Origin: Elsinoe ampelina
Taxonomy: Eukaryota
NCBI GenBank assembly: GCA_010093995.1
Contig: ML992501.1
Span: 1,669,583-1,733,582 of the forward strand
Direction: 5' to 3'
Length of the DNA stretch: 64,000 bases
A program made the translations under genes and the position numbers. Numbering within the stretch: position 1 is the first letter of the stretch; the number at the start of each line of letters is the position of its first letter. The notes beneath the pieces are model-generated. The model saw nothing but the letters and a program-made list of their open reading frames with translations. It searched no databases and had not been told where the DNA came from. This document shows, piece after piece, positions 1 through 64,000 of the stretch.

Positions 1-445
1 TAACCTTATAGATTGCCTTAGTGCCTTTACTAGTATCTAGGGCTAGTTCTTTAGGCTTTATAACTACTAGTATCTAGTTAATGTTATAAATTGTATATCT
101 AAGTATATTCTTTTTAAGGAGAGCTACCTTAAGAGTTAATCTCTAAGCATTATAGTTGCTCCCTCTCTTAAGAATCTAAGTCTCGAGCATTTTTGCTAAT
201 CTAGACATAATAATAGTAATTAGCTAAAGGCCTGTTAATTTAATTAATGTAATTAGCTTGTTTAAGCCGTTTAAACCGTTTGATTAAAGGGTTAATGCGG
301 GCTACTACAAGTGTTTATCTTAATGTAGCTAGTCTAGAATTTAGTGTAGGCGGCTTAGTAATCCTTTTAATAATAACACGCTTAATTTACTATAGCTTTA
401 AGTGCTTTTGTAGAAGCGCTAGGCTTATAACCTGTTATAACTAGC
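1..445. repeat. RIP-mutated AT-rich repeat remnant, family not identified
   Basis: TpA-rich and CpA/TpG-depleted like the nest downstream. Abrupt switch to GC-balanced sequence at ~450. Confidence 0.6.
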
Positions 446-911
446 AAATCGGATCGAGAGACGTGTGTTTCATTCAGAGAGTTACAATAACCGATTTATC
501 TACTGTGCGTGCGCTGACTCATCAGTACCAGTTCTTCAGTACCAGAGAAGCTGTACCAGCCTTCCATTACAACATTTCTGCCCCGCAATCGCCCCTCGGC
601 AGATGCAGGCACGTGCAGGGAATATGACTGAACATCCGTCACGTAATTTCTTGTCTTTGTCCACGCACACGAAATATGAAGCACCAGAACCTGCACAACT
701 TGTGAGACCTCTAATATACTTGGCTCACCATCAGCAGCGATTCCACCCTGGCTCGGCGTCCTGTTGTTTCCCCGCCCACTGTGTCGGGCCGCCACGGCCC
801 GAGGGTTACGTGAGCCTGAAGGTTGTTGCAACAACCCAATCAGCCATCCTGCCAACATATCAACCTTTGTTGGCGTATGTGCGCAGATCATAAGCTTACA
901 GAGGTCTGCGT

Positions 912-918
912 TATATAA
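912..918 (+). promoter_or_regulatory. Putative TATA box of the epoxide hydrolase gene
   Basis: TATATAA followed by a CT-rich tract, ~70 nt upstream of the ATG at 989 (context CACCATGG). Confidence 0.5.
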
Positions 919-988
919 GTTCTTCCTTCTCTCTGCTTGTTTCTTTTCATTCCGAGGTCCTCTCGCTCTATAGGACTTAATCAACACC

Positions 989-1999
989 ATGGAAGACTTC
1001 ACAGGCCACACTGTCTCACTCAAGGGGCAAAAGACCTTCTACTGGGAAGGAGGATCTCCCGAAGGCGAGCTGATCATTTTCATTCATGGCTGGCCTGACC
1101 TTGGAGCAACCTGGCACCATCAACTCAAGCACTTTGCTGCGGCAGGCTACCGCGTCGTGGCTCCTGACATGCGAGGGTATGGTGAGTCGTCAGCACCAAC
1201 CGACAAGCGCGCATACTCTCTGGAGGTCATGTCCACTGAGCTCGTGGAGTTACTGCACCACCTCGGAGCTAAGCAAGCCATCTGGGTTGCCCATGATTGG
1301 GGTTCGGGCCTTCTCAATGGTTTCACCGCTCATTACCCAGAACTTTGCAAGGGTTACGCCACTCTCGCCGTCCCGTACCGGACAGTTGAATTGGGTCTTG
1401 ATTACGAAATCAGCACCATCAACCGTGACATCTATCCCGAATCCGAGTACCCTTACGGTCAATTCGAGTACCAGAAGTCCTACGAGCTGGAGGAGGAGAA
1501 CGCTGTGAAGTCCCTCGAGACCCATGCAGAGAAGATCACCAAGCTGATGTACATTCGCGGTGACCCCACTTCATGGGGTAAACCAAGCATGACTGCCTCC
1601 ACAATCAGGAATGGCGGCATGTTCCCGAACCCTGACGCCCTGCCCGACATCCCTCTGGAGTACACCACCCTGGAGCCTTGGCTTTATGAGCTGCTTGTGA
1701 AGTCTCACAAGACTCACGGAAGCTTCCCCTGTTCAGCATGGTACCTGAACCACGAAGTCAACACCCAATGGTCAAAGAAAGAGAAGAACGGAGGTGTTCT
1801 GGAATTCCCCGTCTTGTTCATTGACGCCAAATACGACGGTGTATGCTCTATCACTACCACACCTAAGTTTGCGGAAGGTCAGAGAAAGCATACTAAGGAT
1901 CTCACTGAGGTGCTCCTCGGGTCTGCTCACTGGGTGCAATTGGAGAAGCCAAAAGAGGTGAACGAGGCGCTGGAGAAGTGGTTGAAAAGCAAGTTCTAG
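989..1999 (+). CDS. Alpha/beta-hydrolase fold protein, soluble epoxide hydrolase family (336 aa, no introns)
   Basis: HGWP oxyanion motif, VVAPDMRGYGES, nucleophile elbow AHDWG (Asp), C-terminal catalytic His in SAHWVQLEKP. Intact ORF, no RIP signature. Confidence 0.9.
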   Translation: MEDFTGHTVSLKGQKTFYWEGGSPEGELIIFIHGWPDLGATWHHQLKHFAAAGYRVVAPDMRGYGESSAPTDKRAYSLEVMSTELVELLHHLGAKQAIWVAHDWGSGLLNGFTAHYPELCKGYATLAVPYRTVELGLDYEISTINRDIYPESEYPYGQFEYQKSYELEEENAVKSLETHAEKITKLMYIRGDPTSWGKPSMTASTIRNGGMFPNPDALPDIPLEYTTLEPWLYELLVKSHKTHGSFPCSAWYLNHEVNTQWSKKEKNGGVLEFPVLFIDAKYDGVCSITTTPKFAEGQRKHTKDLTEVLLGSAHWVQLEKPKEVNEALEKWLKSKF

Positions 2000-3221
2000 A
2001 TTGCATCTCTTGTGAGACGACTGTGCAGCTAGACGTCCACAGATGTCTCACTTTGCGGTGTGGGCGAACAAATTCGATTCACTGGTTTGAGTCTCTATAA
2101 GAAGCCAGATCTTGGTCGTGACTTCGTTAAAACATGCTACTTCAACGGACGCTTCGTGGTTCAGCCTCTCGATTGTCGAACGACAGATTTTCTTGCCAGA
2201 GCTCGTGCGAGAAGCGGTCACGTCTTCTTTTCAGTGGCATGCCCGCTCGCACTTGTCTTAGCCGCAGCCGAGTCGCTAGTGCTCTGTGAGAATGGCACTC
2301 GAATTCCTCGACCTCATGGTCTCACTTTTTCTTTGGTGTTGTGGAGACGCCTTTCGCGGTACCGGTACCATCATCCATCCTTGTCTGTGCCAGCGCTTTC
2401 TCGACAGTAGCCGCTCGGTCGGCAGCCGATACACGATTTCTGGACGATGTTGAACTCTTGATCAGTCTCAACTGGTCTTGGATTCGCTCATTTATGTCTT
2501 TGTCATCGAGTAGAACCATGGTGATAGCGATGGCGACAATCGACAAGTCGGTTTCGTTGTCTCTTTGAGCGACGAGATGTCCACGAGTGTCGATCTGATG
2601 AACAACAATTGCGATGACCGAGAGTACAAGAATACCTGGCGGCGACCCGGGTCGGACACCCTGACTATGAGACGTTGTACAGTGTTTCTACCGAATTCAT
2701 CTTTACCATGATCTATGGATACACGTACTTCGACATCAGCCAATTACGCACCGTGTTTCATACCGTGTCACATGGACACAACACTACAGGTGCTTTCGTG
2801 GCACCGAGAAAATGGGCGTTTATTGCAGTCAGCGCCTTGTACGACGGCACCGGATTCGCTACGACGTGGCAAGTCCTGGTCGCGCGGCGCTGCTCCGAGC
2901 CTCATGGCGATAGCCAACTGCACGATGTCCGCGCATTCAGTTCTCGGGCGCCCTGGACCAGTGAGGCTTGAGGCTACCGCATGCAGCTACCGCACGCGTC
3001 TACCAAGATGGACTGCTTTCGCAAGGCAAGATGGCTACGACTTGCCACGGGCGCAATCATAGTGTGGGTTCCTTCCTTGAATCGTCGTGAATTATGCCCC
3101 GGGACTGGGAGGACAGCTACGAGTGCTTTGTCCGAGGGATCGTCATGGTCAAGGCGATTGAATCTAGATGATCAGGCTCGTATAAATTGAGTATATATTA
3201 TTTGACGCGAAGCTGTAGATC

Positions 3222-3340
3222 AGATACGGCCACAGACAGTTGAAAGCAAGGCATCCCGTCAGATCTGCCATATTTAAGCAACTGATCGCCTGATTAGTAA
3301 TGCGGTGGGTGACCACGTGTGAATCCCAGGTGCTGTATCT
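3222..3340 (+). rRNA. 5S rRNA gene (dispersed copy, 119 nt)
   Basis: Ends AGATACGGC...GCTGTATCT pair as helix I, CAGTTG/CAACTG as helix II. Conserved CATCCCGTC.GATC and TTAGTA..GTGGGTGACCAC..GAA motifs. TATA-like element ~30 nt upstream and T-runs immediately downstream (Pol III terminator). Confidence 0.93.
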
Positions 3341-3780
3341 TTTGCTTTTTCCCATGCTCATCTTACGCGTGAAATGGTTCTGTTGCGTCGTACGGTGCCG
3401 TATACAAGACTTAAGCCTGATGTCGTGGTCGACAGGGCTCACAATGCGGCACCTTCGTGCCTATGTTTTTGGCTTCAAATCCCGACGCTTTCGCGTGTGG
3501 CAAAGCATATAATGCAGATTAAGTATAAACTTCGTACAAATCGCAGTATCATATAAAGACACCAGAGAATGATACTCTCCGCCGTGCCTGTCCCGTGAGA
3601 TAGTCCCGACGCCATAGGGTAAGGGATAAGCTGCACTAAAGACCATTTGTGAACATCGACGCCACCATGAGGAGCACACGCTCGGACATCAAACATCGAA
3701 GTTGGCTACAACGTTGCTCGTGTATCGCACAAACCTGTCAGAAATTCCCGACAGGCACTGTTCTTCCCTGTCAACATGCT

Positions 3781-4702
3781 TCAGAATTCACAAGGCCGAT
3801 CCATCAACCAGAAATCAAGACCCTTCTTGTACGCTTCTGCAGCGTCCGGATCCGTCTTGCGCATCTCCATGTACCGTTTAATCTCCTCCATGTGATAATC
3901 GTGTTCGTACCTAGTCTTGTAACCCCCAAACTGTTCGCCATGGGACTGCAAGTCTCCGTGGTGGAACTCCCTCGTCTCAGTCTCATCTAGCACACCCTCA
4001 TCTTTCTTTTCGTCCTCGTCTCTCCCCACAGCCCGGTCGCCTAAGCTGTTGGTGCTGTGCCAATCCGGAGCGTGTTGGTCTGCCGTCGCGCCCTCTCGAC
4101 GACGGTAAGCGCGCACTATTTCCAGCGTCGCTTCTCTCGGGGTGCCTTTCGGTACGCCGGCTGCGATGAGCTCGTTGACCCATACCGCCGCGCCGGTCTC
4201 GCGAGGATTGTCGCGATTCCCTGGTCCTCGAGTTGACATCGGAGGAACTGCCTGATTATCGAGCACAGGGTCGTCGTGCTGGGGTATGGCATTGTCCAAA
4301 CCCCACGTTAGGCTCACAATGACATAGTCGATCTGCTCAGGCTGGGCTTCGTATCTCAACCACCGCTGTGCATTCAGGATCGAGCTGCCCGTCCACGTCT
4401 CGACCGAACGACCCTCCCCCTCCTCCAGCCACGAGAGCGTCTTGTGGTCCTTCCGCATGAATTTCCACAATTGTAAGTTGTCCGCGAAGAGCATGAGTTC
4501 CCCCCTCAAAGCCTCCGGGGTCTCGAGGCTCATAGTCAGCCTAGTCACAGAGTCAGGTAGACGCAGTCTATTCGACCAGAACTGTCTCATATGTAACGCG
4601 TCGTCGTACTCCCAACAACACCAATCCGTGTGGCGAACGATGATATGGACTGTCTGGATGCTCAAAGCTGATATGTCCAAAATATTTTGCAGGACCCAAA
4701 AG
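3781..4702 (-). pseudogene. 3' part of a fungal hypothetical protein gene, cut at its 5' side by the hAT insertion
   Basis: The track ORF starts at TTG, not ATG. The frame stays open upstream (FWVLQNILDISAL...IVRHTDWCCWE) up to the transposon end at 4703. GC-balanced, not RIPed. Confidence 0.65.
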
Positions 4703-6495
4703 CAGTGTAGACCGTAATCAATATAATCAATCTAATGGAGTCATAATTGATTAATTGGCACCTCGTCGTCGCTGTGATTAATTAGTTAATAATCAGCCAG
4801 CTTAGATATTAATTGATCGACTCCTAGAGGCTGTAATATTAATTAATTAATCTAATTAATAAGGCTCTATCTTATAGTCAATCTTAAGGCTAAAGTGACT
4901 TTATATTAACTATACTAGCCTTAATCTAACTCTTTAAGCTTATAGTAGCATTAATAGTGTCACCTTCAAGGCGATTATAGCAGTTTATAACTATAAGGCT
5001 AGTGTTACTAAAGAGGCGCTCTAGCTTATCTAACATTAGTAGTATAGTAAGGATATCTAGTACTATAATAGTTAGCTAAGGCTAGAGATACTACTTTTAC
5101 TACTACTACTTATAAGGCTTTAAAACCTTATATTGTAATACTACTAAGGTATAAAGCTTATACTAATTAACTAGAGCTGTCCTTTTATAGTCTTCCTTAC
5201 TACTATATCTAAGCATAAAGTTATTATTATTATTAAAGGCTTAGTACTTTAGTTTACGCTGGAGGCGCTTAGCTAGCCTTAAAGGTAAAGGTAAATTTAA
5301 TTCTTATATAAAGTAATTTAGCTACTCTTAATAGTACTACTAGAGATTAAGTATAGTTACTTTAGTACTTCTTATCTAGTCCTTCTAGTCGCTCTAGTAG
5401 CGTATAATCTAGTCCTAGTTATAGTAAGAGTAGAGCATAACTATAGCTAGATAAGCTAGAGTCTTATCTATTAGCGTATAATAGTTATTAAGCTTACGCT
5501 AAGCAAGGTTTATATTAACTCTAAAGTGCAACTCTAGCTGTACTTCGGTAGTCTATAAGTAAGCTAAATCTATAGTAATTTAACTATTAATAGTATACTT
5601 ATACTTAGCTACCTTAAGATAACTAAGTAAGTAGCTAAAGGTTAGAAGAACCTCCTATATATAGCTATAACTACTAACATAGCCTTAGAGGCGAATTATA
5701 GCTAAGAAGAGAGGCTTAAGGATATAGTAGTACTACTAGAGAATGTCCTAATTATCGTAGGTAAGCTAGTTAGTAATTACTAAAGGCTCTTTATAAGCGC
5801 TAGTACTATAACCTCTATACTAAGATTAGCTATAAAGGCAACTTCTTTACTTAGTAGATTAGCTAATTTGCTTAATAATAAAGGTATTAATAGCCTTACG
5901 GACTTAGAGAGTATACTAGATTATTAAATAAAGACTATTCTACCTTATATTATTATTATAAACTAGCTAGTATATTGTCTTATCTATATACTCTAAAGCC
6001 TTATTAGTAGCTTACTTCTAGAGTGCCTTAAAGGCTTAGATCCTTTAAGGAGATTAACTAATAAAGGTAATAATATTATATAGCTTACTAATTAGCCTAT
6101 ACCTTCTCTAGTAAAGGTGCTCTTTATACTTCTCTTTAATAACCTCTTAAAGCTTAATCTTAAAGGCCTTAATATCTTAATTACTTCCTCTAAGTATAAT
6201 TAACTTAGCTATAAGGTTAATAATGTAGCTAGTGTACCTTATATACCTCTACTTTAGATTAAAATTAAACTTAGCACTAAGAAACTCTATAGCCTTATTA
6301 TTACTTAAGGCGTTATTAGTAGTAAAGTATCTAATTAAGCAATTAAGCTACTAGTAAGAGATAATAGCTATAATAGTCTTAGCTATATTCTTACTACTAT
6401 AAGTATTATAATACTTAGGAAGGCTAATAAGAAGGTTCTAGATCTTACTATCTTAATTAATAAAGTAAGTAATAAAGCTAAGAAGAGTAAGGTAG
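4703..6495 (-). mobile_element. hAT DNA transposon, 3' half (TIR plus C-terminal transposase), interrupted by A1
   Basis: Terminus CAGTGTAGACCGTAATCAAT with subterminal AATCAAT/ATTGATT repeats. Transposase motifs on the minus strand. Confidence 0.85.
4878..6495 (-). pseudogene. RIP-inactivated hAT transposase (C-terminal ~540 codons)
   Basis: De-RIPed reading gives LALLGFVAHF, IGYFTTDNASSND, RCAGHIINLVAK, DNDTRWNSLYLMI and the dimerisation domain ALDILTIPPMSDEPERLFS...RNRL, ending at TGA (4878). Confidence 0.85.
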
Positions 6496-6917
6496 TGTTA
6501 CGAACTAGTAGAAAGAAAGGTAACTTTATTCGCTTACGACGCTCTAATAGAGTTCTAGCGTAGAGAAGAAAGTTACGTAACTAGAAGCGTATAGGCCGAG
6601 GACCTAAACGCTCTACTATACTCTATAACGCTCTTATATAGAGTACTTCTAGATTATTATAGATCCCCTAGAGGATCTTAGGTATATAGTAAGTAGTTCT
6701 TACCCTATATAAGTACTATAGTTAACCTCGTCTAGATAGTAAACACTAGTATTACTAAGGCTAGCCTTTATAATACTATCTAACTATACTTTATTATCTA
6801 TAAGATATACCTTCTCTAACTCTTACCTTAGTACTATACTACTATAGAAGTAGAACTACCTCGTTCTTAGCTTAGCTTAGACTACTAGTGTAGGCTATAT
6901 TTAGACAGTTTATAACA
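6496..6917 (+). repeat. A1 5' LTR (422 bp, variant 5' half)
   Basis: TGTTACGAAC...TTATAACA. 3' half matches the A2/A3 LTRs, the region ~6512-6694 does not. Confidence 0.8.
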
Positions 6918-9900
6918 TTTTAACTACCCTTACTATAGTATAGTATACTACGAGGTTAATAAGTAACTATAATAGGAACTATAAACTTATAGCTAGTAGA
7001 TAGACGTTAGAGATACGTTGTTTCGGCTACAATTCTATATAGTATATATAGTAGTAGTTCCTAACCTTCTATAGAGAGATTAGGAATTTGTTATTGTATT
7101 TATATAGTATATACCTCTTCTCTATCGCTTCTCTATCTTAGAGACATCGTACCTACTCTATCTAGATACTCTATTACAATTTAAATTCCTCCTAAAACTA
7201 TAGTTAAGATAGCCTAGGTTAATAGTCTTAATATAGTTAGCTTAATAAAGGACTAACGGATTATCCGCTATAGACGCTATATCTACTAGCTTAGTAGAAG
7301 CTACCTAATTAGAACCTATCTCCTCTAATATATCTAAGGAGGAGCTATATACTACCTAAGAAGAGCTAGCTTAACTCCGCTAGAATAGAGAGTATATAGA
7401 GATCTAGAGGGCCCTTACGATTAAGCGTAAAGGACCCCTTTAGAAGAGGACCTATATCGATATATAGGAATAGTAAGAGAAGTCTAATAACAATAATTAG
7501 TTATACTAAGATAGTATCTCTCGAGGAACTCTTAATCTAGATATCTCTCTAGAGATACTTTCCCTTTAGATTAACCTTAAGAAAGTATAAAAGCTAGAGG
7601 TACTAGAGAAACTAAAGAGATATATATACCTCGCTAACGTAAAGGCGTTTATCTAATTATACTACGCTATCTTTAGGGTCTATAAGTATATCTATCTTAC
7701 TAGTAAAGATCGAGCCTAGTTTATAGCTAGCTATCTAGATAGATTCCTCGCTATAATATAGAAGAGCTATATTAATAACATAGGACCTTAGGCTAAGAAC
7801 TAAAGCTACTTTTAAGAATAGATTAAAGATTGTATTATAGATAAGAGTAACTAAGCTCTAAAATATACCTAACTATTCTATAATAGTACTTAGAGGTTAA
7901 ACTAATTAGTTACTAAGTTTGCCTAATACCTCGAAGAGTATACTAAGGAAATTAGTAATACTACTATAGATAAGGCTTAGTTCGTAAGCTACCTTATTAA
8001 CAGCGTAAAGCCTATATATTAATAGAGCTATATAGCGCTCTAAGACCCCCTAAGGGGTAAAGATAAGGCTATCTCCTACTTTACTTATATTAAGAGTATA
8101 TTTAGAAGCTAAGCTATCTCTAAGACAATATATATCTCTCGCTACTTCGTAGATAAGCTAAAGAGAGATAACTAGAAATTCTAGAATAACAAAAATAAGA
8201 AAAAAAGAAGGTTTAAAGACCTTATATCTAGAGTTAATACAACTTTAATACTCTATCGCTCTAACCTCTTAGAGGTAAAGTACTATAGGTATAGGTAACC
8301 TAGCTATATCTACCTTAACTACTCTTATAATAAGACAAAAAACTAAATACCCTAGCTATAGATCTCGCCTCTATATAGCTAGGAGTATCCAAAGGAGGTC
8401 TACTACTAAGCTAACTAAGGATAGATATTTACCTTAGTTAGGAAGGTAAAGCTCTATCTACTAATTACATAGCTATATCTCTTATAGATTTAGGAGCTAA
8501 TATTTGTTTTATTAACTACTATTACGTAAAGAAGAAAGAAGTCTACCTATATACTAATAGTATAATAAGGGTAAAGTCCCTTAACTAGTACAAGATACGC
8601 TTATATAGATACTACTATCTTATAGTAGAAGCTACTAACTACTATAGCGTTATAAAGGAGATTCGATAGTGCTTTAAGTTAGTAGAGATAAAGGGATACA
8701 ACTTAGTACTAGGCTAGATATAGCTCTTTAGTATTAACCTAGACATCGATTAGTAAAGCTAGAGGTAGAGATATTGCTCTACTAGCGTTAATATAACGCT
8801 CCTAATAGTAGAAGAATTTACTAAGGAAATATTAGAGCAGCTATAGTACTATATAGTTTTCTTAAATATAATCTATAAAGATAACGCTCTAACGTCGTAG
8901 AGTAGGCTTCTAAGCTAGCTCTATAACTTCTTAGATATATTCGACAATAAGGAAGCTATTACTATACTCTCTCTAGCGCTATATAACTACTTAATCGAAC
9001 TTATCGAAGAGAAGTAACCTCTATAGAGACCTATTTACGCCCTTATAGAGATAGAGCTAAGTACTCTTAGAGAGTACCTAGCTAAGAATTTAAAGCTAGG
9101 CTATATTTACTACTCTACTAGCCCTATAGAGGCTCCTATTCTCTTTATATCTAAGGCTAATAAGTTACTACGTCTCTACGTCGACTACTAAGGTCTTAAT
9201 AACGTCTTAGTAAAGAACTACTACTCTTTACCCCTTATTACTAAGATACTTAATAGAATCTAGAGGGCTAAGGTATACTTAAAAATAGATCTTAGGGACG
9301 TATACTACTATATCTAGATTAAGGAGAGCAACGAATAGAAGATAGTATTCCGATATAGATATAGATATTTTAAATATATAGTTATACCTTTTAGCCTTGT
9401 AAATGCTCCTACTACCTTCTAGTTATATATTAGCTAATACCTCGATAGCTTAGTTAATTACTACTATATCGTCTATATAGACAATATTCTTATTTACTCC
9501 CGAGATCTGTTATAGTACTATAGGTATATTAAAGAAGTTCTAGCGTAACTTAGAAAGTATTTTCTTTTTATAAAGACTTCTAAGTGTACCTTTAAAGTTA
9601 AGGAAGTATAGTTTCTAAGATATGTTCTAGGCTCTAAAGGCGTCTTAATAGAGCTCTAAAGAGTTTAAGCTATTATAGACTAGCTAGAACCTACTTCTCT
9701 AAAAGAACTCTAGATCTTTCTTAGATTTATAAACTTTTACTAACGGTTTATTAATAGCTATATAGAGATAATAAGACCTATAACGTAACTACTTATAGAG
9801 AGCAAAAATAAAAAATAGATAGGTCCTTTCTACTTTACTAATAGTACTAGACAATTATTTTAATATCTTAAAGACTACTTTATAACTACTTCTCTCCTAT

Positions 9901-12900
9901 AGTTTTTTAACAAAAGTAAGAATATAAGGATATATACTAACTCCTTTAGATTTATAATCTCTAGAATTACTATATAACTATTTAGTAACGGCGGAGAGAA
10001 GGTAGTCTAATAGTACTCTATTATGTACTATTTATAGAAACTATAGAGAGTAGAGTTAAACTAGCCTATATATAACTAAGAGCTACTTGCTATCCTCGAG
10101 GTAGTACGCTACTAGTAGTAGTATCTCCTCTCTATTCCTTCTACTACTACTATATTTATAGATTATAATAACCTAAAATACTTCTTAATAACTAAGATAC
10201 TCTTAGCTTAATAGGCCTATATTAGCAAAGAGCTATTATAATATAATATCTAGATTACCTATAACCTAGAGAAGCTTAATTCTACTAATAGACTATCGAG
10301 GAGGCTAGACCTAGATACTAGAGACAAGTAAGCTAAGGTAGACTTATACCTATAGGTCCTAAGAGACTTATATAAGAGGCTAAAGAGACATCTTCTCCTT
10401 AACGCTACGATAGTAGCTAAGTAGGTTAAGTTAACCTAAGACATATAAGGTAAGATACTAGATATAAACTTAGTAGTTACTAAGGACTCTTTACCGAGAT
10501 AGCGTAGTAAGATAGAGTATACTAGAAGATCTAAAGATACCTAAGAGAGTATTATAGCCTAAGGCGAGATACTAGACATAGATATAGAAGCTAAGATAGC
10601 TCCCTATAAGAGTAGAGATAGTAGATCTACTCCCCTAGAGGTAAGTAGTTCCTTTTACTATTCCCTATAGATAACTATAGTAGAGAGATTATTATAAGGA
10701 CCGACGTAGTAAGTACGCTACGCTAGCTTACCCTAGAGATACTATTCTCCGTAGGAGAATAAAACACTCCTCGCCTATAGAATAGATAGAGTAGAGATTA
10801 GTCTTACGATAATCGAGAGTACACTAGTATAATACCTGTTCTACTCCTATATACTTGTCTTTCTAGCTCTAATATCCTACCTTCGTTATAATTCTAATCT
10901 CTCTTATATTCTATCGGATAGAGCTATATAGACAAGATAGCACCCCGTACTTAGCGCTAGCGAAACGACTAACTACCGCTAGAGTAGTACTAGTATAGAC
11001 AACTCTCTAATAGCTTAGCTATTAGCAAGGTATTTACCGAATTAGCTATAACTCTAGAGATAACCTCTATTAAAGATTACTAGGCCGGGGAAGAGCTAGC
11101 GCTAAGACTATACTACGCTAATGTAGCTCCTATAGAAAGTATAGCCGATACGGGAAATAATACTATATATAAAGCACTTCTTACTTATATCGCTTAGCTC
11201 GAGAATATACTTAGTAGTTACTCCCTAGTTGTAGCGCTAGTACTACGTAGTTGTTTTAATAATATATAACTTAACAATATTTGCCTAATAAACCTATAAA
11301 TTGTAAGAGAGTATATACTAAACTTACACTACCTCGAGGCCTTAGAGTCTACTATTATAGCAAGAGTTAAGAAATTTATATATATATATAATAACGTCTT
11401 TAAGATAGTGCTAAACATCTACTTTAAAGAAGTTACTTAGTGCTATATAGCTACTAGCTACTTAAAAGGTTAGCTTAGCTATAATTAGAACTTGTATATT
11501 AAGAGCGCTAGCGTTATACCCTTATAGAGCCTAATATAGTTCTAGCTTTAGGACTAAGCCTAGAGTTCTAAAAACTATAGTAATAGCTACGTAGTAAAGT
11601 TCTTTACGTTACGCTAGCGTAGAGAATAGTTAATTACTAATTTCTATATATTCCTTAATAGTTATAAGTTCTATATTAAGATAGCGCTACTCCCGGACGA
11701 CGCCTACTATATATAGCTTATCGCCTATACTACGCTAGAGCTATGCTCGAAAGTACTCCGTTAGGGGAACCTACCTCTAATTAAGGTAGAACTCCTAGTA
11801 TATCTATCCTATTTAGAGTAGAACCTACTAGGCTACTCTAACTCTATATAGGGGTAGTATAAGTATAACGCTAGAGAGAAGACTAATACTTTTACTAAAA
11901 GGCCTTACTATAATAAAGACTATAAGGGCTAAAAGGACTAGTAGAGTAGCGCTAACGCTACCCCTATAGCTCCCCGACCTAGCGCTACTTACCCTTATAA
12001 TATCTATAAGAGCCTAGACTATTAGGCGCTAAACTGTCCCTAGAAGGACTCTTTAAAACGAATAGTGTCCTTATATTTACTAATCCTAAGTAGCTCTAGC
12101 GCGACGTAGGATATATACTAAATTTGTACCGACGTTATAGTTAACCTACCTAAAGGCCCTATTAAAGGGGTAGCTCTAATAGATAGTAGCGCTAATAGTA
12201 ACTTTATTAGCTAGTATTTTACTATACGCTATTATATTGCTATTAACTCCCTAGTAGTATACTAAGTGTGCGGCTTAGATAAATACGAATTAACTACCTA
12301 TAGATATACTAAGTTAGCCTTTACTATTAAGAATAGTAAAGAAATAACATAGGTGTCGCGCTAGCGGTTTAAAAGCGTTAATATAACTAGTTATAATCTT
12401 ATATTAGGCCTACTATAGCTATTATTCTATAACTCTAAGATTTAGTAGAGCGCTAGTATATAGAGGTATTATACTAGCGCTATATAGGTGTTAATTCTAG
12501 ATATACTCTTCTTCTTCTAGGAGCTAAATTAGTCTAACGCCTAGCTCTACCTAGTATATATATACTAGGACGAACCTAGCGCTTTAACTCTACTACACTA
12601 GCTTAATAACTATATAGATATTTTTAATAAGAGCGTAGTAATAGCGCTACTAGGTAACGATTTTACTTACTCTATCGATATTAAAGAGGGGAAATAGCTA
12701 CTCTAGGGACCTATCTACTCTCTTAGTAAGAAGGAGCTTTAGGTACTTCGAGAGTATATAGATAATAGCTTAGTAACGAGTTAACTCTAGTATAGTACTA
12801 GCTCTACGGGGTCTCTTATCCTATTCGTTCCTAAGAAGGATAGTTCGCTACGCCTATATATTAACTATTATAGGCTAAATAATATTACTATTAAGAACTA

Positions 12901-14124
12901 TTACCTCTTACCTCTAATTGCCGAGATGCTTAATTATATCGAGGGTGTACGCTTATTTAGTAAGCTAGACCTTATAGATGTCTACTATAGAGTATATATC
13001 TAGTATAGCGATAAATAGAAGATAGCGTTCCGCTATTACTATAGCTACTTTAAATATACTATTATGCCTTTTAGCCTTACTAACGCTCTAGCTATGTTCT
13101 AGGCTTATATATATTAGTACTTAAGTAGCTTAGTAGACTACTACTATATTATATACCTAGACGATATTCTAATCTACACTAGCGATAAGTAAGAGTATTA
13201 CTAGGCTATTAGAAGTATACTAGACTACCTACGTAAGAATAGCCTCTATATAAAACTAAAGAAGTATATCTTTAAGGCAATATAGGTAGCATTTCTAAGC
13301 TACGTTGTTAGTAGTAATAGTATTATAATAGAGTAGCTCTAGGTATAAGCTGTCGCTAACTAGCCTACCTCTACTAGCCTTAAGGAGTTATAAACCTTTC
13401 TTAGATTTACTAATTTCTACTATTAATTTATTAAAGGCTTCTTCTATATAGCGCTACTACTAACTATACTTACGTAAGAGTTAGTCTAAGGGAAGTAAGT
13501 AGGCCTATTTCTGTAGAGTAATAATGTAGTATAGGCCTTCGATAGGCTTAAAGCTACCTTTATATAAGCGCCTATACTACGCTACTTTTTATTAGGTAAG
13601 CCTCTCTAGCTCGAGACTAACGCTTTAGATTTTATACTCTCTAGAGTAATCTCCTAGTAAAATAAAGATAATACCCCTATATAACACTAGTACTCTATAG
13701 CGTTCTAGTCCCGGAAGCTATAAGGTATAGAACTAAACTATACTACTTACGATAAAGAGCTTCTTACTATTATAGAAGTAGTATAGTACTAGCGTTAGTA
13801 CCTACTTAGCGCTACTACTCTAATTAAAGTCCTCTTTAACTATAATAACCTTAGGTATTTCCTAACTACTAAGAAGCTTTTATAGCGCTAGGCCTACTAT
13901 ACTAAGGTACTAGCGTAGTTCGATATTATTATCTAGTACTATAGTAGGAAGACTAACCTAGCTAATAGCCTATTATATAGGCCTAACTACTATAAGTATA
14001 AAGAAGATATATAGGAAGAGCGCTATATATTAGTTCCTCTCTTAGAGTAAGTATTATAAATACGAAGTAAAGGAGTTATACCTATATCTATTATAGATAA
14101 GAAACCTAAGGCTAGTAGGGCCTA

Positions 14125-17100
14125 TATAATAGAGTATCTAGATAGAGCAGATACAATGTCTCTAAGATAGAGGAGTAATAGAGGAGAAGTATACACTATA
14201 TAAATATAATAACAAATTCCTAACCTCTCTATAGGAGGTTAGGAACTACTACTATATATACTATATAGAATTACAGCCGGAACAACGTATCTCCGACGTC
14301 TATCTACTAGCTATAAGTTTATAGTTTCTATTATAATTACCTTCTTCTCTATAGGCCTATCCTTAAGCTAGTCCCTTATTAAAACCCTCTAGTAGTAGGG
14401 AAAGAGTAAACTACCTTTAAAGCGTTATTACGCTATATATAAGAGTCTATATATAGGGTCTTAGCATTAGGTAAGAAATATAAAGTGTAGCTCTACTTAA
14501 CTTTATATATGAATTTACCTTACCTAGTATATATAACAATATTGTTCCTTCGTCTCCTAGCTACTATTATACTAGCTATAACAATAATTAGTAGGCTACC
14601 TTATTTCTTCTCGTATCTTTCTTTTCTTAATTAGTATAGGAGCCTTCTATTGTTTATAACAATAGAACAATAGGATGCTCTAATATATATACGAGGCTTC
14701 TCTCTCGTTAGAATATCTCTTCTCTTTCTTCTAAAAACCCTTTTACTAAAGTATAGCTCTCTACTCTCTACCTTATATTCTGTGCTAATATCTTCTAGTA
14801 TCTCTCTAACGTCTTATTATTCTTTCTTAGCTATTAGAAATCTTCTTTTAATATGTCTTCTCTAGTAAGTACTACCTCTAGTAGACCTAACTATAGCTAG
14901 ATCTAGCGTAAAGGTACTCCGCTATTGTCTCCTAGTTATACTAATATCGTTCTTATTATAAGGGGCCCTTATATTAACTGCCTTAAGCTCGCTACTAAAT
15001 ATATAATATTAGACAATACTAACTTTACTAACGACCTCTACTGCTATAAGGAGTAGAATAATTATGCCTCCTACTAGCTCTACTAGCTCTGCTATAATAG
15101 CTATACCTTTATAGGTTTAATATCTATTCTCTATTAGAGCAATACTAATACTCCTAGTTCCCTAAGCGCTATAGTAATAAACTTAAGGCTACTAGAGTTA
15201 CTTACGAGGCTATCTATACCTATTATTATACCGATAAGAATAAGAAGTTAGACGCTATACTAGCTAACAAGTAGCGCGTTTATAACGCCTATACTATAAT
15301 AGCGAGATATATTGCTACTCTTAAGGCTAAATATATTTCTACTAAGAAGAAGAGAAAGAGAGAAGAATTTAACTCTAATAATAATTCGCCTACGACCTAT
15401 AAGGACTTTGCTACCTTACTTACTAGTAGCTAAAAGACTAACGAGTTATTAGCAAAGATTATTAGCGCCTAGCCTACTAGGAAGGCTCCTATCTACGCTA
15501 CTATACTAGCCTCTAGTAGTACTACTAGTAGAGCTTAAGAGATTTAGAGAGTTAAGGTAGTTACTAGTATAGTATTTAGGTTTCTAGGTATAAGTATAAG
15601 TTCCTTAGTCAATATAATAGCTTAGAGCTATCGGAGATAGATTTTACCTTTTAGAGTTTATAGAGTTTTTTGCTTTCTACTTCTTCTTTTTGCCTAAGTC
15701 CTTTGTTTTATAGCCCCTAGCGGAGCTATAGCTCTTAGATCGCCCTTACTTCTTTATTAGGGCCTATTATCCCCTTAGGTATTATTGTATTATTAAGGGT
15801 CTATTATCGAGGTAGGTATTATTAAGGAGAGTATTATTGTTTAGATAATAGAGAAGTAATATATATATACTATCTCCTCTCTCTTTCTCCTTAATCTCCT
15901 TAGACTTCTTATTCTCTCTATCTACTTAACTTCTACGCTATAATATTAGAATTCTATAGTATTACGACCTACTATGTCTCTACTAATTAGATTAATAACT
16001 CTAGCTACGCTATATCCTTTAAGTCTCCGGAGATTACTAACGTTATTATAGAGGCGATATACTATCTTAGATTTAGTAGAGACTCCTCTAGTAACTATAA
16101 CTACGACTATAGTAAGAGTTCTAAGCCTAAGTTCCTACGGTTCTAAACCTCTTCTAACTATGCTATACTAGTATACTACTATTAGTATAAGCCTTGTATT
16201 TGCTACTAGACTATTATATACCTTAACTACGAGTAGGCTTAGTCCTAACGTATTTATAATAATAACGTAGGTACTTTCCTCCGCTACTGCCTCTATTAAT
16301 ATTTCTATACTAAATATGTCTTTATATATTTTTATTCTACGTCGTTACTACGATAGCTAACCTATAGTAGTATAATGTCTCTTGTACTTCGCTTATTAAG
16401 AGTCTTATTTCGACCTAGCGCGCCTTTAATACTACTATCTATGTTTAAGAGTCTAACGAAGATATAATAGAGTTCCTACGTAGTAATCTTATCCTTAAGC
16501 TAGTAGAGCTAGATAAGCCTAAAGATTTAGAGGATAGAGTTAAGATAGACCTCTTATAATCTACTAGTGTTACGTTAGAGACATATTATTAGGCTAATAT
16601 TATACTTTTTTATAATATAGACTTACTTTTTTAAATCTTAATCTCGTGCTATTCTCTTACCTTTCTCTTTCTCTATAGTGTAAGTTTAAGCTCTTTAAGC
16701 CTTATAAGCCCCTTACTTAATATAGTATTACTTCGCTATTATACTTAGAATAAGGCTCTTCTTCTTAAAGTTCTTAATTTTACTAATAGTATTCTATAGA
16801 TGCTCTATTAGCTCCTAGCTAGCTTCCTCTTTAGGATAGCCTTTCTAGAGTACCTTATAGTAAGTCTTACTCCTAATAAGGCTCTTATTAATTACCTCTG
16901 TAACTTTGTATTTTTCTTCCCCCTCGATCTCTACTAGTAGTAAAGTAACATTATTACCTCGTCGATAAGCCTTAAGAAGAGATATATAAAAGGTTAAGTA
17001 AATTAATTTTATATATACTAGAAGGTTAAGTCGGTATACTTAGTAGCCTACTATCTTAGTAACGGTAAATGGACCTATAAACTTCGCCGCTAGCTTCTTC

Positions 17101-20100
17101 TTTAGCTAGAGAGACTAGAGGTTCTTAGTACTTAGTATAACTTCTTAGCCTTTCTTAAACCTTATTAGCTAGTACTTCTTGTTATAGTATACCTTCTACT
17201 ACGTAATAGCGTTAAGCCTATACTACTTAAGTTCTTCTCTTATGTCTTATAGGGTCTTTACTCTTGCTTCTACTACTAGTACTTCTAGTAGTTATAGAGC
17301 TGCTTTCTTCTCTATAGCGTTAGCCTTAACATCGTCGGGGAGATATAGAACTATTCTATAAATGTAGTAGAGTAGGCTTACCTCTAGTAATACGCTATAG
17401 AAGCTATTATAGGCAAACTTAGCCTAATATAGCTAGTGTAGCTAGTTATCTTAGTAGAAATTAATAAACACCCTTAGGTACTATTCGATTATCTAGTTCT
17501 ACCTCTCTATAGCGCTATTAGTTTAAGGGTAGAACACTGTCGAGAGGCATCTCTAGACCTTCTATCTCTAGTAGAGAAACGTCTAAAATTTAGACTTAAA
17601 TAGAGTACCCCTATCGGTAATCTAGCTTCTTAGGAACCTATAGCGACTAAGGATCTTCCTCTCTATAATGTTAGCTAACTCTTAGGCCTCTATGTCTTTT
17701 CTTGCTAGAACGTATCTAATATATTTAGATACTCTATCTACTAGTACTAAAATTGAATCGGTAACGGAGCTCTATTAGTCCTTCGCTAGAGGTAAATTAG
17801 TAATAAAGTCTATTAACTAATACTAGAGTACTTCTCTAATAGGGGGCAATCTTAGAGCCTATATTTTACTATAGAGCTAATGTCGAGGAACCTTTATTCT
17901 TTAGTACTTGTTATAGTAATTTACATATCTAGTAACATCTATTGTTATACCCTTCTAATAGTACTTCTACTTTAGTGCGAAGAGTGTCTTTTCTATTCCG
18001 AGGTAGCCCGCTATTAGATTATTATAATTCCTATAGAGTATCTCTATAGTTAGCATTTTTATAGCTAGAATAAAGACTTTGTCTTAGAATAGTAGAACGC
18101 TATTGTCCCGCTATCTCTAGCTCTCTCTCTTAGTAGTCTTTCTTTCTTTAGGATTGCTAAGACGCTTTAGCGTTGTCTCTACTATAGCATCTCGCCGCTA
18201 TAGCCTCTTTACTAGACTAAGTAGCCTTAGTAGTGCCTCTTTATATGTATTATCTTCTTTTGTAGCTATTGTATATAGACGTCTAGGGCTAGTAAGTTCT
18301 CTATAATCTCTTTATAATCTCTCTACTATAGTTATCTATAGGGAATAGCAAAAGGAACTACTTGCCTCTAAGGGAGTAGACCTACTATCTCTACTCTTAC
18401 GGGGAGCTATCTTAGCTTCCGCGTCTATGTCTAGTATCTCGCCTTAGGCTATAATACTCTCTTAGGTATCTTTAGATTTTCTAGTATACTTTACCTTGCT
18501 ATACTATCTTAGCGAGGAGTCCTTAGTAACTACTAAGTTTATATTAAGTATCTTACCTTATACGTCTTAGGTTAACTTAACCTATTTAGCTACTATTATA
18601 ACGTTAAGGAGAAGATGTCTCTTTAGCCTCTTATATAAGTCTCTTAGGACCTGTAGGTGTAAGTCTACCTTAGCTTACTTATCTCTAGTATCTAGGTCTA
18701 GTCTTCTTAATAGTCCGTTAGTAGAATTAAGCTTCTCTAGGTTATAGGTAATCTAGATATTATATTATAATAGCTCTTCGCTAATGTAGGTCTATCGAGC
18801 TAAGAGCGTCTTAGTTATTAAGAAGTATTTTAGGTTATTATAATCTATAAATATAGTAGTAGTAGAAGAAATAGAGAGGAGATACTACTACTAGTAGCGT
18901 ACTACCTCGAGGATAGCAAGTAGCTCTTAGTTATACGTAGGCTAGTTTAACTCTACTCTCTATAGTTTCCGCGAATAGTACGTAATAGAGTACTATTAGA
19001 CTACCTTCTCTCTACTATCGCCGAATAGTTATATAGCAATCCTAGAGATAGTAAATCTAGAGGAGTTAGTATATATCCTTATATTCTTACTTTTGTTAAA
19101 AAACTATAGGAGAGAAGCAGTTATAAAGCAGTCTTTAAGATATTAGAATAATTGCCTAGCACTATTAGTAAAGTAGAAAGGACCTATCTATTTTTTATTT
19201 TTACTCTCTATAAGTAGTTATATTATAGGTCTTATTATTTCTGTATAGCTATTAATAAACTATTAGTAAAAGTTTATAAATCTAAGAAAGATCTAGAGTT
19301 CTTTTAGGGAAGTAGGTTCTAGCTAGTCTATAATAGCTTAAACTCTTTAGAGCTCTATCGAGACGCCCTTAGGGCCTAGAATATATCTTAGAAACTATAC
19401 TTCCTTAACTTTAAAGGTATACTTAGAATCCTTTATAAAAAGAAGATACTTCCTAAGTCGCGCTAGAACTTCTTTAATATACCTACGGTACTATAACGGA
19501 TCTTAGGAGTAGATAAGAATATTGTCTATATAGACGATATAGTAGTAATTAACTAAGCTATTAAGGTATTAGCTAATATATAACTAGAAGGTAGTAGGAG
19601 CATTTATAAGGCTAAAAGGTATAACTACGTATTTAAAATATCTATATCTATATTAGAACGCTATCTTTTATTCGTTGTCTCTCTTAATCTAGATATAGTA
19701 GTATACGTCCCTAAGATCTATTTTTAAGTACACCTTAGCCCTCTAGATTCTATCGAGTATCTTAGTAATAAGGGGTAAAGGGTAGTAGTTCTTTACTAAG
19801 ACGTTATTAAGACCTTAGTAGTTAACGTAGAGATATAGCAACTTATTAGCCTTAGACATAAAGAGGATAGAGGCCCCTACGGGGCTAGTAGAGTAGTAAA
19901 TACAGCCTAGCTTTAAATTCTTAACTAGGTACTCTCTAAGAGTACTTAGCTTCGTCTCTATAAGGGCGTAAATAGGTCCCTATAGGGGTTACTTCCCTTC
20001 GATAAGTTCGATTAAGTAGTTATACGGCGCTAGAGAGGGTATAGTAATAGCTTCCTTATTGTTAAATATATTTAAGAAGTTATAGAGCTAGCTTAGAAGC

Positions 20101-22038
20101 CTACTCTACGACGTTAAAGCGTTATCTTTATAAATTACATTTAAGAAAACTATATAGTACTATAGCTACTCTAACATTTCCTTAGTAAATTCTTCCGCTA
20201 TTAGGAGCGTTATATTAACGCTAGTAGAGTAATGTCTCTACCTCTAGCTTTGCTAATCGATGTCTAGGTTAATGCTAAAGAGCTACGTCTAGCCTAGTAC
20301 TAAGTTATATTCCTTTATCTCTACCGACTTAAAGTACTATCGAACCTCCTTCGTAACGCTATAGTAGTTAATAGCTTCTACTATAAGATAGTAGTATTTA
20401 CATAAGCATATCTCGTGCTAGTTAAGGGACTTTACTCTTGTTACGCCGTTAGTGCATAGGTAAACTTCTTTCTCCTTTACGTAATAGTAGTTAATAAAAC
20501 AAATGTTAGCCCCTAAATCTATAAGAGATATAGCTATATAATCGGTAGATAGAGCTCTACCTTCCTAACTAAGGTAAATGTCTATCCTTAGTCGGCTTAG
20601 TAGCGGACCTCCTTTAGATACTCCTAGCTATATAGAGGCGAGATCTATAGCTAGAGTATTTAGTTTTTTATCTTGTTATAAGGGTAGTTAGGGCAGATAT
20701 AGCTAGGTTGCCTATACCTATAGCACTTTACCTCTAAGAGGTCGAGGTAATAGAGTATTAGAGTTATATTAACCCCGGACGCGAGGTTTTTAAACTTTCT
20801 TTTTTCCTTATTTTTGTTATTCTAGAATTTTTAGTTGCCTTCCTTTAGCTTATCTATAAAGCGGCAAGAGATATACGTCGTCTCGGAGATAGCTTAGCTC
20901 CTAAACATACTCTTAATACGAGTAAAGTAGGAGATAGCCTTGTCTTTACTCCTTAGAGAGTCTTAGAGCGCTATATAGCTCTATTAATACGTAGGCTTTA
21001 TACTATTAATAAGGCAGCTTATAAACTAAGCCTTATCTATAGTAGTGTTATTAATTTCCTTAGCGCACTCTTTAAGGTATTAGGCAAACTTAGTAACTAA
21101 TTAGTTTAACCTCTAAGTACTATTATAGAATAGTTAGGTATATTTTAGGGCTCGGTTACTCTTGTCTATAATACAATCTTTAATTTATTCTTAAAAGTAG
21201 CTCTAGTTCTTAGCCTAAGGTTCTACGTTGTTAATATAGCTCTCCTATATTGTAGCGAGGGATCTATCTAGATAGCTAGCTATAAACTAGGCTCGATCTT
21301 TACTAGTAAGATAGATATACTTATAGACCCTAAAGATAGCGTAGTATAATTAAATAAATGCCTTTACGTTAGTAAGGTATATATACCTCTTTAGTTTCTC
21401 TAGTACCTCTAGCTTTTATACTTTCTTAAGGTTAATCTAAAGGGAAAGTATCTCTAGAGAAATATCTAGATTAGGAGTTCCTCGAGAGATACTATCTTAG
21501 TATAACTAATTATCGTTATTAAACTCCTCTTACTATTCCTATATATCGATATAGGTTCTCTTCCGAAGGAGTCCTTTATACTTAATTATAAAAGCTCTCT
21601 AGATCTCTACGTACTCTCTATTCTAGTAGAGTTAAGCTAGCTCTTCTTAGGCGGCACGTAGCTTCTTCTTAGATATATTAGAGAGAATAGGTTTCGATTA
21701 GGTAGCTTCTACCGAGCTAGTAGATATAGCATCTATAGTAGATAATCTGTTAGTTCTTTATTAAGCTAACTACGTTAAGACTATCGACCTAGGCTATCTT
21801 AACTATAGTTTTAGAAGAAATTTAAATTATAATAGAGTATCTAGATAGGGCAGATACAATGTCTCTAAGATAGAGAAGCAATAGAGGAGAAGTATACACT
21901 ATATAAATATAACAATAAATTCCTAACCTCTCTATAGGAGGTTAGGAACTACTACTATATATACTATATAGAATCGTAGCCGGAACAACGTATCTTCGAC
22001 GTCTATCTACTAGCCGTAAGTTTATAGTTTTCGTTATA
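14125..22038 (-). mobile_element. Ty3/Gypsy chromovirus B2, full-length and uninterrupted (7,914 bp)
   Basis: 211-bp LTRs at 14125-14335 (3') and 21828-22038 (5'). TSD GCCTA/GCTTA (one C/T change); the equivalent site in C2 has a single GCTTA. Reverse-complement match to B1. Confidence 0.92.
14853..15538 (+). pseudogene. B2 antisense accessory gene: Cys6 zinc-cluster-like protein, one intron (15111-15157)
   Basis: ATG at 14853. De-RIPed Cx2Cx20Cx9Cx2Cx6C, two Cys surviving as TGC. 47-nt phase-0 intron [G>A]TAGGT...CTAA(C)...TAG restores the frame. KKKRKR basic patch. Confidence 0.65.
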
Positions 22039-24177
22039 GCTTAGGAAGATAGTAATAAAGCTAGTATAGCTTATATACCTTAAACTACTCTCTAACGTAA
22101 CGCGCTTATATAATTCTAGTATACCTCTAGAATAGCGCCTATAAGTTCACCTATTACCTTAGGAGCGCTATAGCTATACTAAGAAGAGTTAGAGCTTCTA
22201 GAGTAAGAAGAGTAGTACCTAGAGAGCGCTTATATAAACCTTCCTCTAAGCCTAACTAGCAATATTAAATTAGAATAATATACGCCTACTTTAGCATCCT
22301 AGAACGTACTACTACTCGCCTAGGAAATAATAGAGAGCTAAGAGCATAAAGATAGTATAACACCTACGTAACTCTAGGACACTCCTAGTAGAAAGCCTAC
22401 TATAATTTTAGACTAGAGTTAGTAGATTATACGCCTCTATACTACGTAAGTACTAGTAGATAAGACTATATATATCTCTTCTACTCCTATATTGCTCTAG
22501 GACCTTATCTATATAGTATAGTAAAGAGACACCTTTACTTATAATAAGAAATAGAAACTTCTAAAAGAGAGAACCTCGACTAGTAATAGTACTACCCCTA
22601 AGTAGAGCCTATCTAGTAATAGCTTACTCCGGAACGGAGATAGAGTATATATCCTAGAAGAAACTACCTTAAGAGTAGAGCTTATATAGTATAATTATAA
22701 TAACTCCTTAGAGAGTTACTTTAGCTATATAAAGACCTACCTTAATATAAGGAGAAAGTACTAGTAGCTAGGTATATCCGTTGCTACGAAAGTGTACATC
22801 GAGCACTATAACAGCTACTAAAGGCATAAAGTAACGTAGTATAAGCCTTATAGTCTTCTATAACCCTTACTAATCTTACTTATACTCGAGGTCTTATAAT
22901 ACTAGTCGCTTGATTTTATTACTAGCTTACCTCTAGTAGAGCTCCGGCCTAGTATTATTATAGATACGATTATTGTATATATCTATCGCTTATCTAAGTT
23001 TAGTATCTATACGCCGATGTTAACTAAGCTTAACACTAGGGACTTTACTAATCTATTTAAAATAGATATTATAACGTTGTTTAGAACGCTAAAGATACTT
23101 GTCTTAGATAGAGAGTCTATCTTTATAAGCAAATTCTAGAGTATGCTATACTAGCGCTAGAAGGCGTAATATAAGCTTAGTACTAGTTTCTATCTATAGA
23201 TAGATAGCTAAACTAAAAGGCAAAACTAGACGCTAGAGTAGTACCTACGCTACTTTATTAACTATTACTAGACAGACTAGCTATACTAGGTTAAGTAGGC
23301 GCAATTCGTGTATAATAATACATATTAAGCATTACTATACGCTATACTAGTATAGTTCTTATTTATATAGGAGATGCGCCTACCTAATAATATTAAGGCG
23401 CTAGCGCTACCTAGCTATACGCTAGCGTATAACTCGTTAGTTAATAACTAAGTGTAATCTATTACTAAAACGTATATAGAGCTTGCTCGACACCTACGTA
23501 AAGTATAGAAAGACTAAGCGCTAGCCTATAATAGAGGTTAATAAGCAAAAGTCTTCTATAATAGTAACAAGGTTATACTTAGCACTAAGAACCTTCGTAG
23601 CGCTAGACCTAGCTATAAGCTATTAACTAAGTATATTAGCTCGTTTATAATTGTATAACAAATTAGTACGTAGGTATATAAGCTATACTTACTAGATAAA
23701 ATAAAGCTAATCTATAATGTCTATAACGTTGCGCTACTAGAGCTATATAGGTATAGTAAGGGCATATACCTACTACCTCTAGAGATAGAAGAGTAGGAAG
23801 AATATATTATTAAATATATCCTTAGTAAGGGCTATACTAGCACCCCGAAGGCGCTATACTACCTAGTAAAGTAGTAGAGTTACCCTATAGAAGAAAGTAT
23901 ATAGGAGCTAGTAAAAAACCTTATAAACGCTAAGGAATTACTATATAAATACGAGGTAGCTTAGTATAAGTATAGCGCTAGCTAAACACTCTAGATATAC
24001 TTAGGATTAATAAGTTAAAGGCACAAATTTTAAAGTAAAGAGTATCTAGGCGTAGTACTAGGTTAGCTTAGAGTATTATTAGCTTACGTAGGGAGAACAC
24101 TAGCGTAGTAAAAACTATAAAATTATGCCGAAGTAAAGGGAGTATAGTATAGGCGTAGCGCCCTAGCCCTCTCTACC

Positions 24178-25048
24178 TTAACTATCTACATTATCTACCT
24201 TAGTCTTATCCTTATTATTCTCCTTAATACTATTAATACGCCTAGTTAGCACTCTCGTAGCGTTATTAATTACCTATATAGTAGCGGCTTACTTATTCTT
24301 AGTAACTACCTATAAGAAAGTTAGCGTAGCTTAGGCGTTATAGAGGCGCACTTCTAGACTTATATAATTAGCTAAAGCCTTAAGCATAAAGCTAGTGTTA
24401 CTAATTATACCTAGGTATAGCGCCTTTACTAGCTACTTAGTATTAACTTTAGAGGCGAAGGGCATAGCGATAGTACTATTATAGCGTAAAGAAGTTATAC
24501 TATTACTATTACTCTTATTAACTACCTTACCCTTACCCTTAGTATTAGACTTACTCTACGTATGCTTAGTACTAGCCTTCTTACGTATATAGTTAGCATA
24601 GGTAGTAATCTAGCGCTTTAAGAGAATAATGTCCTTCTTAGGAGTAGTAGCGTTATTATAGAACAGTATATACGTAGTAAAGTATTTATTTTAGAGCTCC
24701 TTAGTAGTAACTTAATCCTTAGAGTTAAGCTTAGTAGGCTACTAAGGTTAGTATAAAGTAGGCGCGGCGTAGGTATAGAGTATACCTAGTAGTAGTGTTT
24801 ATTACTATAACTATAACAATTATAATAGGTAGTCTTAGCCGTAGTAATCTAGTAGAGGGGATTCTTAATAGAGAGTATACTATCTTCGAGCTAGAGGTGC
24901 TTATTAATAGTAATAGCGTAGTATAAGCATAGTATAGACTACTAGTCCTAGTCGGTAAAATCGCTCTTATAAGGTCTATAAAAGGTTAGTGCCGGTATAG
25001 CGTAAGTACTATATATAATACTTACTCCTTAGGAACTTTAGGGGCTAT
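24178..25048 (-). pseudogene. C1 antisense accessory gene: Cys6 zinc-cluster-like protein, two introns
   Basis: Collinear with the C2 copy (40052-40922). First Cys survives as TGC here where C2 has TAC. Confidence 0.62.
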
Positions 25049-26580
25049 AGGTATTAAAGTGTATAAGTGTATAGGAGGTAAGCTAGTATAGGGCTAAGAT
25101 AATAAAGGGAAAAAAAATTACTACGTAGGTACTATACTAAGTTAGTAAATAAACAACTAAATAGATAAGCCTAATAGCTAGATCTATAGTAGCGTAGGCT
25201 TAGCGTATATACTAAGCCTCCTCTACTAGCCCTTAGGCTAGTAAGACTTAGTCTATACTATATAGCACCTAAAATAGGTTACTAGTATAGTGTTAGACCT
25301 ACGTAAGTATAGAGCTAGTGTTAAGTAGAATACTTACGTAAAGTAAGTATTATAAAGGAGAAAAGAAGAAGAGAAGAAGAAGAGAAAGATATATATTTAG
25401 CTCCGAGCTAAGACTAATCCGGAGAATAATAGGTAGTAGTATATAATAATAGGTAGATTCTTATATATAAAGATAATAACGTAAGAGTACTATATTCTAC
25501 ATGTAAAGAATTATACTATTGTTACTATATCTAGTATACGAAGAATAGTATAGGCTACTATAGATATACTATATATATAAAGAGTATACTACGCCTAAGA
25601 GGCGCTAGCGAGACGCTCTTTTCTAGTTTTCTCCTATACTAGGTTTTCTAGGTTTTATCGAGGCTTATAGGCGTAAAGGTATACCTCTTAAAGGAGAAGA
25701 ATAATTATAAGGACTAATATAGTAAGTATACTACGCTAGCCTACCTTAGAGATACTATTCTCCGTAGGAGAATAAAATACTTCTCGCCTATAGAATAGAT
25801 AGAGTAGAGATTAGTCTTACTATAATTAAGAGTATACTAGTATAACACCTATTCTACTCCTATACACTTATCTTTCTAGCTCTAATATTCTACCTTTGTT
25901 ACAATTATAGAGAGATTATAAAGAACTTACTAGCCCTAGACGTCTATACGTAATAGCTACGAAAGAAGATAATATATATAAAGAGGCGCCACCGAGGCTA
26001 CTATTATAAACTAGTAGGATAGCTAGAACGTAGGGACGTTAGGACTAATTAAACTACTAAGGTTATTACGTAACCTAGCTCGACATTTACCTAGTTCTCT
26101 ATCTTCTCTAGTAGCTCTACCTCTAAAACTATAGAGCGTATAGGTTACTAGTAGACGTATACTCTATATTGCTCCTAACTCTTGCTATAGAGTATATAAA
26201 GCACATAGAGAACGTAATAGAGAATATATATATATAGGAACAGTCCTTACCTTATATAAGTACTATAGTTAACCTTATCTAGATAGTAAACACTAGTATT
26301 ACTAAGGCTAGCCTTTATAATACTATCTAATTATACTTTATTATCTATAAGACCTATCTTCTCTAACTCTTACCTTAGTACTATACTACTATAGAAGTAG
26401 AACTACCTCGTTCTTAGCTTAGCTTAGACTACTTATGTAGGCTATGTTTAGACAGTTTATAACATTTTAACTACTCTTACTATAGTATAGCACGCTACAA
26501 GGTTAATAAGTAACTCTTACTCTAAGTTACTATTAGTATCTTCGATCGCTAGTAAGCTAGGGAAGCTTACTATTAATAAT

Positions 26581-28569
26581 ATATCTACTACTAGTTTAAC
26601 CTCGAGCGAATATAGAAGGTCTCTTAGTATAGGGGAAGAATAGAGTAAGCCTAAGCTAGAGGTAGAACTCTTTTATAGAGACTACGCCTACTTAAGGCAC
26701 TTTCTTGTTTAACTTAAAGCCTTCTTTACTCTAGAAGAGAATAAGTATACTAATAACGTAGTAAAGGTTCTCTATGCTAGGATACACCTTAATAGCGCTA
26801 CCTTTAGGTAGTTTAAGCCTTATATAAGTAGCTACCTAGATAGACAACTAAGCCTAGATATAAAGGCTATTTTTAAGAGCTTTAGTATCTTTTAGGCAAA
26901 GATTAAGTAAGTCTTTAACGTATCTAACAAGAAATACATTACTATAACAAAGATCCGATAACTACGACAATATAGGTCTATAGCCTAGTACTATTCCTAG
27001 TTCTAATAGCTCGTAATACACTTAGATTAGGACGATAGTACTAAATATTTAGCATTTTACTAAGGACTAAGCGACTTAGTTAAAGACTAAATAATACTTA
27101 AGCTACCCGATAGCCTTTAGGAACTAGTAGACACTATAATTGCTATTAACAACAGACTTTACAAACGACATATAGAGCGTTATAGAGGATATAAGGCAAA
27201 TACTAGATATATGCGTTTCTCCTAGAACTATAGAGACTCTATAGAACTTAATACTATACGCGAAGGCTACCTCTTATAGGTATAAAGCTATAGCTACGGA
27301 GGAAAGTTCCTTAGTAGAAAAGAGAGAGAGAAGTATAGATAAGAAAACTTATATTTTAAGTATAAAAGACCTAGGTATTAGGCTAGGGACTACCGATAAG
27401 GGGCGCTAGCTGATAGATTATATATAATAGTTGCCGGGCTAGTAGAAAAAAAGGCTAATACTACTATAGAAGACCTAATAACCTTTAGCGTAGGTAAGGA
27501 AATATAGAAGAAGTCTACGACAACTTAAGAGGTAAGAGAATTCTCTCTAGATGTTATACTTAACATCTCTATAACTAATAGCAAATAATAAAGCTAATAT
27601 ATAACGCTATTATAGATAGTATATTATAATAACTCTTATTATATTTACTTATTAGATAAGTAAGGATCTAGTTAGTTTCTATATAAGCTATCTAAGCGTA
27701 GATAGCTAACGAAATAGCTAGATTAGAAACCTAACCTAGAAGAGCTCTCTATAATTAGTAATAACATTAACTAACCTTAGAAGGTAGTTAGTAATAATTA
27801 CTAATATATAATTATTAAGATAAAGTATTAGGACGTAAGTACTATATAACAATATAGTAGCCTTACCTTTAGCTCTTATAGTAAACTATAAGGAAAGGCA
27901 TACTATATATCGCTTTAGAAATATACAAATCTAGATTATAAATAGTACTATACTATTTATTTATATAATATACTTAGAGAAGACACTATTAGTCTTAAAT
28001 ACACTACGGACTTCTTAGTAATTAAAATAGATAGTACTATCCCCTATAGCTAAGTAAGAGAATATACTTAGTGTAGCCTTACTAATTATAACTATACTAG
28101 GGACAGTAGCGATAAGGAGAAATATAACAAAGAATACTCTAAACAACTATAATATAACAATATAGATAAGAACTTATCTAATAACAATAATAATAACATA
28201 CTACTACTAGGTAGACAACTTAAAGTATACCTTATAGGGATATAGAGGAATTATATAATAATATACACCTACTACTAGAATAGGACATAATAAGACAAAT
28301 CTACATAACTTACTTTTGTCTTTAATACTAACGCCTAGCTATACCTAGAGGGAATAGTTATACTAATATAGGTATATAACACTACTTAGTATAACTAGTA
28401 GAGAATTATTAGACTTTATAGTTACTAAGAAACTTAGGCACTAGAAGTTTACCTTACTATATTAAATAGTAACAAAACACGACTTACCTAATAGATATAG
28501 TACTAATAATAGATATATATAGGAAAGGATTAGCTACTTATCTAAGGAGCTATAATAACAAAAAACTAG
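26581..28569 (+). pseudogene. A2 gag (RIP-inactivated, ~662 codons)
   Basis: One frame from ATA (RIPed ATG) at 26581 to TAG at 28567-28569. Internal stops are TAA/TAG explicable as CAA/CAG/TGG. Confidence 0.75.
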
Positions 28570-31500
28570 CTAGTTGTTACCTAATAAGGTAAGATAATAA
28601 CGCTAGCTAAAGCCTTAATATAATAAAGATTTATATATTAAATTACTTTATACTAGAAGTCTAGATATAAGAGAATAAGGTAAGAGTAATAATAGATTTA
28701 GGAGCTAACTATAGCTACGTCTCTATAACAATTACTAACTAGCTTAAACCTTATTAATATTAGAAGGAGTTACCTTACCTACTTACTATAGTAGATAGAA
28801 CTTCTATAGAAAAGAATAGGAAAGTTACTTAGGAACTACGAAATATTATAATCTAAATCGAAACATATATAGAAAAACAATTAATTAATATAGTTAATAT
28901 GTAGTACAATATAGTACTTAGTATAGACTAGCTTTAATAATATAATCTAGACGTAGACTAGATTAAAGAAATACTTAAATTTCCTAAGTGTAATTATAGG
29001 ACGTAGGAAGTATAATTAGCTCTATAGATACTAACTATAAGGACAGTATAGGTATAACTAATAGTTAGAGCTATTACTAGCGTAAGTAATTAAGTACTTC
29101 TACTAGAATATAAAGACTTCGAGGACTTATTTAAAGAAAGAAAAGGCATTATAGCCTTACTCTAATATAAACTATAGAATTACAAAATACCTTTTAAAGA
29201 GAGTAAATCCCCGATATACTATTAAGGTCTTATACTACTATCGAAATAGAAAGAGAATGTCCTTAAGGACTATATCGATAAGTACTTACTTAAAGGATTT
29301 ATATAACTATTAAAATTACCTATTATATATAGAGTACTTTTTATACCTAAAAAGAATAGAATGTTATAAATATATATTAATTACTAGAAACTTAATATAC
29401 TTACTAGGAAGAATCGCTACTCTCTACTAAGGATTAACAAACTTTAAGACTAACTACTTAGAGCTAAATAGTTTACTATAATTAATATTAGGGATGCCTA
29501 TTATTAAGTATAAATAAAGGAGAGTAAGGAGTAGAAAATAGCTTTTAGGACATAATAGAGCTTATATAAGTACCTTGTTATACCCTTTAGGTTAACTAAT
29601 ACTCTTATAACCTTCTAAGAGTTAATTAATAACACTCTATAAGAATACCTTAACGACTTTGTCTTAGTATATTTAGATAATATTATTATCTTCTTAAAGA
29701 TATATAATAAATATATAGGACATATTTATAAAGTACTATAGAAACTAAAAGAAAAAGACTTACTAGTAAAGCTCTTTAAGTATAAGTTTTATAAATATAA
29801 GATATAATTTCTAGACTATATTATATCTACTAATAGTATTAGACCTAATCTAAAGAAGATTAAATTAGTAAATAATTAGCTAGAACCTACTATAGTTAAG
29901 GAGGTTTAAGTACTACTAGAATTCTTTAACTACTATTATAAGTTTATTAAAGGATTCTCTAAGGTAGCTACGCTAATATCTAACCTTATAAAGAAAGAAA
30001 CTAGCTTTATCTTTAACGAAAAATGTAAGTAGGCCTTTAAGGAGCTAAAGCTTAGGCTTATAATAGTACCTATCCTAGTACTCTTCGACCTAGACTAATA
30101 AGCACTACTAGAAATAGATATCTTAGACTTTATAATAGAAGCGTATCTAGCGTAGAAGGATATAGAAGAATAACACTACCTAATCGTATACTACTTATAA
30201 AAGATAACTAGACCTAAACTTAACTATAATATATATAATAAGGAATTACTTACAATAGTAGAAGTATTCTATAAGTAGAGAGTATACCTAGAAGGAATAA
30301 CCTTACCTATATAAGTCTATACTAACTATAAGAACCTTCTATATTAGACAATAACTAAGGTTCTTAATAGATAATAGGTCTAATAGTTAGAAACACTTAT
30401 AAGCTATAACTTCTAGATCTACTATGTTAAGGGATTAGAGAACGGCAGAGTAGACGCTCTTAGCCGCTAGCTAGATTACTTAAAAAACATAATAATAATA
30501 GAGGCCTCTATACTAAAGTAGTAGGATAGCGCTCTAGTCTATAAGTACCTAAAGGTAGAGCAATTATATAGCTTTACCTAGGAGCTTACGTAAGAATAAA
30601 AGAAAGAAGTTATTTAAATATACTATAATAACCTAATAGTAGGACATAGTAGAATCGATAAGACTATTAAACTTATTATATAAAACTACCTTTAGAAAGA
30701 ACTCCGAAATAATATTAAGACATATATTACTATATACGATACATGCTATAAGTCTAAACACTCTCGATATAAACTATATAGCCTACTATAACTCTTACTA
30801 CTACTAGACAAACTATAGTAATTAGTTACGATAGACTTTATAGAACCTCTACCGCTATTAGAAGAATCTCTTATAGGTGTAAAGTATAATAGTATTCTAG
30901 TTCTAGTAGATAGGTTTATAAAGTATTACTACTTTATACTATATAAGATAATAGTAACTACTAAGGATATAGCCTTTACCTTCCTCTAAATAATTGTTTT
31001 ATAACACGAAGTACTATAAGACCTAATAACTAATAGGAATAAGCTATTTACGTTATAATTCTAGTAATTGTTTATAGACCTACTAGGAGTTAAATATAAG
31101 CTATTAATCTCCTTTTATCCGTAGACGAACGGACAAACTAAATAGGCAAATTAAGTACTAGAACAGTACTTATAATACTACCTAAACTATAAGTAAGACT
31201 TATAAGTAATACTATTACTACTCGCGGAGCTTGCTATTAATAATAGAAAGTTAGTAAATAGAATTTTACTATTCTATATAAACTATAGAATATACCTAGA
31301 TCTATACTATAATACACTTAGAATTAAGCTAATATCTAAGGATACTAATATACTAGTAGCTAACATTAAGAAACTATATAACTAGCTATACTATAATATA
31401 GCATTTATATTATAAAGAATAGTAGAGTTTACTAACTAGAAGAGAATTATAGGACTAATTCTATAGAAGAGAGAGAAAGTTTACCTCCTTAGTAAAAACA

Positions 31501-31900
31501 TTAAAACGAAATAACTAAGTAAGAAACTTAACTATACTAAACTAGAATCCTTTAAGATCCTAGAAAAGAAAAATAAAAACATATATAAACTAGAACTACC
31601 TAGGTATATAAAGATCTACCTAGTCTTTTATATATTACTATTAGAGAAAGTACTATAGAATATAGTACCTAGACCTATCGAACTAGATAAAGAAATATAG
31701 AAGCTATAGTATAAGATTAAAAGGGTTTTACATTATAAATTTATAAGGGAAAAACGTTACTATCTTATCTACTAGAAAGAATATTAGTATAGTAAGGTAA
31801 TATAGGAACTAAAGGAATATTTTACATTATAAGTAATTCTAGATTACTAGACTAAAAACCTATCCTAAGTAAACTAACTAGGTAGGCCTAATACTACTAA
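28560..31900 (+). pseudogene. A2 pol (RIP-inactivated; end approximate)
   Basis: De-RIPed AMIDSGAN ~28685, YLDD ~29668, HDKELL ~30233, HD.P.AGH.G..KT ~30620, chromodomain ~31710-31860. Confidence 0.8.
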
Positions 31901-32485
31901 TACTAAACAAAAACGAGAATGCCTAAGGAAGACTACTTAGCTAAAAGAAGTACTCTAATTATTACTAAATAAGGAACTCTAATCGGAGTTAGGTATAAAT
32001 AATTACTAGTCCTATAGTAGGACGGGATTTACTAATAATAGTATTTCCTCCTACTCTAAGACTTAAATATAGGTCTTCTCTAGAGAGATTACTTTCTCTA
32101 CCTTATTCTCTAATTTCTATATCTCTTTATATAAACGAAGCTTATTACCTATAGCTCTTTAATAAGTCTCTTTTACCTTTTTATAAGCTTCTTTAGCTTC
32201 CTTTCTAGTAGCCTTAGCTATAACTAATTCCTTTTATAAACGAATATACTTAGACTATAGATACTACTATTCTAATTTTGTTACCTAAATATTATAACTT
32301 AAGTAGTTACTTACGATATACTAGCTATAGATACCTAACTAAATATAGACCTTATAGTCTAGCCTCTTTAATTTATAACGAGAATAAGCCTATAGTATAT
32401 TAGTTCTAAATAGTTTAATAAACTCTAAGAGATTCTTTCGTATAAATATGCTAGATTTACTATAGCTTTGACGACTAAGAGGCAT
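31900..32485 (-). pseudogene. A2 antisense accessory ORF: Zn(II)2Cys6-like cluster plus coiled coil (3' end approximate)
   Basis: ATG at 32485. Tyr codons spaced x2-x6-x8-x2-x7 (TGY>TAY by RIP), followed by a K/E/A-rich heptad-like stretch. Same ORF in A3. Confidence 0.6.
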
Positions 32486-35400
32486 ATTTAGTATATAGTA
32501 TATAAAGATAAGAAAGAATACTTACTTATTAGGATAACTTAATTAAAGGAGAAGAGTAATATTATAAACTAGTAGGACAGCTAGAACATAGAGACGTTAG
32601 GACTAATTAAACTACTAAGGTTATTATATAACCTAGCCCGACATTTACCTAGTTCTCTATCTTCTCCAGTAGCTCTACCTCTAAAACTATAGAGCGCGTA
32701 GGTTACTAGCGGATATATACTCTATATTGCCCCCGACTCTTACTACGGAGTATATAGAGCATATAGAGAACGTAATAGAAAATACATATATATAGGAATA
32801 GTCCTTACCTTATATAAGTACTATAGTTAACCTCGTCTAGATAGCGAACACTAGTATTACTAAGGCTAGCCTTTATAATACTATCTAATTGTACTTTATT
32901 ATCTATAAGACCTACCTTCTCTAACTCTTACTTTAGTGCTATACTACTATAGAAGTAGAACTACCTCGTTCTTAGCTTAGCTTAGACTACTCGCGTAGGC
33001 TATGTTTAGACAGTTCGTAACAGCTACTTAGCCTAGTAAAGAGGCTATAGTAGCGAGATACTATAGTAGAGACAATACTAAAGCGTCTTAGCGATCCTAA
33101 AGAAAGAGAGACTACTAAGAGAGAGAGCTAGAGACAGTAGAATAATAGCGTCCTACTATTTTAAGATAAAGTCTTTATTCTAGCTATAAAAATGCTAACT
33201 ATAGAGATACTCTATAGGAATTATAATAATCTAATAGTAGGCTACCTCGGAATAGAAAAGACACTCTTTGTACTAAAGTAGAAGTACTATTAGAAGAGTA
33301 TAACAATAGACGTTACTAGATATATAAATTACTATAATAAGTACTAAAGAATAAAGGTTCCTCGATATTAGCCCTATAGTAAAATATAGACTCTAAGATT
33401 ACTCCCTATTAGAGAAGTACTCTAGTATTAGTTAATAGACTTTATTACTAATTTACCTCTAGTAAAGGACTAATAGAGCTCTATTACTAATTTAATTTTA
33501 GTACTAGTAGATAGAGTATCTAAATACGTTAGATATATTCTAGTAAGAAAAGACATAGAGGCCCGAGAGTTAGCTAATATTATAGAGAGAAAGATCCTTA
33601 GTCGCTATAGGTTCCTAAGAAGCTAGATTACTAATAGAGGTACCCTATTTAAGTTTAAATTTTAGACGTTTCTCTACTAGAGATAGAAGGTCTAGAGACG
33701 CCTCTTAATAGCGTTCTACCCTTAAACTAATAGCGCTATAGAGAGGTAGAACTAGATAATTAAATAGTACCTAAGAGTGTTTATTAATTTCTACTAAGAT
33801 AACTAGCTATACTAGCTATATTAGGCCGAGTTTGCCTATAATAGCTCCTATAGCGCATCGCTAGAGGTAAGTCTACTCTACTATATTTATAGAATAGTCC
33901 TATATCTCCCTAACGATGTTAAGGCTAACGCTATAGAGAAGAAGGTAGCTCTATAACTACTAGAAGTACTAGTAGTAGAAGTAAGAGTAAAGGCCCTATA
34001 AGATATAAAAGAAGAACTTAAGTAGTATAGACTTAACGCTATTACGTAGTAGGAGATATACTATAATAAGAAGTACTAGCTAATAAGGTTTAAGAAAGGC
34101 TAAGAAGTTATACTAAGTACTAAGAACCTCTAGTTCTTCTAGCTAAAGAAGAAGCTAGTAGCAAAGTTTATAGGTCTATTTACTATCGCTAAGATAGTAG
34201 GCTACTAAGTATACTAACTTAACCTTCTAGTATATATAAAATTAATCTACTTAACCTTTTATATATCTCTCCTTAAGACTTATTAACGAGGTAATAACGT
34301 TACTCTACTACTAGTAGAGATTAAGAGGAAAGAAGAATATAAGGTTAAAGAGGTAGTTAATAAGAGCCTTATTAGAGATAAGACTTACTATAAGGTACTC
34401 TAGAAAGGCTATCCTAAAGAGGAAGCTAGCTAGGAGCTAATAGAGTATCTATAGAATACTATTAGCAAAATTAAGAACTTTAAGAAGAAGAGCCTTATTC
34501 TAAGTATAATAGCAAAGTAATGCTATATTAAGTAAGAGGCTTATAAGGCTTAAAGAGCTTAAACTTATACTATAGAGAAAGAGAGAGGTAAAGGAATAGT
34601 ATAAGATTAAGATTTAAAAAAGCAAGTCTATATTATAAAAAAGTATAACATTAGCTTAATAATATATCTCTAACGTAATACTAGCGGATTATAAGAGGTC
34701 TATCTTAACTTTATCCTTTAAATCTTTAGGCTTATCTAGCTCTACTAGCTTAAGGATAAAATTACTACGTAGGGACTCTATTATATCTTTATTAGACTTC
34801 TAAATATAAATAGTAGTATTAAAGGCATACTAGGTTAAAATAAGACTCTCGATAAGTAGAGTATAAGAGATATTATACTACTATAGGTTAGCTATTATAG
34901 CAATAATATAGAATAAAAACATATAAAGACATATTTAGTATAGAAGTATTAATAGAGGTAGTAGTAGAGGAAAGTACCTACGTTATTGTTATAAATATAT
35001 TAGGACTAGGCCTACTTATAGTTAAGGTATATAGTAGTCTAGTAGCAAATATAAGGCTTATACTAATAGTAGTATACTAGTATAACATAGTTAGAAGAGG
35101 TCTAGAACTATAGGAACTTAAGCTTAGAGCTCTTACTATAGTTGTAGTTATAGTTACTAGAGGAGTCTCTACCGAATCTAAGATAGTATATCGCCTCTAT
35201 AATAACGTTAGTAATCTCTAGAGACTTAAAGGACATAGTATAGCTAGAGTTATTAATCTAATTAGTAGAGATATAGTAGGTTATAATACTATAGAATTCT
35301 AATATTATAGTATAGAAGTTAAGTAGATAGAGAGAATAAAAGGTCTAAGAAGATTAAGAAGAAAGAAAGAGAAGATAGTATATATATATCACTTCTCTAT

Positions 35401-35710
35401 TATCTAAATAATAATACTCTCCTTAATAATACCTACCTCGATAATAGACTCTTAATAATATAACAATACTTAAGGGAATAATAGGCCTCTAATAAAGGAG
35501 TAAGAGCAATCCGAGAGCTATAGCTCTACTAGGGGCTATAAAATAAAAGACTTAGGTAAAAAGAAGAAGTAGAAAGTAAAAAACTCTATAAACTCTAAAA
35601 GGCAAAATTTATCTCCGATAGCTCTAAGCTATTATATCGACTAAGGAAACTATACTTATACCTAGAAACCTAAAGACTATACTAGTAACTACTCTAACTC
35701 TCTAAATCTC

Positions 35711-36396
35711 TTAAGCTCTACTAGTAGTACTACTAGGGGCTAGCGTAGTAGCGTAGGTAGGAGCCTTCCTAGTAGGCTAGGCACTAATAATTCTTACTAA
35801 TAACTTGTTAGTCTTTTAGCTACTAGTAAGTAAGGTAGTAAAGTCCTTATAGGTTATAGAAGAATTGTTGTTAGAGTCGAATTCTTCTCTCTTTCTCTTC
35901 TTCTTAGTAGAAATGTATTTAGCCTTAAGAGTAGTAATATATTCTACTATTATAGCATAGGCGCTATAAACGCGCTACTTGTTAGAGAGTATAGTAGCTA
36001 AGTACTTATCTTCGTTGTTATAATAGCGAATATAGATAGTCTCGTAGGTAACTCTAGTAGTATTAAGCTTAGTATTATAGCGCTTAGAAAACTAGGAATG
36101 TTAGTATTACTCCGATATAGAATAGACGTCGGACCTATAAAGGCATAGCTATTATAGTAGAGCCTATAAAGCTAGTAGGAGGTATAGTTATTCTACTCCT
36201 TATAGTAGTAAGAGTCGTTAGTAAAGTTAGAGTTATCTAATATTACATATTTAGTAGAGAGCTTAAGGTAGTTAATATAAGAACCCCCCTTAATAAGGAC
36301 AGGGTTAGAGTAACTAGAGAACAATAGCGAAGTATCTTCGCGCTAGATCTAGCTATAGTTAGGTCTACTAGAGGTAGTACTTACTAGAGAAGATAT
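35711..36396 (-). pseudogene. B1 antisense accessory gene (Cys6-like, one intron)
   Basis: Same 686-bp span as the B2 copy. Branch point CTAAC preserved. Confidence 0.62.
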
Positions 36397-39300
36397 ATTA
36401 AAAGAAGGTTCCTAATAGTAGAGAAAGAATAATAAGATATTAGAGAGATACTAGAAGATATTAGTATAGAATATAAGGTAGAGAGTAGAGAGCTATACTT
36501 TAGTAAAAGGGTTTTTAAAAGAAAGAGAAAAGATATTCTAATAAGGAAGAAGCCTTATATATATATTAGAGCGTTCTATTATCTTATTATTATAGATAAT
36601 AGAAGGCTCTTACACTAATTAAGAGAAGAAAGATATAAGAAGAAATAAGATAGCTTACTAATTGTTATTATAGCTAGTATAATAGTAGCTAGGAGACAAG
36701 AGAATAACGTTGTTATATATACTAGGTAAGGCAAATTTATATATAAAGTTAAGTAGGGCTATACTTTATATTCCTTACCTAATGCTAAGACCCTATATAT
36801 AGACCTCTATATATAGCATAACGACGCTCCGAAGGTAGTCTACTCTTTCTCTACTACTAGAGAGTTTTAACAAGGGACTAGCCTAAGGATAGGCCTATAG
36901 AGAAGAAGGTAATTATAATAGGAACTATAAACTTATAGCTAGTAGATAGACGTTAGAGATACGTTATTCTAGCTACGATTCTATATAGTATATATAGTAG
37001 TAGTTCCTAACCTTCTATAGAGAGGTTAGGAATTTATCGTTATATTTATATAGTGTATATCTCTTCTCTATCGCTTCTCTATCTTAGAGACATCGTATCT
37101 ACTCTATCTAGATACTCTATTATAGTAACTCTTGCTCTAAGTTACTATTAGTATCTTCGATCGCTAGTAAGCTAGGAAAGCTTACTATTAACGATATATC
37201 TACTACTAGTTTAACCTCGGGTAAATATAGAAGGTCTATTAGTATAGGCAAGAGACGAGGTAAGCCTAAGGTAGAGGTAGAACCCTTCTATAGGGACTAC
37301 GCCTACCTAAGGCGCTTCCTTATCTAGCTTAAGGCCTTCTTCGCTCTAGAGAGAGATAAGTACGCTAACGATATAGCTAAGGTCCTTTACGCTAGTATAT
37401 AGCTTAAGAGTGCTACCTTTAGGTAGTTTAAACCCTATATAGGAGGCTACTTAGATAGGCAATTAAGTCCTAATACGAAAGCTATCTTTAAAAGCTTTAA
37501 GCTGTTTTAAGCTAAGATTAAGTAAGTCTTTAACGTATTAGACAAGGAACGTGTCGCTATAACGAAGATCTAATAACTATAATAGCGTAGGTCTATAGCC
37601 TAGTACTATTCCTAATTCTAATAACTTATAATATACCTAGATTAGAATAATAGTGCTAAATACTTAGCGTTTTACTAAGGACTAAGCGACTTAGTTAAAG
37701 ACTAAATAATACTTAAGCCGCCTAATAGCCTTTAGGAACTAGTAGACACTATAATTACTATTAATAATAGACTTTACAAACGACATATAGAACGTTATAG
37801 AGGATATAAGGTAAATACTAGATATATATATTCTTCTCGAAACTATAGAGACCCTATAGAACTTAATACTATACGCGAGAGCTGCCTCTTATAGGCGTAA
37901 AGCTATAGCTATAAAGGAATATTCTTTAGTAGAAAAGAGAGAGAGAAGTATAGATAAGATAATTTATATTTTAAGTATAAAAGACCTAGGTATCGGGCTA
38001 GAGACTACTAATAAGAGGCGCTAGCTAATAGATTATATATAATAGTTACTAGGCTAGTAGAGAAAAAGGCTAATACTACTATAGAAGACCTAACGACCTT
38101 TAGCGTAGATAAGGAAATATAGAAGAAGTCTACGACGACTCGAGAGGCAATAGAACTCTCTCTAGGTATTATACTTAATATCTCTATAACTAATAACAAG
38201 AAACGATAAAGCTATTACGCGACGCTATTATAGATAGTATATTATAATAACTCTTATTATATTTATTTATTAGACAAGTAGGGATCTAGTTAGTTTCTAT
38301 ATAAGCTATCTAAGCGTAGGCAACTAACGAAATAGCTAGACTAAGAGTTTAACCTAGAAGAGCTCTCTATAATTAGTAGTAACATTAACTAACCTTAGAA
38401 GGTAGTTAGCAACAATTACTAATATACAATTATCGAAATAGAGTATTAGGACATAAGTACTATATAATAATATAGTAGCCTTACCTTTAGCCCTTATAGT
38501 AAACTATAAAGAAAGGCATATTATATATCGCTCTAGAAATGTATAAATCTAAATTATAAATAGTACTATACTATTTACTTATACGATGTACTTAGAGAAG
38601 ATACTATTAGTCTTAAATATACTATAGACTTCTTAGTAATTAAAATAGATAGTACTATTCCCTATAGCTAAGTACAAGAATATACTTAGTATAGCCTTAC
38701 TAACTATAACTATACTAAGGGCAGTAGTAACGAAGAGAAATATAATAAAGAATACACTAAACAACTATAATGTAATAATATAGATAAGAACTTATCTAAT
38801 AACAACGATATACTACTACTAGGCGAACGACTTAAAGTATACCTTATAGAGATATAGAGGAATTATATAATAATATACACTTACTACTAGAATAGAATAC
38901 AATAAGATAAATCTATATAACTTACTTTTATCTTTAATACTAACGCCTAGCTATACCTAGAGAGAATAGTTATACTAATATAAGTGTATAACACTACTTA
39001 GTATAACTAGTAGAGAATTATTAGACTTTATAGCTACTAAGGGACTTAGGCGCTAGAAGTTTACCTTACTATATTAAATAACAATAAAACACAACTTACC
39101 TAATAGATATAGTACTAATAGTAGATACGTATAGGAAGGGATTAGCTACTTATCTAAGGAGCTATAATAACAAAAAACTAGCTAGTTGTCGCCTAATATA
39201 ATAAAGATAGAATATTAGAGCTAGGAAGACAAGTATATAGGAGTAGAATAGGTATTATACTAGTATACCCTTGATTGTTATAAGACTAATCTCTACTCTA

Positions 39301-40051
39301 TCTATTCTATAGGCGAGAAGTGTTTTATTCTCCTATAGAGAATAGTATCTCTAGAGTAAGCTAGCGTAGTATACTTACTATATTAGTTCTTATAATTATT
39401 TCTCTTCTTCGAGGGGTATACTCTTACGCCTACGAGCCTTAATAAAACCTAGAAAACCTAGTATAGGAGAAAACTAGGAAAGAGTATCTCGCTAGCGCCT
39501 CTTAGACGTAGCATACTCTTCGTACGTATAGTACGCCTATAGTAGCCTATACTATTCTTCGTATACCGAATATAGTAACAATAGTATAATTCTTTATATA
39601 TAAAATGTAGCGCTCTTACGTTATTATCTTTATATATAAGGATCTACCTATTATTATATACTACTACCTATTATTCTCTAGATTAGGCTTAGCTTAGAGC
39701 TAGATATATACCTTTCTCTTCTTCTTCTCTTCTTCTTTTCTCCTTTATAATACTTCCTTTATATAAGTATCTTACTTAACGCTAGCTCTATACTTACGTA
39801 GGTCTAACACTATACTAGTAACCTATTTTAGGTACTATATAGTATAGACTAGACCTTACTAGCCCTTAGGCTAGTAAGGGAGGCTTAGTATATATACTAA
39901 GCCTACGCTACTATAGATCTAGCTATTAGACTTGTCTATTTAGTTATTTATTTACTGACCTAGCGTAGCACCTACGTAGTAATTTCTTTTTCCTTTATTA
40001 TTCTAGCTCTACGCTAGCTTACCTTCTATACGCTTATATACTTTAATAACT

Positions 40052-40922
40052 ATAGCTCCTAAAGTTCCTAAGGAGTAAGTATTATATATAGCACTTACGC
40101 TATGCTAGCGCTAACCTTTTATAGACCTTATAAGAGCGATTTTACTAACTAGAACTAGTACTCTATACTATACTTACGCTACGCTATTACTATTAATAAG
40201 TACCTCTAGCTCGAAGATAGCGTACTCTCTATTAAGGATCCTCTCTACTAGATTACTAAGGCTAAGGCTACCTACTATAATTGTTATAGTTATAGTAATA
40301 GACACTACTACTAGGTATACTCTACGCCTATGCTATACCTACTTTATGCTAACCTTAGTAGCCTACTAAGCTCGACTCTAAGGATTAAGTTACTACTAAG
40401 AAGCTCTAGGACAAATACTTTACTATATATATACTAACCTATAATAACGCTACTACTCCTAAGAAGAACATTATTCTCCTAAAGCGCCGAATTACTACCT
40501 ATACTAACTATATATATAAGAAGGCTAGCGCTAAGCATATATAGAGTAAGTCTAACACTAAGAGTAAGAGTAAGGTAGTTAATAAGAGTAATAGTAATAG
40601 TATAACTTCTTTACGCTATAATAGTACTATTACTATACCCTTTATCTTTAAGGTTAATACTAAGCAGCTAGTAAAGGCGCTATACCTAGGTATAATTAGT
40701 AATACTAGCTTTATACTTAAGGCTTTAGCTAATTATATAAGTCTAGAAGTGCGCCCCTATAACACCTAAGCTATGCTAACTTCCTTATAGGTAGTTACTG
40801 AGAATAAGTAAGCTACTACTACGTAGGCGATTAACAACGCTATAAGGGCGCTAACTAGGCGTATTAACAGTATTAAGGAGAATAATAAGGATAAGAGTAA
40901 GGTAAATAATGTAGATAGTTAA
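40052..40922 (+). pseudogene. C2 antisense accessory gene: Cys6 zinc-cluster-like protein, introns 40075-40124 and 40315-40358
   Basis: Introns GTAAGT...GCTAAC...TAG (50 nt, phase 2) and GTATAC...GCTAAC..TAG (44 nt, phase 0) join three exons in one frame. De-RIPed Cx2Cx21Cx9Cx2Cx6-7C. Confidence 0.65.
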
Positions 40923-42845
40923 GATAGAGAAAGCTAGGGCGCTACGCCTATACTATACCCTCTTTACTTTAGTATAATTCTATAGTTTTTACTACGCTAG
41001 CGTTCTCCCTATATAAGCTAATAATACTCTAAGCTAACCTAGCGCTATGCCTAGGTACTCTTTACTTTAAAATTTATACCTTTAACTTATTAATCCTAAG
41101 TATATCTAGAGTATTTAGCTAGCGCTATACTTACGCTAAGCTACCTCGTATTTATATAGTAATTCCTTAGCGTTTATAAGGTTTTTTGCCGGCTCCTATA
41201 TACTTTCTTCTATAGGGTAACTCTGCTACTTTACTAGGTAGTATAGCGTCTTTAGAGTGCTAGTATAGCTCTTATTAAAGATACATTTAATAATGTATTC
41301 TTCCTACCCTTCTACCTCTAGGGGCGGTAGGTATATACCCTTACTACGCCTATATAGCTCTAGTAGCGCAACGTTAAAGACGTTATAGATTAGCTTTATT
41401 TTATCTAGTAAGTGTAGCTTATATACCTACGTACTAATTCGTTATATAATTATAAACGGGCTAATATACTTAGCTAATAGCTTATAGCTAGGTCTAGTGC
41501 TATAAAGGTTCTTAGTACTAAGTATAACCTCGTTACTATCGTAGAAGACTTTTACTTATTAACCTTTATTATAGGCTAGTACTTAGTCTTCTTATACTTT
41601 ACGTAGGTATCGAGCAAGCTCCGTGCGTATTTTAGTAATAGATTATACTTAGTTATTAACTAACAGGTTATACGCTAGTACGTAGCTAGGTAGCGCTAGC
41701 GCCTTAATGTTATTAGGTAGATATATCTCTTATATAAATAAGAACTACACTAGCGTAGTATATAGTAATGCTTAATATATATTATTATATACGAATTGCG
41801 CCTACTTAACCTAGTATAGCTAGTCTGTCTAGTAATAGTCGATAAAGTAGCGTAGGTACTACTCTAGCGTCTAGTTTTGTCTTTCGGTTTAGCTGTCTAT
41901 CTATAGATAGAAACTAGTACTAAGCTTATGTTATGTCTTCTAGCGCTAGTATAGCGCACTCTAGAATTTGCTTATAAAGATAGACTCTCTATCTAAGACT
42001 AGTGTCTTTAGCGTTCCGAACAACGTTATAATATCTGTTTTAAATAGATTAGTAAAGTCTCTAGCGTTAAGCTTAGTTAACATCGGTATATAGATACTAA
42101 ACTTAGATAAGCAATAGATATATATAACAATTACGTCTATAATAACGCTAGGCCGGAGCTCTACCGGGAGTAAGCTAGTAATAAAATTAAGCATCTAGTG
42201 TTATAAGGCCTCGAGTATAGGTAGAATTAGCAAGGGTTATAGGAGGCTATAAGGCTTATACTACGTTGCCTTATACCTTTAGCAGCTATTATAGTGCTTA
42301 ATATACACTTTCGTAGCGATAGATATACCTAGCTACTAGTACTTTCTCCTTATATTAAAGTAGGTCTTTATATAGCTAAAGTAACTCTCTAAGGAGTTGT
42401 TATAATTATGCTATATAAGCTCTACTCTTAAGGTAGTTTCTTCTAGGATATATACCCTATCTCTATTCCGGAGTAAGCTATTACTAGATAGGCTCTACTT
42501 AGAGGTAGCACTATTACTAGTTAAGGTTATCTCTTTTAGAAGTTCTTATTTCTTACTATAAGTAAAGGTATCTCTTTACTATACTACGTAGATAAGGTCC
42601 TAGAGCGATATAGGAGTAGAAGAAGTATACGTAGTTTTGTCTACTAGTACTTATATAGCATAGAGGTACATAATCTACTAACCCTAGTCTAAAATTATAG
42701 TAGGCTTTCTACTAGAAGTATCCCGGAGTTATATAGGCGTTATACTATCTTTATGCCCTTAGCTCTCTATTATTTCCTAGGCGAGTAGCGGCACGTCCTA
42801 GAATACTAAGGTAAGCGTATATTGTTCTAATTTAATATTGCTAGT

Positions 42846-43047
42846 TATTAAGCGGAAGGCACGTTTAGGGGTAGTATATTGTATAGAACTAATCCGCACA
42901 CTAGTTAGGTAATAGACGAGTTAATTAATTAAGGAGTCTATCTACCGAAAGAAAGAATAGCTATAAATCCCTAAGACTTAGTATTACATAACCTATAGTT
43001 ATATAACCTTCGGGCCTAATTATCTAGAGAGAGCTATATTCTTAACA
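42846..43047. repeat. Solo LTR of a fifth family (E), 202 bp
   Basis: Absent from C1. Flanked by direct repeat CTAGT (42841-42845 / 43048-43052). Ends T[G>A]TTAAG...CTTAACA. Confidence 0.8.
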
Positions 43048-46000
43048 CTAGTTAGGCTTAGAGAAAGGTTTATATAAGTGCTCTTTAGGCGCTACTCTTC
43101 TTACTCTAGAGGCTCTAACTCTTCTTAGTATAGCTATAGCGCTCCTAAGGTAATAGGTAGACTTATAGGCGCTATTCTAGGGGCATACTAGAATTATATA
43201 AGTGCGTTATATTAGGGAGTAGTTTAAGGTATATAAGCTATACTAGCTTTATTACTATCTTCCTAAGCCCTACTAGCCTTAGGTTTCTTGTCTATAATAG
43301 ATATAGTTATAACTCCTTTGCTTTGTATTTATAACGCTTACTCTAAGAGAAGAACTAATATATAGCGCTCTTTCTATATATCTTCTTTATACTTATAGTA
43401 GTTAGGCCTACGTAATAGGCTATTAGCCGGGTTAGTCTTTCTACTATAGTGCTAGATAATAATATTAAACTACGCTAGTACCTTAGCATAGTAGGCCTAG
43501 CGCTATAAAAGCTTCTTAGTAGTTAGGAAATACCTAAGGTTATTATAGTTAGAGAGAACTTTAATCGAGGTAGTAGCGCTAAGTAAGTACTAGCGCTAGT
43601 GCTACGCTGCTTCTATAATAGTAAGAAGCTCTTTGTCGTAGGTAGTGTAGTTTAGTTCTATACCTTATAGCTTCCGGGACTAGAACGCTATAGAGTGCTA
43701 GTGTTATATAGGAGTGTCGCCTTTGTTTTACTAGGAGATTACTCTAGAGAGTATAAAATCTAAAGCGTTAGTCTCGAGCTAGAGGGGCTTACCTAATAAA
43801 AAGTAGTATAGTATAGGCACTTACGTAAAGGCAGCTTTAAGTCTATTAAAAGCCTACGCTACGTTATTACTCTATAGAAATAGGCCTACTTACTTTCCTT
43901 AGACTAACTCTTATATAAGTATAGTTAGTAGTAGTACTACGCGGAAGAAGCCCTTAATAAATTAATAGTAGAAATTAGTAAATCTAAGAAAGGTTTATAA
44001 CTCCTTAAGGCTAGTAGAGGTAGGCTAGTTAGTAATAGCTTATACCCGGGGCTACTCTATTATAACGCTATTACTACTAATAACGTAGCTTAGAAATACT
44101 ACCTATATTATCTTAAAGATATACTTCTTTAGTTTTATATAGAGGCTATTCTTACGTAGGTAGTCTAGTACACTCCTAATAGCTAAGTAATACTCTTACT
44201 TATCGCCGGCGTAGATTAGAATGTCGTCTAGGTATATAATATAGTAGTAGTCTACTAAGCTACTTAAGTACTAATATATATAAGCCTAGAACGTAGCTAG
44301 GGCATTAGTAAGGCTAAAAGGTATAATAGTATATTTAAAGTAGCTATAGTAACAGCGGAATACTGTCTTTTATTTATCGCTATACTAGATATATACTCTA
44401 TAGTAGGTATCTATAAGGTCTAGCTTACTAAATAAGTATATACCCTCGATATAATTAAGTATCTTAGCAATTAGAGGTAAGAGGTAACAGTTCTTAATAG
44501 TAATATTATTTAGCCTATAATAGTTAATATATAGGCGTAGCGAACTATCCTTCTTAAGAACAAATAGAATAGAAGACCCCGTAGAGCTAGTACTATACTA
44601 GAGTCGGCCCGTTACTAAGCTATTATCTATATACTCTTAAAGTACCTAAAGCTCCTTCTCGCTAAGGGAGTAAATAGGTCTCTAGAGTAGCTATTTCCCC
44701 TCTTTAATATTAATAGAGTAAGTAAAACTATTACTTAGTAGCGCTATTACTACGCTCTTATTAAAAACGTCTATATAGTTATTAAGCTAGTATAGTAGAG
44801 TTAGGGCGCTAGGTTCGTCCTAGTATATATATACTAGGTAGAGCTAGGCGTTAGGCTAATTTAGCTCCTAGGAGAAGAAGACATCTAGGATCGACACCTA
44901 TATAGCGCTAGTATAATGCCTCTATATACTAGCGCTCTACTAAATCTTAGAGTTGTAGAATAATAGCTATAGTAGGCCTAATACAAGATTGTAACTAGTT
45001 ATATTAATGCTTTTAAATCGCTAGTATAATACCTACGTTATTTCTTTGCTGTCCTTAATAGTAAAGGCTAACTTAGTATATCTATAGGTAGTTAATTCGT
45101 GTTTGTCTAAGCTACGCACCTAGTATACTACTAGAGAGTTAATAGCGATATAAAAGCGCATAGCAAAATACTAGCTAATAAAGTTACTATCGGCGCTACT
45201 ATCTATTAGAGCTACCTCTTTAATAGGGCCTTTAGGTAGGTTAACTATAATGTCGGTGCGAATTTAGTATATATCCTACATTACGCTAGAGCTACTTAGG
45301 ATTAGTAAATATAAGGACAGTATCCGTTTTAAAGAGTTCTTCTAGGGATAGTTTAGCGCCTAATAGTCTAGGCTCTTATAGATATTATAAGAGTAAGTAG
45401 CGCTAGGTTAGAGAGCTATAGGGGTAGCGTTAGCGCTACTCTACTAGTCCTTTTAGCCCTTATAGTCTTTGTTATAGTAAGGCCTTTTAGCAAAAGTATT
45501 AGTCTTCTCTCTAGTGTTATACTTATACTACCTCTATATAGGGTCGAAGTAGCCTAGTAGGTTCTACTCTAAACGGGATAGATATACTAGAAGTTCTACC
45601 TTAATTAGGGGTAGGTTCCCCTAACGGAGTACTTCTAAGCGTAGCTCTAGTATAGTATAGGCGATAAGCTATATATAGTAAGCATTGTCTAGGAGTAGTA
45701 CTATCTTAATATAGAACCTATAACTATTAAGAAACGTACAGAAATTAGTAATTAACTATTCTCTATACTAGCGCGACGTAAAGAACTTTACTACGTAGCT
45801 ATTACTACAGTTCTTAGAACTCTAGGCTTAGTCCTAAAGCTAGGACTATATTAGGCTCTACGAGGGTATAACGCTAGCGCTCTTAGTATATAAGTCCTAA
45901 TTGTAGCTAAGCTAACCTTTTAAGTAGCTAGTAGCTATATAGCACTAAGTAACTTCTTTAAAGTAGATATTTAGTACTATCTTAAAGACGTTATTATACA

Positions 46001-46799
46001 TATATATAAATTCCTTAACTCTTACTATAATAGTAGACTCTAAGGCCTCGAGGTAGTATAAGTTTAGTATATACTCTCTTACGATTTATAGGTTTATTAG
46101 GTAAATATTGTTAGGTTATATGTTATTAAAACAACTACGTAGTACTAGCGCTACAACTAGGGAGTAACTACTAAGTATATTTTTAAGCTAAGTAATATAA
46201 GTAAGAAGCGCTTTATATATAGTATTATTTCCTATGTCGGCTATGCTTCCTATAGGAGCTATATTAGCGTAGTATAGTCTTAGCACTAGCCCTTCTCTAG
46301 CCTAGTAATCTTTAATAGGGATTGTCTCTAGGGTTATAGCTAATTTAGTAAATGTCTCGCTAATAGCTAATGTTACTATATAGTTAACCGAAGCTTACGT
46401 AGTATAAAGCTTAGCGTATAATATATAACCTAAGATAGCTTTCTATAGCAAATATTATATAACTATGTCTTAATACACTTTTTATTACTAACTATTACAG
46501 TTTATATAACATTTAGTAGCACTAACTTAAGATCTAGTCCTTTAGCTACAACCTATTACTCTAGGTTAGTTAAGCATAAGTTTAACCCTAATCGACCCTA
46601 GAGACTCTACTAACTAGTAGCTATTAAGGGACTATCTACTAGTTGTGTATTATTAGTTATTTTTATTAAGAGCAACCTCTAAGAGGCGTATAGAGTTTAT
46701 TAATAACACCTTTTGTTAAGTCTATTAATAAAACTCTAAGTAACTTATACCTAGTAACTGCTAGGAGCTACTAACCTAGCTTTAATAACTAGTAAGAAG

Positions 46800-49700
46800 G
46801 TAGTATAACCTCTAAGAAGGCAACTCTTAAGTTTATTATTAACTTTCTAAAGGGAAGTATTATAACTACTAGACATCGATTAAGTTCGATTATTAACACT
46901 AGTTAAACCTCTAGAGAATTTACTTAAACTCTCTAACTACTTAGTTGCTTTTGCTAAAAGCGGCCTAGTAAATAGAGTTAATTTAGCCTATAGTTCTACT
47001 CTTCGACTTACGAACCTTCTTATTAAATAGCACCTAATAGTAGTCGAAGGAAATATATAGAGTTATACTTATCTTTATAACTAATATCTATTAGGCTACC
47101 TAGAAGGCTAGTTACATTATAGATTATTGTTAAATATAGCTATTTACACGTATAGAGCATAAGCTACGGCTTATATTAACTAACTTTAAAGCTTAGATAG
47201 TATTTCACCGATAGAACCTCTAACTTAACTACATACTTCGAGCGTAAATAGCGAAGACTCTTAAGTATAGTCTTAGCCTCCGTAGTTAGCGGTAAGACTA
47301 GCGGACACTCCTTAAGAAGCCTATACTAACAATAGTTAAACGTAATAACTAGAGTAACTAGAGTCTCGTCTAGAGACACTATAACCTTTTTAAAGACGCT
47401 TAGCTATTCTATATATACTAGTAAGAGAGAAGCTATAGAAATTAGTTCTATATACTCTAGTCCTAGGGGAATATCCCTAATTAATCTCTAGAGCCTCTAG
47501 ACATTCCGTAAGCAACTCTCCTATACTAATAGTAATACCCGAGTAACTCGACAATATAGTTATGTATATTCTAGACGATTTAACCGGACACTCGAGTGTT
47601 GCGAGCGAATAGCGCACTAAGATAGTTACTCTATCTCGGGCTATGTTATAAGCTCTACCTATAGTAACCTAGATAGTTAAATAACCTCTAGAAGCTAAAA
47701 TTAGAAAGCGATAGTTAAGGGATAACCGCTCCGACGAAATAGTCTCTAATCTTAACTATCTAGGGCACTAACGTAGAATTAGCTATTAAAGGACTATCTC
47801 CTAAAGATTAGTATATATAGTTCTAGAGGAAGATAACCTTTTCGTATTCTTCCCTCGAGCCTAATAACGTACACTAGAGCCTCCTCTATTAGTTAAGCCT
47901 CCTTTAGAGTTTTAATAAGTAGCTATAGAAGAACTCTCTACTGCCTTAAGGTAAGCTTTTTCTATAATAATATAAGCTTAACTTAACGCCCTTTAAGGTT
48001 TTACTTTAAGGATAGTTAAGAACGAACACTATTAAGCTATAGTAGAGACACTTACTACTTAATAGCAACAACGTAATAGGCACTTTAAACGCCTTATAGT
48101 AGCCGGCCTACTCTCCTAGGACGCCTAGGTATAGTAAGAACTAACTAACTAACCTAGCTAAGATTAACTAGTATAAGATTAACTCTAAGTCTATACTAGT
48201 AAAGCTCCTACCCTAGACAATAACGATAGAGGAAACAATTGTTCCTTACTCTATAACGATTGTATCGACTAATACTATTTAGACCGAAACGACTATAGCT
48301 ACGTAGATAACTATAACTACAATAATTAACGCCGCTATAAGAAAAACACTAGGCGGAACTAAGCTTATAACTTATAATAACTAATAGACTAGCGCTATAG
48401 AGAGTTAGATCGCTTCTATTATAACAGCTGTTATAAGAGAAAGAACAAACAATAACGAGCCTAAGGTAACTACTCGGTATACTATAACGTTAATGCCTAA
48501 TATCTAGCTAGTATATACTATACTAACTCTAAAGAGGAGGTAGTTAACTTCTACCGTAACTGTACTAGAGTAGAGACACCTCTAAACAACTATACCTGTC
48601 CCTTAGTTCCGCTACTATCGCCCCCTAGGGATAATAGGCGTAGTAGAGGACGGCGTAATAACTATAGAGAGTATTATAACGACAACTATAACTAAAGAGA
48701 AGACTACCGCTACTACTACGACGCTAACTATAGTAGGCGGAATTGCCTTAACTATTATCTAAATAATTTAGATAATAACTTGTCGACGGATAAAGAAGAT
48801 AACTAATTTACAACTTATAGGCACTACTCCTATAAATTTATCGCTATAGAAATTAAATACTTTAACTCTAACATGTAATCTATAGACTAGAATCTAGTTA
48901 TAACTACTAATAACGCTATAGTTTTTATAAACGTTTATAGCTTTATAGACGTAGTTAAGGATTTTATCGAGTATAACGACTTTTACTTAGTTAGGCACTA
49001 GCTTAACTATTACTTCTAAGGCCGAGCTTATACTTAGTTTATTAACGAGCTTTCTAAGAGCAACTATAGGTAAGTTTATAAGGGCTATAGTATCGAACGT
49101 TAGCGTGACCTCCTTATAACTAAATTTAAGATAGATTTTAGTACTGCCTATAAGCTATTAATAAAGAAGAGGTTTAGTATAGTATAGGTTAATAACTATA
49201 AGAACCTAGCCGACTATATTTATATAGTAGTTAGTCTTACAAGGGATGCCGGTATAGAGTTAGATAAGATAGTACTCCTTTAAGCTTAGTTCGGACTAGA
49301 TCTTAACCTCTAGCTCTATATTACTTGTCCTAACTATAAGACAACTATTAACGCCTTCGTAAGAAAGATAGAATTTGTTCTTCTAACCTAGCGTACTATT
49401 AGTAAGTCTAAGAGCAACTCTTAGTACCTTACTAGATATACTAGACCTAGACAATAGTTCGGACCTAACTGCTAGTAAGGTCGCCCCCTATTTATTCCTA
49501 ATAATAACTAGTATTGTTAGCTATATAGGCCTAACAATAGTAGTACCTATAACAATGCTAGTAGAAGTAACAATTCTAGTAACTATAATAGTTATAATAG
49601 TAACAATTATAGTAGGGGCAACTATATCTCTAAGTTACCTTATGCACTATATAACTAGTAGAACAGATTCTAGAATAACGCCTACGCCCCTTACTAATTC

Positions 49701-52700
49701 TAGTCTAATAGAAGTAGAAATGCTCTAAGGTAGTCTTCTAACTAGAATAACTATAGTTAGAGATATCCGAACTAGGGCAACTAAGGCCTAAGAAGCGGCT
49801 AAGGGCCTAACGGACCTAACTAAGGCCCTTTAAACCCTAGCTAACAATTCCGTAGTCTACTACTAGTAAGCTAGACGACCTACCCTAGGAATAGCTCTAA
49901 TAACAACTCTGCGGCCTATAACCTAAACTATAGGCGTTAGTATACTAACCTAGTAGACATATAGGACGTAGCGTTAAAAACAAAGCTAGAAGTAGGTAGG
50001 CCGACTTCCGCTAATAATATAATTAGTCTAGGACTAGTAGTCGATTACTAGCTAGGCCTAACTCTAGCCTATTTCGAGAGACAAGTAACTAACTATAGTA
50101 TAGACAAAGGGGGCGTAGCTAATCTAAAATAGGTTAACTATAGTTAGAAGAATAAGTATAGGCTAAATAATAGATCTAGAGGACTAGGGAGCTAGGAGTT
50201 TATTAACTACAACGAGGCTAGTAGCTATCCTTAGTATAAGCATAAGATTAATAAATAGTGTTTTAGTTATAATATTACTCTAGTAGAAAGTATAACTACC
50301 TAGTTCTCCGAGTAGAAGCTACTAGACGTTCTAGCGAATATAGACACTAACGTTAGACTACGAGAAATTACTATATAGCTCTACTAGAAGAAATATAAGT
50401 AACTACTAAAGCAACTACGTTACGCGATCGGATAGTAACCCTAAGGGGATACAAATAAAGAGCTAATCGTTAAACTCTAAGACTAGTAGGACATTGCTAG
50501 TTATAGCTTTCGTAGTTAGTACTACCTCTAGGCCTTAGTTAAGTTCTCTAAATAAGGAGAAGAGCGTCTAGTCTACCTCGATATAGGAGCCTTAGGATTC
50601 TATATCGACAAGGACCTAGTAAAGCTTCTTAGGCTAGCCTTATAACTACTTTAACAACTGTTAGAAGTTAAGGGAGTAGTAGGTATAAGAGTAGCTAAAC
50701 ATTTTATTATAGTTCTCCTTTTCCTTCTTAGTTAGAGAAATAGTCTCTATTATAGTCTATAAACTATAATACTATACCTAGTAATACTAAATCTTCCCCT
50801 AGGAATCCTAGTAGAGATAGACATTATTAGACTACTTAGCTTAATAATTAACATACAAGATTAAACCCTCTTAGTGCCTAAGGTAGATAGTTAGCTTATA
50901 GCTATTTAGGTGAACTATAAGTAACTAAAGGAACTCCCGATGCTATTAAGAGCTAGAAAGGTAGTTAAACTACCCCTAAGAACTATAGCTTACGTATAAA
51001 TCTCCTAGGACAACTATAGCGCTCTCGACTAAATTTCCTAGGGAACTAACTAAGGTAACCTTAAGCTTATTCCGAACTAGCATAGATTTAGGAAATCTAA
51101 CTATAACTCCTTAGCTAGAGCTATAACCTACATATGCATTGCTAATGTAAATCTAGAAGGTATATAGGTATATAACGACACTAATGTATTTATTATAATA
51201 CTAGTAAATGCCTAACTTAGAGTCCTACGCCTATATAACTACAATAGAGCGTACTAGGTTAATAAAGACTATACTCTAGAAGCGCTTTTAGGAAAAGAGC
51301 AACTAGAAAGAAATACATAACCTCTCCTAGACTAAGATATTATAGAGGGGCTAGATAAACTACTAATAGTCTAACTAACTACAATAGAGGTAAAGTTACT
51401 AAATAGAATTACGATATACGTAGAAGAACTATAAGTAGTAGCGTAACTTACAGCTCTTATAGAAAAATATAACGAGTTATAGATAAATAAGAGTATAATA
51501 GTTAATCTTCTAGAAAGCGAGAGAATAGAGATACTATTAATTAAAGGCTAGAAAAGAGAGGTATTAACAATATTAACTCGCCTCTACCTACTAAGCGCTC
51601 TAGCTAGACGAGTTATTAATAATACTTTTAACAAACTCTATATAGAAGGTAAGATATAGTTTATAACTTGCCTAACGCCTTTTAGGTTCCTAGTCTTTAT
51701 AGTATAGAAGGACGTCCTAGTTAATAAGAAGCTAGAACGGAAAGGTAGACTAGTAGTTAACATTCGTAGCCTTAATAAGATTAGTTAAAAGGACAGCTAC
51801 CCCGTTCCTTTATAGTTAGACCTAATCGCGGCCCTACGTAGTATAAAGTATATTATAACTATAGATATAGTTATATTCTTCTACTAATAGTTAACTAAGG
51901 AGAGTAAAAGGTATAAGTTTATAGTAAATACTTACTATAGACAAGAGTAATTCCTTATAGCTCTAATAGGTTAGAGTAGTAGTATATAGTACGTCTAATA
52001 GATACTTAATAAGATCCTATAGAAATTATAGCGATTTTGCTAAGCCTATATAGATAATATTATTATTTTTAGTATAACTATTAAGGAATACATAGAACAT
52101 CTAGAACTTGTCTACTTAACCTTACTTATATACCGAATTAGTATTAGCCCTAAAAAGACCTTTATAGGCTACCTATTAGTCTTACTACTCGGCTAATAGA
52201 TGTTAGGCCTAGGTATATCGATATAGGAGAAACGACTAAAAGCTATCCTAGCACTAGAGTTCCTAAAGAACCTAAAAGACCTAGAGCACTACCTTAGGTT
52301 AACTAGATTTATATAGCTGTATATTCCCTACTACGCTTAGATTGTTAAACCGCTATAGAAGAAGAAAACACAACTACTAAAAGTAAGTCTAAGTACTAAA
52401 GGTAACCTATAGAAAAGGTATACGGAAAAAACAATAGTTAAGTAAGACAATAAGAAGACTTATAAGGCCTTTAAGACGCTCTAGAACTAGTTCCGTAACT
52501 GCTTATTCCTACGACACTCTAACTCTAATTAATAATTATATATCGATATAGATACGTCTAGGGTTAGAATTAGAGCACTTATTTACATAGTTAAGGGAGA
52601 CCCTTAACCTATTATAGAGGACAGTAAAGTAATAAAGTTTAAAGCTAAGAACGTAGAACTAGTAATATTCTTAAGTAAGGCCTTAATAGATATAGAGACG

Positions 52701-54698
52701 CGTTACTAGCCTACGGAACTTGAAATAGCTAGACTAGTTTAGGTTGTCTATAAGGTCTACTATATAATTAAAGGCAGTAAAAAGAATATCTTTATCTTTA
52801 CGGACTATTACGCTATAATAGCTATTTTAAAACAATATAGCCTAATAACTACGACTTTAACTAATAAGCTTAACCTTAAATTAGTATACGTAGCTAACTA
52901 CCTATTGTAGTTTAGGCTCGACGTCCGATATAGACTAGGGAGGATATACAAAATCCTAGATGCATTAAGCTAGTTAATATTTAATTCCTTTAAAGAAGAG
53001 ATCGCCGGGGACGTAACTAAGGAGGTTCTCGACTCTTTCTCTTACATATTTTACTCTATACTAGTTAAACTAGATAAAGACTTTAAGAAGGAACTTAAAG
53101 CTAGCCTTTTAAGGGAGAATAGTTAGACAAAGACTCTCGAATCAGTTAAGCTAGCAGAGGAAAAGAGAAGTTAACTAGCTAAAGAATAACCTATAGAAAA
53201 AAACATAGTATAGATTAACTATCCCTTCTTTTAGAAAGACAATTTACTCTATTATAAGGACTCTACGGATAGAAGAGAGAGGTTATGTATTCCGGAGTGC
53301 CTTAAAAAGGAACTATTCTAATAAGCGTACGACAACTGTTTCTATTTAGGCTTTAACTATATATATAACTAACTTATAGTATTCGTATATATAAAGAACC
53401 TAAGTCGTAAGCTTAGAAGGTATATTAGACATTGTTACACTTATTTATTAAACAAGCTACCTCGTTATAAGCCTAATAGTTAACTTTAACCTATTCTAGT
53501 TCTAAATATACCTTACTATATAGTTGTAGCTAATTTTGTTATAGAACTACTAATAACCCTAGATAGTTACGACAAACTAATAATATAAACCTATAAGGTA
53601 AGTAAATGTATCTTATTTATAAAGGGCAGGTTAACTTAGATAGCTATAGAATAGAGCGCGGCCTAGGTTAATTAGATAGAGTAGTATAAGTAGAGGTTTC
53701 CCTTTTAGTTTATCTCTAATAGAGATCTTCTTTTTCTATCGGGATTCTAGAAAGGGGTATTCTACCGAATAGAAGTCTAAATGCTTATAGTAATAGCCTA
53801 GTACCTATAGATAGACAGACAATTAGAAAGGACTAACTAAATAGTAGAGATAGCTATTAGGTACTACTATACCGATTAACTAGAGTCTAGTTAAGATTCC
53901 TGCCTTAACCGATTATAAGCTATAATAAATAATAGCTATAACATAAGTATAAGTATATTACCTAATAAGTACCTCTTTAGGAGCAAACTAAACTTTAATT
54001 TAGTAAACTAATTAGACAGCTTACTAGAGGGAGACTTAGTTACAATAAGACAGCAAAATCGCTAGTTAGTAGAAGATACGCTATGCTTTACACAAATAAT
54101 ATAGAAATAACATTATAACGAGAAACATAAAGACGTTAAGTTTTAACTAGGGGACAAGGTTTATTTAAGGCTCTACTATAGATATAAGGTTCTAGGACAA
54201 TTAAAGAAATTAGACAATTAGTTCGCTAGCTCTTTTACTATCGAACAAAGAGTTAGATATATAGCATACAAGTTAGAAATAATAGGTAGACTAAAAAATG
54301 TCTACCTAGTTATTATAGTTTAATAACTAGAACTAGCGCCGAAAGAGAAAGACCTATATAACTATAAGGTTGCGGACTATACTTAGCTAGGGCTAGTAGA
54401 GACTCCTAACAAGGTTATAGATAATAACGATTCTTATAAAATTAAAGTACTAGTTAATAAACGCGTAGTAATAAGAAAGGGAAAAGCGCATACTTAATAT
54501 TTAGTTAAATAGAAAGGATATAGCCTATAGAACAATATATAGTATAATATTAAAGACTTAAGGGACGTAACTAGCCTTATATAAGACTACGAACGCCGCT
54601 ATCTATACTAAAGACTTGTCGTTAGAGAGTATAGCTACTAAAGACAATAACTAAAATCTAAGTTCGAGCAAAAGGAGTTAGCCTTAGCCGATGCCTAA
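46800..54698 (+). pseudogene. D gag-pol, single frame, RIP-inactivated (ends approximate)
   Basis: One frame carries gag-like EIEYFD...VF.DVY.F.D ~48850, CLDTGA ~50574, FPVFVVW...KGRPVVDIRGLN ~51690-51780, YVDD ~52047, RYWPTELE ~52700, integrase and chromodomain ~54435-54600. Confidence 0.8.
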
Positions 54699-57600
54699 TA
54701 ACCTTACAAATTACGTAATTTACCTTCTAGCTATTCCTAATCTAGACGTGCCTCTCTAGTAGAAATATTAATAAACTTATAATTCTATTACCTTACCTAA
54801 GGAATTATTATTTACAAACCTTAGACATATAACTAGTACTATAATTAAGAAGTATATACTCTCCGAGGAACCTAAATAACTACTACTACCTATAAAGAAG
54901 GCAAAAACGAACCTTACCCTACGAATTACTAGAGCGTAGGCAAAAGCAACTAAAGACTTAAACGAATAAGACATTAAAACGGAACTAGTCGCATAGATAA
55001 GACCTTTAGCTAAGAAGTTACTAACTAAGAAAGGCTTTAAACCTATAACTAGAAGACTAGGACTCTAAAGAGCTAGAGGCTAACATTAAGTAAGGCTAAT
55101 AGTCGAGAGCGAGAGTAGAGCCGACATAGTTATAAAAGTGACAAACGAGTTAAATACTTAAATAGAAACTGCTAATACTAGTAGAGACGAGACAAAATAG
55201 CTACATAATAAAACTAGTTATAAAAAATCTCTATAGAATTTAGTTAATAATGTAACTAAGCTTAACTTAACTAATAGCAAGCTAAACGCACTATATAACT
55301 ATAGGGGATAGTAGGCCGATATACTACGCCTAATATAGAAGAAGAAGCTAGCGGAACTAAAAGTTACTCTATCTTCTACTAGTAAGGACAACTCTATAGA
55401 CCTTTTAGAGGAACTCTAGTTAGTCCTAGAAGCACTAGAAGTTAATAAAGATTTCTTTAACTATAACTACTCTCCGCTTAACTATATACTAATAATAAAA
55501 GGAGTTATAGGTAAAGCTATTACTCTACTTAAGAAGGATTCTAAACTTACTAACCTTCTAAAAGTATTCCGGGCTAGAGCGTCTACCTTGTTAATCTATA
55601 GGGATTAATATAACATCTAGAAACTACTAACCTTAAATAGAGACTTTACTACTAAAGTTCTAGGTTTCCTAACCTAAGCCGATATAAAAAAGACTAAGAG
55701 TAAGAAAGTAGAGATAGACAACTACTAGATATAGGTTAGCAACGAAACACTAGCTAAATAGAGCCTATACCTATTCTTCGTAGGATAATAACTAATAATA
55801 GGCATAACAAGAGACATAATTAGAGTAGCATTTAAGGCCTATAGTTAGGATAAGAAATAATATAAGAAGGTCCTACTTCTTCTCCTAGACGAAGTAGATA
55901 ACCTATAGAAGGCAGTTATAGCTAAGTATATTCTTTAACAACTTAATAAGTAGAATCCCTTAACTAAGGAAAAGAAGCTATATAGCATCCTAAAAATAAT
56001 AAGAGAGAAGTACACTAACCTTCGAGCATAGTAGAACTATAGGAAAGCGAAGGTAGAACTAGAAGAATAGGACTAATCTAATACGTTATAGGAAAAGCCA
56101 ATAGACAATAGAGAGAGAGAAAAGGAAGTTAACCTAAAATAAGCAACTAAAGACATTCTATTAAACTGCCTAGAAGTTAATATCGAAGTTATAGATATAT
56201 TATACTTAGACTAGACTAGCATTAAGAAGTTAAAAGCGATTAAAGAATCTTGTCTAAGTAACATTATTATAGTTAACTATCTTCTTATACTCTATAAGAG
56301 ACTAATATTTAGAAACAATAAGAAGGTATAGGCAAGGTACCTATATATTAATACTTACGCTAATCCCGGAGACCTCCCTACTAAGATATATAATCTACTA
56401 AACTACAACCTAGTAGAGAAACTAGTTAAGATTTATAAAGTTAAGAACTAGGAAAGATTAATTCTAGAGTTCGACTACGACCGAAAGGTAAACTACCTAC
56501 TATTATATCCCCTAGCCTTTGTTATTCTTAACCTCTAGATTAAAGAAATTAGCGAAGCTAGGTTATAGTATCTACTATAAGGCTATAGCGTAGTATACTC
56601 CTAAGTAACTATAAGTACGATTTTTAAATTAACTGCCTAAGAGTATAAGTTATCTAACCTAGTCTTTATCGAGATAGTATAACTTAAAGAGACACTAAAA
56701 GGGTAAAGAGGCCTTATAGATAGCCTTAAGGACCTCGCTACCCTTCTAGGATAGATTAGCCTCCTCGATATAGACGAAGTAAGAAGGTTCTATAATTACT
56801 AGACATAGAAGCTCTACGCTACCTAGAATAAGAACCTATAGTATAACAAGTTAAAACCTATAATAAAGATAATACTCCGACCTAAATTCTCTAAAGGAGA
56901 GTTAATACGTTTTTAAAAGACAGGAACTGTAATAAACTTCTTAGAACAAATCTAGATTAAAGAAGAACTAGCGCTTAATAACAATAGTAGACCCCTCCTA
57001 AAGGTTAACTATTTTAGGCTAGTTATAATTATAATAGAGAAACATATTTCACTTGCTAGCTATTACTAGAGGCTTTCGGTGTATAACAATAACAACGCTA
57101 GTTATATAAACTACTAGTTGTACGTTCTACTCTATAGTTAGGCAAGTTACGCCTACTCTACTTAATTGCTAAACTACTAGAAGGAAGTAGTTAAGGCGTA
57201 TAAAATCGAAGGCGACCTAGACCTACTATTATAAGAAATTATAGAATACTAGACTACTTTACATAAAACAGCAAAGTATTTAATATTCTAAGGATACTCT
57301 AGATACGATACTAAGGTGCCTATATAGCACACGTACGACCTAGTTATATTAATAAAGTTACTAAGAGCTCTAACAAAGAATAACTAAATTAAAAGTAAGT
57401 TTGTCGCGAGATATAACGCTACTAAAGAACAATTAGATAGAGAGCTTAAGGAATTTAAATAATAGGTTATATAACCTTAACTAAAAACCCTTACGTTAAA
57501 GAGTAGGCTAACTAAAACTAAAAGGCGTAAACCTATCGACATAGGCGCTAGCGGTACTCTAACACCCGGTAAGGAAGACAACTAGAAAACTAAATAAGGC

Positions 57601-60282
57601 TATAAGAGGAAGTTAACTAACGTAGGCTAAGGAACCGGCTAGAGCGCTATAGCCGAGGAAAAGAACCTTAAGATCTTTAACACTTTTAGCATAACTAAGA
57701 ATTTCCGAAGTATAAAGTACAATCTTAATAATATTAAGAAGAGTTCTAGTATCGAATATAAAGATTACAACGTAAAGAAATTCTTTAACGCCTTAGTCCC
57801 TAATTTCCCTTTAGCTACGATTCTACTATAGTGCTACTTTAACAGTTTTATACTTAGTTATATAATCCGCTATAAGAATACATTTATAGTTACTAAGTTA
57901 GACTACTATTTCCTTAGAATCTTCGACAAGAATTAACTCCTATGCCTAGACTACCTACTATTTAGGAATCTATACATAGTTAAGAATAAACAACGCTAAT
58001 AAGTTATAGTATTAGCCTATAGAGTTTACCTCCTAAGTAGATCGGAAGTCTAACGTTGCCTCGAGCTTAACCTAGAGAAATATAAATGCTCTAACTCTAT
58101 AGTATAGAACTAGCTACCGTAAGGAACTAACTACTACACTACTTATAAGGCTCTAGCTAGTATTAGGCTATACCCCTCGAAGTTCTAACCTGTTAAATAA
58201 AGCGTCTACGTCCTAATATAACTTTTCCTATAAACTAAGTAGAATGCCTACTACTAAGCGCTCTAAACTAACCTATATAATATTAACACTTATTATCTAA
58301 GTTTTCTAGTGTAGGTAATAAGCTTCTTTAAATAGGAAAAGGATAAATTCATTAATCTACTACTAGAAGTAGTCGAAAGGTAGAAGGGCGAGCTAAAGGC
58401 TATAGTCTAGAGTAATTATAACTCTATCGATCCGATTAACGAGGTAGTAGTATACGGAATAGGGGACTTAGTTAACCCTACACTAGCTCTATAGGATGTC
58501 TACGACGTCCCTACTAAAAGCGCTATTAACAAGATTATTAATTAGTTAGACGTAAATAGCTAAGACTATAAGCTATATAATAGAAATAATTTTAACAAAG
58601 ACAACTACCTAATTATAGATATAACCGATCTTATAAGAGGATCTAGTCTTATCGTAGTTAATAACTAGACTTCTACCGACCTTATAGTATTAAAGAACTA
58701 ACAAATAACTAAGAGCGTCGCTAGGGATACTAAAAACGCTATTATAACCCCGAAACTGAATTTAGAAGAAGAACTAGTACTACGTAAGGTATATAAGTAA
58801 CACAATAAGGAGGATAATTAAGAGGGCCTAGGGGAGATACCTCTAGAGAAACTTAACTAACCTTCGGCACTAGAGAAGCTATAACCTCTATAAAGCTAAA
58901 CTACAATTTAACCTAATAAGATCTAAGAGCTACCCGACGCCTCTATCTACTTAGTAATATAACCTAATAGCACAACTAACATTCCTATAGAGAAGTAACT
59001 AACTCTAAAGAAACTAGAGCGACAACTTAATAATATACTACTACCTAGTACTCTACTACCGTAACTAACTCCCTAGAAGTAACTATTAGCTTAAAACACA
59101 ATCGATCTTACGGGAGAAGAGAGTAATATTAGAGTAACTAAATTAGAGTAGCACGAGTTAAAGAACAATAATAATCTAGAACCTAGACTCTATAAATTTA
59201 AAGTAGCCTTTTAAGAAGCTAGGGAAATAAAACATATTCTAACTAACACCTTAAGCTCTAAACTACAAGATTTCTTCGTTTAATATAGCCTACTAAAACC
59301 TACACCTATAGATGCTACCTAACTAGTACTAGATTATACATTCCTTAATAAAAACTAGACTAGGCTAGCCTTTACTAGTTTTAATTAGCGCAACAGACTA
59401 GAACAACTTTAGAAGCTAGAATAGGAGGCACTAAAGCGACTCTACGAAGACTATAACGACGCTAATAAGTATAGGCCTTCTAAGCGGCAAGTATAAGAGA
59501 AGAACAACCTTTATAAATAGTTTAGCAAGAAAGATTAACTAGTATAAGAGACACTTATATAAAAGAAACTAAGCAAAAGACAACTATTAACGCGAAGATT
59601 ACTAAACAACTAGTATTCTTAGCTAGGCTAGGCGAAACCTCTATCCTAAGCGTAACTATATATATATAGCTATATAATTCTCCGCGAGAATTCGATTTCT
59701 AGATCTACTACGCCGCTATTAGCACTAAAGACAAATAAACTAATCTAACTACTAGCTAGAGAAGAACGTAGTAAACCGACTCCTCCTTAATATAAACACA
59801 TAGAGGAACTACTAGTTATAACACTACTAGGAGCAACTAAGTAGTAGACACGAGATAAGTAACTTAGCAAGAATAAACATTAACTAGAATAAGTTACAGT
59901 AGTTAATCCCTATAACTATAGGACTTATAGGTCGGGCCGAGAAACGAGAAAGTTTAGTGCCTATAGATCGACCTTCTATAACCTCTACTCCTAACCGGTA
60001 CTATATAACTAAATCGTATAAGCTATACTAGACAACGCTATCGAGACTATAGTAGTTGCTACTTACTAAGCCTTAGACGTAAGAGTAAGAGCTATAGGAG
60101 AATAAGTCGTATATAATACATAAGAATACGATATATAGGCACGATACATAAATAAGGTAGTAAGAGTAGTAATAGACACGATAGAGATACTACTAATCGT
60201 AAGAGAGATAATAGAGAATATAGATATAAAGAACAACTAAGAAGCGTTAGGGACGGACAACCGAGACAGTTGTTTAAAGTAG
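54691..60282 (+). pseudogene. D extra ORF (~1,850 codons, unknown function, RIP-inactivated; ends approximate)
   Basis: ATG at 54691. One frame reads as protein-like codons for ~5.6 kb with only TAA/TAG stops and no obvious frameshift. No domain recognised. Confidence 0.6.
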
Positions 60283-62822
60283 ATAGTTAGTAATAGTATT
60301 AAGATAGAGTAGTTAGTTAACAAGGTTGTTAACACTTTTCCTCTAGCTAGGGAATATATTACTATATAGTTAACCGGAGCTTACGTAGCGTAAAGCTTAG
60401 CGTATAATATATAACCTAAGATAGCTTTCTATAGCAAATATTATATAACTATGTCTTAATACACTTTTTATTACTAACTATTACAGTTTATGTAATAGCT
60501 AAGCTATTAGGGAGTTGTCTATACTAGTGCTACTCTAGTAGTAGTTAGTCGTTTCGCTAGCGCTAAGCACGGAGTGCTATCTTGTCTATATAGCTCTATC
60601 TAATAAGATATAAGAGAGATTAGAATTATAACGAAGGTAGAATATTAGAGCTAGAAAGATAAGTATATAGGAGTAGAATAGGTATTATACTAGTGTACTC
60701 TTAATTATTATAAGACTAATCTCTACTCTATCTATTCTATAGGTAAGAAGTGTTTTATTCTTCTATAGAGAATAGTATCTCCGGAGTAAGCTAGCGTAGC
60801 GTACTTACTACGTTAGTCCTTACACCTAATAAGGCAAGATAATAACACTAGCTAAAGCCTTAATATAATAAAGATCTATATATTAAATTACTTTATACTA
60901 GAAGTCTAGATATAAGAAAATAATGTAAGAGTAATAATAGACTTAGGAGCTAACTATAGCTACGTCTCTATAATAGTTACTAATTAGCTTAAACCTTATT
61001 AATATTAGAAGAAGCTACCTTACCTACTTACTATAGTAGATAGAACCCCTATAGAAAAGAATAGAAAAGTTACTTAGGAACTATAAAACGTTATAATTAA
61101 AATTAAAATATATATAGAAAAACAATTAATTAATATAGTAGATATATAGTATAATATAGTACTTAGTATAGACTAGCTTTAATAACACAATCTAGATATA
61201 GACTAAAATAAAGAAACACTTAAATTCCCTAAGTATAATTATAAAATATAGAGAGTATAATTAGCTCTATAGATACTAACTATAAGAATAGTATAGGTAC
61301 AACTAATAGTTAGAGCTATTACTAGCGTAAGTAATTAAGTACTTCTACTAGAATATAAAGACTTTAAGAACTTGTTTAAAGAAAAAGAAAGTATTATAGC
61401 CTTACTCTAATATAAACTATAGAATTACAAAATACCTTTTAAAGAGAGTAAATCTCTAATATACTATTAAGGTCTTATACTACTATTAAAATAAGAGAAG
61501 AATATTCTTAAGAACTATATTAATAAGTACTTACTTAAAGGATTTATATAACTATCTAAATTACCTATTACATATAGAGTGCTTTTTATACCTAAAAAGG
61601 ATAAAATATTATAAATATATATTAATTACTAGAAACTTAATATACTTACTAGGAAGAATTACTATCCTCTACTAAGAATTAACAAACTTTAAGACTAACT
61701 ACTTAGAGCTAAATAGTTTACTATAATTAATATTAGAGATACTTATTATTAAGTATAAATAAAGAAGAGCAAGGAGTAGAAAATAGCTTTTAGAACATAA
61801 TAGAGTTTATATAAGTACCTCGTTATACTCTTTAGGTTAACTAACGCTCCTATAACCTTCTAAGAGTTAATTAATAATACTCTATAAGAATACCTTAATA
61901 ACTTTATCTTAGTATATTTAGATAATATTATTATCTTCTTAAAGATATATAACAAATATATAAAACATATTTATAAAGTACTATAGAAACTAAAAGAGAA
62001 AGACCTACTAGTAAAACTCTCTAAGTATAAGTTCTATAAGTATAAGATATAATTTCTAGGCTATATTATATCTACTAATAGTATTAGACCTAATCTAAAG
62101 AAGATTAAGTTAGTAAATAACTAGCTAGAACCTATAATAGTTAAGGAGGTTTAAGCGCTACTAAAGTTCTTTAACTACTACTATAAGTTTATTAAAAGAT
62201 TCTCTAAGGTAGCTACGCTAATATCTAACCTTACGAAAAAGGAAACTAGCTTTATCTTTAACAAAAAATGTAGGTAGGCCTTTAAGAAGCTAAAGCTTAG
62301 ACTTATAATAGTACCTATCCTAGTACTTTTCGACCTAGATTAGTAAGTACTACTAGAAACAGATGCCTTAGACTTTATAATAGAAGTGTATCTAGCGTAG
62401 AAGGACGTAGAAGAATAACGCTACCTAATTATATACTACTTACAAAAAATAATTAGACCTAAACTTAACTATAATATATATAATAAGGAGTTACTTATAA
62501 TTATAGAAGTATTCTATAAGTAGAGAGTATACCTAGAAGAAACAACCTTACTAGTATAAGTCTATACTAATTATAAGAACCTTCTATATTACATAACAAC
62601 TAAGGTTCTTAATAGATAATAGGTTTAATAGTTAGAAATACTTACGAGCTATAACTTTTAGATCTACTATATTAAGAGATTAAAGAATAGTAGAGTAGAT
62701 GCTCTTAGCTAATAACTAGATTACTTAAAGAATATAATAATAATAGAGGCCTCTATACTAAAGTAGTAAGATAGCGCTTTAGTCTATAAGTACCTAAAGG
62801 TAGAGTAATTATATAGCCTTAC

Positions 62823-64000
62823 TATTACGAACTGTCTAAATATAGCCTACGCGAGTAGTCTAAGCTAAGCTAAGAACGAGATAGTTCTACTTCTATAGTA
62901 GTATAGCACTAAGGTAAGAGTTAGAGAAGGTAGGTCTTATAGATAATAAAGTATAATTAGATAGTATTATAAAGGCTAGCCTTAGTAATACTAGTGTTTA
63001 CTATCTAGACAAGGTTAACTATAGTACTTATATAAGGTAAGGACTATTCCTATATACATGTGTTCTCTATTATATTCTCTATGTGCTCTATATACTCTAT
63101 AGCGAGAGTTAGGAGTAACATAGAGTATATGTCCGCTAGTAACCTATGCACTTTATAGTTTTAGAGGTAGAGCTACTAGAGAAGATAGAGAACTAGGTAA
63201 ATGTCGAGCTAGGTTACATAATAATTTTAGTAGTTTAATTAGTCCTAACGTCTCTATATTCTAGCTATCCTACTAGTTTATAACATTACTCTCCTCCTTT
63301 AATTAAGTTATTCTAACGAGTAAGTATTCTTTCTTATCTTTACGTACTATATACTAAATATGCCTTTTAGTTGTTAAAGGCATAGTAAATCTAGTATATC
63401 TATACGAAAGAATCTCTTAGAGTTTATTAAACTATTTAGAACTAATATACTATAGGCTTATTCTTGTTATAAATTAAAGAGGCTAGACTATAAGGTCTAT
63501 ATTCGGTCGGGTATCTATAGCTAGTATATTATAAGTAACTACTTAAGTTATAATATTTAAGTAATAAAATTAGAATAGTAGTATCTCTAGTCTAAGTATA
63601 TTTATTTACAAAAGGAATTAGTTATAGCTAAGGCTACTAGAAAGAAAGCTAAAGAAGCTTATAAAAAGGCAAAAGAGACTTATTAAAGAGCTATAGGTAA
63701 TAAGCTTTATCTATATAAAGAGATATAGAAATTAAAGAATAAGGCAGAGAAAGTAATCTTTCTAGAGAAGATCTATATTTAAGTCTTAGAGTAGGAGGAA
63801 ATACTATTATTAGTAGATCCCGTCCTACTATAGAACTAGTAATTATTTATACTTAACTCTAATTAGAGTTCCTTATTTAGTAATAATTAAGGTACTTCTT
63901 TTAGCTAAGTAGTCTTCCTTAGATATTCTTGTTTTTGTTTAGTATTAGTAGTATTAGGCCTACCTAGTTAGTTTACTTAGGATAGGTTTTTAGTCTAGTA
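62823..64000 (-). mobile_element. Ty3/Gypsy A3, 3' end, inverted inside A1, truncated by the window edge
   Basis: 463-bp LTR at 62823-63285 is the reverse complement of the A2 LTR, followed by the PPT complement and the A2-like 3' region. Confidence 0.9.
63360..63940 (+). pseudogene. A3 antisense accessory ORF (Zn2Cys6-like plus coiled coil; end approximate)
   Basis: ATG at 63360. De-RIPed ACSRCKSKGLDCKVHVRSGICGQCIVSNCSSCD followed by a coiled-coil-like stretch. Confidence 0.6.

Follow-up and report, generated by a model that had tools for sequence, protein, structure and literature searches.

HTLV-1 encodes on its minus strand a dimerising nuclear bZIP regulator, HBZ, whose expression starts at the 3' LTR. 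On the fungal side, a gene called brtn was reportedly described by Zhao et al. in 2011 (Virology 417:248, a title taken from reference lists). The citing passages present brtn as an additional antisense gene of the Boty-like (BcGypsy1) elements of Botrytis cinerea (PMC8365987, PMC4227169), one which, according to the passage in PMC8365987, is missing from the current B05.10 annotation. For plants, the relevant sections of PMC7264820 describe aORF-3R in maize Grande, rice RIRE2 and Silene Retand, with some of the proteins nuclear and a regulatory role suspected, and state that a clear similarity of these proteins to others has not been described. The same sections place the extra antisense genes of LTR retrotransposons mainly in plants, list none with a recognisable domain or known function, and attribute an antisense promoter to the 3' LTR of HTLV (PMC7264820). 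Another small transposon-borne family is outlined in PMC8232023, where REP9-1 (193 aa, six cysteines) and REP9-2 are DUF3716 genes of the class II transposon REP9 of Zymoseptoria tritici.

The window analysed here, a stretch of 64,000 nucleotides from Elsinoe ampelina, is made up from about 5 kb onward of nested, RIP-saturated Ty3/Gypsy elements, which we mapped by self-blastn and by tblastn with intact pol proteins. An earlier note on this DNA had proposed that three Gypsy families (A, B and C) each carry an antisense gene with a six-cysteine zinc cluster, and its placement claim agrees with our map, in that each of the six intervals it named is antisense to pol and falls in the gap between pol and the 3' LTR. 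RIP of the elements is confirmed. The TpA/ApT index is 1.9-2.2 in the elements against 0.88 in the flank, (CpA+TpG)/(ApC+GpT) is 0.13-0.20 against 1.10, and the differences between sister copies amount to 736 transitions versus 23 transversions in family B, 629 versus 20 in family C and 78 versus 2 in family A.

Such DNA has its own background of apparent motifs. Tyr makes up 7.7-8.9% of every reading frame; in the true pol frames it reaches 9.7%, with Cys at 0.38%, about 7.7 stops per 100 codons and not one TGA or TGG in 5720 codons. A generic six-[C/Y] Zn2Cys6 spacing is matched 14 times over the six frames of the window, and the union of the three spacings proposed earlier 44 times. The strict PROSITE pattern PS00463, with Tyr read as Cys, is matched twice, by the two family A copies, where 60 Markov simulations give a mean expectation of 0.03. 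The remark that RIP hides these ORFs from ORF finders is upheld by the Pfam search, which saw nothing in the RIPed family A copies and equally missed the obvious gag CCHC knuckle, all of whose ligands are now Tyr.

In A2, a full-length, RIP-dead element on the forward strand (25999-33023; LTR pair by self-blastn, tblastn), the LTRs at 25999-26515 (5') and 32557-33023 (3') enclose gag (~26850-27400, forward strand; Pfam Retrotrans_gag, E 8.3e-6) and pol (~29106-31784, forward strand; tblastn with intact pol proteins). The antisense ORF (aORF) follows on the reverse strand at 31877-32485, with its ATG at 32485-32483 and a 72-nt reverse-strand spacer (32486-32556) between the 3' LTR edge and that ATG. 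A second copy, A3, lies on the reverse strand and spans 62822 to the last position of the window, with an LTR at 62830-63283 beside the aORF (both by self-blastn) and the aORF itself on the forward strand at 63360-63968. Both aORFs are defined by alignment and HMMs, that of A2 also by profile search. RIP-made stops number 18 in 195 codons in A2, as the ORF was originally delimited, and A3 has 17 stops in 195 codons. The six-Cys cluster lies at 32294-32386 (reverse strand) in A2 and at 63459-63551 (forward strand) in A3; all six of its positions are TAT in both copies, one or two in-frame stops interrupt it, and in A2 it reads YSRYKLKRLDYKVYI*LGIYS*YIVSNYLSY.

A profile of the two copies, run against 1.84 billion (1.84e9) proteins, found three proteins of 199-211 aa, with E values of 3.6e-9, 2.2e-6 and 7.9e-5. 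Homology between the A2 aORF and the intact family extends across about 200 residues, colinear from a common MP start. Each of the six window tyrosines aligns on an invariant or near-invariant Cys of the family, the extra Tyr of the window KVY falls on the invariant His of KVH, and the window stops fall on Trp, Arg or Gln of the relatives. The natural family HMM matches the A copies and nothing else in the window (i-E 3.6e-16 for A2 and 2.1e-15 for A3). A RIP-aware HMM, built from 20 natural genes after saturating in-silico RIP, lifts A2 from 38.9 to 88.4 bits (i-E 1.5e-28) and A3 from 37.4 to 85.5 bits. Both copies are dead, and RIP has changed the Cys and His codons of the cluster to Tyr without exception. 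The six cysteines that the earlier note had inferred for family A are present at all six places in the intact relatives, and the spacing it gave, Cx2Cx6Cx8Cx2Cx7, is found in P0044. RIP-saturated DNA is evidently still legible, Tyr standing for a former Cys, His or Tyr, and scores more than double once the profile is made from relatives RIPed in silico. We hold with high confidence that the family A aORF, in identity, place and conservation, is a RIP-killed member of a conserved antisense gene family.

The intact family comprises 48 proteins (P0044-P0091) at E<=1e-3, in ascomycetes. Precomputed Pfam domains are attached to none of the 48, and their names are "hypothetical protein" except for one mislabel and one UniRef entry called "Zn(2)-C6 fungal-type domain-containing". 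The proteins are about 190-215 residues long, with a basic N-terminus (SST-RRK) and a six-Cys cluster of consensus MPRACSxCRRx4CKVHVRSGxCGxCx6-8C, in which the His is invariant. Behind the cluster come a helix of about 85 residues and then an acidic AEEAIAVEEA stretch, and the tail is aromatic and acidic (LALSPxTWSA..PDxFW..PWV). The six-Cys pattern Cx2Cx6Cx5-12Cx2Cx6-8C fits 29 of the 31 aligned natural members, the spacing being 2-6-8-2-6 in 16, with a final 8 in eight and a final 7 in five; the strict PS00463 pattern fits five of the 31. The "charged helical tail" ascribed to these ORFs survives for family A, whose relatives have the long helix, and in family B comes down to one short RRREREK run.

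The position of the gene is constant as well. As in family A, 24 of the 29 related metagenome loci carry an additional ORF on the opposite strand, after pol and before the 3' LTR, so placed that pol and the aORF stand tail-to-tail; of the five exceptions, three are contigs of <=1197 bp. In 10 of these 24 loci the last pol match and the 3' end of the aORF overlap. The ATG lies 72-133 bp inside the 3' LTR edge (72 in A2, 85 in locus L004, 133 in locus L027). As a control, Gypsy loci were chosen by pol alone, and the aORF gene was present in none of 21. In the integrase tree, family A falls within the aORF-bearing clade, sister to L003 (support 88/99). The spacer between LTR and ATG in the intact relatives has a polypurine-tract complement and a conserved hairpin with co-varying stems, present in 19 of 19 loci. 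An LTR pair that encloses the aORF gene alone also exists (L004 and L005).

The search for un-RIPed relatives and the dN/dS estimate that the earlier note had proposed both spoke for family A: the antisense frame is open and the aORF intact in 23 of 29 loci, and dN/dS (0.10, 0.14, 0.14 and 0.54 in the four of 190 pairs with unsaturated synonymous sites) points to purifying selection, a further 185 pairs being synonymously saturated with a median dN of 0.59. Fungal genomes contain many Zn2Cys6 genes, and it could be supposed that the ORF is a piece of such a host gene, captured and useless to the element. Gene capture by LTR elements is indeed known, as a passage of PMC7264820 mentions. We nevertheless consider this origin very improbable, for the entire 200-residue protein, well beyond the cluster, has been kept across a synonymously saturated clade, with the low dN/dS values and the intact ORFs just given, place, orientation and LTR distance are fixed, and the Fungal_trans domain of the host factors is present in 0 of 48 members. 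Family A belongs, as a RIP-killed member, to an ascomycete Ty3/Gypsy clade with one extra antisense gene.

The case of families B and C is a different one. B1, full-length and RIP-dead on the reverse strand (14125-22038; self-blastn, tblastn), has 211-bp LTRs at 14125-14335 and 21828-22038 (self-blastn) and a pol that ends at 16764 (reverse strand; tblastn), which leaves 2.4 kb of post-pol sequence (14336-16763); B2 is fragmented, with its tail at 33023-37124 on the forward strand. C1 occupies 10679-14124 plus 22039-25909 on the forward strand (self-blastn, tblastn), with its pol end at 23961 and its 3' LTR start at 25689, and C2 runs on the reverse strand from 39197. The candidate antisense ORF of B1 (14853-15538, forward strand; sister in B2 at 35711-36396, reverse strand) contains 12 stops in 228 codons, and its motif lies at 14970-15104 on the forward strand. 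The candidate region of C1 (24178-25048, reverse strand; sister in C2 at 40052-40922, forward strand) has 50 stops in 290 codons when read from the start given for it. Its motif (24789-24929, reverse strand) is in a frame other than that of the region's start, with 24 stops in 289 codons, and the longest real ORF, of 84 aa (24731-24985, reverse strand), is in the third frame.

The B and C motifs are found where they had been placed, with two or three in-frame stops in B and two in C, only when Tyr is read as Cys, and with non-canonical spacings (x20-21) such as often arise by chance in this sequence. Likewise, direct Cys-to-Tyr decay, as TGC in one copy and TAC in its sister, can be seen at three of the 12 motif positions of B and C and not at the rest: B1 has TGC at two of six (positions 4 and 25), with TAC there in B2, and C1 at one of six (position 1), with TAC there in C2. 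The natural and RIP-aware aORF HMMs, at E values up to 1000, gave no match in the post-pol regions of B or C. The six frames of B1 matched no Pfam family at E<=1, a single search with the family B candidate returned no database relative, and the family C antisense region had no Pfam match and no usable Atlas match. In the integrase tree, moreover, B and C form a clade separate from that of family A. The idea of one gene shared by three families is not supported by these results.

It may still be argued that B and C, too, have antisense zinc-cluster genes with six Cys, either diverged past recognition or interrupted by a long insert between the second and the third Cys; a transposon-borne zinc-cluster regulator would then have appeared, or been retained, in three families. 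The TGC/TAC pairs speak for this, and so do the paucity of stops in the B frame (12 in 228 codons, where the two remaining frames of that strand have 22-34), the colinearity of the B and C segments in the frames first proposed (scores 72-94, z 1.8-4.8), the C-x2-C-x6-[C/H] opening that both motifs have in common with family A, an AT skew that flips over part of the B and of the C region, and the fact that the same style of inference came true for family A. However, the B-C similarity is equally strong (z 3.5-5.7) when the other frames of the same phase are compared, on either strand, and is therefore a DNA-level rather than a frame-specific one. Transversions are flat across the codon positions (78/71/74), the confirmed A gene is on the purine-rich strand and the B motif on the pyrimidine-rich one, and the distance from the LTR to the candidate start is 518 bp in B and 640 bp in C, compared with 72 bp for the A gene. 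Taken with the 44 chance-prone pattern matches, the separate integrase clade, the empty Pfam and database searches, and a RIP-aware HMM that gives 88 bits for A and nothing for B and C, these points make the proposal decidedly improbable. B and C are a different Gypsy lineage, whose long post-pol regions (1.7-2.4 kb) are not supported as carrying such a gene.

As to what the family A protein is, Pfam Zn_clus is the commonest match, at E<=1 for 15 of 31 members (best E 0.0071), and its gathering cut-off of 21 bits is reached by no family member (P0046 12.1 bits, P0045 9.7 bits). DUF3716 (PF12511) is matched at E<=1 by nine of the 31 (best E 8.4e-5); P0045 scores 17.2 bits there, against a cut-off of 22, along profile positions 3-59 of 59 and over the Cys cluster. 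On sequence grounds, Zn2Cys6 is thus a resemblance, with membership in Pfam Zn_clus below threshold. The AF2 model has a pLDDT of 84-94 across the cluster, and Foldseek ranks 1-14 are Zn2Cys6 domains throughout, in weak matches (E 0.37-3.2), the best small-domain fit being 1cld (rmsd 2.8 over 37 columns); the structure rows of the Atlas have TM values of 0.23-0.32. The predicted dimer scores 0.51 against 0.00 for the best control, with three runs in agreement and a partner pLDDT of 71; of the proteins solved as pairs, 21 of 30 attain this mark, and of those solved as single chains, 0 of 23. The predicted pairing is antiparallel, with contacts at i+j ~211-218. The dimers of Gal4 and Put3 are parallel.

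From these data one could also picture a protein that is real and under selection and yet no DNA-binding factor, serving another step of the element's life cycle, such as binding genomic RNA or the hairpin next to the polypurine tract, particle assembly, integration steering or the countering of silencing. The below-threshold Zn_clus match would suit it, as would the weak tie to DUF3716, a family of unknown function, a predicted antiparallel dimer unlike those of Gal4 type, the co-varying hairpin at all 19 loci, and the existence of the L004 and L005 LTR pair with the aORF gene alone. Its weakness is that Zn2Cys6 DNA-binding domains show the same traits, namely this Cys spacing, basic residues flanking Cys 2-3 and a helix behind the cluster, that 14 of the 14 best fold matches are Zn2Cys6 domains, and that the acidic and aromatic tail, as far as the alignment tells, resembles an activation region; we regard it as unlikely, if worth serious attention. 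A conserved antisense gene together with a DNA-binding regulator of the element is, as a whole, the explanation that we find best and consider fairly probable, while the role of DNA-binding regulator, taken by itself, seems to us nearly evenly balanced, with doubt slightly uppermost.

According to this preferred explanation, the aORF, whose 3' end meets or overlaps that of pol, would be transcribed from an antisense promoter in or beside the 3' LTR, 72-133 bp from whose edge the ATG is placed. The protein would hold zinc through its six cysteines in the Gal4-type Zn2Cys6 manner, dimerise through the long helix, enter the nucleus, bind DNA and regulate the transcription of its own element, HBZ of HTLV-1 being the nearest functional parallel. 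The role suggested in the earlier note, that of an LTR transactivator or an anti-silencing factor, would be compatible with this architecture. More boldly, and only as a tentative suggestion that we think possible rather than likely, a clade of ascomycete Gypsy elements may encode a 3'-LTR-started antisense miniature Gal4-like factor, a counterpart of HBZ, which dimerises, binds the LTR region and either sets transcription or shields the element from silencing, and B and C may hold a second, as yet unrecognised accessory gene in their 1.7-2.4 kb behind pol. If the protein does act in trans, LTR pairs with the aORF gene alone, as in L004 and L005, could for that reason persist or be domesticated.

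In our literature search no paper connected a Gypsy antisense ORF with a Zn2Cys6-like protein, the likely precedent, brtn (2011), being judged by its title and the citing passages. The family A-type gene comes with a 48-member family, a zinc-cluster-like DNA-binding signature and, by prediction, a pairing helix behind it, and it combines purifying selection with a fixed site beside the LTR and intact natural copies that can be cloned. Consequently, the role of retrotransposon antisense genes can now be tested directly in a laboratory fungus or in yeast.

Compared by title and description, brtn is similar in being one extra antisense gene of a fungal Ty3/Gypsy element, and differs in that a Botrytis name is found on 0 of the 48 family A-type proteins. 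The plant aORF-3R genes, in so far as the source sections describe them, share with family A the place between pol and the 3' LTR and the antisense orientation, whereas their hosts are plants and their lineages non-chromovirus; the family A protein, for its part, belongs to a defined family and has a six-Cys cluster that can be recognised. REP9-1 and REP9-2, likewise compared by their description, are also small fungal transposon-borne proteins, but their carrier, a DNA transposon, has terminal inverted repeats. HBZ is alike, in outline, in the proposed working, that of an antisense, 3' LTR-started, dimerising nuclear regulator; it belongs to an animal retrovirus and is of the bZIP class, and without homology to HBZ the parallel is therefore an analogy only. 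From the Zn(II)2Cys6 factors (Gal4, Hap1, Put3, Ppr1, Pho7 and Leu3; PF00172), the aORF protein differs in its score below the Pfam cut-off, in the invariant His two residues past Cys 3 and the RSG motif, in its size of just about 200 residues with no Fungal_trans domain, in the predicted antiparallel dimer, and in being encoded by a retrotransposon; with the same factors it shares the 2-6-8-2-6/7/8 spacing, basic residues close to Cys 2-3 and a helix behind the cluster, which in the aORF protein is predicted to pair.

Our searches demonstrate the identity, place, orientation, conservation and architecture of an antisense accessory gene in Gypsy family A, found at 32485-31877(-) in copy A2 and at 63360-63968(+) in copy A3. 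A HMMER profile of these two dead copies, with stops written as X, was run against 1.84 billion representative proteins and returned exactly three (199, 208 and 211 residues; E 3.6e-9, 2.2e-6 and 7.9e-5). At 199-211 residues they are as long as the window ORF, and the A ORFs align with them from a common Met-Pro start across ~200 residues. The earlier note had proposed a six-cysteine gene here and had inferred all six cysteines from tyrosine codons; the relatives recovered by the profile search bear this out, since all six motif Tyr align with conserved Cys of the intact proteins. Furthermore, the Tyr of KVY aligns with an invariant His, and the stops in A align with Arg, Trp or Gln.

Such replacements have to be read against the state of the surrounding DNA. 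Positions 1-5000 are ordinary DNA with ~50% G+C, and this non-RIPed flank, at most 5 kb from the RIPed block, holds an intact alpha/beta-hydrolase gene at 974-1999(+) (Abhydrolase_1, E 5.4e-26). Beyond ~5 kb the G+C content is ~32% and ORFs of more than 80 codons are almost absent. By self-comparison and tblastn with intact pol proteins, the block consists of nested Ty3/Gypsy elements: B1 (14125-22038, minus strand) lies within C1 (10679-14124 and 22039-25909); C1 and A2 (25999-33023) lie within B2 (6963-10692, 25910-25998 and 33023-37124); B2 and C2 (39197 onward, minus strand) lie within an outer copy of A; and A3 (62822 to the window end, minus strand) is an additional insert. A fourth Gypsy-like element, D (46370-60491, plus strand), is inserted in C2. 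It is flanked by 136-bp direct repeats that are 97% alike (46370-46505 and 60356-60491), with reverse transcriptase at ~51726-52970, integrase at ~53388-54590 and ~5.8 kb beyond the integrase. A gene of the family A type was not found in element D.

RIP in these elements is saturating: TpA/ApT is ~2, (CpA+TpG)/(ApC+GpT) is 0.13-0.20, and 97% of the differences between sister copies are transitions. The verified pol frames (5720 codons) contain neither TGA nor TGG, with Cys at 0.38%, His at 0.47%, Tyr at 9.7% and 7.7 stops per 100 codons. Therefore a Tyr codon here may go back to Tyr, to His or to Cys, and most stops derive from Gln or Trp. The CCHC knuckle of the A2 gag (27340-27390, plus strand) offers a clean within-window example of RIP acting on zinc-binding motifs: it now reads LYFKYKRPRYXARDY, all four ligands having become Tyr, and Pfam found Retrotrans_gag (E 8.3e-6) and missed the knuckle. 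Across 14336-25998, 5348 contigs of sequencing run X1 and 3993 of run X2 match at a likeness of at least 80%, nearly all differing by transitions, with 1662 variant places. Run X4, presumed to be RNA, contributed no contigs, a result without bearing on expression. Additionally, contigs of a further run, X3 (organism label B), are 80-99% like family C over 22100-26000 and none is like family B, which indicates that family C or a close relative is present in more than one labelled organism.

The six ORF intervals proposed in the earlier note do all fall after pol and before the 3' LTR, antisense to pol, in post-pol regions of 2.4 kb (B), 1.7 kb (C) and ~0.77 kb (A). Its three Cys motifs likewise sit where they had been placed, and they exist only when Tyr is read as Cys: B1 has true Cys codons at two of its six motif positions and C1 at one of six; B2, C2, A2 and A3 have none. 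Spacing patterns of Cys/Tyr are weak evidence by themselves; the six frames of the window hold 14 matches to a generic six-[C/Y] spacing and 44 to the union of the proposed spacings. Under a stricter Zn2Cys6 signature only the motif of A fits among the three, and the two A copies are its sole matches in the window; simulated windows averaged 0.03 matches.

Comparisons confined to the window were of little help. Two-copy deRIP of its families left every frame still full of stops. Per-frame stop density and a codon model trained on RIPed pol frames were both rejected as coding signals; each was too noisy, often failed within pol and left the genuine A gene indistinct. Between the post-pol regions of the three families, tblastx and blastn found nothing significant or colinear, and 6x6-frame Smith-Waterman alignments gave inconsistent results. 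Pfam recovered no family from the RIPed frames, a null that is uninformative, as the missed gag knuckle demonstrates.

Starting from the three matched proteins, we assembled a family of 48 members, none with a Pfam domain on record. The members named by JGI are called 'hypothetical protein', except one labelled as an efflux-pump subunit, and one NCBI member, from Lithohypha guttulata, is listed in UniRef as 'Zn(2)-C6 fungal-type domain-containing'. Among 31 aligned members C39, C42, C49 and H52 never vary, conservation of C58, C61 and C69 is 90% or higher, and the spacing is 2-6-8-2-6/7/8 in 29. Across all six frames of the window, the family HMM matches A2 and A3 and nothing else. When the HMM was built from 20 natural genes after saturating in-silico RIP, the scores of these copies rose from 38.9 and 37.4 to 88.4 and 85.5 bits; the A copies thus behave as RIP-killed family members should.

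Scanning metagenome contigs with the family alignment yielded 29 loci, which place the gene in its element. In 24 of them a Gypsy pol is encoded on the other strand, its C-terminus facing the 3' end of the gene, and 10 of these 24 show an overlap between that 3' end and the last pol match; three of the remaining five loci are contigs of at most 1197 bp. In every locus the sequence preceding the ATG contains the LTR end, the polypurine-tract complement (GTAACAC|TATCCCC...) and then a small hairpin, and the distance from the ATG to the inner LTR edge is 72 bp in the window, 85 bp in locus L004 and 133 bp in locus L027. The ORF is intact in 23 of 29 loci (152-213 codons). Loci L026-L029, from other samples and of the same element lineage, are AT-richer (G+C 0.35-0.46) and their antisense ORF has undergone RIP-like decay; L029 reads RVYKVYVRSGKYSEY at the positions of Cys and His in intact copies, the same Cys-to-Tyr decay outside the window.

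Purifying selection on the gene in the related loci is supported by dN/dS values of 0.10, 0.14, 0.14 and 0.54 (Nei-Gojobori) from four unsaturated pairs, 185 of 190 pairs being saturated at synonymous sites, with a median dN of 0.59. In the integrase tree family A falls inside the gene-carrying clade, adjoining locus L003 (support 88/99), and even after RIP the integrases of A2 and L003 share 44% identity. Among 21 Gypsy loci picked by pol alone from another, viral collection, the gene was found in none (best E 0.011), which marks it as a trait of one lineage and not of Gypsy elements generally.

Two loci, L004 (4673-7086) and L005 (9551-11964), each have two 330-bp direct-repeat LTRs, 95% alike and 2.08 kb apart, that enclose an intact 175-codon antisense ORF and no gag-pol; no pol was found within the 5-10 kb examined on each side. 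This arrangement resembles a non-autonomous LTR element reduced to its accessory gene. The hairpin in loci L001-L025 has 6-8 bp and lies ~40-110 nt upstream of the ATG, between it and the LTR edge; the corresponding stretch of A2 is 32486-32556. Its stem sequences vary between loci around a constant TCC(T)C loop. RNAalifold on a MAFFT alignment of the region gave no pairs, because unequal loop lengths shift the hairpin arms, and we therefore used single folds, by which 19 of 19 loci form at least five pairs (median z -3.4). The hairpin could act in genomic RNA by the polypurine tract, within the antisense transcript as part of its 5' UTR, or as a site in the DNA.

What kind of protein is encoded can be approached through predicted structure. 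With the 31-sequence alignment, AlphaFold2 gave a mean pLDDT of 81.7, ten-residue blocks over the cluster (31-70) averaging 84-94, and a single long helix at 75-159. Foldseek against PDB returned no significant match; ranks 1-14 were all Zn2Cys6 DNA-binding domains, including Hap1, Pho7, Put3, Cep3, Gal4, Ppr1 and Lac9 (E 0.37-3.2), and a sequence profile run against PDB reached Leu3 at E 0.68 amid coiled-coil noise. Per member, Zn_clus was the commonest Pfam hit (15 of 31 at E<=1, best 0.0071) and DUF3716 the second (9 of 31, best 8.4e-5), scores lying below the cut-offs in all three members with scores listed. In the ESM Atlas three family clusters (140, 122 and 62 members) are all 'hypothetical' and mostly from Ascomycota where the phylum is known, and among structural neighbours, which have low TM, Zn(2)-C6 clusters predominate. 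On these resemblances the family is best called Zn2Cys6-like: it would work in the manner of such domains and is probably their distant relative. The predicted homodimer scored 0.51 against 0.00 for the best control, with three runs agreeing and a partner pLDDT of 71. Among proteins of solved structure, 21 of the 30 pairs attained that mark, as against none of the 23 single chains. The predicted contacts follow the helix in antiparallel register.

From these features one may picture a gene transcribed from the 3' LTR side, whose product would bind zinc through its six Cys, pair through the long helix, bind DNA in the nucleus and regulate its own element via an acidic and aromatic tail. That the protein is a DNA-binding regulator is a tentative reading, to which we give slightly less than an even chance, and activation of its own LTR in particular seems rather unlikely. 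The main rival holds that it has another nucleic-acid-binding role in the element cycle.

For families B and C, nothing we found supports the antisense six-cysteine gene that the earlier note had extended to them; its overall interpretation is well supported for A and finds no support in B and C. Pfam matched nothing in the B tail, whichever the frame, nor in the proposed frames of B and C; one word-based homolog search with the B frame found no relatives, neither the natural nor the RIP-aware family HMM matched in B or C, and a stop-free 84-aa C ORF had no usable match in the ESM Atlas. The 21 Gypsy loci of the viral collection include no close relative of either family (integrase identity at most 29%). 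The B-C segment likeness reaches the same strength in every same-phase pairing of frames, whichever the strand, and B-C transversions show no third-position excess, which together argue for DNA-level kinship of sister families and not for protein conservation. Some features leave room for a gene: the B frame is low in stops (12 in 228 codons), AT skew is reversed across part of the B and C post-pol regions, and these regions are long. In the last 600 bp of B the sense-strand reading, on the purine-rich strand, looks at least as protein-like. Measured from the end of the pol chromodomain to the 3' LTR, these regions (B1 14336-16763; B2 34524-36908; C1 23962-25688; C2 39409-41117) far exceed a Gypsy element's need at 2.4 kb in B and 1.7 kb in C. 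They hold low-stop stretches on both strands, with a strong purine skew of the sense strand near the LTR, and it is possible that they contain accessory ORFs, sense or antisense.

Plant LTR elements are known to carry additional antisense ORFs in the interval from pol to the 3' LTR, which a review describes as without clear similarity to other proteins and without known function (PMC7264820). A class II transposon of Zymoseptoria encodes six-cysteine DUF3716 proteins (PMC8232023), and Botrytis Boty-like elements are mentioned as carrying an antisense gene, brtn (PMC8365987, PMC4227169). In the literature searched, we found no Zn2Cys6-like protein linked to a Gypsy antisense ORF. Zhao et al. 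2011 reportedly dealt with this antisense gene of the Botrytis Boty-like elements. Like the family A gene, brtn is an antisense gene in a fungal element, a likeness drawn from description and not from sequence.

What the first reader, a model, noticed from the sequence alone, without database searches (positions are those of the whole stretch)
40052..40922. Spliceosomal introns retained inside LTR retrotransposons (antisense genes of families C and B)
Seen: C has two and B has one short (44-50 nt) fungal-type intron with donor, CTAAC branch point and TAG acceptor, and their removal restores one frame. In both families a phase-0 intron lies 1-2 codons after the last Cys. Known: sense introns tend to be lost through the RNA intermediate, whereas antisense introns survive. 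Inference: these are separately transcribed, spliced genes. The shared intron position and long first loop (x20/x21) suggest the B and C genes are homologous and old.
Basis: partly seen in the sequence, partly recalled or inferred. Interest (0 to 1): 0.7.

Follow-up and report, generated by a model that had tools for sequence, protein, structure and literature searches.

The report
Conserved intron in retrotransposon antisense genes
Dead, mutation-riddled fungal jumping genes carry backward-facing extra genes whose intron sits at the same spot, just after a six-cysteine motif, as in intact relatives from other fungi; backward extra genes are a known kind, and what these proteins do is still unknown.

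Summary
Largely confirmed. At 40052-40922 a RIP-wrecked Ty3/Gypsy chromovirus (family C) holds, antisense between pol and the 3' LTR, a gene with introns of 50 and 44 nt whose signals persist in most of 26 copies. In all three a phase-0 donor follows two codons after the sixth Cys-compatible codon. Of 81 intact gypsy loci, 7 carry an antisense six-Cys gene with a donor at exactly that spot; one equals a Stemphylium gene model spliced there; a close pair differs at 55 synonymous against 10 nonsynonymous codons. Host Zn2Cys6 genes lack this intron (0 of 27). Against: B's GT shows in 1 of 12 copies, no C copy shows ATG, B-C residue similarity is at chance, the copies show no selection signal, and splicing was not seen in RNA. 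Best reading: a spliced accessory gene for a nuclear zinc-cluster regulator, its introns invisible on the genomic RNA. Precedent: brtn of Botrytis Boty and plant antisense ORFs. This scan noted such genes many times before, here and in other genomes.

The parts
39197..39394 (-). Family C 3' LTR (the element runs on the minus strand; 5' LTR at about 60621-60824; target-site duplication CCTAA on both sides; a 14-kb element is nested at 46370-60495)
   Evidence: self-BLAST; ends read
39395..39410 (-). Polypurine tract of family C
   Evidence: purine run next to the LTR
40052..40074 (+). C antisense gene, exon 1 (start codon not seen as ATG in any copy)
   Evidence: ATA 25, ACA 1 of 26
40075..40124 (+). 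C intron 1, 50 nt, phase 2
   Evidence: donor, branch and acceptor each in 26 of 26 copies
40125..40314 (+). C exon 2 with six Cys-compatible codons (40171, 40180, 40246, 40276, 40285, 40306; spacing x2, x21, x9, x2, x6)
40315..40358 (+). C intron 2, 44 nt (or 47 nt to 40361), phase 0, two codons after the last Cys-compatible codon
   Evidence: donor GT 23 of 26, branch 26 of 26, acceptor 25 of 26
40359..40922 (+). C exon 3, 187 codons and stop; converges on the end of pol
   Evidence: stop density 0.051 against 0.088 and 0.238
41110..45101 (-). C pol: RT, RNase H, integrase zinc finger, SH3, chromodomain
   Evidence: Pfam
24178..25048 (-). Second window copy of the C antisense gene (approximate ends)
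14125..14335 (-). Family B 3' LTR (element 14125-22038, minus strand, nested in the second C copy)
14853..15110 (+). B gene 1, exon 1, with six Cys-compatible codons (x2, x20, x9, x2, x6)
   Evidence: ATG in 7 of 12 copies
15111..15157 (+). B gene 1 intron, 47 nt, phase 0, two codons after the last Cys-compatible codon
   Evidence: GT in 1 of 12, branch 12 of 12, acceptor 12 of 12
15158..15538 (+). B gene 1, exon 2, with a basic Lys/Arg run (3' end uncertain)
   Evidence: stop density 0.024 against 0.054 and 0.207
16012..16323 (+). B gene 2, exon 1: second, paralogous six-Cys gene (16186, 16195, 16255, 16285, 16294, 16315; x2, x19, x9, x2, x6)
   Evidence: ATG in 10 of 11 copies; 43 of 57 purine/pyrimidine matches to gene 1, p 0.0002
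16324..16367 (+). B gene 2 intron, 44 nt, phase 0, two codons after the last Cys-compatible codon
   Evidence: GTATGT 1, ATATGT 8, ATATAT 2 of 11; GCTAAC 10 of 11
16368..16650 (+). B gene 2, exon 2 (3' end uncertain; runs towards the end of pol)
   Evidence: stop density 0.060 against 0.099 and 0.164
34600..36396 (-). Second window copy of the B gene pair (approximate ends)

Best explanation
Families B and C are dead Ty3/Gypsy chromoviruses of a lineage whose members carry an accessory gene (two in B) on the strand opposite gag-pol, between pol and the 3' LTR. The gene is transcribed from its own promoter in or near the 3' LTR (inferred), spliced by the host spliceosome (inferred from signals and from intact relatives), and encodes a small protein with a variant six-cysteine zinc cluster and a helical or basic tail. 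On the genomic RNA the introns read backwards, so they are not spliced out and are copied through every round of reverse transcription; the site two codons after the cluster has therefore persisted across the lineage. Most likely the protein works in the nucleus like a Gal4-type zinc-cluster factor that regulates the element itself, by activating it or countering its silencing (function inferred, about even odds; gene and intron much firmer).
For: Shown: chromovirus context and antisense position. Splice signals across copies. Motif plus intron signals ring at only 3 sites and their copies, 2 hits in 20 resamples. Length changes avoid the exons: upstream of C 16 of 26 copies differ in length, in C exons 1 of 26 (+9 nt), in B gene 1 exons 0 of 12. 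7 of 81 intact loci have a donor exactly 6 nt after the last Cys (L048, L053, L060, L063, L064, L066, L130), where donor hexamers occur at 0.0018 per base. L064 matches the Stemphylium lycopersici model P0020 letter for letter in four exons, the first junction at that site. L063 against L066: 55 synonymous and 10 nonsynonymous codon differences, a 10-nt indel and 72% identity in the intron against 86-89% in exons. Pro stands second after the junction in B gene 1, C, L048, L053 and L064. Strand bias of intron signals. Intronless sister genes score below cut-off against Zn_clus in 4 of 7, and 8 of 17 weak Foldseek rows for one of them are Zn2Cys6 domains.
Against: No splicing seen in RNA. B's GT donor in 1 of 12 copies, B gene 2's in 1 of 11; no ATG for C. 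Cys codons seen at only 6 of 18 columns. In the cluster exons the +1 frame is as open or more open than the proposed frame (C 0.0 against 0.065; B gene 1 0.049 against 0.051; B gene 2 0.037 against 0.071). Transversions among B and C copies are not enriched at third positions. No B-C similarity beyond the Cys codons. No intact close relative of the B or C protein was found. None of 7 intron-bearing exons hits Zn_clus, and their fold failed (pLDDT 40.6). L066 lacks a canonical branch point and L053's acceptor is AAG. The evidence behind the Stemphylium gene model is unknown.
Confidence: 0.7

Rival explanations
1. Real spliced gene, but the protein is not a transcription regulator: it binds the element's RNA or cDNA, or tethers integration to chromatin.
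For: Loops between the cysteines vary widely among intron-bearing relatives (x7-x26 and x8-x32), unlike the fixed x6 first loop of all 27 host Zn2Cys6 clusters read; 0 of 7 hit Zn_clus.
Against: Sister genes at the same place have canonical spacing plus a long helix, the Gal4-type layout (own knowledge); basic runs follow the cluster in B gene 1.
Confidence: 0.25
2. The B and C genes arose separately, by capture of host zinc-cluster genes, and the shared intron site is convergent or inherited from host genes.
For: B-C similarity is at chance outside the Cys codons; first exons of intact carriers are mostly unalignable between types.
Against: 0 of 27 host Zn2Cys6 genes have this intron; the site recurs in 7 intact elements, 6 of them on the B/C side of a branch with support 98 in the RT tree; C and both B genes share x9, x2, x6 and +2.
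Confidence: 0.1
3. The antisense RNA is what matters (self-silencing through double-stranded RNA) and the frame is incidental.
For: Antisense transcription has been proposed to act this way in plant elements (PMC7264820); B and C copies show no codon-position bias.
Against: Strong synonymous bias on the antisense frame of intact pairs: 55 against 10, 48 against 16 and 48 against 11.
Confidence: 0.07
4. The introns and cysteines in B and C are chance patterns of RIP-mutated DNA, which is rich in TAG, CTAAC-like words and Tyr codons.
For: Cys-compatible triplets make up 9% of this DNA; the +1 frame is as open in the cluster exons.
Against: 2 hits in 20 resamples against 3 independent sites, all antisense in the 3' spacer; same layout in intact relatives; for C only the proposed frame of exon 2 leads through intron 2 into the least-stopped frame of exon 3.
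Confidence: 0.05

Closest known systems
[quoted passage not shown] 2011; paper not held, seen only as cited in PMC7264820, PMC8365987 and PMC4227169)
   Same: Fungal Ty3/Gypsy element with a chromodomain and an extra antisense gene between pol and the 3' LTR.
   Different: The brtn sequence could not be fetched, so homology, cysteine motif and introns are untested; the passages read mention none of them. B carries two paralogous genes.
Plant antisense additional ORFs (aORF-3R): Grande gene23, RIRE2, Retand TRP28, PvRetro13 (PMC7264820, parts 1-2 of 3 read; PMC11963269, passages)
   Same: Same position and orientation; kept in most copies; Grande gene23 has its own promoter and a nuclear product; a regulatory role is proposed.
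   Different: Plant non-chromovirus lineages with TRP28 or SMC-like domains; 'intron' does not occur in the Retand paper; the review asks for spliced antisense transcripts to be looked for.
Fungal Zn(II)2Cys6 (Gal4-type, PF00172) transcription factors
   Same: Six cysteines as two CxxC-x-C halves; intronless sister genes add a long helix and give sub-threshold hits.
   Different: First loop x19-x21 in B and C instead of x6; no Pfam hit for the intron-bearing type; the +2 intron is absent from 27 host genes.
Antisense genes of deltaretroviruses, such as HTLV-1 HBZ (promoter in the 3' LTR per PMC7264820; spliced nuclear regulator recalled from memory)
   Same: Antisense gene driven from the 3' LTR region of a retroelement.
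   Different: bZIP protein of a mammalian retrovirus; no sequence relation claimed.
DUF3716 (PF12511) proteins, such as REP9-1 and REP9-2 of a Zymoseptoria DNA transposon (PMC8232023, passages)
   Same: Cysteine-rich fungal protein of unknown function carried by a transposon.
   Different: No Pfam hit in 4 window pieces or 14 intact relatives; only a weak Atlas lead (score 0.77, 28% of a cluster).

Membership tests
Ty3/Gypsy chromovirus (host element) | pol in the order RT, RNase H, integrase, with a C-terminal chromodomain, between LTRs with a target-site duplication | tested here: met
   (chromodomain E 0.0054, below cut-off in this mutated copy)
Antisense additional ORF (aORF-3R class) | ORF between pol and 3' LTR on the opposite strand | tested here: met
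Antisense additional ORF (aORF-3R class) | Present in most copies of the family | tested here: met
   27 of 30 C loci and 12 of 17 B loci span the gene at constant exon length; the others are partial matches
Antisense additional ORF (aORF-3R class) | Purifying selection on the antisense frame | tested here: inconclusive
   met in intact relatives; not seen among the B and C copies
Antisense additional ORF (aORF-3R class) | Transcribed antisense from its own promoter | not testable with these tools
   no run holding the stretch was available
brtn family | Sequence homology to Botrytis brtn | not testable with these tools
   paper not held; no brtn-named protein among the hits
Zn(II)2Cys6 (PF00172) | Spacing C-x2-C-x6-C-x5-12-C-x2-C-x6-8-C | tested here: not met
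   first loop x21 (C), x20 and x19 (B genes); the later spacings fit
Zn(II)2Cys6 (PF00172) | Profile score above the Pfam cut-off | tested here: not met
   0 of 4 window pieces, 0 of 14 intact relatives; best 17.5 bits against 21
Zn(II)2Cys6 (PF00172) | Binuclear zinc-cluster fold | tested here: inconclusive
   intron-bearing type did not fold; intronless sister gave only E above 3 to Put3, Leu3, Gal4, AlcR and Pho7 and coiled-coil matches
Zn(II)2Cys6 (PF00172) | Zinc binding and sequence-specific DNA binding | not testable with these tools
   needs bench work
DUF3716 (PF12511) | Profile match | tested here: not met
   window pieces are RIP-mutated, so the test is weak for them
Spliceosomal (U2) intron | GT donor, CTRAY branch, YAG acceptor, fungal length | tested here: met
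   C introns directly; B introns only through 1 copy each for the GT; 5 of 7 intact carriers canonical, L053 ends AAG, L066 lacks the branch
Spliceosomal (U2) intron | Removed from RNA | not testable with these tools
   only a gene model supports it

The most novel reading that the evidence does not exclude
A broad lineage of fungal chromoviruses encodes its own family of spliced, antisense zinc-cluster regulators, older than the split of these element families and marked by an intron two codons after the cluster that host zinc-cluster genes lack. The gene can duplicate within an element (family B), one sublineage has lost the intron through reverse transcription of the antisense mRNA, and the proteins act as trans-activators or anti-silencing factors, a fungal parallel to retroviral antisense regulators.
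Probability: 0.3. Interest if true: 0.75.

Novelty: new variant of a known kind. Interest (0 to 1): 0.5.

Why it matters
LTR retrotransposons are usually treated as intronless gag-pol units. A conserved spliced antisense gene means a third, element-encoded protein that annotation misses or files as a host hypothetical gene (as with P0020). The function of antisense additional ORFs is an open question named in the plant review; an intact fungal element with a matching gene model makes it testable. The fixed intron site is also a phylogenetic marker that survives RIP when residues do not.

Tried and rejected
Searches with the mutated exons found no relative: C exon 3 profile, 0 of 2844 candidates; B exon 1 profile, one low-complexity hit; Pfam, 0 of 4 pieces; the three exon profiles against 81 intact loci, best E 3.2. 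Columns that are stops in all copies did not separate frames. First attempts at C's exons used a wrong frame. RNA: no RNA holder listed; nothing from 4 contig runs lay on 34500-41500; this says nothing on expression. P0020 found no match in the own genome with this query. Fold of the intron-bearing exon failed; the wide structure search returned only coiled coils, Z at most 6.7; Atlas hits were all under 0.9. A 24-bp palindrome upstream of C (39881-39904) was considered as a binding site: no copy shows a CGG variant there and palindromes of like length occur in pol, so it was dropped. The sister grouping of B and C in the RT tree was not used: quick tree only, long branches, biased composition. 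No second six-Cys gene was found in the spacers of the 7 intact carriers, bar one doubtful Cys-rich stretch in L130. Literature: 8 searches found no paper describing cysteine motifs or introns in fungal antisense ORFs; the brtn paper is not held and may describe them; no supplements were read, and Fig. S1 of PMC8365987 may bear on this.

Full report
Setting. From about 5 kb on, the window is a nest of RIP-mutated repeats (GC about 32%, TpA/ApT about 2). The finding lies in an LTR element on the minus strand at 39197-60824, with a 14-kb element nested inside; its pol has RT, RNase H, integrase zinc finger, SH3 and a chromodomain.

Observation, family C. The own genome gave 30 loci; 27 span the gene and 26 the wider region used for counts. 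All are heavily mutated. Intron 1 (40075-40124, 50 nt) keeps donor, branch and acceptor in 26 of 26. Intron 2 (40315-40358, 44 nt) keeps GT in 23, a branch in 26 and the acceptor in 25 of 26. The three segments join in one frame that ends in TAA in 26 of 26. Exon 3 has the fewest stops in that frame (0.051 per codon against 0.088 and 0.238). Against: no copy shows ATG at 40052 (ATA 25, ACA 1), so exon 1 is the weakest part; and exon 2 has no stops in the +1 frame against 0.065 in the proposed one.

Observation, family B. Of 17 loci, 12 span the gene. ATG at 14853 shows in 7 of 12. The 47-nt intron at 15111 has GT in only 1 of 12 copies, a branch in 12 and an acceptor in 12. A scan for six Cys-compatible codons followed by donor, branch and acceptor rang at three sites and their second copies, against 2 hits in 20 Markov resamples. 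The third site is a second gene in B: ATG at 16012 in 10 of 11 copies, spacing x2, x19, x9, x2, x6, a 44-nt intron two codons later (GT in 1 of 11, GCTAAC in 10 of 11). In purine/pyrimidine letters, which RIP does not change, it matches B gene 1 at 43 of 57 places outside the Cys codons (p 0.0002), so the two are paralogues. C matches either at 32 of 57 (p about 0.22).

The cysteines are mostly inferred. A Cys codon shows in some copy at 1 of 6 columns in C, 2 of 6 in B gene 1 and 3 of 6 in B gene 2. Known integrase cysteines read as Tyr codons in 25, 23 and 25 of 25 copies, but so do histidines. None of the 18 columns shows a His- or Arg-type variant, where 56 of 196 and 69 of 230 such triplets do; I chose among neighbouring columns partly by this rule, so it is not an independent test. 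Length changes avoid the exons (upstream of C 16 of 26 copies differ; C exons 1 of 26, by 9 nt), but transversions are not enriched at third positions.

Intact relatives. Searches with the mutated exons found nothing. Through pol I fetched 2 IMG/VR and 79 metagenome loci. Seven hold an antisense six-Cys gene with a donor exactly two codons after the last Cys: L048, L053, L060, L063, L064, L066, L130, with introns of 39, 46, 44, 47, 79, 57 and 67 nt. L048, L053 and L064 are circularly permuted contigs, so their genes lie behind pol; L130's place relative to its own pol is not certain. Thirteen loci hold related genes without this intron; the other 61 showed none by my patterns, many because the contig ends near pol. 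Donor hexamers occur at 0.0018 per base. L066 lacks a canonical branch and L053's acceptor is AAG. L064 encodes, letter for letter, a Stemphylium lycopersici gene model of 286 residues in four exons, the first junction at this site; whether RNA backs that model is unknown. L063 and L066 differ at 55 synonymous and 10 nonsynonymous codons on the antisense frame, while the intron is 72% identical with a 10-nt indel. Intron-like signals in the spacers number 14 antisense and 2 on the genomic strand, 5 of the 14 being the selected sites; in pol, 4 and 0.

Age and origin. RT-RNase H identity among carriers is 50-64% between types, 73% and 94% within two pairs. In a quick tree (83 rows; the careful search did not finish) B and C fall with six of the seven carriers on one side of a branch with support 98; L130 sits beside the intronless group. 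Of the 13 intact loci on that side, 6 show the gene, 3 are cut short and 4 show none. B and C have long, compositionally biased branches, so their pairing is not evidence. Of 96 host Zn2Cys6 matches, 30 were fetched, 27 had the whole cluster in one frame, and none has this intron; clusters split by an intron were not scored. The site is therefore a trait of the element lineage, which supports common ancestry of B and C where residues cannot.

How it likely works. Shown: position, strand, signals, conservation and selection in relatives. From established knowledge: the spliceosome reads only the strand it is given, so an intron of an antisense gene is not removed from the genomic RNA and passes through reverse transcription. 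Inferred: a promoter in or near the 3' LTR (about 650 nt upstream of C's gene), splicing, and a nuclear product. For the protein, the intron-bearing type has no Pfam hit in 7 exons and did not fold. The intronless sister type has canonical spacing and a long helix (pLDDT 68), sub-threshold Zn_clus scores in 4 of 7 and non-significant Foldseek rows, 8 of 17 of them Zn2Cys6 domains. It probably works like a Gal4-type regulator of its own element, but it fails the family's spacing and profile tests and is not filed there.

What is known. Antisense ORFs at this place are described in plant elements and in Boty of Botrytis (PMC7264820, parts 1 and 2 of 3 read). brtn I saw only as cited (passages of PMC8365987, its preprint and PMC4227169); the paper itself is not held. 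Passages of PMC11963269, PMC3248453, PMC8232023 and PMC11437445 were read; 'antisense' and 'intron' do not occur in the fungal LTR survey PMC3248453. Eight searches found no description of the motif or the intron. This scan has noted such genes many times, in this genome and others, the tandem pair included; those notes are unchecked and were used as leads only.

Verdict. A real feature: dead copies of a spliced antisense accessory gene family of fungal chromoviruses, with a lineage-specific intron site. A new variant of a known kind; function and splicing await RNA and bench tests. Interest 0.5.

Noticed in passing
window 16012-16650 (+) and about 34600-35236 (-): Family B carries a second, paralogous antisense six-Cys gene with its own 44-nt intron at the same site.
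   Followed up: yes
window about 32000-32560 (-); L051 about 3340-3890 (-): A third family (25999-33022) has an intronless antisense ORF with canonical six-Cys spacing and a coiled-coil-like tail, close to L097 in layout; best seen in the less mutated copy L051.
   Followed up: partly
L050 600-1500 (+): A less mutated chromovirus of another family in the own genome has an antisense ORF with a Lys/Pro-rich stretch; its 5' part is cut by an inserted element.
   Followed up: no
L051 about 4160-4820 (-): An open stretch with a CxxC-x6-C-like motif lies at and beyond the LTR, perhaps part of a flanking element.
   Followed up: no
window 39854-39904: Two adjacent palindromes about 150-200 nt upstream of the C gene; similar ones occur by chance in pol.
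   Followed up: partly
window about 42600-43350 (-): About 250 residues without a Pfam hit lie between RNase H and integrase in C's pol, longer than in the intact relative P0008.
   Followed up: no
   Followed up: no
window 5500-64000: RIP here depends on the 5' base: surviving CA counts are ACA 741, GCA 375, TCA 20, CCA 5 over both strands.
   Followed up: partly
window 6683-37124: Halves of B and A elements lie in opposite orientations at 6963-10692, 25904-26002 and 33023-37124, suggesting inversions inside the nest.
   Followed up: no
L053, L060, L063, L064, L066, L130 antisense genes: Further intron-like units follow downstream of the conserved one (two to three per gene), and L074, L110 and L111 appear to have an intron inside the cluster.
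   Followed up: partly
window 974-1999 (+) and 3781-4731 (-): Two unmutated host ORFs at the edge of the repeat nest; the first looks like an alpha/beta hydrolase of epoxide-hydrolase type (recalled motif, not tested).
   Followed up: no

Follow-up and report, generated by a model that had tools for sequence, protein, structure and literature searches.

A RIP-saturated Gypsy chromovirus of Elsinoe ampelina with a long, formerly coding sense-strand region between pol and the 3′ LTR

A single Ty3/Gypsy chromovirus of 14,127 bp, saturated with RIP mutations and here called element D, occupies positions 46371-60497 of the window (the 64,000-nucleotide stretch of Elsinoe ampelina contig ML992501.1 that was analysed, to which all coordinates refer). 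The region between its chromodomain and its 3′ LTR, here called the tail, was once coding, on the forward strand and in a single frame. We consider it probable that D is a RIP-inactivated copy of a Gypsy sublineage that carries a large, fast-evolving accessory gene (ORF3), and that 54691-60282 is the wreck of that gene; the copy in D is non-functional. On the best reading of the evidence, the tail represents neither an env-like nor an antisense gene, nor a nested transposon. The anatomy of the element is as follows (position, strand, feature):

46366-46370, no strand: target-site duplication, left copy, GCTAA (read directly)
46371-46511, +: 5′ LTR, 141 bp, TGTTAC...ATAACA (96% identity to the 3′ copy)
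46512-48650, +: long region 5′ of the gag homology (leader or N-terminal extension), of uncertain coding state
46514-46522, +: PBS-like TAGTAGCAC, apparently a RIP-changed TGGTAGC
48651-51386, +: gag and protease region (frame: coordinate mod 3 = 0)
51387-54650, +: pol (sub-threshold Pfam matches; alignment to Gypsy polyproteins)
51738-52169, +: RT
52455-52841, +: RNase H
53289-53456, +: integrase zinc finger
54150-54320, +: SH3
about 54435-54602, +: chromodomain (motif ...YLVKxKGY...)
54691-60282, +: probable ORF3 relic, RIP-degraded (frame: coordinate mod 3 = 1)
59098-59121, +: TIDLTGEE, a SUMO-interaction-motif-like peptide in the tail frame
60345-60356, +: PPT-like AGCTAGGGAATA, directly 5′ of the 3′ LTR (read directly)
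60357-60497, +: 3′ LTR, 141 bp (96% identity to the 5′ copy)
60498-60502, no strand: target-site duplication, right copy, GCTAA (read directly)

The matching LTRs and GCTAA duplication described in the initial annotation were confirmed. The two LTRs lie in direct orientation, are identical at 96% over 140 nt, and have ancestral termini TGTTAC...GTAACA, with one RIP-type change per end: the 3′ copy starts TATTAC and ends GTAATA, and the 5′ copy ends ATAACA. Positions 46360 and 60493 meet in one DNA contig, with 10 ambiguous letters; this junction is of empty-site size, but its shorter side is only 24 letters. Since the LTR pair and GCTAA enclose the tail, the earlier claim that the 5.6 kb after pol moved as part of D also stands, as does the view that nothing is nested inside it: the tail contains no inner LTR pair, terminal inverted repeat (TIR) or poly(A), no second RT, no endonuclease and no transposase. 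The only repeats it has lie in AT-rich DNA and are 18-41 nt long and 64-90% identical, and tandem arrays are absent.

Nor is the tail peculiar to this copy, an outcome that the initial annotation had thought would count against its proposal if reversed. In sequencing runs X1 and X2, which represent one DNA sample, five tail segments (56527-56783, 57993-58270, 58604-58862, 59545-59848, and 59838-60097) have counterparts in diverged contigs that differ at 12-25 places per 257-304 nt. The differences are nearly all transitions (1,544 transition versus 30 transversion places in X1). Summed depth in the tail (460-880) is similar to that in pol (783-1,174), with exact-match contigs at about 120-155; read depth is not copy number. 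Depth suggests that tail and pol are linked in the other D copies; no contig crosses the junction in a variant copy.

Assignment of D to the chromoviruses follows from its LTR pair with target-site duplication, its domain order (gag, protease, RT, RNase H, integrase), and a chromodomain after the integrase. The gag homology (48849-49622) matches residues 66-328 of protein P0002 at E 2e-10 (BLASTP), a protease-like LDIGALG is found at 50568-50597, and the gag and protease region has a period-3 z of 15.7. With stops read as X, pol yields the Pfam order RVT_1, RT_RNaseH, Integrase_H2C2, SH3_Tf2-1, all scoring below the curated cut-offs because of RIP; Pfam Chromo was not among the matches at E <= 0.01. 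Against Gypsy polyproteins carrying PF00385, pol aligns at E 1e-140, collinearly, over 95% of the query and as far as 54593. In 81 of 147 aligned cases, a pol stop of D lies opposite Q (34), W (25) or R (22), and the stops are therefore RIP products. The leader upstream of the gag homology is 2.1 kb, making the element long at its 5′ end too; it has a period-3 z of 5.8 with mixed frames (46512-48650) and no match in the sequences of the relatives described below.

The tail frame (mod 3 = 1) holds 144 stops, all TAA or TAG, in 1,864 codons, as compared to 235 and 250 in the other forward frames, and has the fewest stops of the three from 54771 to about 59500. The earlier observation that the tail reads in one frame with only RIP-type stops is true but uninformative: RIP has removed TG, so that TGA occurs only 0-2 times in each of the six frames, and an antisense frame has 140 stops. 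Codon periodicity, the check proposed at that time, was more telling. Period-3 power in the tail reached z = 19.5 relative to 200 dinucleotide shuffles (12.6 for pol); the two main parts gave 12.4 and 9.1, with 0 of 200 shuffles close. Purine fractions at codon positions 1/2/3 are.614/.527/.515 in the tail and.595/.528/.532 in the pol sense frame. A codon table trained on gag-pol chose the tail frame in most 450-nt windows between 54912 and 58662, and one trained on pol scored it at -3.72 per codon, as compared to -3.76 for the held-out gag-PR and -3.82 to -3.96 for the other five tail frames. The coding phase is unchanged across about 4 kb. Tail and pol are also alike in their longest stop-free run (62 versus 55 aa), stop frequency (7.7% versus 7.2%), and composition. 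Between about 58.7 and 59.9 kb the signal is weak, and the stretch 59501-60356 has a period-3 z of only 1.6. This leaves about 1,300 codons with good support, the roughly 1,850 codons originally assigned to the ORF being an upper bound. Purine/pyrimidine periodicity thus outlasts RIP and reveals a former coding strand (here +) when homology is gone, which gives it a practical use in annotating RIP-rich isochores.

The nearest relatives of D are three metagenome loci, two of which (L012 and L013) are one element. The pol of D scores highest against L011 (646 bits) and L012/L013 (621), followed by L016 (560). In a tree of 25 rows, D, L011 and L012/L013 fall on one side of a branch with an SH-aLRT of 99; the branch leading to D is long (1.83) and compositionally odd. 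L012 is a complete element of 12,391 bp, with 122-nt LTRs (99% identity), the target duplication GCGAG, a 1.9-kb leader, a gag-pol frame that opens 1.5 kb upstream of the gag homology, and a 4.8-kb tail with a sense frame of 1,502 codons and 2 internal stops. It has TGGTAGC at the same offset after the LTR as the PBS-like site of D, and AGGGGGGAT directly before the 3′ LTR, matching the place of the PPT-like site. D and L011/L012 have in common short LTRs (141 versus 122 bp) starting TGT[CT]AC, a 5-bp target duplication, a TGGTAGC-type PBS, a G-rich PPT, a leader of roughly 2 kb, and a tail of at least 4.8 kb with a sense ORF, which in the relatives is 1,194-1,502 codons long and in a different frame from pol. 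Unlike D, L011 and L012 are not RIP-mutated (GC about 58%), and the D tail (5.6 kb) is longer than that of L012 by 0.9 kb.

In D, as in L010, L011 and L012/L013, the interval from chromodomain to 3′ LTR holds a sense ORF. That of L011 has at least 1,194 codons and zero stops before it runs off the contig, with conserved residues upstream of the first ATG of the frame; L010 has an ORF of 511 aa after pol, which follows directly on the pol stop and keeps the frame of pol. The ORF3s of L012 and L011 match at E 8e-10 over 106 aa, with a second collinear patch at E 0.005, and the L010 ORF matches both of these, at E 1e-6 and 2e-5. Common to all of them is a single conserved block, about 80-110 aa long (L[DE]D.[DN]V ... 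P..F...G ... LCG), an HMM of which matched only its own three source elements, or 4 of 51 loci. Identity between L011 and L012 is about 30% in the ORF3 patches and 55.6% in full gag-pol.

Judged against Pfam, the PDB and the ESM Atlas, the relatives' ORF3s appear to be orphans. Neither a Pfam domain nor a PDB match was found in them, transmembrane segments are absent, and P0025, an un-mutated ORF3, gave no usable match in the ESM Atlas. AlphaFold2 on P0025 residues 40-720 with a two-row alignment gave a pLDDT of 36.3, only long coiled-coil helices exceeding 70. A single sub-threshold Pfam match to PAM2 was found in L011 (E 0.084; PAM2-like LNPTAPVFTP) and none in P0024 or the D tail; we regard it as no more than a lead. 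A search of viral contigs found no relatives of ORF3 and was uninformative, because the pol control likewise found nothing.

Comparison of the D tail to these ORF3s detected no similarity. The best BLASTP matches had E values of 1.5 and 5.7, hhalign gave a probability of 0.1, and tblastn against all 51 loci reached E 0.22 at best. In no frame of the window did the core-block HMM give a match at E <= 10, and a RIP-tolerant pattern of the block had none in D. Alignment in purine/pyrimidine codons gave z values of 0 to 1, from a method that is insensitive, since it also missed the known match between the L011 and L012 ORF3s (z -0.7). The missing core block makes it less probable that the D tail belongs to this ORF3 family, though RIP and fast divergence could hide the block in D. 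Homology of the D tail to ORF3 is argued from position, strand, size and phylogeny; it cannot be shown by sequence.

Wider searches were equally empty, in line with the earlier remark that the tail has no recognised domain. Pfam gave no family at E <= 1 in six tail frames; phmmer found no match for residues 200-1340 among 1.84 billion representatives; word-based searches found none for the tail among proteins of 1,025-3,262 aa, nor for its C-terminal third among proteins of <1,025 aa; and PDB sequences gave none at E <= 10. The best tblastx match in the rest of the window had an E value of 0.14, and no tail frame matched any of 22 Gypsy polyproteins. A match to a known nested TE protein, which had been named as evidence against the original proposal, was found in none of the Pfam, phmmer or Gypsy polyprotein searches. 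Pol served as a sensitivity control: equally RIP-mutated, it still reaches Gypsy polyproteins at E 1e-140.

These results bear on the most serious rival to the ORF3 reading, namely that the tail is unrelated to the relatives' ORF3 and represents a transduced host gene, or an old nested insertion without ends, that was amplified with D. Its lack of similarity to P0024, P0025 and P0026, the missing core block, and the extra 0.9 kb relative to L012 are all as this explanation would have it, and transduced genes are usually sense-oriented according to a passage of PMC7264820. Against it, pol is recognised at E 1e-140 although equally mutated, so that conservation in a transposase, RT or host gene ought to have been visible as well, yet Pfam in six frames, phmmer and both word-based searches were empty; there are no TIRs, inner LTRs, poly(A), or matches to the 22 polyproteins; and the nearest relatives have an ORF at exactly the same place. 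ORF3 diverges so fast (about 30% identity in patches, against 56% for gag-pol) that one would expect the signal to be lost after RIP. We consider an unrelated origin rather unlikely.

The alternative that the minus strand was coding, as in brtn of Boty or the ORFs of plant Retand, Grande and RIRE2, would make the tail an instance of the sole post-pol gene type reported for fungal Gypsy elements in passages of PMC7264820 and PMC8365987. The minus frame with 140 stops (versus 144) also has the fewest in several 600-nt windows, but few minus stops follow from a sense frame poor in TAN codons. Read antisense, the tail has purine fractions of.47/.39 at positions 1/2, unlike all sense frames measured (.58-.62 at position 1), and a codon-table score of -3.96, the worst of six frames. 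The + strand is A-rich (AT skew about +0.2) and the relatives' ORF3s are in sense, which together leave antisense coding very improbable.

Equally improbable is an env-like membrane glycoprotein, with D as an endogenous retrovirus-like element, although position and sense orientation are as in env and in the plant env-like extra ORFs described in PMC7264820. A Kyte-Doolittle scan found no convincing hydrophobic segment, in keeping with the earlier failure to see a clear signal peptide or TM segment: one 19-residue window of the tail reaches 1.86 but holds charged residues, soluble pol after RIP has three windows as hydrophobic, and the un-mutated ORF3s reach maxima of only 1.45 and 0.93. There is no signal-peptide-like start, and Pfam found no env family. 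Lastly, that the tail is non-coding filler in an expanded pol-to-LTR spacer, as its 144 stops, lack of homologues and aperiodic stretch at 59501-60356 might suggest, is hardly credible given the period-3 z of 19.5 overall (12.4 and 9.1 in the main parts), a phase constant over about 4 kb, and no tandem arrays.

The ORF3 reading can be set out as a layout and a tentative mode of expression. This unusual sublineage would combine short LTRs of about 120-140 bp and a leader of roughly 2 kb with some 2,000 codons of gag-pol and, between pol and the 3′ LTR, a sense ORF3 of very large size. ORF3 would be transcribed within the genomic RNA of the element and probably translated via a spliced or subgenomic message, frameshift or re-initiation, since its frame differs from that of pol and the conserved residues in L011 precede the first ATG. 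The protein would be soluble rather than a membrane glycoprotein, would consist largely of coiled coil or disordered sequence apart from a small conserved core, and would evolve much faster than gag-pol; for a protein of this kind, the most likely role would be that of an accessory protein binding host factors in RNA handling, nuclear steps or counter-defence. For tail residues 401-920 by themselves, AlphaFold2 returned a pLDDT of 35.5. Two sequencing runs taken to be RNA (X3 and X6) yielded 0 contigs on this stretch, a result that carries no information on expression. The large non-gag/pol protein in the env position that was originally proposed is upheld in that the tail was sense, in one frame, and part of D. 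The word cargo is probably wrong: a post-pol ORF with a common core block in at least three different relatives points to an accessory gene at the level of the lineage rather than a capture by D.

A bolder version, which we offer as a doubtful speculation, is that D is the RIP-caught copy of a fungal-type chromovirus lineage with a giant domain-less accessory hub of 0.5 to about 1.8 thousand residues. Soluble and largely disordered, this hub might dock host factors by short motifs, like a retroviral accessory gene, and might protect or promote the RNA of the element or counter host genome defence. Candidate motifs would be the PAM2-like LNPTAPVFTP of L011 and the IDLT-type SUMO-binding-like peptide of D.

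The additional genes of LTR retrotransposons supplied the raw material for the rise of retroviruses. To our knowledge, catalogues of them are good for plants and some animals and almost lacking for fungi; the antisense brtn of Boty was the only fungal case found in the literature searched. This gene follows pol in Boty/BcGypsy1 of Botrytis (PMC8365987, citing Zhao et al. 2011; PMC7264820); the title of the cited paper calls it antisense, unlike the ORF of D, which is in sense. Plant LTR retrotransposons such as Bagy2 and the Athila group carry extra sense env-like ORFs in most family copies, named for their transmembrane domains and with splicing proposed for their expression (PMC7264820). D resembles these in having a sense ORF at the env position; its ORF is unlike them in showing no TM, in being several times larger, and in belonging to a chromodomain-bearing fungal-type element. 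Retand has an enlarged pol-to-LTR region as D does (2.9-6.6 kb, PMC11963269; 5.7 kb in D), yet is a non-chromovirus with antisense extra ORFs that carry TRP28 and often with tandem repeats, none of which holds for D. Bdelloid rotifer LTR retrotransposons have captured extra ORFs beyond gag-pol (PMC5408684); these animal elements resemble D in having additional ORFs. Our finding points to a Gypsy sublineage whose sense ORF3 is domain-less, has one small conserved core, and diverges very fast. Dead as it is, the copy in D guided us to relatives that are intact or nearly so (L011, L012, L010) and open to functional testing.

One short motif in the tail may be added. SUMO-interacting motifs (SIMs) follow the consensus [VI]-x-[VI]-[VI] or have an IDLT-type core, followed by acidic residues. 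The TIDLTGEE that had been noticed near 59100 was located in the tail frame (its IDLTGEE at 59101-59121) and, as a short motif in mutated sequence, has no statistical weight. Generic SIM-like motifs number 8 in the tail and 0 in gag-pol, in sequences whose acidic and hydrophobic residues are distorted by RIP.

The stretch after the chromodomain (54691-60282, here the tail) is part of a transposed unit, a RIP-mutated chromodomain Ty3/Gypsy element designated D.

Element D in the window
46371-60497, + strand: element D, 14,127 bp, delimited by an LTR pair and a target duplication

The initial annotation had drawn D as one element with 141-bp LTRs and a GCTAA target site duplication, and so it proved. 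The two 141-bp LTRs were 96% identical across 140 nt, with ancestral ends TGTTAC...GTAACA; at every end, one copy or the other shows a single RIP-type change. GCTAA flanked D on both sides. A PBS-like sequence, TAGTAGCAC, was located three bases downstream of the 5' LTR, and a purine-rich tract preceded the 3' LTR. One DNA contig of the sample joined 46360 to 60493 (10 ambiguous letters), as expected if the site were empty and retained one GCTAA; with a shorter side of 24 letters and highly repeated flanks, it hints at such a site.

RIP indices over 46510-60282 were extreme (TpA/ApT 2.1-2.2; (CpA+TpG)/(ApC+GpT) 0.22-0.24) when compared with those of the gene region (0.73 and 1.12). A Pfam scan in the frame of pol (coordinate mod 3 = 0, stops read as X) returned sub-threshold matches in Gypsy order: RT, RNase H, integrase zinc finger, and SH3. 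The 1,001-residue pol stretch matched Gypsy polyproteins of 1.9-2.4 thousand residues at E 1e-140 (32% identity, 95% coverage), a control demonstrating that RIP of this degree leaves conserved proteins recognizable. All top polyprotein matches contained the chromodomain and stopped 60-150 residues past it. Gag homology was picked up from about 48850, and alignment of pol extended to 54593; D thus reaches 2.1 kb upstream of gag without a match, and a further 5.7 kb beyond the chromodomain. The former (46512-48650) exhibited moderate period-3 (z 5.8) without a single clear frame. In L012, a complete metagenomic relative, the gag-pol frame begins about 1.5 kb 5' of gag homology; given both observations, the lineage seems to carry a long N-terminal gag extension. 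Within gag (48200-49900), stops were extremely dense in one + frame (31-37 per 150 codons), and the sense frame was N/Y/S-rich and of low complexity and included a short tandem array (49532-49614); this stretch is the counterpart of a Q/P/G-rich linker in the gag of the relatives.

The tail had been read as a single + frame (coordinate mod 3 = 1) with only RIP-type stops. The single frame stands, on the codon table and purine profile described below, but the argument from stops does not: the proposed frame contained 144 stops in 1,864 codons, one antisense frame contained 140, and RIP had turned TG into TA throughout, leaving no more than two TGA codons in any of the six frames (0-2), so that the type of stop carries no weight. 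Since RIP makes only transitions, three measures that it can neither produce nor abolish were chosen: period-3, the purine profile, and a codon table. Period-3 power of the tail was z = 19.5 against 200 dinucleotide-preserving shuffles (12.4 and 9.1 for its two main parts, only 1.6 for the final 0.85 kb), compared with 12.6 for pol and 15.7 for gag-protease. Purine fractions by codon position were.614/.527/.515 in the proposed frame and.595/.528/.532 in the sense frame of pol; on the minus strand, the tail gave.47 and.39 at positions 1 and 2, matching no coding frame measured here. A codon table was trained on D's own pol, with gag-protease held out as a test. The proposed frame was the best of six at -3.72 per codon (held-out gag-protease, -3.76; other five tail frames, -3.82 to -3.96). 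In 450-nt windows it was best nearly unbroken over 54912-58662; the preference blurred at 58.7-59.9 kb and resumed at 59.9-60.3 kb. Tail and pol were alike in composition, in stop density (7.7% vs 7.2%), and in longest stop-free run (62 vs 55 residues). The former identity of the stop codons is revealed in pol, where 81 of 147 aligned stops lay opposite Q, W, or R of relatives. The tail is a former sense-strand coding region in a single frame, now dead. About 1,300 codons of the roughly 1,850 originally proposed are secure, and the full length is possible, clarity being lost at 58.7-59.9 kb. The IDLT-type peptide reported earlier (TIDLTGEE) is present at 59098-59121 but, as a short motif in mutated sequence, was given no weight.

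The evidence speaks against a nested insert or second element as the source of the tail, already discounted in the initial annotation. Neither an inner LTR pair nor terminal inverted repeats, tandem arrays, or poly(A) were present in the tail, and it resembled neither the rest of the window nor, in any frame, 22 Gypsy polyproteins; six-frame translation matched no Pfam family at E ≤ 1, and three large protein searches and the PDB yielded no match. The earlier reading of a large non-gag/pol protein after the chromodomain, with no recognizable domain, was essentially right.

Other copies were sought by placing contigs from two DNA runs of one sample on D at a likeness of at least 80%. Summed depth was roughly even along D; in one run (X1) it was 783-1,174 over pol and 460-880 over the tail, with exact-match contigs at about 120-155. 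Several tail segments were covered by diverged contigs (12-25 differences per 257-304 positions), and variant places in X1 comprised 1,544 transitions and 30 transversions. Together these observations indicate several RIP-diverged tail copies in the genome, at about the abundance of pol. Tail and pol are probably linked in those copies, judging from depth, which is not copy number; no variant contig crossed a junction.

A profile built from 16 relatives recovered 51 loci on metagenome contigs. The pol of D scored best against L011 (646 bits) and L012/L013 (one element in two records; 621), then L016 (560). In a maximum-likelihood tree of D and the 24 loci covering at least 80% of pol (the other 27, being shorter, were excluded), D clustered with L011 and L012/L013 (SH-aLRT 99), a placement to be read with caution given D's long (1.83) and compositionally deviant branch.

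Features of L012
Whole element: complete, 12,391 bp; LTRs of 122 nt, 99% identity, TGTCAC...TGTGTCA
Insertion and priming sites: TSD GCGAG; primer-binding site TGGTAGC; G-rich polypurine tract
Gag-pol: one frame, with 1.9 kb upstream of gag homology
ORF3 (the ORF between pol and the 3' LTR): in a frame other than that of gag-pol; 1,502 codons, two internal stops, ending 185 nt 5' of the 3' LTR

In L011, pol was followed by 1,194 stop-free codons in a frame continuing past the contig end, far in excess of chance (by our own arithmetic, about 3.5% stops are expected at its GC). Ten loci had a usable LTR pair around gag-pol, after three contig-end pairs overlapping the match were dropped; their tails measured 123, 128, 156, 160, 201, 398, 753, 1,711 (L010), 2,295 (L018), and 4,765 nt (L012). 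The 2.3-kb spacer of L018 (8348-10644) looked degraded and AT-rich, with a longest open frame of at most 179 codons, and is possibly a decayed ORF3. DNA flanking L012 (16868-18031, - strand) encodes a T5orf172/MUG113-domain protein (Pfam E 3e-15).

The ORF3 proteins of L012 (P0024) and L011 (P0025) had in common a 106-residue block (E 8e-10, 31% identity) and, collinear with it, another patch (E 0.005). Their gag-pol was 55.6% identical over 2,287 aligned residues; ORF3 thus diverges much faster. The same block was found in the 511-residue post-pol ORF of L010 (P0026; E 1e-6 and 2e-5). L010 falls in the second main branch of the tree, and post-pol ORFs bearing this core therefore predate the D/L011/L012 group. 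In L011, L012, and D, ORF3 lies in a frame other than that of pol, whereas in L010 (6606-8144) it occupies pol's own frame directly past the pol stop, the layout expected for stop-codon read-through. Conserved ORF3 residues in L011 lie upstream of the frame's first ATG, hinting at production by splicing, frameshifting, or a non-AUG start.

No Pfam family was detected in any of the three ORF3s at E ≤ 0.01, the PDB had no relative of P0024 or P0025, and the ESM Atlas no usable neighbour for P0025. Neither P0024 nor P0025 had a computed hydrophobic segment able to span a membrane, and AlphaFold2 was confident for P0025 residues 40-720 solely in long coiled-coil helices. Residues 1137-1146 of P0025 (L011 11708-11737) read LNPTAPVFTP, a PAM2-like sequence (Pfam PF07145, E 0.084, sub-threshold), and L010 ORF3 contains the loosely similar ...TKPVFNF.... 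The PAM2 motif binds poly(A)-binding protein.

The tail of D resembled these ORF3s by neither BLASTP nor hhalign profile comparison, matched none of the 51 loci by tblastn, and contained nothing recognized by an HMM of the core block or by a RIP-tolerant pattern. It was also unlike them in a purine/pyrimidine-codon alignment, a method that found gag homology (z 11, 26) but missed the known L011-L012 ORF3 match. Such loss of signal is expected, because un-mutated ORF3s are 30% identical where pol is 56% identical, and the pol of D retains 35-37% identity to that of L011 and L012 after RIP. The putative homology of the tail to ORF3 is based on shared position, strand, and size and on phylogeny, not on a sequence match.

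D is a fossil LTR retrotransposon with an additional ORF, itself a known category. Plant elements offer well-documented cases of extra ORFs located between pol and the 3' LTR; the sense ORFs among them are named env-like for their transmembrane domains, and antisense ORFs occur in Grande, RIRE2, and Retand (PMC7264820). In Retand, the region from pol to the LTR spans 2.9-6.6 kb and carries TRP28 ORFs in antisense (PMC11963269). The sole non-plant example given in the sections covered is an antisense ORF carried by Boty in Botrytis and Sclerotinia (PMC7264820, PMC8365987), and the portion covered of a fungal LTR element survey mentions only "complex transposons" arising from multiple insertions (PMC3248453). 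In full-text literature outside subscription journals, our search turned up no account of any fungal chromovirus with a large ORF3 in sense, which does not prove absence. We suggest that ORF3 is an accessory protein of D's Gypsy sublineage, perhaps translated from element RNA that has been processed or recoded. An envelope protein is improbable; the product would be soluble and largely coiled-coil or disordered, and may act via contacts with host factors. What makes the fossil copy of the window interesting is its lineage, together with the intact relatives to which it led.

Two further RIP-mutated Gypsy elements, mutually opposite in orientation, adjoin D: one at 40000-46370 (- strand; RT, RNase H, SH3, and Chromo) and one at 60498-64000 (+ strand; RT and RNase H). 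In the DNA runs, contigs on these two elements summed to a depth of 8,000-104,000 compared with about 500-1,600 for D (10 to 100 times), so the two represent far more abundant families. GC content was 49-53% in the first 5 kb of the window, the gene region, and 22-35% over the remaining 59 kb, with a sharp isochore boundary at about 5000, where it fell to 30%. The sole clearly intact gene among those inspected in the window lies in the GC-normal part, an open 341-codon frame (974-1999, + strand) encoding an alpha/beta hydrolase (Pfam Abhydrolase_1, E 5e-26).
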